A DNA stretch of 29,685 nucleotides. Source: a virus (Duplodnaviria; Caudoviricetes). The DNA lies in IMG/VR virus record IMGVR_UViG_3300005077_000083, positions 1 to 29,685 of that record, one strand, 5' to 3'. Shown in pieces: positions 1 to 29,685 of this stretch. The notes under the pieces were generated by a model. That model ran no database searches and was not told where the DNA came from. It saw only the letters and a list, made by a program, of their open reading frames with translations. The translations under genes were made by a program, and so were the position numbers. The first letter of the stretch is position 1. Each line of letters begins with the position of its first letter.

Positions 1-1653
1 GGGCGTGATGTAAATGATAGGGTAGGCGTCATCATCGCCGGCATTGTTCACCACCACCGAGCCGGTGTCACCCGTCACACGCCAACAGTCGCATCCGTCC
101 CGGCCGCGCCAGCGCACATCGCCATCCACCGCCAGCGTGCTCACCATCCCCTGATCGGTCTCTTCGCCGGCAATGGCAAACGCCCGGGCCTCCTCACAAA
201 TCACGTTGCACCAGCGATATTTCCAGTCCGCCGCCTGCGAGCTGTACAACGTCGAAACCTGCGTGGCCGTCAACGCCACTCCCAGCACCAGCACGCCATC
301 CAACAAGCCATCACACTGATTCGCCGGCGTTGTATCGCTTCCCAAAAACAGGTAACTGCCCGCCGTCGGCGCGGTATACGTTGCCCCGGCTGCCGCGCTC
401 GATCCGTTGCGGTAAATCGCCAGCGCGCCGCTCGCCCATGTGAAAGCCAGGTGCATCCACGTCTCTGCGTTGAACGTCAGCGCCGCCGAACTGATAGTAT
501 TCGTGCCATCGGTGAAATATATTTTGTCGTCGGCGGAATTGAAATAAGCCTTGAGGTTGCCCTCAGAGAAAATGTATCGCGTCGGGCCGGTATAGTCCGC
601 GCTCGGTTTCCACCACAGCGCCATCGTTCCCGCCGTCGTCGAAATCGGATTGGAAAATTTGCAGCTTGCCGCCGTCCGGCTGCTAGTGCTCGCGTGTACC
701 GTTCCACTCCACGTGTGCCCCGGTCCGAGTGCCCCATCACAATATGGAGTTGCATACGCACTTTGTTCCAACTGGCACGCATCAACGTACCATACAGCAT
801 TAGTCAACAGTGACGCGGTATACACTGTCACAAGAACCGAGGTACCTGCTCCGGTATTAAACGTCACGGATTTGCGTACCCATGTATCTCGCTCCGAAAT
901 TGCCGTGGAACCCAACAGGACAAACCCAGTCGTATAGATTCTAATTTCTGGATTTGCCGAAACAGACCCACTGGGAATATAAACCCACAAACTAGCAGTA
1001 TAGGTCGTGCTGGTAGATAAACCTGATTGTGTGTAATGAATTCCTCCACCAGAAACATTATCCCATTGCCATTTAATGCCATATACACCATGGGTAAAAA
1101 ATGTGCCTACCCTAGAAACGGTATCGCCCCATGACGAACTCCAGCCCGTCGTGGCCGTCTCGGCGCTTGGATTTGTGCATAGATTAGTCGCAGCCCGCCC
1201 TATTTGTATCGCCTGCCCAAATTGTCCAGCCTGCCAGATCAGCCCACCCGTCACCGTTGCCACGTCTGAATCGTCCAACAGATTGCGCGGCGCATAGGTG
1301 GATCCGCTCCGCACCACGTCCCACGGCCCCAGCGCCAGCAGTACACTCGACGGCGCCACGCCCGGAACAATGCTATTCGCCACCGTCAGCCGGCGCACCA
1401 CCTCCCGTTCTGGATTGAGATACTGCGCCAGTTGCAGCTTGCCCGCCCGCCGCAGCGCCGATGTGCTGTGATTCCACAGCGTCACCAGGTTGAGCCGCCG
1501 CCCTGGGCGTGTGATTCCCGCGAACACCGGCCAGCGCCCGATCCGCGTGGCGAGCTGCGCGCTCACCTGCGGCAACCCGTGCACGTCCTTCAGCGCGCTC
1601 TGCCAGTACACATCGTCGGAAATCACCAGATCGTCAATCGCAAATGGAATCAT
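1..1653 (-). CDS. Distal tail (Dit-like) protein with inserted carbohydrate-binding and LamG-like domains; 3' end runs off window
   Basis: Not in the ORF track because it has no stop in the window. Hand translation from ATG at 1653 (MIPFAIDDLVISDD...) stays open to base 1. Contains CBM-like 'ATNLCTNPSAETATTGW...WYVDACQLEQ', LamG-like 'WMHLAFTW...LAIYRNG' and Dit-like 'VVNNAGDDDAYPIIYIT'. Lies directly after the tape measure gene. Confidence 0.75.
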   Translation of the reverse strand, partial: MIPFAIDDLVISDDVYWQSALKDVHGLPQVSAQLATRIGRWPVFAGITRPGRRLNLVTLWNHSTSALRRAGKLQLAQYLNPEREVVRRLTVANSIVPGVAPSSVLLALGPWDVVRSGSTYAPRNLLDDSDVATVTGGLIWQAGQFGQAIQIGRAATNLCTNPSAETATTGWSSSWGDTVSRVGTFFTHGVYGIKWQWDNVSGGGIHYTQSGLSTSTTYTASLWVYIPSGSVSANPEIRIYTTGFVLLGSTAISERDTWVRKSVTFNTGAGTSVLVTVYTASLLTNAVWYVDACQLEQSAYATPYCDGALGPGHTWSGTVHASTSSRTAASCKFSNPISTTAGTMALWWKPSADYTGPTRYIFSEGNLKAYFNSADDKIYFTDGTNTISSAALTFNAETWMHLAFTWASGALAIYRNGSSAAAGATYTAPTAGSYLFLGSDTTPANQCDGLLDGVLVLGVALTATQVSTLYSSQAADWKYRWCNVICEEARAFAIAGEETDQGMVSTLAVDGDVRWRGRDGCDCWRVTGDTGSVVVNNAGDDDAYPIIYITP

Positions 1654-1662
1654 GCCATCTCC

Positions 1663-1688
1663 GTAGGGGCGCACCTGCGTGTGCGCCC
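1663..1688 (+). repeat. GTAG-type REP-like hairpin, copy 1
   Basis: GTAGGGGCGCACCTGCGTGTGCGCCC; identical copy at 6186-6211, variant at 8352-8377. Confidence 0.8.
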
Positions 1689-1692
1689 GCCC

Positions 1693-1720
1693 CGTTCAGA
1701 TAACACCAATTACCGATACT
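1693..1720 (+). repeat. dif/Xer-like 28-bp site 1
   Basis: CGTTCAGATAA-CACCAA-TTACCGATACT, 2 bp after the tape measure stop. Confidence 0.85.
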
Positions 1721-1722
1721 GC

Positions 1723-3486
1723 CTATGGCACCAGCCCGGCCAGCAGCCCGGCCAGCCCGCCCTGTGCAAAATTCTGCACGCCACCATAAATTGTCACCGC
1801 GGTATTCGCTGCGCCCCTTACCTGATTGATTGCTCCCCCTGCCTGCTGCGTAGCCGATTTGATATTCATCAACCCCTGCAGCCCGGACTGGAACTGCTTC
1901 TCCATCCCGAGTTGCTCAGCCACGCCCTTTAGGAAATATGCCCCGAACGCGCCGCCCACGTTCAACGCCACTCCCGGCAGCGCCTCAGCCAACGCGCTGC
2001 CCATCTTGGTCAGGATCGGCGTCCAGGTCTCAACTTGGCCTACCAGTCCCTCCACGCCCTTGACCAACCCGCGTCCGGCGCTATCACCGAACTGCGCCAG
2101 CTGCGCCTGTGTCGTGGGGTCATTCGACCAGGTCTGGATCGAGGCTAACAACTTGTCCATCGTGCCCGGCACTTGGGCCTGTGCACCGTTAGCGCCCGTC
2201 ACCCATTGCCAGAATTCATTCGCCCACTTTTTCAGATTGGGCCAGATAACGTTCGTCCACCCCTCGCTGATCAGCTTGCCGATTTCATTGATGAGGCCCG
2301 GGATCCCGCCCTCAGCCGTAGCCCTTTGCAGCCGGTCAAAAATAGGAGTCAGCCAGCTCGTAATTTGCGCCGCAAACGGCTCCGCCCACTTGTTCACCTC
2401 TGCCGTGATGCTGTTGAGAGTGCCCGTCAACTGGGGTAGTGTCGTTTGCCCGATCTCAATGGGTACCGCAGTCAGAACGTTCTTGAACCGTTCCCATTGA
2501 AATTCCCACGTCTTGGACGACTCGGCAAAAGCCTTGTCAGTCGAACCCTGCGCTTGATACATGGCCGCCAATGTGGCAGCATACGTATCCCCCTGGCTGG
2601 CCGCCGATGACAGTACGCCTGTCAGCGCGCGGACGTTCGGGATGATGAGGTCCAACGTTTCCACATTGCCCTGCGTCCGCTGCATCATATCTGCCAGCGT
2701 TGCATTCAACCCGCGCTCACGGATCGATTTTTTCAACTCGTCCACCGACCAGCCGATCTCAGCCAGCGCGTCACGCGCCTGCTTTCCCGGCGCCAACAGC
2801 GCGCCCAGCGTGCCGCGCAGCGCCGTGGCCGCTTCCTCTGCGCTCAATCCCGTTAGCGTCATCGTCGAGAGGCTGGCCGCGACTTCCTCCATGCCCACTC
2901 CGCTGGCCGCCGCGATGGGCAGCACACGCCCCAGCGCCCCGGCCAGCGCGTCCGGCTCGCCCTTGCCCATCTTGACCGCCGTCGTCAAAATGTCCGTAAT
3001 GCGCGCCGCGTCCTTCGCCTGTAGCTTGTACGCATTCAACGCGCTGGTCACAGCGTCAGCAATCGTTTTGGTTTCGCCCAGTCCGGCCGCCGCCGCTCGC
3101 GCGCTCGGTTGCAACACGTCAAACGCCTCACGCCCGGCATAGCCAGACGACGCGATAAAGTACATCGCCTCGGCCAGCCCCTTGGCGCTCTTATCCGTTT
3201 CCTTCGACAGCTTGAGCACATCCGCCGACATGCCGGGAATATCCACCGCGGCCGTATCCGTCAGCCCCTTGATCCGGCTGAATACCGTCTCGAACCCAGT
3301 CGCCGCATTGAACCCGGCCCTGGCTGCATCGTTCAGCCCGTCAGTGATTTTCGTCAAACCGCTAAAAATCACACCGGCAGAGACTAGCTCGCTGATGCGT
3401 CCCAGTGCCCCGCCGACCGCGCCCAACGGCCCGCTCGCCCGGTCCTGCCCTTGCACCTTGATCGAGATCACATACTCAGTCGCCAT
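1723..3486 (-). CDS. Tail tape measure protein (TP901-type core)
   Basis: Ala/Gly-rich helical 587-aa ORF with typical TMP core (LAEAMYFIASSG...AARITDILT...). ATG at 3486 follows a GGGGAG RBS. Lies downstream of the chaperones. Confidence 0.92.
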   Translation of the reverse strand: MATEYVISIKVQGQDRASGPLGAVGGALGRISELVSAGVIFSGLTKITDGLNDAARAGFNAATGFETVFSRIKGLTDTAAVDIPGMSADVLKLSKETDKSAKGLAEAMYFIASSGYAGREAFDVLQPSARAAAAGLGETKTIADAVTSALNAYKLQAKDAARITDILTTAVKMGKGEPDALAGALGRVLPIAAASGVGMEEVAASLSTMTLTGLSAEEAATALRGTLGALLAPGKQARDALAEIGWSVDELKKSIRERGLNATLADMMQRTQGNVETLDLIIPNVRALTGVLSSAASQGDTYAATLAAMYQAQGSTDKAFAESSKTWEFQWERFKNVLTAVPIEIGQTTLPQLTGTLNSITAEVNKWAEPFAAQITSWLTPIFDRLQRATAEGGIPGLINEIGKLISEGWTNVIWPNLKKWANEFWQWVTGANGAQAQVPGTMDKLLASIQTWSNDPTTQAQLAQFGDSAGRGLVKGVEGLVGQVETWTPILTKMGSALAEALPGVALNVGGAFGAYFLKGVAEQLGMEKQFQSGLQGLMNIKSATQQAGGAINQVRGAANTAVTIYGGVQNFAQGGLAGLLAGLVP

Positions 3487-3494
3487 ACACAACT

Positions 3495-3532
3495 CCCCCT
3501 TCTCCCCCTGGGAGAAGGGAAGGGGATGAGGG
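3495..3532 (+). repeat. REP-like CCCTTCTCCC/GGGAGAAGGG hairpin repeat, copy 1
   Basis: CCCCCTTCTCCCCCTGGGAGAAGGGAAGGGGATGAGGG; near-identical copy at 6246-6287. Confidence 0.75.
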
Positions 3533-3534
3533 CT

Positions 3535-3562
3535 TATACTGGTAATTCAGCTTATCGCCACT
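3535..3562 (-). repeat. dif/Xer-like 28-bp site 2
   Basis: Minus strand AGTGGCGATAA-GCTGAA-TTACCAGTATA; overlaps the stop of the frameshifted chaperone. Confidence 0.85.
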
Positions 3563-3752
3563 AAAGCGCGGCATTCTTAGCCTCGATCTCCAGGCACGTC
3601 AGCGCCTCCAGCGCATCCCTCAGCGGAATCTTGCCCAGGTCTTGGGGTTGGCAGCGAAACACGTCACGCCACAGCCACACGCGGAACAACTCCGGCGGAA
3701 CGTCCTTGTGTTCAAAAGCGTACGTCCACAGCCGGAGCTTCAGGCTTTTCCC
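3561..3752 (-). CDS. Tail assembly chaperone C-terminal (gpT-like) segment reached by -1 frameshift
   Basis: Slippery G GGA AAA at 3752-3746; the -1 frame reads SLKLRLWTYAFEHKDVPPELFRVWLW...EAKNAAL to TAG at 3563-3561. Confidence 0.8.
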   Translation of the reverse strand, partial: GKSLKLRLWTYAFEHKDVPPELFRVWLWRDVFRCQPQDLGKIPLRDALEALTCLEIEAKNAAL

Positions 3753-3997
3753 GTCGCGTCCACCGGGTTGGCGATCTGATCCATCGCCCGCTCGACGGCC
3801 GCGAACAACGCCGAGATCGCGTCGGCGGGATAATGCCTTCCCCGTATCCCGCCCTTGACGATGTGATCCAGGAACACGATCTGATCCATCGGGTTGGGGT
3901 TCTTGCCGGCGCGGAAATCCGCCAGCATCAGAAAATCGTCCAAGTCCAGCCGCGATGGGTCAATCTCGACCTCAATCTGGATTTGTTCGTCAGCCAT
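3740..3997 (-). CDS. Tail assembly chaperone (gpG-like)
   Basis: MADEQIQIEV... start overlaps the major tail stop (TGATG). Lies between major tail and TMP and ends at a slippery site. Confidence 0.8.
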   Translation of the reverse strand: MADEQIQIEVEIDPSRLDLDDFLMLADFRAGKNPNPMDQIVFLDHIVKGGIRGRHYPADAISALFAAVERAMDQIANPVDATGKA

Positions 3998-4452
3998 CAG
4001 GCGACGACCGCCTTGGTGACGCTGGGCGCGTGCACCGTGAACGATACTGCCACCGGTTCGCCGCTCTCGGCCTCGCCACCCGGCAAATTCATCTTGGTAA
4101 TCACGCTCGCGCCGGTCGTGAATTGGAAATTGCCCGTCGTGTTGCCCTTGGGTGCCCAACGCACATACGTGGCTTGCCCGCCGGCCGTTTGGAGATAGCC
4201 GCGCAGCGTCTCGAAAGCCGAGGCTGTCAACTCGGAGTAGACGAGCTTGACGGTCACATCCACCGCCGCCAGCTTGCCCGCCTTGACGATGGGCGTGTCA
4301 CCGTCGAACGTGAACAACTCGCCCGCTGCCCGCGCCAGCTCGGGCGACTCGATCGCGTTCGCTTCCCCACTCACGTCCGTGAACGATGAGCCATTGCTGC
4401 TGATCGCCACATAGTTGGCGACCATGCTGATTCCACCAGTTGTCTGCGCCAT
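3997..4452 (-). CDS. Major tail tube protein
   Basis: 151-aa beta-rich ORF in the canonical position before the chaperones and TMP; AGGAG RBS. Confidence 0.8.
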   Translation of the reverse strand: MAQTTGGISMVANYVAISSNGSSFTDVSGEANAIESPELARAAGELFTFDGDTPIVKAGKLAAVDVTVKLVYSELTASAFETLRGYLQTAGGQATYVRWAPKGNTTGNFQFTTGASVITKMNLPGGEAESGEPVAVSFTVHAPSVTKAVVA

Positions 4453-4455
4453 GTT

Positions 4456-4656
4456 CTATTCTCCTGATTCTTGATTTGCGGCTGGCAGGCTGGGCCTGTC
4501 AACATCCGCAAGTTCCACTTCCGGGGCCACGACCTTCAACGCGATCAGCATGTCAATCGCGCTCTCGTCCAGGTGCGCTAATTCGCACACACTGCCCGCC
4601 TCATAGTGCCGTTGTTCCCCCGATTGCCAAATCGCTTGAAGCACCCGATACTTCAT
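4456..4656 (-). CDS. Small hypothetical morphogenesis-region protein
   Basis: 66 aa, GGAGG RBS, ATGA-coupled to the upstream gene. Confidence 0.65.
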   Translation of the reverse strand: MKYRVLQAIWQSGEQRHYEAGSVCELAHLDESAIDMLIALKVVAPEVELADVDRPSLPAANQESGE

Positions 4657-5354
4657 GCCACCTCCTCACCCTCGAATTTTGAGATCGTCAGCCAGGCCAG
4701 GAAATCCAGCGCGCCCGCCTGGTTGCTGCCGTGCCCGGCCACCACACTGCGATCCACATATCCCACAAATCCCGCTGCGCGCGCCCGCGTAAAGAACCAG
4801 ACATCCTCGCCGCCGCGCACGTCTGGATCAAATTTGAACCAGGGCGCGTCCAGGCTCATCAAAACAGTGCGATGGATCAGGCAGCAGGAAGTACTGGTAA
4901 AATCAATCTGGACAAGCGCCTCATCCGGGCGCGGCTCGATCATCGTCGGGCCTGGTTTCCACAACTGCTCGTGCGCCTTGACCCATTCGTGCGTCTCGGT
5001 GATTTGCGTCACGTATCGCCCGCCGCCCAGGTGATTGCGATATACCATCGGCGTGCAAGGCGGGCGATAAGTAAACACCAGCGCCGAAACCAGCGGCAGA
5101 CGCCAGCTCATCAAACGCTTGAGCGTGCCGGGTTGAAACGTAATATCATTGTGGCAGCTAAACAGCCACTCGTCGCCGGTTTTCAGGAACTCGTCAACGG
5201 TGCGATTCCACGCCCCGGTGATTCCATCCCCATCCGGCCCGCTGCGCACGAACCGGAACGAGTACCCCTCTGGCCATTCCAGCTTGAGCCACGACTCGAC
5301 CGAGGGCCAGGGCGGAGGCTCAACTGCCGGCACCCACAAGGTGATCCCACTCAC
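4653..5354 (-). CDS. Glycosyltransferase family 2-like (GT-A fold) protein
   Basis: Motifs 'AWNRTVDEFL..GDEWLFSCHNDITF', 'CCLIHRTVL...PWF', 'GEDVWFFTRARAAGF..YVDRSV..GH'. Confidence 0.75.
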   Translation of the reverse strand: MSGITLWVPAVEPPPWPSVESWLKLEWPEGYSFRFVRSGPDGDGITGAWNRTVDEFLKTGDEWLFSCHNDITFQPGTLKRLMSWRLPLVSALVFTYRPPCTPMVYRNHLGGGRYVTQITETHEWVKAHEQLWKPGPTMIEPRPDEALVQIDFTSTSCCLIHRTVLMSLDAPWFKFDPDVRGGEDVWFFTRARAAGFVGYVDRSVVAGHGSNQAGALDFLAWLTISKFEGEEVA

Positions 5355-5797
5355 CCGTACACCTCCACCGTCACCGGCGTCACCTCCAGCAAATAGCTTT
5401 CGCCGCCAACCGCCACCTCGTCAATAGACGATTCATCTAGCGCAGCGTACCCATAATTCGTTCCCTTGGGATTCGACTCGAACCAGTCCGCCACCGTCTT
5501 GTCAATCAGGTCTAGCCGGTCCTCGGCGTTAGCCTCTGTCCACGTGCTGCTATCGTCAGACACCGACAACACCAGCGTATGGATCTCGAACTTGAACGTC
5601 GAGCGCACGCCCTGGCCCGTCATCCGCGTCCGCGTACTGCCCGCGCTCAACACCGCTACCAACGGTGTGCCCGCCGCCATGTCATTCTTGCCCGCCTTGT
5701 GATTCAAGACCTGCGCTGCCGGCAGCCCTGTGCCCACCAACACCGTGCCCAGCCCGGTGGCGATCTCGTCCCGCACACTTTCCCGATTGGCCGCCAC
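5351..5797 (-). CDS. Putative tail terminator/completion protein
   Basis: 148 aa, starts 'RESVRDEIATGL', position in the neck cluster. Confidence 0.6.
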   Translation of the reverse strand: MAANRESVRDEIATGLGTVLVGTGLPAAQVLNHKAGKNDMAAGTPLVAVLSAGSTRTRMTGQGVRSTFKFEIHTLVLSVSDDSSTWTEANAEDRLDLIDKTVADWFESNPKGTNYGYAALDESSIDEVAVGGESYLLEVTPVTVEVYG

Positions 5798-6180
5798 TAG
5801 ATCACCTCTCGCGCCACGCGCTGCGCCATGCCCTCGGCAATCTTGCGCCCCGCCTCAACTGCGGTGCGTCGATAAAAAGCGTGGGTGCCGCCGCGCTTTT
5901 CCTCGATCGGCCCGTACACCGATGTGAGTTGCCGTGTCCGTGGATTGCGTGCAGTCTTGTCCAGATAGATGCGCCCCGTGGCCCCAGACACGGCCATCCG
6001 GTGGCTGGCCCGCAGCGCGCCCGTGTCCACGTGCGTGATGCTCACCGCGTACCGGTGCGCCGCCGCCGTCCCCCACTGGACCGCCCGGCCCAGCGCGCCG
6101 CTCGGCCGCAGCGCCGCAATCGCCCGCGCGTTCCACCGTTGCGCCTCCTGGATACCCTTGATCGTCATGTCCACAGACAT
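5797..6180 (-). CDS. HK97 gp10-like neck/tail completion protein
   Basis: 'VDTGALRASH' and 'YGPIEE.RGG.HAFY' motifs; neck cluster position. Confidence 0.7.
   Translation of the reverse strand: MSVDMTIKGIQEAQRWNARAIAALRPSGALGRAVQWGTAAAHRYAVSITHVDTGALRASHRMAVSGATGRIYLDKTARNPRTRQLTSVYGPIEEKRGGTHAFYRRTAVEAGRKIAEGMAQRVAREVI
6167..6180. promoter_or_regulatory. 14-bp palindrome ATGTC-CACA-GACAT, copy 1
   Basis: Exact copies at 16011-16024 and 27841-27854; 1-mismatch copy at 22011-22024. Confidence 0.5.
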
Positions 6181-6185
6181 ACCTC

Positions 6186-6211
6186 GTAGGGGCGCACCTG
6201 CGTGTGCGCCC
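6186..6211 (+). repeat. GTAG-type REP-like hairpin, copy 2
   Basis: Identical to 1663-1688; abuts site 3. Confidence 0.8.
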
Positions 6212-6239
6212 TGTTCAGATAAGAGCGATTACCGATACT
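6212..6239 (+). repeat. dif/Xer-like 28-bp site 3
   Basis: TGTTCAGATAA-GAGCGA-TTACCGATACT. Confidence 0.85.
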
Positions 6240-6245
6240 GGCCTT

Positions 6246-6287
6246 CCCCCCCTTCTCCCCCTGGGAGAAGGGGCAGGGGGATGAGGG
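6246..6287 (+). repeat. REP-like CCCTTCTCCC/GGGAGAAGGG hairpin repeat, copy 2
   Basis: Near-identical to 3495-3532. Confidence 0.75.
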
Positions 6288-6288
6288 T

Positions 6289-6624
6289 CTATCGCCTCAA
6301 ATCCTCAATCACCAGCCGGCGGAACGCCAGCGCGTCCACCGGCCACGTCCAGTCCTCGCACGCCCGGATCGGATAATCCACCCCGCCCACCGTCAGGTAA
6401 TCGCCCTCTCGAATATCCAGCCCGCCCTCAACGAACGTCTGCAGCAGCTCGTGGGGCGTGTCCAGCCCCAGCCGCTTTTGTAGCTCGGCATCCACCGGGT
6501 CAAGGGGCGTGCACTTGACCCCGGTCAGGTTCGCCGCCGGCGTCGTCGTCTTGCCGCTCACCGGCGCCGCCACGCGCTTCGTGCTGGCCGTCACCGTCGC
6601 CATGTGCGCAAAGCCACTGCTCAC
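6289..6624 (-). CDS. Putative head closure/stopper protein
   Basis: 111 aa with 'DIREGDYLTVGGVDYPI' pattern; follows the adaptor. Confidence 0.65.
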   Translation of the reverse strand: MSSGFAHMATVTASTKRVAAPVSGKTTTPAANLTGVKCTPLDPVDAELQKRLGLDTPHELLQTFVEGGLDIREGDYLTVGGVDYPIRACEDWTWPVDALAFRRLVIEDLRR

Positions 6625-7457
6625 GCCTCATACTCCTCGGCCAGCGTGTGTCTCATCTTGCGTTGCTGAATCCGCCCCGTGCTCGAAGCAGCCTGACCAG
6701 ACAACACTTTTTCGATGGCCGCGCTCTTTTGACTCAGGTTTTCCCGACGTGGACCAACCTGGATGTCAACCTCGGCCGCATAATCCAGGTGCAACCGACC
6801 CAGCATCTCTATCGTCACAGCGTCGAGCGCCGCGTCCACGTCCTCAGCATTCAGATAGCGTACATCGGGCAGCCCGGTCTCATCGTTGATTGCGTTCGCC
6901 GACCGGAGGCCATTGTCCACGGCATAGGTGTAATCGCCCTCGGTCAGCGCGCCGCTGAGCGTCGTGCTCAAACTGCGGTCAGATGCCAGACGACCCAACC
7001 GCACGGCCACCTGCGCGGCGATCTGCGCGCGCGTGATAGGCACGAACCACAGCCACACGTCGTCCACAGACACGCTGCCACTGGCGCTCACATTCGTGAG
7101 CGTCAACGTGAACGTGTTGCCCGGCGTCAGCCCCAGTGTGGTCTCACTTTCCGTCCACGTCGCCGCTGCCGCCGTCGGTTGGATCGTCTTGACCGTGTTC
7201 CCGTCGCCGTCCGTGATGACGGCCGTCACCATGCCCGCCGTGACTTGCGCGGCGCATTTAACGCTCAGGTGCAGCGTGTATTGTCGCGCGTTGGGCACGG
7301 AAAAATCCTGTGCAATAGCATCGCCCACGGCGAGCGCAGCCACACCATAATGGTCATCGCCATCGCCCACGCTATACGCGGGCGCGCCCGCCGTCAGTTC
7401 CCATCCCGACAGGTCAGAGAGGAAACGCCCATTATCCAGCAGACTGCGCTCGCTCAT
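6621..7457 (-). CDS. Putative head-tail adaptor with N-terminal carbohydrate-binding-like domain
   Basis: N-terminal 'LLDNGRFLSDLSGW...VSVDDVWL' CBM-like fold; C-terminal helical adaptor-like region 'DIQVGPRRENLSQK'. Confidence 0.55.
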   Translation of the reverse strand: MSERSLLDNGRFLSDLSGWELTAGAPAYSVGDGDDHYGVAALAVGDAIAQDFSVPNARQYTLHLSVKCAAQVTAGMVTAVITDGDGNTVKTIQPTAAAATWTESETTLGLTPGNTFTLTLTNVSASGSVSVDDVWLWFVPITRAQIAAQVAVRLGRLASDRSLSTTLSGALTEGDYTYAVDNGLRSANAINDETGLPDVRYLNAEDVDAALDAVTIEMLGRLHLDYAAEVDIQVGPRRENLSQKSAAIEKVLSGQAASSTGRIQQRKMRHTLAEEYEA

Positions 7458-7459
7458 GG

Positions 7460-7756
7460 TTACTTGTCCTTGCCCTTGGCCTCGGACTTGGTGGGCGCTG
7501 CCGGCGGAGGCTCATTCGGCAACTCTATCTCTTGTGGGATGTCCACGTAACGCGGGCAGAGTGGCTTGTCGGCCTCCTGCTTGCCCTTGGCCTTTTCGTA
7601 CTTGCCAACCTCGGCCTGGGTCGCCACGCGCCAGCCCTTTGACCACTTGAGACGCAGTTGAGCGTCTGTTTTCTTCATCAAGTGGATCGCCCCGGATGGG
7701 TTGACCATCCAGATCTCGTCAGTTCCCTTGGTGGGCATCTTGAATTCGCCAGCCAT
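7460..7756 (-). CDS. Hypothetical protein
   Basis: 98 aa, GAGGTG RBS, tightly packed in the operon. Confidence 0.6.
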   Translation of the reverse strand: MAGEFKMPTKGTDEIWMVNPSGAIHLMKKTDAQLRLKWSKGWRVATQAEVGKYEKAKGKQEADKPLCPRYVDIPQEIELPNEPPPAAPTKSEAKGKDK

Positions 7757-7759
7757 ATG

Positions 7760-8347
7760 TCACCTCAAATACAAGCGCGCGCTGACAGTCAGCGGGCTGG
7801 TGTTGGTCACATCCCAGAATAGCCGCATGTAGGGCCACTGGACATCTACCGTGACACTGGCGGCTGCATCGGCGACGTTGGCCGATACAATGGCGTTGCT
7901 CCCATCCGTCATGCCCGGATCGGCTTTGCCCACATAGTCGAACCAGGTCGAGGCATCGTAGGACGTTTGCAACTTGAGCGTGGTCGTGTTCTGCAGCGTA
8001 TCACCCAACTCCTGGTCAATCACATAGTACAGATCGGCCAGGGCGTAGGGGTTGCTGCCCCGGTGCCAGTTGATAAATTTGGTGTACTTGTCCGCCTCGA
8101 TGCGCGAGGTGGTGCTGATCACAACGCTGCGGCCCTCGACGGCCTGCGCATCGCTCACCACGGGCGCGCTCGCCGGCGGCTGCGCAATCACAGGCGACGG
8201 CTGGACCGCCCGCACCAGCGCAAGCGTGCGCGGCTCGACGATGCCCAGGTCATAGCCCAACACACCCGCGATCACCAGCAGCGCCGTGATGATAATCTTG
8301 GCGATGCTGATCCATTTTTCCTTCGTGATTTCCATCTCGTCCTCCAT
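7760..8347 (-). CDS. Hypothetical protein: N-terminal TM helix plus beta-rich C-terminal domain
   Basis: Hydrophobic 'WISIAKIIITALLVIAGVLGY'; C-terminal 'LKLQTSYDASTWFDY...WPYMRLFW'. Confidence 0.65.
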   Translation of the reverse strand: MEDEMEITKEKWISIAKIIITALLVIAGVLGYDLGIVEPRTLALVRAVQPSPVIAQPPASAPVVSDAQAVEGRSVVISTTSRIEADKYTKFINWHRGSNPYALADLYYVIDQELGDTLQNTTTLKLQTSYDASTWFDYVGKADPGMTDGSNAIVSANVADAAASVTVDVQWPYMRLFWDVTNTSPLTVSARLYLR

Positions 8348-8351
8348 GTCT

Positions 8352-8377
8352 GTAGGGGCGCTCCTGCAGGCGCGCCC
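8352..8377 (+). repeat. GTAG-type REP-like hairpin, copy 3 (variant)
   Basis: GTAGGGGCGCTCCTGCAGGCGCGCCC. Confidence 0.7.
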
Positions 8378-8380
8378 TCT

Positions 8381-8408
8381 AGTGCAGATAATCCCGATTA
8401 CCGATACT
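8381..8408 (+). repeat. dif/Xer-like 28-bp site 4
   Basis: AGTGCAGATAA-TCCCGA-TTACCGATACT, 10 bp after the capsid stop. Confidence 0.85.
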
Positions 8409-8418
8409 TCCCATCGGA

Positions 8419-9315
8419 TTAGATCTCGTCCGTGCTCACGACCACGCCGTGGTTGTCACGCAACTCGGCCACGCCCCACAACGCATCCACGCTCACCATG
8501 TCGGCCAGGTCGTCATGGTCATACGACCGCGTGACGCGGATACCCATGCCATCCTCGCTCATCACGACCTGCTGCACGCCCAGCCCGGCCTCGGCCGTGC
8601 TCATGGGCCGCATCGCCAACACCATCGCGTCGCGTTGGAAGAACATGTTCTTGCACTGCCCGCCAGAGACGTTGATCGCCTGGTCCATGAACACGTCAAA
8701 GCCCATGAACCGCCCGCTCCAGGCATTGGCGGCCGCGCCGCCCAGGGCAGCCGCATACTGCGCGTTGATCGCCTTGTCCAGGCCAAGCAATTCATAGTCG
8801 GCATCCTCGTGCAAGACCGCCGAGCGTTGCGCCAGCGGCGCCTTGGCCGCATTGAGCAAGCGGCGCGCCTCGCGGAAATCGGAATCCGCCAGGCCCACCG
8901 TCGCGTCAATCGTCTGCGAGAATCCGCTGTACAGCGCAGCCAGCGTATCCTCGATTTTCTCGACGAGTACCGTGATCGCATCGGCCATATAGCCAGAGAA
9001 CTGATCGGGGCGGCTCAGCATCCGTGCAATGTCCTCCATTCGGAAGGGCACAACATAGTGCTGGTTGAGCGTGACCGCCGTGTAGGTGTCGGCGGGCGCT
9101 TGCGGCGTGAATGACGTATCCGCCGATTTGGCCGCCGCCGTCAGCGCGCCGCGCTGGGTGATGTTGACCGTCTGCCCATACGAGGCGACCTCATTTTGAA
9201 AGTCCCGATTGACCAGGCGCGCCAAAACCAGGTTGGCGCGCAAGGCCCCCAGTGCCTCAGCCGCAACAATAGTCGGAATGCTATCGCCGAGGGATGTAAC
9301 CGTTAGATTCGCCAT
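8419..9315 (-). CDS. Major capsid protein (HK97 fold, P22 coat-like)
   Basis: 298 aa: 'IPTIVAAEAL...LVNRDF...GQTVNI', 'GRFMGFDVF', 'DALWGVAELR'. AAGGAG RBS; follows the scaffold. Confidence 0.88.
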   Translation of the reverse strand: MANLTVTSLGDSIPTIVAAEALGALRANLVLARLVNRDFQNEVASYGQTVNITQRGALTAAAKSADTSFTPQAPADTYTAVTLNQHYVVPFRMEDIARMLSRPDQFSGYMADAITVLVEKIEDTLAALYSGFSQTIDATVGLADSDFREARRLLNAAKAPLAQRSAVLHEDADYELLGLDKAINAQYAAALGGAAANAWSGRFMGFDVFMDQAINVSGGQCKNMFFQRDAMVLAMRPMSTAEAGLGVQQVVMSEDGMGIRVTRSYDHDDLADMVSVDALWGVAELRDNHGVVVSTDEI

Positions 9316-9410
9316 TTGAATTCTCCTTCACGTTGGTTTGAATTGCACTCCTGGTTCGTTTTTTACGCCCAACGCGGCGAGGAGCTGATAGCGGCATAAG
9401 GCCGCACCGA

Positions 9411-9911
9411 TTACTTGACTTGACCCTTCCGGTAATACTCTCTGACCTGCTCAGGTGACATGTTTGCCAGGTCAACCTGTACAGGCCGCCCACCCTGTGG
9501 CGCAGGCGGCACGCCCGGCCCTTCCGCGCGCTTCGCCGCGGCCTGCACTTGCACCAGCAACTTGTCCGCATCGGCAGCCAGCGCCGCCTCATCATCGCCC
9601 TGCAATCGAGCCGCCAGGTCCGGCGTCAATCCCTTGGATAAGGCCACGCTGGAGCGCATCCGCTCTGCCCGCTCGCGCTTCAGTTCTGCATCGCGCTGCT
9701 GGGCCAATTCCTGCCAGCGTTTCTCCTCGGCCAGCTTGGCCTCGGCAGCCGTGCGCTGAGACTCTTCAAGCTGTGCCAGGCGTGCTTGCAGAGTCTTGTA
9801 TCCCTCGTTGACCTCCTTGAATCGCTCATAGGGCACTGGCCCCGGCGGTTCTGCCGGGGGATTGGTAGGCTGTTGTGTCGCCGGTACTTGCGTTACTGCT
9901 GTTGGATCCAT
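9411..9911 (-). CDS. Capsid scaffolding protein
   Basis: 'VPYERFKEVN' plus coiled coil and 'LAARLQGDDEAALAADADKL'; directly upstream of the capsid gene. Confidence 0.82.
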   Translation of the reverse strand: MDPTAVTQVPATQQPTNPPAEPPGPVPYERFKEVNEGYKTLQARLAQLEESQRTAAEAKLAEEKRWQELAQQRDAELKRERAERMRSSVALSKGLTPDLAARLQGDDEAALAADADKLLVQVQAAAKRAEGPGVPPAPQGGRPVQVDLANMSPEQVREYYRKGQVK

Positions 9912-9929
9912 CTTTCTCCTTTTCGTTTT

Positions 9930-10082
9930 TTACGCGCTACGCCGCGATCGTCTTTTTGAGCGTTGCCTGCGAACCCGCAAAGGCAAACGCCGAATACTCT
10001 TTGTGTGCTGCGCCCACCTGCGCGCCATCTTGGGGTGGAACTTGAACATCCACCGCATCTGCCGCTTGCTCTTGAACGGCAT
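9930..10082 (-). CDS. Small highly basic phage protein (50 aa)
   Basis: MPFKSKRQMRWMFKFHPKMARRWAQHT...; GGAG RBS. Confidence 0.65.
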   Translation of the reverse strand: MPFKSKRQMRWMFKFHPKMARRWAQHTKSIRRLPLRVRRQRSKRRSRRSA

Positions 10083-10124
10083 CTCCAATCTCCAATACCC
10101 AATCTCCCCGCTGTACTCAGCGGC

Positions 10125-10152
10125 AGTACCGGTAATGCGCCTTATCCGCACT
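10125..10152 (-). repeat. dif/Xer-like 28-bp site 5
   Basis: Minus strand AGTGCGGATAA-GGCGCA-TTACCGGTACT. Left arm is 9/11 identical to the E. coli dif XerC arm GGTGCGCATAA. Overlaps the stop of the minor head gene. Confidence 0.85.
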
Positions 10153-11059
10153 AGCGCCTACTCGTCGCGTGACTCGGCCAAATCCGAACGCGCGTTCCTG
10201 TCACCAACCGCGCCCTCAACTCAGCCCGCGCCGCATCCTGCATCTGCGAGGTAGGAACCCCTACATTCTCCATGTCCGCTGTATACAGCGTGATCGCCGT
10301 CCGGCATCGCCAATGGAAAGGCGGCCCCTGCAAGCGATTCGCAAAGCGCGGCTTGCCTGTCAGCACAAATGGGCTGTTGAGTGGCTGCACCTGGCCGTGC
10401 ACACGCAGGCAGCAATCTGTGGTGCGGTGGTCAATCGCCGCAATCGCCTGCTTTTGGAATCTCACCTGGCTGCGCTTTTGCGCCCGCTCAAACGCCATCC
10501 CCGTCAACCCCATCGCAAACGTCCACAGGTCCAGATCAGCTTCCAGCGCCAGGCTATTCTTGGCCGACCGCGCTACGCTCGCCCGCCCGTCAACAATCTC
10601 CACTGACATCAGCCGATCCACCATCGCCGCTCGATCCTCGCCCGTCAACCGCATTCGCCCTAGCTCGCCGCTAAACCGCATCTCGAATTGATCCACCCAC
10701 ATCGGCGAGCCGCCCAGCAAATCATCTGCCGCCCGCCGAGCATCCGAGCGGAACTCGCGCCGGATCGCGTCCATGTCCGCTACCTCTCCGAACCGGCCGG
10801 CCCCTTCGAGTTGTGCGGCGACAAACGCCTCAACCGCGTTCGTAACTCGTCCCTCGTAATCTCGCCCAATGCCGGCGGCGCGCTCGCTGAGCGCATCAAA
10901 TTCCCGCCGAACAACGGCGCGCGGCAACGGCCTCGCGGCCAACGCCTCCGCCAATCGCGCCCGCGTCCGTTCCCATTCGCGCTGTAGGTCAGCCGTATAT
11001 CCATCCAGCACCCCCGCCAGCGTGTCATTGAACCGGCGCGCTATCGTCAGGTCCGGCAT
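10151..11059 (-). CDS. Minor head morphogenesis protein (SPP1 gp7 / Mu gpF-like)
   Basis: C-terminal 'AAIDHRTTDCCLRVHGQ...PPFHWRCRT' signature; lies after the portal. Confidence 0.8.
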   Translation of the reverse strand: MPDLTIARRFNDTLAGVLDGYTADLQREWERTRARLAEALAARPLPRAVVRREFDALSERAAGIGRDYEGRVTNAVEAFVAAQLEGAGRFGEVADMDAIRREFRSDARRAADDLLGGSPMWVDQFEMRFSGELGRMRLTGEDRAAMVDRLMSVEIVDGRASVARSAKNSLALEADLDLWTFAMGLTGMAFERAQKRSQVRFQKQAIAAIDHRTTDCCLRVHGQVQPLNSPFVLTGKPRFANRLQGPPFHWRCRTAITLYTADMENVGVPTSQMQDAARAELRARLVTGTRVRIWPSHATSRR

Positions 11060-12338
11060 CCTCAACCTCATCCCCCGCCGCCTGAGCCTGTGAAAGGCGG
11101 CCCTCAACCGGCCTGGCCAGCGCGCGCGCCTGCTCTAGCTCAAGCGCCTGCATCTCTAATTGCACCATCGTCATGGGGTCCAGCGGCAATACGGGCCGGT
11201 CCTGGTCAAGTGCCAGCGTCTCATCATTTAGCGTGGTTATGTTGCCCAGCCCCATCGAGGCCGCCGCGCGCCCGGCCAGCTTCATCGCGCGCACCAGCCC
11301 ATCGTCATAGTTGGGCCGGCAACGCTTGATTTTGAGCACCAACTCCATCAACTGTAATTCCAACGTCGCCGTGGCAATCTGGTCCTTCTTGCGCAATTCG
11401 TCGAACGCCAGTTCTGGCAATGCCCCGAACACCTGATCGCGAATCTCTCGGATGAATTCCAGTACACCGGCCACGTCAACCTTGGGCACCAGGATTTCAA
11501 CCCGCCCGTCCTTATTCGGGAAAAACCAGACGTTATCCGAGCTATGCTCCAATTCGTCGCCTTGCGCGCCAAACACTGCCCACTGGGGATCAGAATTCTT
11601 GCGGATAATCTCGGCCAACTGGCTGGCCAGGCTATTGACCTCATCCAGGAGTGGGATCGCCTTTTGATAGGTGCACTCGCCCAACACGTCACCTGTTTCG
11701 ATGTGGCGCACCTCCACGAACGGTACCGCTTTCTGTGCGTTGGGATACGTGGCCTTGCGCCCATCAAATGATGTCAGTGCGCCGTCCTTGAACGTCCGTA
11801 CATCTGCGGGCGTCGTGACCTCAGCGTACTCGAAGGGCGTGCCATCCTCGCCGATGCGCTGCTCGATATAGATCGCGATCTGGGGCGTGCCATCATAGGC
11901 CGAGTTGGAATCCAGCAGCACACACGCTGGATTCACCGGCGCAATCATCACGCGCCCGGCCTCGCGCAAATCGGACACCTTGAGGCACGACACGCCATAG
12001 ACTGCCCCATAATGGATGTACAGCACGCCGCGCGTGTTCCACTTGGACATGTCCGATAGCGCCTTCCACGCCATCCCCCATGCCTCTGGCGCTTCATCCT
12101 CAAACGTCCACCCACCCGGGATAATGCCCGCATCCACATCCACCGCGCGCGCGAGGGGTAGATACAGCGCCTTGATACCCTTGCCCAGGCGAGGATACAG
12201 CCAGCGCAGCGCGTCATTGAGACCTCTATAGATCGAGCCGTCATAATAGGCCGCTCGCGTGCTCAACGCACTACATCGCGCTCGCCATCCTTCCTCATAC
12301 CGTTTGAATTCATCCAGGTCAAAAATTGTGTCGGCCAT
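11025..12338 (-). CDS. Portal protein
   Basis: 437 aa between terminase and minor head gene; 'AAYYDG' N-terminus and portal-like helices. Confidence 0.8.
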   Translation of the reverse strand: MADTIFDLDEFKRYEEGWRARCSALSTRAAYYDGSIYRGLNDALRWLYPRLGKGIKALYLPLARAVDVDAGIIPGGWTFEDEAPEAWGMAWKALSDMSKWNTRGVLYIHYGAVYGVSCLKVSDLREAGRVMIAPVNPACVLLDSNSAYDGTPQIAIYIEQRIGEDGTPFEYAEVTTPADVRTFKDGALTSFDGRKATYPNAQKAVPFVEVRHIETGDVLGECTYQKAIPLLDEVNSLASQLAEIIRKNSDPQWAVFGAQGDELEHSSDNVWFFPNKDGRVEILVPKVDVAGVLEFIREIRDQVFGALPELAFDELRKKDQIATATLELQLMELVLKIKRCRPNYDDGLVRAMKLAGRAAASMGLGNITTLNDETLALDQDRPVLPLDPMTMVQLEMQALELEQARALARPVEGRLSQAQAAGDEVEDAGPDDSAPVQ

Positions 12339-12360
12339 ATTCCCCGCCGTCCCCAGCGGT

Positions 12361-12388
12361 TGTACTGGTAAGACAAGTTATCGTTCCT
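12361..12388 (-). repeat. dif/Xer-like 28-bp site 6
   Basis: Minus strand AGGAACGATAA-CTTGTC-TTACCAGTACA; the TAA of the arm is the terminase stop codon. Confidence 0.8.
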
Positions 12389-13931
12389 CGTCCAGCATCT
12401 GTTCAATCTCTGCATCACTGCGAGCCGGGGCTGCCTGCGCGGCGCCGCCTTGCCTGGCATACCAATCCACCGACTTGCGCTTCATCTTGCGGCCCTGGTT
12501 CAGCCGGTTATACGCGCCGCTGCTTGCGTCAGACTGGTCTCGGAATGCTCCGTTCGGGATCGCGCACAGTTCCTCGATGTACGCCTGATTCCACGCGCCG
12601 CGCACCAACTTTACATTCCCCGCCTCGGCCTGCGCCGCGAACGGCTCCAGCCTCACGTCCTTGTCACCGGTGGGCCGGTCGGCCTCGACGATGAACCCGG
12701 CCAGCATCTTGATCTCATCGTCCACACTGTCTTTGCCGCTGCTGCCCGGCTCCTGCTCGATGCCGATGCGCACGCCCCGGCCATAGCGCGCCTGGTCAAA
12801 CTGCGCCGTCTGCAACATCACCTTGCGCCGGTTTCCAGTTGACCACTGCCCGCGCGCCATATCCTCGATGAAAATCTCGCCGCCCGCCTTGGCCATCAAC
12901 ACGCCCGCGCTATACTTGCCGCCGTCCTGCGTTGCTGCCTTGTCCCAATATCTTACCCGTTCGGCCTGGGCCGGGGCCGCGTCCACAATCCTGAACCACT
13001 CGCGCTTGAACCGGTTGCCCTCTGCAGCGCGCGGATCGCCGTCGTACTCTGCACTCCACACCAGACTGCCCACGTCCGTCCGGATCGCCGCCAGCGCCGC
13101 GGCGCTGAATCGGTGGGGGGCTAGTGGCTCGCCCGGCTTGCGCCCCACCGGATCGGGCTGCCCAGCACGCTGGCCCAGCCGCCGGGCGCGCTCGTCGCGC
13201 AACGTCTGCGACTCGGCCAGCGCCGGCAACCGCACCATCGTCCACTGGTTCCCCTGCTCGCCCAGCAGCCGCCCGGCCAGGTCATCCTCGTGCCATCGCG
13301 TCATCACCAGCACAATTGCCCCTGTCTCCCAGATGCGCGTGCGGAACGTCGAGCGGTACCAATCCCACACGCGATCCCGATACGTCTGGCTTTGCGCCTG
13401 CTCCCAGTTCTCAAAGGGATCGTCAATAATGCCCAGTTGCGCGCCGTGCCCGGTAATGGGACCGCCCACGCCCGCCGCCAGCAGCCGGCCACGTCGCCCG
13501 GCGATGCTCCACTCGTTCACCGCCCGCGAGTCCCTGGGTGTGCCCACCATAAACAGCCGTTGGTATTCCTCACTCTCCACCAAGTTGCGCGCCTGCCGGC
13601 TCTTGTTCTCCGCCAGCGCCGCAGCGTAACTCGTCAGTATGATCGGATCGTCGGGCCGCTTGCCCAGCCAAAAGGCGGGCAGCCGCACGCTCACCAACTC
13701 GCTCTTGCCATGCTGGGGTGGCGCAAAAATCATCAGCCGCCGCTCGTCGCCGGCCACCACGCGATCCAGCGTCGAGGCGATCAGCTCATGCACCGGGTCC
13801 GCCACATAACGGGGAAATGTATAGATGGTAAAGTTCAGCAGCCGTCGGCGCGCTTTACGCCGGCGGATCAGTTCACTTGCCGCCTCTTGCGGCGATACCT
13901 CTGCCTGCGGCAATATTGGCAAGCTCATCAT
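12378..13931 (-). CDS. terL: Terminase large subunit
   Basis: Walker A 'APPQHGKS', Walker B 'GIIDDP', 'MTRWHEDDLAG', nuclease 'YWDKA' and 'FRDQSDA'. Confidence 0.96.
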   Translation of the reverse strand: MMSLPILPQAEVSPQEAASELIRRRKARRRLLNFTIYTFPRYVADPVHELIASTLDRVVAGDERRLMIFAPPQHGKSELVSVRLPAFWLGKRPDDPIILTSYAAALAENKSRQARNLVESEEYQRLFMVGTPRDSRAVNEWSIAGRRGRLLAAGVGGPITGHGAQLGIIDDPFENWEQAQSQTYRDRVWDWYRSTFRTRIWETGAIVLVMTRWHEDDLAGRLLGEQGNQWTMVRLPALAESQTLRDERARRLGQRAGQPDPVGRKPGEPLAPHRFSAAALAAIRTDVGSLVWSAEYDGDPRAAEGNRFKREWFRIVDAAPAQAERVRYWDKAATQDGGKYSAGVLMAKAGGEIFIEDMARGQWSTGNRRKVMLQTAQFDQARYGRGVRIGIEQEPGSSGKDSVDDEIKMLAGFIVEADRPTGDKDVRLEPFAAQAEAGNVKLVRGAWNQAYIEELCAIPNGAFRDQSDASSGAYNRLNQGRKMKRKSVDWYARQGGAAQAAPARSDAEIEQMLDEER

Positions 13932-14451
13932 CGCTCAAGTCGTCCGCCCGCGTAATGGATACCGGCCCATCGTCAGCCCCCACCAGGTGCAGCTTGGATT
14001 CATCCACCACCACGCCGGTGATTTTGTAATAGAGCTGGAAATGCGCTGCGCTGGCCTCGCCGCCCATGAGCTGCGCCGTCAACGCCCGGTCCACATCCGG
14101 GCCAAACTCGTTCAACTTGCGCACGCGCGCCTGCTGCCCCCACGTTCGCAAGTCCCTGGGCGGCTCGCCATGACGCCGATTCTCCAAGGTCGCCAGCCGC
14201 GCCCGCGAAATGCCCAGCCACGTCGCCAGCTTTTGCAGCGTGTCCAGCTTGCCCGCCTTGCGCCCATCCTTGCCCAGCGACCACCATGCGGCGATCAGCG
14301 CATCGCGCTTGTTCAACCCGTTGGCAATCAGCCAGCGCAACGGATCGCGCCATTCCTCCGGCGCTGACTCAATCCATTCCTCGATCTCGCGCAGCGTGCG
14401 CGGCGAGTGCTCCTCGGGCGCATCATCCAAGAGCGTTTGTTGCCGGGCCAT
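13873..14451 (-). CDS. Putative terminase small subunit
   Basis: HTH-like 'LQKLATWLGISRARL' and C-terminal 'DDLSDDELANIA'; immediately upstream of terL. Confidence 0.7.
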   Translation of the reverse strand: MARQQTLLDDAPEEHSPRTLREIEEWIESAPEEWRDPLRWLIANGLNKRDALIAAWWSLGKDGRKAGKLDTLQKLATWLGISRARLATLENRRHGEPPRDLRTWGQQARVRKLNEFGPDVDRALTAQLMGGEASAAHFQLYYKITGVVVDESKLHLVGADDGPVSITRADDLSDDELANIAAGRGIAARGGK

Positions 14452-14687
14452 TACGCCAGAAACTCCCGGATCACTTCCAGGCGCTCCGCCACAGGATTGA
14501 AACACGTAAACAAGGCGTGCAGCGTGCGCAGGTTTCCGCGTTCGCGCACCAGCGCATCGTACGTCGTCGAACGCAACCGGCGCTCAATCAAATTCAACGC
14601 CAGTGAGCGTTCCTCATCGGTCATCCCGCCCTGCCAGTGTTCATCCTCGGTCAACGCATCGAGCGCGTTTTTGATACTGTCGTACAC
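14451..14687 (-). CDS. Hypothetical protein
   Basis: 78 aa, GTG start with AGGTG RBS, stop overlaps the next start. Confidence 0.6.
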   Translation of the reverse strand: MYDSIKNALDALTEDEHWQGGMTDEERSLALNLIERRLRSTTYDALVRERGNLRTLHALFTCFNPVAERLEVIREFLA

Positions 14688-14695
14688 TCGTCACC

Positions 14696-14723
14696 TGTTG
14701 CGGTAATACACATTATCAGCCGC
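14696..14723 (-). repeat. dif/Xer-like 28-bp site 7
   Basis: Minus strand GCGGCTGATAA-TGTGTA-TTACCGCAACA (outer bases more diverged). Confidence 0.75.
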
Positions 14724-14736
14724 GTCATTCTGATGC

Positions 14737-15135
14737 TCACGCTCCGCTTTTCACCCACCAGCGAACCCGGATCACTTCACGAACCGGGTCCATAATCGTG
14801 CGCCGTTGCTGCGAGTCCAACCCCAGCACATTCAACTTGGGTCCCGTGACAATCTCTTCAACGACATACCAGATCGCAGCATTGGTTTGCACCATCACCA
14901 GCGCGCCAACGTCAAGCGCCTCCTGGATTTTGTCCAGGGGAGTGGGGGCCGTGATGCAATCCACCGCCTGCATCGGCCCGATGCGCACATCCAACACATC
15001 CCCCAGTTGCGTCCCGATCCGTGCGCTCAAATCGTCCAAGTCGTGTACGAGTTGCACGCTCTTGCTGGCGCATATTTGCGCAGCCGCACAGGCATCAGTC
15101 ATTCGTTGAGCAATATCAGCCGCCGGCATTTTCAT
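14737..15135 (-). CDS. Hypothetical protein
   Basis: Co-oriented ORF filling the operon; start uncertain. Confidence 0.55.
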   Translation of the reverse strand: MKMPAADIAQRMTDACAAAQICASKSVQLVHDLDDLSARIGTQLGDVLDVRIGPMQAVDCITAPTPLDKIQEALDVGALVMVQTNAAIWYVVEEIVTGPKLNVLGLDSQQRRTIMDPVREVIRVRWWVKSGA

Positions 15136-15397
15136 CGCCTTCGTGGTTCGCTTCAAACGGCCAATTACACATTTCCAACGCCAGGCCGTTGTAACAAATC
15201 TTTTCAGTCACATTGTTCTGCAGCTTGTTGAACGATACCTGGGCCACCTTGACCCAGAACAACATCATCAGGTCATGCTTGCGTTCGGCCACCTCGCGCA
15301 AATGCTCAAGCGCACATAACTCCAATGAAAACGATACCCTCACCTTGTCCAGCGCCGCTTGTCTATGATGTTCTATCTCGCGTGCATTCAATGTCAT
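15116..15397 (-). CDS. Hypothetical protein
   Basis: ATGA-coupled to the holin-like gene (MTLNAREIEH...). Confidence 0.5.
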   Translation of the reverse strand: MTLNAREIEHHRQAALDKVRVSFSLELCALEHLREVAERKHDLMMLFWVKVAQVSFNKLQNNVTEKICYNGLALEMCNWPFEANHEGDENAGG

Positions 15398-15747
15398 TTG
15401 TGCTCCATGAACGGGCAATCGGGCAGAGGACACTTACCCCCCTCCCGCTGCGCCTCCGTCAGCCTGTAGACCTGCTGCGTGTTCGCATCAAGCGCGCGGG
15501 TAAATGAATCGCTCATCGAGTGGATCGCCTCCGTGGCCGAAGCGATAAACTTGAGCGTTTCGGCTTGCTGCGCGATGAAGCGTTCGTAGACACTCATTTC
15601 AGATTTGCGCATCGTCTTGCGTTCTTCGATCCACGCGGACAACCATTGTGGGCCGAGTTTGTTCGCGATGATGTAGGCCAGCATGACAATCATCGCCACC
15701 CACGGACCGCGCTCCATCACCAGACTCAATATCGCTTGTTCTGTCAT
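15394..15747 (-). CDS. Holin-like protein (single N-terminal TM plus coiled coil)
   Basis: 'GPWVAMIVMLAYII' TM followed by a charged coiled coil, BhlA/UviB-like layout; first gene of the late operon. Confidence 0.5.
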   Translation of the reverse strand: MTEQAILSLVMERGPWVAMIVMLAYIIANKLGPQWLSAWIEERKTMRKSEMSVYERFIAQQAETLKFIASATEAIHSMSDSFTRALDANTQQVYRLTEAQREGGKCPLPDCPFMEHK

Positions 15748-15760
15748 ACATCCACCTAAC

Positions 15761-15792
15761 AAAAAAGGGGCGCACCCCCACGGGTGCGCCCC
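15761..15792 (-). terminator. Intrinsic terminator ahead of the late operon
   Basis: Minus strand GGGGCGCACCC-GTGG-GGGTGCGCCCC followed by TTTTTT. Confidence 0.8.
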
Positions 15793-15822
15793 GGCGCAAT
15801 CGCCTCAGAACCTCTGCACACT

Positions 15823-15851
15823 ATACTAGCACAAACGTTTCGCCAAGTCAA
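15823..15851 (-). promoter_or_regulatory. Sigma70-type late promoter candidate
   Basis: TTGACT-17 bp-TAGTAT with extended -10 TG. Confidence 0.6.
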
Positions 15852-15877
15852 TACCTCGCAGGCGGCGAGCGCATCAG

Positions 15878-16197
15878 TTCTTTTTCAAAAATGGATCTAT
15901 CTCTCTTCTTCTTACGGTTTTTGTTTTTTATTTCCTTTTACCCCCCTGGGCTAGTGCATTTGCACGTCTTAGACGTGCATTCACACCGGCAAGGGGATGA
16001 GGCGATCCGCATGTCCACAGACATACCGGTGATTTCGTAGGCGAGTGCACCGATAGAGTAGACATCAAAAAAGGCGAAGAGAATCTCTTCGCCTTCACCC
16101 ACCATCCATCTGGGCCATCGCCCGCATACGATGACGGTCAGCGTCTGGTGGGCTAGATGTGCATTTGCACGTCTTCACCAGTGTAAATGCACGTCTA
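15878..16197. other. Putative replication origin (AT-rich tract plus iteron-like repeats)
   Basis: T-rich tract ~15880-15940. 17-bp direct repeat GTGCATTTGCACGTCTT at 15954-15970 and 16159-16175. Inverted pair 15970-15986 / 16181-16197. Adjacent to the initiator gene. Confidence 0.6.
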
Positions 16198-17028
16198 GGT
16201 ACTATTGACAGAATCTATAAACCAATCCCGTGGATCGAACCCATACTGCTCCAGCCACTGATCGTGCTTGTGGCGCAGCGTGTCGGTAAGTCCCATTACC
16301 TGTACAGGGCTGAGCAGTGGCAAACGCACCGCCACGCTCACCACATACATCGTATGCGGATCGTGCAGATCGCCCTGCCGGCGGAACCGCCCGATCTGCA
16401 TCGCCTCCAGCTTGTCGAGCGCGCCTGGCTGGCGGCCCGAGTTGCGATTCACACCCACGATGGCCTGCGGCCCACAGGGCACCATCCTGGCCAGCGCGGG
16501 CGCGCTCCAGCGCCGCTCTGGCGTCCATTCGCTTTTCTCGCTGCGAATGTCGCTGCTCCGAACAATCTCCCACACCCGCCAGGCCACCCGGCCCAGCAGC
16601 GGCGCCCAAAAGTGCGACTCGTACTGACTGACGGGGAAAAATCCAACCCGCTTCAAGTCCGGCATCTCTGGAAGCGCGGCCGGCGTGTCAATCTGCTCGA
16701 TCCGTGGTGGAGGAGCGGCCGGCTCCGTCGTCTTATCCACAACAAACCGAACACTAACCGGATGGCCAACAATTCCAGACAACGTGCGCGTAATCATCGC
16801 ATCGAGCCGGTGCTCAAGCCAGTTTTTGGCGGACTGGTTGTGGACGCCAATCACAAGCTGGCCTTGCTCAACGCCTATCAGCCTCGCTCGACTTAGCCAG
16901 GTGTCAAACGTTGCTCCTGTCAACTGTAGCTGCAACTCGCCACAAGCCATCTGCCACACGCGAACAGGGTCTAAAATGTCCACTTTGTCAATCATAACGT
17001 TCGATGGTGAGAATTCAGTTGCGCTCAT
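16195..17028 (-). CDS. Putative replication initiator with DnaA N-terminal domain
   Basis: 'VWQMACGELQLQLTGATFDTWL...LVIGVHNQSAKNWLEHRL' matches DnaA domain I; no AAA+ motifs follow. Confidence 0.75.
   Translation of the reverse strand: MSATEFSPSNVMIDKVDILDPVRVWQMACGELQLQLTGATFDTWLSRARLIGVEQGQLVIGVHNQSAKNWLEHRLDAMITRTLSGIVGHPVSVRFVVDKTTEPAAPPPRIEQIDTPAALPEMPDLKRVGFFPVSQYESHFWAPLLGRVAWRVWEIVRSSDIRSEKSEWTPERRWSAPALARMVPCGPQAIVGVNRNSGRQPGALDKLEAMQIGRFRRQGDLHDPHTMYVVSVAVRLPLLSPVQVMGLTDTLRHKHDQWLEQYGFDPRDWFIDSVNST
16279..16306 (+). repeat. dif/Xer-like 28-bp site 8 (inside a CDS)
   Basis: CGTGTCGGTAA-GTCCCA-TTACCTGTACA. Confidence 0.75.
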
Positions 17029-17058
17029 ATAGCTATGGTTATGCGAAGTGTTACCCCC

Positions 17059-18123
17059 CTACCCCACTGGAGTAGGGGGATTTAAACTGTCTGTCTGTCG
17101 TGCAGCACGTTCAGCGTGCACATCCACGACAGGATCATCGGTGGGGGAGGCGAGTGCCGCTTGAAGTTTGTCGTCAATAATCTCGATACCCTCATCAGCA
17201 GTCACACATAGGCACGTCGCCTTGCGCGCCCCCCTCCGCTCGACGATCCCAAGTCCCTCCAGCGTAATCATCGCCGACCGCCAAGCGTCCTCCCCGAGAC
17301 CGAGTGTCGCATTCACCGCCCTGGACGACATGCCGTGCTGCATCGTCGCGCCAAGCCGTACCAGCCGCTTCAAATCCTCTACCGGCACCGGAACATTGTC
17401 ATCCTTATACCAGTGCCAAGCGCCATTGATCAGTTCCATTGAAATCTGCTTGGGCTTGTTTTCCTCCAGGCCGGTGCTATGCCCGTTCAACAAAATGATC
17501 CTCTCGCGCACGTTCTTGCGTTGAGCCTCTAGCACCTGGGTCAATATCGCCCGAATCTCTTCCAGTTCCATCGTGGGCTGTGCTGGCGGCTCCTCAACCA
17601 CATCTTCATCGTCAACAAGCACTCGCTTGCCTGGCCAGGCAATACCCGCGCCAGGATCGCGCTGGGCCAGCGTAGGAGGCCAGTTCGGATCAATGATCTC
17701 ATAGGCCAGGCGATACATAATCAAGCTGCAACCGGTCAATAGCGGAATAGATACCAGTAGAACCAACCCAATCACCCATGGCTGAAAACTAACCCTAAGC
17801 AACGGAGCGGGCCACACGCTGGACACAATTCCATACCCAGTAACCAGCCAGGCCGCACCAATTCCAAGCGCAACCAATGTAGAATAATGCCCAACATACC
17901 GTAATCCAACCCACCACAGCGCAACCAGCACAATAGACATGCCAACAACACCAAACATCGGCCCGACGATAACGGCATCCACCAGCAAAACGAATAGAGC
18001 GCACACACCAATGAACGCAAACCACTTGGCCTGCGATAATGGCAGCCCCAGCTCCTCTTTTCCGCCGGTCCGCCTGATCTCTATCTGACCACGCCCAAAA
18101 GGCGGGTAATGTCCTTCGTTCAT
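17059..18123 (-). CDS. Multi-pass membrane protein with soluble, possibly winged-helix C-terminus
   Basis: About four hydrophobic segments within residues 33-137; C-terminal 'WRSAMITLEGLGIVE'. Confidence 0.7.
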   Translation of the reverse strand: MNEGHYPPFGRGQIEIRRTGGKEELGLPLSQAKWFAFIGVCALFVLLVDAVIVGPMFGVVGMSIVLVALWWVGLRYVGHYSTLVALGIGAAWLVTGYGIVSSVWPAPLLRVSFQPWVIGLVLLVSIPLLTGCSLIMYRLAYEIIDPNWPPTLAQRDPGAGIAWPGKRVLVDDEDVVEEPPAQPTMELEEIRAILTQVLEAQRKNVRERIILLNGHSTGLEENKPKQISMELINGAWHWYKDDNVPVPVEDLKRLVRLGATMQHGMSSRAVNATLGLGEDAWRSAMITLEGLGIVERRGARKATCLCVTADEGIEIIDDKLQAALASPTDDPVVDVHAERAARQTDSLNPPTPVG

Positions 18124-18136
18124 CTAGTGCCGACCA

Positions 18137-18220
18137 TTAGGACAATGAAAGCAGTGATCCAACAATGACGATTATGGCAATGACCACCATGAGGTCTGAT
18201 AAAAACTGTTCAATGCCCAT
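18137..18220 (-). CDS. 27-aa hydrophobic peptide
   Basis: MGIEQFLSDLMVVIAIIVIVGSLLSLS with GGAG RBS; fills the intergenic gap. Confidence 0.55.
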   Translation of the reverse strand: MGIEQFLSDLMVVIAIIVIVGSLLSLS

Positions 18221-18229
18221 GTTATTCTC

Positions 18230-18862
18230 CTAGAATCCTACCTCTGATTTCTGTGCGGGTTGATAAAATCCTGCTGCGCCAATAGCGGGCAAGTCACGTG
18301 CGGGGTCTGCGCTCCGAGCGTGTCGAGAGATATTCTCCGCTGCTTGTGCCAGGATGAGCGTCTCTTGGATATGGGCCGCGATAGCGGCCAGTTCCATGTT
18401 CGGCTCTGCGGATTCGCCTACTCTGAACTGCTGGCCCGTGGGCGTGACGATCCAGCCGTTGCTGGTTATGATGGCCAGCGCCGTTCCTGTTTTGTCATCC
18501 ACTGGAAGCGGAGCAAATGTTGCCTCGATGGTTGCCTTGCGCACGCGGCAATAGACATTCCCGCCCAGCCATATAGTCGTTCCAATCGCTCCGACGAGCA
18601 CCAGCCACGGGGCAGTCTGCGCCGCCGATGCAGCCAGCGATACATAGAATTTTATCCACAGTTTCTCGCGCTCGATGGATAGATCTAGCTCCCGTTGTTG
18701 CTTGTTCCTATCATTCTCTGCCTGTTTGGATTTTAGTTCGTTCCTGGCTTGGTCAGTCTGGGCCGCTTGCTCGGCGAGCGGCGAGTGAACACCGTTCTCG
18801 TCCACTGTGCAGGCGGACAAAGAAAGGATAACGACGAACATCAAAACCAACCAGCGTTTCAT
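18230..18862 (-). CDS. Lipoprotein with coiled coil and internal TM
   Basis: Signal peptide MKRWLVLMFVVILSLSA-C (lipobox LSAC). Confidence 0.75.
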   Translation of the reverse strand: MKRWLVLMFVVILSLSACTVDENGVHSPLAEQAAQTDQARNELKSKQAENDRNKQQRELDLSIEREKLWIKFYVSLAASAAQTAPWLVLVGAIGTTIWLGGNVYCRVRKATIEATFAPLPVDDKTGTALAIITSNGWIVTPTGQQFRVGESAEPNMELAAIAAHIQETLILAQAAENISRHARSADPARDLPAIGAAGFYQPAQKSEVGF

Positions 18863-18871
18863 CACAACTCC

Positions 18872-18899
18872 CGTTCAGATAACTAGAGTTACCTATACA
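18872..18899 (+). repeat. dif/Xer-like 28-bp site 9
   Basis: CGTTCAGATAA-CTAGAG-TTACCTATACA, 1 bp after a stop. Confidence 0.85.
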
Positions 18900-18900
18900 C

Positions 18901-19086
18901 CTATGCTGGCCGCCGACCGCGCCACATTTCGATCTCATTGATGCGCGCGTCCTCGTTCTGTTCGCGCCGCGCCAACAAACACGCCTGGCACGTGTCGGCC
19001 TTGCGCACCATGAACACCAGTGACGCAACGCCGTAGCCGATTACCATCACCAACGTTCCAGCACCAAATGCAATCAGCCAATTCAC
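18901..19086 (-). CDS. Small membrane protein
   Basis: 61 aa, one TM, GGAGG RBS, coupled to the upstream stop. Confidence 0.6.
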   Translation of the reverse strand: MNWLIAFGAGTLVMVIGYGVASLVFMVRKADTCQACLLARREQNEDARINEIEMWRGRRPA

Positions 19087-19790
19087 TGCACCACCTCCAC
19101 CACCTCCACAGATGCGCGTGACCGCCAGTTGCGCGCCGTTCTATCTGAAATATGGAATAGCCGTTGAATCTCTTCCGTCGTCATTCCGGCAACGTTCCGG
19201 CGAGTCTCATCATCCAAATCTCGCCATGCCGGAACCTTTCCGCTCGTGCCGGCACGTTCCGGCAACGTTCCGGCACTTGCCGGAATGACCGCCACGGCCT
19301 GATTATTGCTTTCCGGCATGTTACCGGAACTTTCCGGCATGTTGCCGTCAATCTGCGCGGCGATCCAGAGCCTGATGCGCGGCAAGATCGCGCCCTTCCG
19401 CACCGGCGCCGGCGGCAGCTTATCAACACGCCCTTGCAACCAGCCCAACAGCCCTACGGCAATAGTAGGGAACGCAGCATAGACAATCCCGGCCACCTGG
19501 AGCATCCGGTCAGCCCACGCGCCGGTGGCCAGCATCCCCCGGTACACCTCAGACATGTTGAAAATGAGATCCGCCAGCGCAAAGAATCCCAGCGATACCC
19601 CGGCTGCCACACGAGTGTGCGAATCCGCCACCTTGAGCCAATACGAGCACATGTACACGCCCAGGCCCAGCCCGACGGCGAATGGCCAGCCCAGCACCCC
19701 CGCCCCAAGCGCGCCCCCGGCCAGCGCCGCCACGCGCGCCAGCGTAATTCCAACGAACGATAAAGCCAACCAGGTCGGCATCCGTCTCAT
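19083..19790 (-). CDS. Four-TM membrane protein with C-terminal HTH (SpdA/DUF2637-like layout)
   Basis: Four hydrophobic segments, repetitive linker, HTH 'TTEEIQRLFHISDRTARNWR'. Confidence 0.7.
   Translation of the reverse strand: MRRMPTWLALSFVGITLARVAALAGGALGAGVLGWPFAVGLGLGVYMCSYWLKVADSHTRVAAGVSLGFFALADLIFNMSEVYRGMLATGAWADRMLQVAGIVYAAFPTIAVGLLGWLQGRVDKLPPAPVRKGAILPRIRLWIAAQIDGNMPESSGNMPESNNQAVAVIPASAGTLPERAGTSGKVPAWRDLDDETRRNVAGMTTEEIQRLFHISDRTARNWRSRASVEVVEVVQ
19184..19339. repeat. Phased TTCCGGCA/TGCCGGAA octamer array
   Basis: Exact or 1-mismatch copies start at 19184, 19195, 19227, 19247, 19257, 19268, 19278, 19311, 19322 and 19332. Confidence 0.8.
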
Positions 19791-20299
19791 GCTACCCCCA
19801 GCGCCGGCTGCCAGGCATTCACCCCGGCGGCCACCATTTCATCAATCACGTCCCACGCTTCGTAAAAGCGCATGAGACGCCCAACATAATCACGCGGATT
19901 TCTCTGTCTGATTTTGAAATACCCGATCCCCGTCATCAGCTCGAACGGCGCAACAAAGTACACCGGCGGCTGCTCATCCACACAGGCGATCACAATGGCG
20001 TCCGCTTCATTTCCGTGCATGTTCACCGAGTAGCGCCCGCCATCCCAGCGCGCCGCCTTGACCTCGACTCTGATGCCGTTGCACAACAAGTCAAATCGCT
20101 GTTTGTGAGGCTGGGGCACACACACATACCCCCGCTGCGTCAGCCTGTCACACACATCCGCCTCAATCTGGTCCGCCAGCTCGCGGCGTGGGTCGATCTC
20201 GCGCTCCATCATGCTGGCCAGCCAAAAGCGTTGCCGCCGCGACCAGTTCCACTCCCTCATGTGCATTGTGGCTATCGTTTCGTCCGTTATCGGTGTCAT
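19787..20299 (-). CDS. PD-(D/E)xK nuclease-like protein
   Basis: 'E..V...L...GY....FDLLCNGIRVEVKAA' pattern. Confidence 0.6.
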   Translation of the reverse strand: MTPITDETIATMHMREWNWSRRQRFWLASMMEREIDPRRELADQIEADVCDRLTQRGYVCVPQPHKQRFDLLCNGIRVEVKAARWDGGRYSVNMHGNEADAIVIACVDEQPPVYFVAPFELMTGIGYFKIRQRNPRDYVGRLMRFYEAWDVIDEMVAAGVNAWQPALGVA

Positions 20300-20456
20300 C
20301 CACTACCTCTAATACCGGGTCCCGTTCCGTCCAAGTCGAGCTTCGCACAATCAGCTTATTTATTCTCAGGAACTCGGAAATATCCTCTACCTTGACGATG
20401 ATGGGCCGCCCGTCCCAGCCTCGCCCATCCCAAACTGGCATGTATTGCTTAGGCAC
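20163..20456 (-). CDS. Possible hypothetical protein
   Basis: Co-oriented ORF, but overlaps the next gene by 137 bp. Confidence 0.3.
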   Translation of the reverse strand: MPKQYMPVWDGRGWDGRPIIVKVEDISEFLRINKLIVRSSTWTERDPVLEVVDDTDNGRNDSHNAHEGVELVAAATLLAGQHDGARDRPTPRAGGPD

Positions 20457-20504
20457 TCAGTCCCCTGTCGCGAGAATCATTCATCGCCGCGTGGTCGGCG
20501 TCGG

Positions 20505-20657
20505 CTACCAACCAATTTTTAGGACTATTGACGCTAATAACCATGACACACATACAAACAATACCGCCGCCCACACATTAACCTTTAATACAATGTAGCA
20601 TGTCACACTTCCAATGAGATAAAACAGAAACTTCGTTGCGAATTCTTTTGAAACCAC
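20505..20657 (-). CDS. 50-aa two-TM membrane peptide
   Basis: GTG start with AGGAGG RBS: MVSKEFATKFLFYLIGSVTCYIVLKVNVWAAVLFVCVSWLLASIVLKIGW; AT-rich. Confidence 0.6.
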   Translation of the reverse strand: MVSKEFATKFLFYLIGSVTCYIVLKVNVWAAVLFVCVSWLLASIVLKIGW

Positions 20658-20666
20658 GCCAGCCTC

Positions 20667-20885
20667 CTAATCCATATCCGGGGCGCACTCAGCCAGGTCC
20701 AGAACAACCGGCTGCGGCTCGTGCAGACGATTCAGCAGCGAGCATAGCAGCGACCGCGCATCAGCATTGTTCGTTTGCTCGACCGCCTGCCGGATCACTT
20801 TGCGCAAATCAACCATGAGCGCACGTTTTGGCGAACGTCCCGCCATCGTCGGATCAACCGGTCGTATTCGTGAAATTTTCGACAC
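20667..20885 (-). CDS. Hypothetical protein
   Basis: 72 aa, GGAGG RBS just downstream of site 10. Confidence 0.6.
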   Translation of the reverse strand: MSKISRIRPVDPTMAGRSPKRALMVDLRKVIRQAVEQTNNADARSLLCSLLNRLHEPQPVVLDLAECAPDMD

Positions 20886-20894
20886 ATTTACCTC

Positions 20895-20922
20895 CGTTCA
20901 GATAACCCTCATTACCATTACT
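20895..20922 (+). repeat. dif/Xer-like 28-bp site 10
   Basis: CGTTCAGATAA-CCCTCA-TTACCATTACT; overlaps the ParB-like gene stop. Confidence 0.85.
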
Positions 20923-22690
20923 TCTTTTTCTTGGTAGGTGGCGACTTGCGCGCCGGCTTGTCCTTGGCCAGTTCGGCGCGGCAGGCCGTGCTGCACGTCA
21001 CCACACCATCAATGGACATCCAGCCATGCGCCTTGTCCACGCCCGTGATCGTCGGGCCGGGGGTGAACTTGCCGCAGACGTGGCAGTTCGTTTCTGTGCT
21101 ATGGATAGGCGGTTGATCCCAACCGCCTATCAGTCTCAACTTGAATGTATCCTCGATAACCCCCTTCACTTTGCCGGTGGCCCGCGTCCACGAATACTGT
21201 TCTTCCGGTCTGTAGAACCCAATCTCGCGCCACATCTGAAAAGCCAAAATGTAACGCCGCATCCACATCGCCGCCGTGGCCGGATTGTTCGACCTGGCAC
21301 CTTCCCGGAAATCACTCATTAAGGTGTTCATGTCAGGCCAATCCGATGACGACATGAGACCCTGATGCTGCGACCGCTCGAAGCAGAACCCTAACACCCC
21401 GCCACTGATGACCATTTGTGGTTCGCACAACTCTGCCGTGTTTCGCACCAGCCACAGAATGTCAGCCTTTGTTCTGCGCAGCGCCGATCTCTCCTCTCGG
21501 TTCGATTCCTTCTCTGCCTCTTCCGCCGCGATCCGCTTCTGTTTCTGTTCGGGTGTCTCTGCCTTTTTCTTTTCCGGCTTTTTAGGTTCGATCTTGGGCG
21601 TGTTGGCCTTGTCACGGGCCGCCAGTTCTCTATTGAGAACATTCGGATCCGTGCTGCACAGCACCACCACGTCTGACCCAACCGCCTTTTGATGATAGAA
21701 ATCATGGTCGCTGGCGGCGCATTTGATTGCGCTCGTTGTAGACAAGCGCAGACACTCTGGGGTCTTTTTGCCCTTGAGCCAGTTCTCCACAATCTTGTTG
21801 GTGTTCCAGCTAATTTTGAGCGGCTTGATTTTCTCGTCCGGCTGGGCGATGGGAAGGCCCGTCTCTCGTGCTACGCGCTCCAGTTCAATCTTGCAAAAGA
21901 GTTCCTGCTTGGCTGCCATGCACGCCGGGCGCGCGCACAACAGGTCGTGGTCATGGCGCATAAACGAGGGACACGCCGCGCACGCCGGCGGGACCTCGGA
22001 AACGCCCTCGATGTCCACGGACATGTCCGGCGCCCAGTCCGGCTGGAAATCCGCATTTTCACTCAGGTCGGCGCCCAGCTTGTCTACAAACTCCTCAATC
22101 GCTTCACTCAGGGCCGCGTCGGGGTCCGCAGACTCGGCCACGTGCTCGGCGATCTCGATGGCCACGGATTTTTGCGTGCGCGCCAGGCCGATGAGCTGGC
22201 GGGCATGGCGCTCGGGCAGCTTGCCCTGGTGAACCAGGTTCACGATGGGTTCGGGCAACCCACGAACCAGGCGCAGTAGGTTGGACACGCCCGACTGGGT
22301 GAGGTGAAACACTGTCCCGGCCTCGGCCTGGGTGTGGCCAAAGTCAATGTACTGCTGAATCAGGCGCGCTTTTTCCACCGCAGAGTTGTTCATGCGGTCG
22401 CCGTTTTCGCGCACCATATTGATAAACATGGCCAAATCGTCCAAGTCGCAAACGTCGAGCGGCATCGGCTCGCCCGGACGGTACAGCGCCCATGCGCAGC
22501 GCCGGCGCCAGCCGACGGCAATCTGATAGTAGCCCGGCTGGGTGGGATGGGCGCGCCCAACAGGCGTGTGGATGAATCCCTCGCGCACGCTGGCCAAGTC
22601 TGCCAAGTCCGCCGGCTCGAACGCGATCCGCGTATCGGGCTGGTATGGATTCGGGTCAATCAATTCTGGAAGAACCTCTACACGCTTCAT
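20918..22690 (-). CDS. ParB/Spo0J-family protein with long Cys-containing C-terminal extension
   Basis: 'IDPNPYQP', 'YQIAVGWRRRCA', 'ENGDRMNNSAVEKA', HTH 'TQAEAG...SGVSNLLRL', 'GKLPERHARQL'. Confidence 0.85.
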   Translation of the reverse strand: MKRVEVLPELIDPNPYQPDTRIAFEPADLADLASVREGFIHTPVGRAHPTQPGYYQIAVGWRRRCAWALYRPGEPMPLDVCDLDDLAMFINMVRENGDRMNNSAVEKARLIQQYIDFGHTQAEAGTVFHLTQSGVSNLLRLVRGLPEPIVNLVHQGKLPERHARQLIGLARTQKSVAIEIAEHVAESADPDAALSEAIEEFVDKLGADLSENADFQPDWAPDMSVDIEGVSEVPPACAACPSFMRHDHDLLCARPACMAAKQELFCKIELERVARETGLPIAQPDEKIKPLKISWNTNKIVENWLKGKKTPECLRLSTTSAIKCAASDHDFYHQKAVGSDVVVLCSTDPNVLNRELAARDKANTPKIEPKKPEKKKAETPEQKQKRIAAEEAEKESNREERSALRRTKADILWLVRNTAELCEPQMVISGGVLGFCFERSQHQGLMSSSDWPDMNTLMSDFREGARSNNPATAAMWMRRYILAFQMWREIGFYRPEEQYSWTRATGKVKGVIEDTFKLRLIGGWDQPPIHSTETNCHVCGKFTPGPTITGVDKAHGWMSIDGVVTCSTACRAELAKDKPARKSPPTKKKK

Positions 22691-22702
22691 GAAATACCAT
22701 CC

Positions 22703-22921
22703 TCAATTCGGTCGGGTCTTGGACCCCACCGACTCCAGAAACCGGGAAATCGTCATCAATGCGGTCAATACCTGCGCCTGCCGGCGCAGCGTCTCGGTGC
22801 GGTCAAATTGCTCTCCGTCCACCAACGGCCGGAGCAACAATGCGCCGCGTGCGGCCTCCTCTGCCGCGCGATCGCGAGCCTCGGCTGCCCACGTCGGCCA
22901 CTCGCGCGGCTTGTGACTCAT
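22703..22921 (-). CDS. Hypothetical protein
   Basis: MSHKPREWPTW..., ATGA-coupled to the upstream gene. Confidence 0.6.
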   Translation of the reverse strand: MSHKPREWPTWAAEARDRAAEEAARGALLLRPLVDGEQFDRTETLRRQAQVLTALMTISRFLESVGSKTRPN

Positions 22922-23226
22922 GCCTGAGCGTCCTTCATCGCCTGCTGGCTTCGACGTCGCGTTTGAACATATCGCCACCAGCTCCCAATCACCATCCAAA
23001 ACCCGCTGGCCGCAAACGCCCCGAACGTCAGCGCCGCCGCGATCGAGTCAATGAACGCCACACCAATCAGCGTGACCGCCACGCCGATGACCACCATCAG
23101 CGCCGTGTAGCCCTCATCATAGCCGTGGCGCTCAACCCACTCCACGGCCATGTTGTATAAAAAGCCAAACACAAACAGAATAGAGTAAACGGCCAAAATC
23201 ACGCCCAAACGCAGCCCAATCTCCAT
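22918..23226 (-). CDS. Three-TM membrane protein
   Basis: 102 aa, hydrophobic segments, GAGG RBS. Confidence 0.65.
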   Translation of the reverse strand: MEIGLRLGVILAVYSILFVFGFLYNMAVEWVERHGYDEGYTALMVVIGVAVTLIGVAFIDSIAAALTFGAFAASGFWMVIGSWWRYVQTRRRSQQAMKDAQA

Positions 23227-23242
23227 AATGCCCTCGCCTGTG

Positions 23243-23482
23243 CTACAGTATCCTCAGCACCTTAACAACTGAATCACCACCAGGAACATGTACAACCCCG
23301 ATCACGCCCGGCTGAGCATTCCCGATGAAATGCCCCACCGGAGACGCTTGGCTGATCTCTTCATCGCGCTTCATGGCCGTAATCACTATCCGGCGCTCCA
23401 GCACAATTCCGTCCACCTCGAACTGCACAACCTTGCCCATGTTCAGCACCATCAGCGCCAGCGGCTTGCGATTTTCCACCAT
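23243..23482 (-). CDS. GreA/GreB C-terminal-domain-only protein
   Basis: 'GKVVQFE...ISQASPVGHFIGNAQPG....VHVPGG...VKVLRI' matches the Gre CTD pattern. Confidence 0.65.
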   Translation of the reverse strand: MVENRKPLALMVLNMGKVVQFEVDGIVLERRIVITAMKRDEEISQASPVGHFIGNAQPGVIGVVHVPGGDSVVKVLRIL

Positions 23483-23822
23483 CGTTTCCCCCGTCCCGGT
23501 AACATCTATTACCGGTACAAACAAAAAAATCGTTTCCGAACCGCAGGCGCGCCGATGCGGTGATGGCTGCCCGCGTTTCGCTCAACAATCGTTCCTGATT
23601 CTCCAGGTCGGTCAATAGCTGGCGCACCTCCTCAGCCTGTTGCGCGATGCGGTACTTGCCGAAACTCCCGACGATCAGCCACCCCCGCCGGCGCAACTCG
23701 GCAATCATCTCCTTGACGCGGCCCTCGCTGCATCCAGTAAACACCTCCAACTGGTCCACCTGCACGCCCCGGGCAGGATAACAGCGCAGCGCCGCCAACG
23801 TAATTTCCAACGGAATCGTCAT
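23361..23822 (-). CDS. Winged-helix/HTH DNA-binding protein (3' end reads through site 11)
   Basis: 'QLEVFTGCSEGRVKEMIAELRRRGWLI...YRIAQ..EE'; ATGA-coupled start. Confidence 0.6.
   Translation of the reverse strand: MTIPLEITLAALRCYPARGVQVDQLEVFTGCSEGRVKEMIAELRRRGWLIVGSFGKYRIAQQAEEVRQLLTDLENQERLLSETRAAITASARLRFGNDFFVCTGNRCYRDGGNDGGKSQAAGADGAEHGQGCAVRGGRNCAGAPDSDYGHEAR
23492..23519 (+). repeat. dif/Xer-like 28-bp site 11
   Basis: CGTCCCGGTAA-CATCTA-TTACCGGTACA. Confidence 0.8.
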
Positions 23823-24403
23823 CTCTTGCATTTTCCACACTCGCACCGAGGCGGGAACCGGCAATCAACGGCCGCTAGAACATCCTTGGCCTTTTGCTCC
23901 AAGCGTTCCCCGCGCTCCTCTGAGCGGTTCAGCGAGTACACAAACAACTCGCCCGACTCGCGGCATTTATAGATGATGAGCGCCCGGCTATAGCCGCCGT
24001 ATCGCATATACATCTGGCACTGGTCCATGTGTTCAAAAAACGCGCCGTGCATGAGCACCAGGTCAAACCGCGCGATGCTAAGCGATTTGACCTCCAGCAA
24101 GTTTCCCTCGCACGCGCCGTCAATGTGACCTCTGACCCGTCCATCAAACCCGGCCACCAATTCCTTGCCGCGGTCAACCACGTTGAACTGGGCCGCTATC
24201 ATGCGCTCTAGCACGTCTCGCTCGTGCAAATAACCCTCGTGGCACATCAAGCGCCCGACTCGATTGGAAACACCGCCCTTCACCATGTCGTTATAGAGTG
24301 CCAGCGGGCATCGAGAAATCTGGCTCATGCCCAAGTAATCCCGTCTCTCGGAAAACTCTCGCACCGAATTCTCAATAGCCTTTCGAAGAGCCACCTTGTC
24401 CAT
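23819..24403 (-). CDS. Cas4-like / PD-(D/E)xK exonuclease
   Basis: 'LGMSQISRCP...G...H', 'GHIDG....LLEVKS', 'QCQMYM', C-terminal CxCxxC. Confidence 0.78.
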   Translation of the reverse strand: MDKVALRKAIENSVREFSERRDYLGMSQISRCPLALYNDMVKGGVSNRVGRLMCHEGYLHERDVLERMIAAQFNVVDRGKELVAGFDGRVRGHIDGACEGNLLEVKSLSIARFDLVLMHGAFFEHMDQCQMYMRYGGYSRALIIYKCRESGELFVYSLNRSEERGERLEQKAKDVLAAVDCRFPPRCECGKCKR

Positions 24404-24404
24404 C

Positions 24405-25619
24405 TCACACTCCCTCAAAAAAACTGCCAATCTTGGCCCACATCGGATGCCGGTCTCGCTTCATCGCCTTGAGATAAATCGCCGTCGTCGCCGGGCTGCT
24501 GTGATGCAACGTGCGCTGGATTTCCTCGATGCCTACATTGTTCTCGCTCATCCAGATCGCAAAACTGTGCCGCGTGATGTGCGTGTGTATCCGCTCCTCA
24601 GCCAACCCCGCGCGCTTGGCCGCGTGCTTGACGATGCGATTGACCCGCGCGCCGCTCAAGTGATTCTCCCCGCGCGTGCGGATAGTGCGGCCCGCCAGTT
24701 CCGCTTTGCGCTCAGCCATCCGCACACCCACGTCGCTCAACGGCTGAAACACATAGTCATCCTTGCTCATGCGGTCCAGCCGCCCGGCCGCCTTGAGATA
24801 GGCCAGGATAGCGTCATACGCTGGCCTCAGCAGCTCGTCGCGCCCGTTTTTCGCCTTGCTCTCCCAGGTGTAAAAAATCGGCGTACTGTCGCTCTTGGGG
24901 TGCTCAATATCCCCCCAGCGCAGAGAGGCAATAGCGTGCGACCGCTGGCCGGTGAGGAACAAACTGAGGATGAGGGCGTAATCCCGTAGCCCTTCCAGCC
25001 GGCTGCGGTCAATCCGCCGCAGCAGCGCCTGGAACTCGTCAAAGGAAATATATGTGGCAGAATCCGACTTGAACGGATCAATCTTGGTGCGGATCGGCGT
25101 CTCGCAGGGGTTGCTGAGGCAAAAGTATGTCATCTCACCCGTGATAGGGTGAACGTATTCTTGCCGTTTGAGGAACTTGAACAGCGAGGACAGCCCGGCC
25201 AGCCGCAAATTGATCGTCGTCTCGCTCAGTTCAGCCGCGCGCATCACATTCTGCCAGCGCACCACGTCCTGGCCGTGCACGCGCCACATCGCCACCCGCA
25301 AAATGCCGTCCTGGTCACGGTACGATAGGTTATCCAATTGCTCCAGCGCAAACGTCGTAAAGACTTCCACCGCGCGCGCATAGGACCGCTGCGTTTCTGT
25401 CGAACACTTTTTGCCATGCCAGCGCCACCCGCCGGCCATCCATTGGCCATACAAATCGGGATACCGCCGCGCCTTGTCCATATCCTCGATCGTGCGGTCC
25501 CGCTGTCGCTTGTCGGCAGCCACCCGATCCGCCTCGTCGAACACAAAACGCGGCTGCCCTGGGCGAGCCAGACCCATGTCCGGCATAATTGGCAAAACTA
25601 GAGCTTGACGAGTATCCAT
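24405..25619 (-). CDS. Second tyrosine recombinase (Xer-like), in the early operon
   Basis: 'TINLRLAGLSSLFKFL', 'RDYALI...TGQR', 'HITRHSFA', 'LHHSSPATTAIY': catalytic R, HxxR, H and Y present. Confidence 0.92.
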   Translation of the reverse strand: MDTRQALVLPIMPDMGLARPGQPRFVFDEADRVAADKRQRDRTIEDMDKARRYPDLYGQWMAGGWRWHGKKCSTETQRSYARAVEVFTTFALEQLDNLSYRDQDGILRVAMWRVHGQDVVRWQNVMRAAELSETTINLRLAGLSSLFKFLKRQEYVHPITGEMTYFCLSNPCETPIRTKIDPFKSDSATYISFDEFQALLRRIDRSRLEGLRDYALILSLFLTGQRSHAIASLRWGDIEHPKSDSTPIFYTWESKAKNGRDELLRPAYDAILAYLKAAGRLDRMSKDDYVFQPLSDVGVRMAERKAELAGRTIRTRGENHLSGARVNRIVKHAAKRAGLAEERIHTHITRHSFAIWMSENNVGIEEIQRTLHHSSPATTAIYLKAMKRDRHPMWAKIGSFFEGV

Positions 25620-25667
25620 ATCAAATCCTGGGGCCAGCCCGGTGGTGCCCCCCCGGCTAAAGGACGC

Positions 25668-25695
25668 TATACTGGTAATCGGCGTTACCGAGACT
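25668..25695 (-). repeat. dif/Xer-like 28-bp site 12
   Basis: Minus strand AGTCTCGGTAA-CGCCGA-TTACCAGTATA, 48 bp upstream of the recombinase start. Confidence 0.8.
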
Positions 25696-25762
25696 ATGAA
25701 TTCAGCCCGGCAATGACCGCAATAATGAAGATAAAAAAGCACGCTGCGGCTAAATACAACAT
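25694..25762 (-). CDS. 22-aa hydrophobic peptide
   Basis: MLYLAAACFFIFIIAVIAGLNS; purine-rich RBS; stop overlaps site 12. Confidence 0.4.
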   Translation of the reverse strand: MLYLAAACFFIFIIAVIAGLNS

Positions 25763-25811
25763 GTCATCCACCCTCACAATATACCTTCACAAGCGCAGCA
25801 TTTGTTGTTGC

Positions 25812-26210
25812 CTAATCGTTTATTGCCCGCGTCGATGATAAATCCGCATCCGGGGCAACGCTCGATGCGTGCTCGCGTGCCAGGTGATTGTTCAGATAGC
25901 CCGCCTTGGCAAACGTCCGCTCGCAGTTCGGGCAGGCATAGGTCGTCGTCGAGGCCGGGGCCGTACCACGGCGGGCGCCACGTGCGGCTTTTGGGGCGTG
26001 TTGCGTTCGCGTCCTGTCAGCGGCCTTCGCCTTTACCACGTCAGCCTGAGACGGATGCGGGGGTGGAAGCAAGTCAACCAGATGGTGCTGAATCAGGTCG
26101 GCGGCCAGGTGCAACCGGCCAAATTCTGCTGGAAAATGCGCGACGATTTTACTGGCGATGTCGTGCAGATCGCGCAAGGTATCCTCAAGGGAAAACTCGT
26201 TCATGCTCAC
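25812..26210 (-). CDS. C2H2 zinc-finger protein
   Basis: 'YACPNCERTFAKAGYLNNHLAREH'. Confidence 0.75.
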   Translation of the reverse strand: MSMNEFSLEDTLRDLHDIASKIVAHFPAEFGRLHLAADLIQHHLVDLLPPPHPSQADVVKAKAADRTRTQHAPKAARGARRGTAPASTTTYACPNCERTFAKAGYLNNHLAREHASSVAPDADLSSTRAIND

Positions 26211-26281
26211 CTCAAGTGAACTCTATAACGCGCATGGCCTCCGGTGGCGTCCCCTGGGGGAGCGCGCGGAGGCCATACACA

Positions 26282-26485
26282 TTACGCTGCGCCGATGTTC
26301 CCGGCGATTGCTACACGTTCGCCGGTGTCCGGCTTTTCAGCGCATGGCTCTGGAGCATCGTCAACCAATCGTTGGATCGCCTGGCTGAACTTGCGGATTT
26401 TGAGGGCGTTCATTATCCGCTCTACCTTCGCAACCTGAGAAGGGTAGAGGGTTACGTTCTGAGCTACGGCACGTTCCTCATCCAT
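26282..26485 (-). CDS. Cro-position ribbon-helix-helix-like regulator
   Basis: 'QNVTLYPSQVAKVERI...FSQAIQRLVD'; AGGAG RBS; divergent from the repressor. Confidence 0.65.
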   Translation of the reverse strand: MDEERAVAQNVTLYPSQVAKVERIMNALKIRKFSQAIQRLVDDAPEPCAEKPDTGERVAIAGNIGAA

Positions 26486-26522
26486 CTTGACTCCTTTACA
26501 GATAATCTTGAATACATTCCAG

Positions 26523-26552
26523 ATTGTAGCATGCAATGTGGTAAAATGTCAA
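26523..26552 (-). promoter_or_regulatory. Early lytic promoter
   Basis: TTGACA-18 bp-TACAAT with extended -10 TG in the AT-rich divergent gap; AATACATT repeated at 26511 and 26551. Confidence 0.7.
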
Positions 26553-26609
26553 TACATTACAAATTATTCGCACCAAATTCATAAAAACTCGTAGTACGAT
26601 ATTGCAAGC

Positions 26610-26978
26610 ATGGAATCATTTACTGATTGGCTCAACGAAGAGTTAGAACGACGTGGATGGTCGCGCAGCGAGGCAGCCAGACGTGGTAACGTCTCGGATT
26701 CGATGTGGGCCAAAGTCATTGGAGGATTTTCTCAGCCCGGCCCTGATTTCTTGATAGGCGTTGCCCGCGCCTTTGGCATAACTAGACGAGAGGTCTTTGA
26801 ACGCGCTGGCATGATAGAGTCCATCACCCCAATGGACGAAACAACAGTACACGACATCAACGAAGCCTTTGCGTTCCTCAGCCCAGAGGAACGCGCCATA
26901 TGGCTAAAGATGCTTCTCAGCTATGCCTCTGACAAACGTCGTGGATTGGAAACTAGTCCTTCAGACAATCGCGCTTGA
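26610..26978 (+). CDS. XRE-family HTH phage repressor (CI-like)
   Basis: 'FTDWLNEELERRGWSRSEAARRGNVSDS...PGPDFLIGVARAFG'. Confidence 0.88.
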   Translation: MESFTDWLNEELERRGWSRSEAARRGNVSDSMWAKVIGGFSQPGPDFLIGVARAFGITRREVFERAGMIESITPMDETTVHDINEAFAFLSPEERAIWLKMLLSYASDKRRGLETSPSDNRA

Positions 26979-27106
26979 TTGGGTGTTACTCTTTCATGTC
27001 CCGCGCAGCGAGTGGGGCATTATCCTGGATGGAATGCGCGCCCGTCCAACACGCCGCTGGCAAATCGTTCGCCTGGGCCCAGTCATCCTCGGTGCAGGGT
27101 AGGGGG

Positions 27107-27730
27107 ATGAACAAGCACCTTTACAACGCCGCCGCCGCGCTTCTCATCATCGTGCCGGTCTGTTGTGGCCTGGCCGCCCTGGGTGGCGCCATCACCTACG
27201 CCATCCGGCCGCCGGCTGCCGCCGTCGAGCCAACGCAGCCCTACATCATCACCCGCTCGGCCCGGCCAGCACCGGCCACGTCGGCGCCGCGCTCCATCGA
27301 GATTCCAATGGCACAGCCAACCCAAGCGCCCGCATCGGCGCCAACCAAATCACTTGCAACGCCAACAATGACGCAGGTTTTACCGTCAGCAACCAGGTCG
27401 CCCACTGCGCGCGCATCGGACACATCCAGGCCATCGAGCGCGGCTACGAACACATCGCTGCCCGTCATGGTTCAGCCTACGGCAATTCCAACAGCGCAAC
27501 CAACGGCACCCGCACGGCCAAGCATCACGCCCTGGCCCACCTCGACGTCCGCGCCGACGTATGAATCATCCGATTGCCCATGCGAGCAAGGCAACGTAAT
27601 GAATTGCCCAGACTTTCATAGTCAGGCACAAGCACAGGCTTGCTTCATAAAATGTGGCGGTCTGGGGAATGACATTCACGACCTGGATAGAGACCATGAT
27701 GGATTAGCCTGCGAGGACACTGTGTATTGA
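27107..27730 (+). CDS. Membrane-anchored Pro/Thr/Ser-stalk protein with C-terminal Excalibur-like Ca-binding domain
   Basis: N-terminal TM, long P/T/S/A linker, 'NCPDFHSQAQAQACF...DLDRDHDGLACE'. Confidence 0.78.
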   Translation: MNKHLYNAAAALLIIVPVCCGLAALGGAITYAIRPPAAAVEPTQPYIITRSARPAPATSAPRSIEIPMAQPTQAPASAPTKSLATPTMTQVLPSATRSPTARASDTSRPSSAATNTSLPVMVQPTAIPTAQPTAPARPSITPWPTSTSAPTYESSDCPCEQGNVMNCPDFHSQAQAQACFIKCGGLGNDIHDLDRDHDGLACEDTVY

Positions 27731-27750
27731 TAACCTGCATTACCGATACA
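27723..27750 (+). repeat. dif/Xer-like 28-bp site 13
   Basis: TGTATTGATAA-CCTGCA-TTACCGATACA; contains the stop codon of the upstream gene. Confidence 0.82.
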
Positions 27751-27891
27751 GCCAAATCGAGGAAAAACAGAAGCGAAAGAATAGAGGAAAACGCGCAACC
27801 GCTGCGCACTTTATTCGCGGCAACCGACGCGCACATAGGCATGTCCACAGACATGCTATGTGTTCACCGGTAAGGGGTTGGAACCTGATAG

Positions 27892-27938
<47 letters not shown>

Positions 27939-27942
27939 CCAA

Positions 27943-27990
27943 ACCGATGAGCACATAGGCAACCCACCCAGCCAATCATGTGCTCATCGG
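27943..27990. other. 14-bp-stem inverted repeat downstream of the att core
   Basis: ACCGATGAGCACAT ... ATGTGCTCATCGGT. Confidence 0.6.
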
Positions 27991-28125
27991 TGCGACCCAG
28001 GCGAGCAAAACGCCCTACCGCTGCCCACTCGACTCCTCTGTTCTTCCGGTATAAAAAAACGTCTCACCCAATTACCTGTACTGGTTTCACATTACCGAAA
28101 CAGGCGTTCTAGAACCGGAGGACAC

Positions 28126-29055
28126 ATGACTAGCCTACCACTTTCCCAAGCCATCGACGGATACATGCTCGATGCGGGCGCGCGCCGACTCAGCCCCAAT
28201 ACCATTGTATTTTACCAACACATCTTCAATCGCTTCCAACGCTTCTTCGAAGGCGATCCCGACATCGGCGACATCACCAAGCAAGACATCCAGCGTTTTA
28301 TGCTCGGCCTGGATCATCTCAGCGGCAAAACCGCGTTGGGGCACCACACCGGCCTCAGCGCCCTATGGCGCTGGGCGCTCGGCGAGGACCTGGTCGAGCG
28401 CAACATCGTCCGCGACATCGCCCCGCCCGAGCCGGAAGAGCGTGTGATCGCCCCCTTCACCGAGGCCGAGATAAAATCACTCCTGTCCGCCGTGGATAAA
28501 TCCACGCCCTACACGCGCCCCGGCAAGCGCGAATGTCAGCACGCCAACCCCACCGCGCAGCGCAACCGCGTCATCATCTATATACTGCTCGATACGGGGA
28601 TCCGCGCCTCAGAGTTATGCGGGCTGCGCCTCCGCGACGTAGACCTCAAAGCGCGTCACATCCTGGTAATGGGGAAAGGGTCCAAAGAACGCCAGATTCC
28701 CTTCAGTGAATCCACCGGCAAGCTACTCTGGCGCTACATCGCCCTGCGCAAAGAAGAACGGGTAGACGCCATTCTGTTTCCCAGCTCGAGGTCTGGCCGG
28801 CCGCTCCCGGCCCGCGAGCTGTACCACGTCATCATGCGGATCGGCGGGCGCGCCGGCGTCGCCGATGCGCACCCACACCGCTTTCGCCACACCTTCGCCA
28901 TTCAATTCCTGCGCAACCACGGGGACATCTACACGCTCCAGCGCATCTTGGGCCACACCACGCTGGATATGGTCAAGCGTTATCTCGCCATTGCCCAGAC
29001 AGACATCGAGGCGGCCCACCGGGTCGCCTCGCCTGTCGCCAACTGGCGGCTCTAG
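28126..29055 (+). CDS. int: Tyrosine integrase
   Basis: ATG at 28126 after GGAGG; 'LLDTGIRASEL', 'VMGKGSKER', 'HPHRFRHTFA', 'LGHTTLDMVKRY'. Confidence 0.95.
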   Translation: MTSLPLSQAIDGYMLDAGARRLSPNTIVFYQHIFNRFQRFFEGDPDIGDITKQDIQRFMLGLDHLSGKTALGHHTGLSALWRWALGEDLVERNIVRDIAPPEPEERVIAPFTEAEIKSLLSAVDKSTPYTRPGKRECQHANPTAQRNRVIIYILLDTGIRASELCGLRLRDVDLKARHILVMGKGSKERQIPFSESTGKLLWRYIALRKEERVDAILFPSSRSGRPLPARELYHVIMRIGGRAGVADAHPHRFRHTFAIQFLRNHGDIYTLQRILGHTTLDMVKRYLAIAQTDIEAAHRVASPVANWRL

Positions 29056-29076
29056 CTCCGAGTATTTAGTGTAATA

Positions 29077-29105
29077 TTGACACCACTATCTAAACTTGGT
29101 ACAAT
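29077..29105 (+). promoter_or_regulatory. Near-consensus sigma70 promoter
   Basis: TTGACA-17 bp-TACAAT with extended -10 TG. Confidence 0.8.
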
Positions 29106-29111
29106 TGAGTT

Positions 29112-29200
29112 GGACCTTGGCGAACACGAGAGGATCGCCATCGCTGGCCGTGGCCCGGCCAGGTATCCCATGTCCCCTCTGTGGCAAGAGGGGATTTTGT
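29112..29200 (+). ncRNA. Candidate ~90-nt small RNA with three hairpins
   Basis: Lies between the promoter and terminator. Stems TGGCGA/TCGCCA, CTGGCCG/CGGCCAG, TCCCCTCT/AGAGGGGA. No credible ORF. Confidence 0.55.
29173..29200 (+). terminator. Intrinsic terminator (may also end the convergent late transcript)
   Basis: TCCCCTCT-GTGGCA-AGAGGGGA-TTTTGT. Confidence 0.7.
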
Positions 29201-29422
29201 TCATACTGCCGCCAGCAGCTTGTACGTTGTAGCGGTTCCATTCACATAGATGATGAGTGTCACGTATCCGGCGGCCGCTGGCGCGGTCGTCGTATAGGGA
29301 CCGATTTGCCCAATCATGGCGCGCTTTTCCAGTTCATCCACCCGCGCGCGCAAGGCCGCCACCTCGTCCAGCACATTGCCAACCACGTGGTCGCGTTCGA
29401 GTAACTGATGCGCTACGCCCAC
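29201..29422 (-). CDS. Small tail-associated protein, last gene of the late operon
   Basis: GTG start after GGAGGTG; coiled coil 'LRARVDELEKR' plus beta-rich tail. Confidence 0.6.
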   Translation of the reverse strand: MGVAHQLLERDHVVGNVLDEVAALRARVDELEKRAMIGQIGPYTTTAPAAAGYVTLIIYVNGTATTYKLLAAV

Positions 29423-29685
29423 TCTATCACCTCCAGCGCGCAGGTGCCGTCGGGGAACCACTCGCGCGAAACAATGCGCACATTCCCATCATACGCCCAC
29501 TCGGACGATTTTAGAAACAGTTGAGCTTTCACAATGTCCCCCACGTCATACGCCGCAAACATCGCCGGCTCAGTGTTCGTCGCGCGCCCGATGGAAATGT
29601 GATTTTCTGCCCAGGCCACCGTTGCCACGCGCGCCGCCGCCGTCGCCGTCAACGTCGCCTGGCTGGCCTGGCCGGTTGCGGTTTC
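29413..29685 (-). CDS. C-terminus of a siphovirus minor tail/hub protein (5' end outside window)
   Basis: Open to the window edge; 'YDVGDIVKAQL...VRIVSREW' is typical of tail hub C-termini. Confidence 0.6.
   Translation of the reverse strand, partial: ETATGQASQATLTATAAARVATVAWAENHISIGRATNTEPAMFAAYDVGDIVKAQLFLKSSEWAYDGNVRIVSREWFPDGTCALEVIEWA

Follow-up and report, generated by a model that had tools for sequence, protein, structure and literature searches.

Evenly spaced lox/dif-like sites with non-repeating spacers in a temperate phage related to Chloroflexota prophages: a possible circularization system

Results

The window analyzed here, the whole of IMGVR_UViG_3300005077_000083 (29,685 nt), is an entire contig estimated to be 81% complete; it is a fragment of a temperate phage whose relatives are prophages of Chloroflexota. 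The minus strand encodes a P22 coat-like major capsid protein (8419..9315), an SPP1 gp6-like portal protein (PF05133; 11025..12338) and a large terminase predicted to be of the headful type (PF03237 and PF17289, phrog_38; 12378..13931). The likely small terminase (13873..14451), itself without a family match, belongs to family F3, which adjoins the large terminase in relatives. A DnaA_N-domain protein, probably the replication initiator (16195..16995), and a Cas4-domain exonuclease (23819..24403) are also encoded on this strand. The exonuclease gene comes immediately after that of a 404-residue tyrosine recombinase of the Xer/Cre fold (24405..25619), which sits in an early operon at which a strong sigma-70-like promoter is directed (26523..26552, minus strand; 11/12, extended -10). 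On the plus strand are an HTH repressor (26610..26978), an attP-like core (27890..27939) and a canonical integrase (28126..29055) that falls in a clade separate from the array recombinase. All 50 bp of the core match a host chromosomal stretch adjoining prophage genes. The core looks tRNA-like by eye; tRNA and Rfam scans found no tRNA in the window or the att region, and the att region had no Rfam match.

Thirteen dif/lox-like sites, each a 28-bp dyad with two 11-bp arms around a 6-bp spacer (core G[AG]TAA-N6-TTA[CT]C), are distributed over the window, with 13 different spacers. Site 1 (1693..1720, no strand being assigned to any site; spacer CACCAA) lies between a tail gene and the tape measure gene, and site 2 (3535..3562; TTCAGC) has the tape measure gene downstream. 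Site 3 (6212..6239; GAGCGA) is followed by site 4 (8381..8408; TCCCGA), after the major capsid gene, by site 5 (10125..10152; TGCGCC) and by site 6 (12361..12388; GACAAG), between the large terminase and portal genes. Site 7 (14696..14723; TACACA) has the lowest score, 15.4 bits. Site 8 (16279..16306; GTCCCA), originally placed at a gene boundary, is in fact inside the DnaA_N-domain gene, at about codons 230-238 and 97 bp from the 3' end. Beyond site 9 (18872..18899; CTAGAG), site 10 (20895..20922; CCCTCA) falls at the end of a ParB-like gene; site 11 (23492..23519; CATCTA) comes next, and site 12 (25668..25695; TCGGCG) has the start of the recombinase gene 49 bp downstream. Site 13 (27723..27750; CCTGCA) precedes the attP-like core. 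The sites tile head, tail and replication genes, and not mainly accessory regions. The window contains the minimal pattern TAA-N6-TTA 13 times and no more. With a half-site matrix the sites scored 15-33 bits and the next best window position 1.4 bits, and under leave-one-out scoring the sites took ranks 1-13. The matrix scan revealed no further, degenerate sites in the window that would break the regularity. Alternative spacers of 5, 7 or 8 bp gave no window site above 8.8 bits, and none with a loxP-like 8-bp spacer exceeded 2 bits.

The 13 starts and the 12 gaps between them (1842, 2677, 2169, 1744, 2236, 2335, 1583, 2593, 2023, 2597, 2176 and 2055 bp) were confirmed, with a mean of 2169 bp, a SD of 346 and a coefficient of variation (CV) of 0.16. 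As had been predicted, these gaps are tighter than random use of gene boundaries would give: when 13 positions were drawn 200,000 times from 46 curated boundaries, the null CV was 0.82-0.85 and no draw was as low. By exact count, 1320 of 4.28e9 subsets have every gap in the observed range. Uniform placement gave 0 of 200,000 draws as even, and the strictest null, restricted to 22 positions (intergenic gap of at least 28 bp), gave 27 of 200,000.

Arrays of this kind occur in twenty related stretches of phage or prophage DNA, with 9-23 sites in relatives, typically 2-4 kb apart; most carriers encode a matching tyrosine recombinase. Centers of 7 bp are used as well as the 6 bp of the window. Related phages support the original prediction on spacing: in 15 of 16 array records the sites are more regularly placed than under boundary permutation. 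The median of the 226 gaps pooled from these 16 records is 2.48 kb. All seven circular array records have arrays that continue across the junction, where the gap is 1.9-3.3 kb; their largest gap is 7.9-11.9% of unit length. One array record (G044) has a single 6.8-kb gap, and in G006 the three sites are separated by 13 kb. The pooled gaps are right-skewed (+0.84) and show no sharp cut-off; a left skew was looked for and not seen. Mean gap did not correlate significantly with record length (rho 0.35, p 0.18), and two phages with capsids 85% identical (G004 and G008) have similar gaps in genomes of 36.3 and 42.2 kb. One conserved replication gene holds an internal site in three lineages, each time at a different position, and holds none in array-less relatives. 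This suggests that position is selected, and it supports the earlier claim that selection acts on spacing itself. A grid extending through the host chromosome was considered and rejected: the core occurs 6-27 times per host genome, as against 8-20 for the control, and the arrays end where the prophage genes end. Site-first scans of viral contigs returned 100 loci, mostly single chance-like matches, with arrays in a few; a single-protein scan of viral contigs returned nothing, and a replication-gene scan found no new relatives.

The location of most sites between genes (208 of 242), with one shortly before the start of the recombinase gene, would suit dispersed operators to which the repressor or the recombinase binds, damping prophage transcription in the manner of mycobacteriophage stoperators. 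Stoperators, however, are short asymmetric sites oriented with transcription. The sites described here are dyads of 28-29 bp, with the geometry of dif and free centers of 6-7 bp; taken T-first, they point both with and against transcription, and the arrays follow recombinase family and terminase type. We regard an operator function as very improbable.

The recombinase is likely to be the enzyme that acts at the sites. It has the R-K-H-R-H/W-Y set of the tyrosine recombinases (R226-K255-H347-R350-H373-Y382) and their core-binding and catalytic fold. Most of the top fold matches of its predicted structure (pLDDT 85) are Cre-loxP chains (TM about 0.55); it is about 15% identical to Cre in sequence, and its nearest solved relative is XerA (5HXY; E 2e-22). 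The family comprises 521 clusters at E <= 1e-40. Arm variants of the sites differ by lineage. The catalytic motif is complete in 34 of 35 recombinases; the sole exception, G010, is nested among array phages in a quick tree (as all trees here are), has an HK97-type terminase and lacks both an array and the complete motif.

Array-less relatives retain one near-palindromic site, often directly 3' of the recombinase gene. XerS and XerH need FtsK, and XerA does not. The single site resembles the XerS/difSL and XerH modules as described in PMC5357621, and FtsK-like genes are found in 7 of the 16 array records, so that the sites could serve redundant multimer resolution or the stepwise unlinking of replicated circles, in the way of Xer/dif and perhaps assisted by an FtsK-like motor of the phage. 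For that purpose, however, one site is enough and evenness is not predicted; moreover, none of the 53 window proteins scanned (from a contig 81% complete) and none in 9 of the 16 array records is FtsK-like. Resolution as the function of the array seems to us quite unlikely.

No spacer is repeated within one genome among 263 sites, where 3.4 repeats were expected (P about 0.03), and spacers recur in different genomes more often than expected by chance (47 against 28.8). The first spacer base is T at 225 of 424 strand ends. Possibly, the sites are positional addresses for crossover: two exchanges at neighboring same-spacer sites would swap a 2-3-kb cassette between phages that infect the same cell or between a phage and a resident prophage, and evenness would minimize linkage. 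Relatives do appear to swap modules at the sites. The four free positions are identical in 25 of 44 orthologous spacer pairs (about 11 expected from 4-fold rates), with spacer identities of 0.89/0.71/0.78 against 0.72/0.75/0.66 at 4-fold sites and 0.52-0.63 in the flanks. One 7-bp spacer is conserved without change in 8 of 8 sequences that have mostly unrelated flanks, homology stopping at the arm edge. Between G004 and L165, identity falls within the right arm of a site and returns at the left arm of the next. Steps in identity are also greater where the boundary holds a site (p 0.002; against long intergenic boundaries, p 0.03). On the other hand, alignment edges are not enriched at sites (17/58 compared with 34/141, p 0.28), many mosaic patches lie away from them, spacer conservation between G004 and G005 is no higher than at 4-fold sites, and spacers recur at non-orthologous positions (G032 and G004). 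Cassette exchange also leaves the absence of arrays from cos packagers unexplained, and second-order selection seems a weak agent for the threefold recoding of a conserved gene. As the primary function of the array we find it rather doubtful.

Terminases of the HK97 type (PF03354/phrog_9, cos) were found in 0 of 21 array stretches and in 9 of 17 array-less records (Fisher p 1.5e-4). By independent pairs the association is not significant (three contrasts, 2.5 in the same direction and 0 opposite; p 0.25). The held-out records fit the rule: G050 has an HK97-type terminase and one site, and G051, G044 and two prophage stretches have other terminases and arrays. Counting against circularization as the function of the array, four records with the terminase family of the window have one site (G020, G047, G048 and G024), G006 has three, and G022, G025 and G027 have none. 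From the terminase families we predict that the window phage packages by the headful mechanism, yielding permuted, terminally redundant DNA. A relative, G004, has a phrog_38 terminase that shares about 34% identity with its counterparts in Aaphi23 and B. avium IFTN phages; this group is described as packaging by the headful mechanism, with permuted and terminally redundant DNA (PMC10269795). A phrog_675-type terminase is found instead in four array stretches (G011, G015, G030 and G034 C36). The best named matches of these enzymes are Bacillus myovirus terminases, 26% identical, a group that we take to be fixed long-repeat packagers; such phages would need no genome-wide grid, which counts against a role of the array in circularization. 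RecT, ERF, Rad52/Sak and AAA_24 annealases were found in 0 of 30 records; since array-less records are without annealases too, this does not discriminate.

Discussion

We infer that the array is a generalized form of the P1 Cre/loxP circularization system, serving permuted, terminally redundant DNA after injection, and give this reading a probability of roughly 55%. Headful packaging would leave the DNA terminally redundant by some 2-4 kb. Provided that no gap exceeds this redundancy, nearly every virion DNA would hold some site at both ends, and recombinase made early could join the twin copies, the sole pair sharing a spacer, into a circle of unit length, with no need for RecA or an annealase. 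Differing spacers would block deletion or inversion between non-twin sites, in the prophage also. A long gap would carry a direct cost in virions, and this would account for the sites that arose within genes; same-spacer exchange of modules between related phages would be a by-product. Modeled with a 3-kb redundancy, a twin site was present in 100% of the permutations of the window, and in 81% for random boundaries. Headful phages are described as packaging 102-110% of the genome (PMC5000459), and the largest gaps, set beside this excess, support the circularization reading. The terminase association, with G010 as a case in point, the non-repeating spacers and the internal sites of the replication gene point the same way. 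On the other side, pac series usually permute only part of the genome, SPP1 having been described as 'partially circularly permuted', and yet gap size does not change systematically with distance from the small terminase (rho 0.06). Also on that side are the right skew of the pooled gaps, the lack of a significant correlation of mean gap with record length, the similar gaps of G004 and G008, and the 6.8-kb gap of G044.

The original prediction took the even spacing to reflect a physical role, in which bound recombinase is a roadblock or unloading site against Wadjet/SMC complexes or translocating nucleases, or divides the circle into 2-kb domains. Its first part, selection on spacing, stands; the role itself we consider unlikely. 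Evenness and the replication-gene sites are what it would lead one to expect, XerD unloads SMC in B. subtilis (cited in PMC12322038), and circles with two bead obstacles are described as uncut by closed-hinge Wadjet (PMC12647877). Of 10 host genomes, 2 have JetD_C, and each of these also contains array prophage DNA. A single obstacle, however, is described as focusing Wadjet cleavage instead of preventing it, and most bound proteins as being bypassed by SMCs. A motor or loop extruder that crosses the whole circle should meet every site whatever the spacing, and so sense number. A roadblock also gives no reason for spacers that never repeat within a genome and are conserved above neutral, for the T-first bias, for the complete catalytic motif in nearly all of the enzymes, or for the missing arrays of HK97-type cos packagers, which circularize too.

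Several known systems resemble the array in part. Cre circularizes P1's own terminally redundant DNA, and P1 has one loxP of 34 bp (13+8+13). The likeness lies in a single, phage-encoded tyrosine recombinase paired with dyad sites; the array phages differ in having 9-23 evenly spaced sites of 11+6/7+11, each with its own spacer, and in being integrating phages with an integrase besides. In engineered heterospecific lox chains, incompatible spacers allow only like-with-like recombination; those arrays are synthetic, whereas that of the phage is natural. Cre is described as circularizing P1-packaged linear DNA on entry (PMC2841073) and as keeping P1 monomeric (PMC2409434, PMC10999674). Archaeal XerA/dif, XerS/difSL and XerH/difH share with our system the 11+6+11 site, the R-K-H-R-H-Y motif and a site adjoining the recombinase gene, features given for single-recombinase Xer systems in PMC5357621. 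Those systems use one site at the chromosomal terminus, whereas here many heterospecific sites, 13 in the window, lie on the phage genome and the host chromosome shows the core at background level only. The pdif sites of Acinetobacter are many 28-bp dif-like sites with variable centers on one mobile replicon, at which modules are exchanged (PMC6449649). They are served by host XerC/XerD and lie mainly in accessory regions, whereas the phage sites evenly tile structural and replication genes, occur inside genes as well, and are accompanied by an element-encoded recombinase. SMC unloading in B. subtilis likewise involves a Xer-family protein and several dif-like sites, but these are chromosomal, in the terminus region, and bound by a host enzyme; we know of no report of even spacing or unique spacers among them. 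Finally, IMEX of the CTX type have one dif-like attP and no integrase of their own, whereas the window has a canonical integrase and a separate attP-like core. In the literature searched, mostly papers outside subscription journals, we found no description of a natural genome-wide lox array.

It is plausible, if somewhat short of an even chance, that in this Chloroflexota phage family an orthogonal lox-like array tuned to headful redundancy circularizes any permuted genome and that the genome is also a chain of exchangeable cassettes. The 10-20 naturally non-repeating spacers per genome would be useful for orthogonal recombination tools, as a library of recombinase-site pairs. If the proposal is true, the array would be a third route to circularize headful DNA, after homologous recombination and the single loxP of P1, and the first case known to us in which capsid geometry sets the spacing of recombination sites. 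It would also offer a concrete mechanism for the modular mosaicism of phages through exchangeable cassettes, and it makes testable the idea of a dedicated, site-specific swapping of phage modules at fixed linkers.

Gene content and sites of the window

The window spans the entire contig, and the completeness of the virus record is estimated at 81%. Pfam and PHROGs scans of its 53 ORFs identified genes for tail, tape measure, P22-like coat, scaffold, SPP1-like portal and large terminase, as well as for a DnaA_N-domain protein, a ParB-like protein, a Cas4-domain exonuclease, a repressor and two tyrosine recombinases. One of these is an ordinary integrase (28126-29055) that adjoins an attP-like core; the other, the 404-aa array recombinase (24405-25619, minus strand), lies 49 bp below site 12 (25668..25695), in an operon behind a strong promoter at 26552. 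Because the named genomes with relatives of the array recombinase are mostly Anaerolineae and other Chloroflexota, the host of the phage is probably a member of Chloroflexota. Short direct repeats were seen at 19184-19341, within an HTH gene (19083-19781).

The original prediction described 13 almost regularly spaced sites (1693..27750), and both the sites and their gaps were recovered exactly. Every one is an 11+6+11 dyad with a spacer unlike the other twelve, and all 13 occurrences of TAA-N6-TTA in the window coincide with sites. No degenerate extra sites upset the regularity, the next best matrix score being 1.4 against 15-33 for the sites. The gap CV is 0.16, a value never reached in the proposed permutation check (46 gene boundaries, 200,000 random draws); under the strictest null, 27 of 200,000 draws were as even. 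Placement at gene boundaries, also implied, fails for site 16279, which is instead within a gene. Isolated strong half-sites are found at 28072-28102, 28212, 19321 and 4890; three of these fall in the interval from the attP-like core to where the integrase gene region starts. Repeated GTAG-led GC-rich hairpins, REP-like in kind, directly adjoin sites 1, 3 and 4 (1655-1688, 6178-6211 and 8344-8377); copies lie at most 70 bp from a site in 3/3 cases in the window, 6/6 in the related record G001, 6/8 in G002 and fewer elsewhere. A second palindromic repeat, in inverted orientation, adjoins sites 2 and 3 (3493-3519 and 6250-6276).

Arrays in related records

Relatives were found in viral, genome and metagenome collections from an alignment of 33 recombinase homologues. 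Arrays that span the genome, their spacers being 6 bp, 7 bp or a mixture of the two, are present in 16 of the first 28 records (the window, 26 whole records and one 6-kb fragment) and missing from 11. As predicted, evenness is kept: the CV lies under the boundary null in 15 of the 16 (at most 61/20,000), the exception being G015 until a site with a 7-bp spacer was added in its long gap. The 226 gaps of these 16 records have a median of 2.48 kb and a 5-95% range of 0.95-4.1 kb. Five further array stretches were found in a G031 prophage, G044, G051 and the prophage stretches of G034 and G032; for the last two the recombinase is not in the fetched part and is present elsewhere in both genomes. 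Arrays stop at the end of the prophage genes, and in the host the site core occurs at background level only. FtsK-like genes are present in 7/16 array records. Array-less relatives mostly retain one near-palindromic site, often directly after the recombinase gene. The arrays are real and conserved, and we found no description of them in the literature searched, including excerpts of PMC10999674, PMC3025954 and PMC2409434.

Several records have peculiarities of their own. G006, closely related to an array prophage, has sites only at 6260, 19331 and 32532 (spacings of 13.07 and 13.20 kb), which may form a grid that is either even but sparse, or decayed; about 11 copies of a different repeat, some as a 35-bp tandem run, lie at 15655-32073. 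Two neighbouring spacers are in swapped order round a variable region in G008 (13671/16802) and G009 (32614/35991), and 6-bp and 7-bp spacers occur together in one genome in G014 and locus L185. G041, G042 and G043 (L302, L335, L367) have local clusters of 4-8 similar dyads in records from which the array-recombinase family is absent, possibly pdif-like modules or sites of another enzyme. G032 C1 carries structural genes and nine sites at ~62-81 kb, and early genes, recombinase and three sites at 3.071-3.075 Mb; these halves, 3 Mb apart, are a split prophage or two remnants. In the array-less G021 (L143, 6711-8879), prokaryotic E2, JAB and ThiF genes stand in a row, as a ubiquitin-like module.

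With our own gene caller, 34 of 242 sites fall within called genes, although the ones close to a gene end could result from miscalling. The DnaA_N gene carries the site in the conserved C-terminal part in G000, G004 and G005, in the linker in G001 and G002, and where the N-terminal domain ends in G008 and G009; the gene of G006, G007 and G010 has none. Removing this site would leave a gap of 3.3-5.7 kb. Together with the evenness in relatives, these three places suggest that position is selected, as the claim of selection on spacing had it. The DnaA_N-gene sites would have arisen independently, each through point mutation at a place that required one, and not through cassette insertion.

Recombinase and site spacers

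Of 35 family members, 34 have the full catalytic motif. Archaeal XerA is the closest solved sequence, and a structure model (pLDDT 85) matches XerA and Cre-loxP complexes. Linkage, lineage-specific arm variants and G010, in which array and catalytic motif are both lost, lead us to infer that the recombinase acts on the sites. The arrays resemble single-recombinase Xer/dif and pdif modules in appearance, but a defining feature of each, as given in parts of PMC5357621 and PMC6449649, respectively, is missing here.

Among 263 six-bp sites, none shares its spacer with another site of its own genome, whereas spacers common to different lineages exceed chance (47 vs 28.8). At that sharing rate, 3.4 within-genome repeats would be expected (P about 0.03); a plain column-shuffle null gives a weaker result (P 0.07-0.10). 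Orthologous spacers are kept better than their flanks and, in 2/3 genome pairs, better than 4-fold sites.

Exchange of modules at the sites probably happens: unrelated flanks are joined at same-spacer sites, one segment was apparently swapped between two sites, and sequence identity changes in larger steps at sites. That it is the reason for the grid is nevertheless unlikely, as alignment edges are not enriched at sites and much mosaicism lies elsewhere. Still less probable is the predicted role as roadblocks or unloading sites against SMC or Wadjet. XerD unloads SMC (PMC12322038, in part), JetD_C is present in 2/10 host genomes, and closed-hinge Wadjet fails with two obstacles; yet Wadjet cuts at a single obstacle (PMC12647877 for both Wadjet results), and spacers, catalysis and terminase pattern are left unexplained.

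Packaging and proposed circularisation

We favour (probability about 0.55) the view that the grid serves circularisation of injected DNA. The PF03354/phrog_9 terminase, which we take to mark cos packaging, was found in 0/21 array stretches and 9/17 array-less records, the latter count including G028 on a partial phrog_9 match; the comparison covers records other than fragments without terminase, the 6.8-kb cos-type fragment G054, the site-first records G041-G043 and metagenome loci. The terminases of the array stretches are of phrog_38, phrog_2, phrog_979 or phrog_675 type. In the recombinase tree, cos-type records stand among array records (G013 with G012/G014; G010 with G000/G001/G002), but the association amounts to three independent pairs only, none opposite (p 0.25). 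Among array-less records, PF03354/phrog_9 is abundant with a P27-type small subunit and an HK97-type head, and HK97 is the type example of 3' cos packaging (PMC5000459, in part). The G004 terminase belongs to the window's family and shares about 34% identity with those of Aaphi23 and IFTN, a group described in part of PMC10269795 as headful, redundant and permuted; the window terminase's own best matches are uncharacterised. Phages with headful packaging take up 102-110% of the genome and form circles through homologous recombination (PMC5000459), for which terminal redundancy is essential (PMC6316719; both excerpts). RecT, ERF, Rad52 and AAA_24 proteins were not found in 30 records. In the seven circular array records, the largest gap is 7.9-11.9% of unit length. 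With a redundancy of 3 kb, 74-100% of permutations would be covered in the 16 array records (at least 80% in 15).

Against circularisation, a single site occurs in four records whose terminase is of the window's family, G006 has three sites 13 kb apart, and four arrays come with a terminase of no settled packaging type. Moreover, there is no gap gradient from the small terminase, the gap distribution lacks a sharp upper cut-off, and gaps are similar where capsids resemble each other but genome lengths differ.

Cre circularises P1's own genome. It also circularises P1-packaged DNA in the manner proposed here (PMC2841073, in part); the mode of working would be alike, but a defining feature of P1 Cre/loxP is missing. 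In permuted DNA, the repeated end stretch would differ from molecule to molecule, and with site spacing no greater than that stretch, one site would be present in two copies. Because only such twin copies would share a spacer, one recombination would close the unit circle, with nothing else rearranged.
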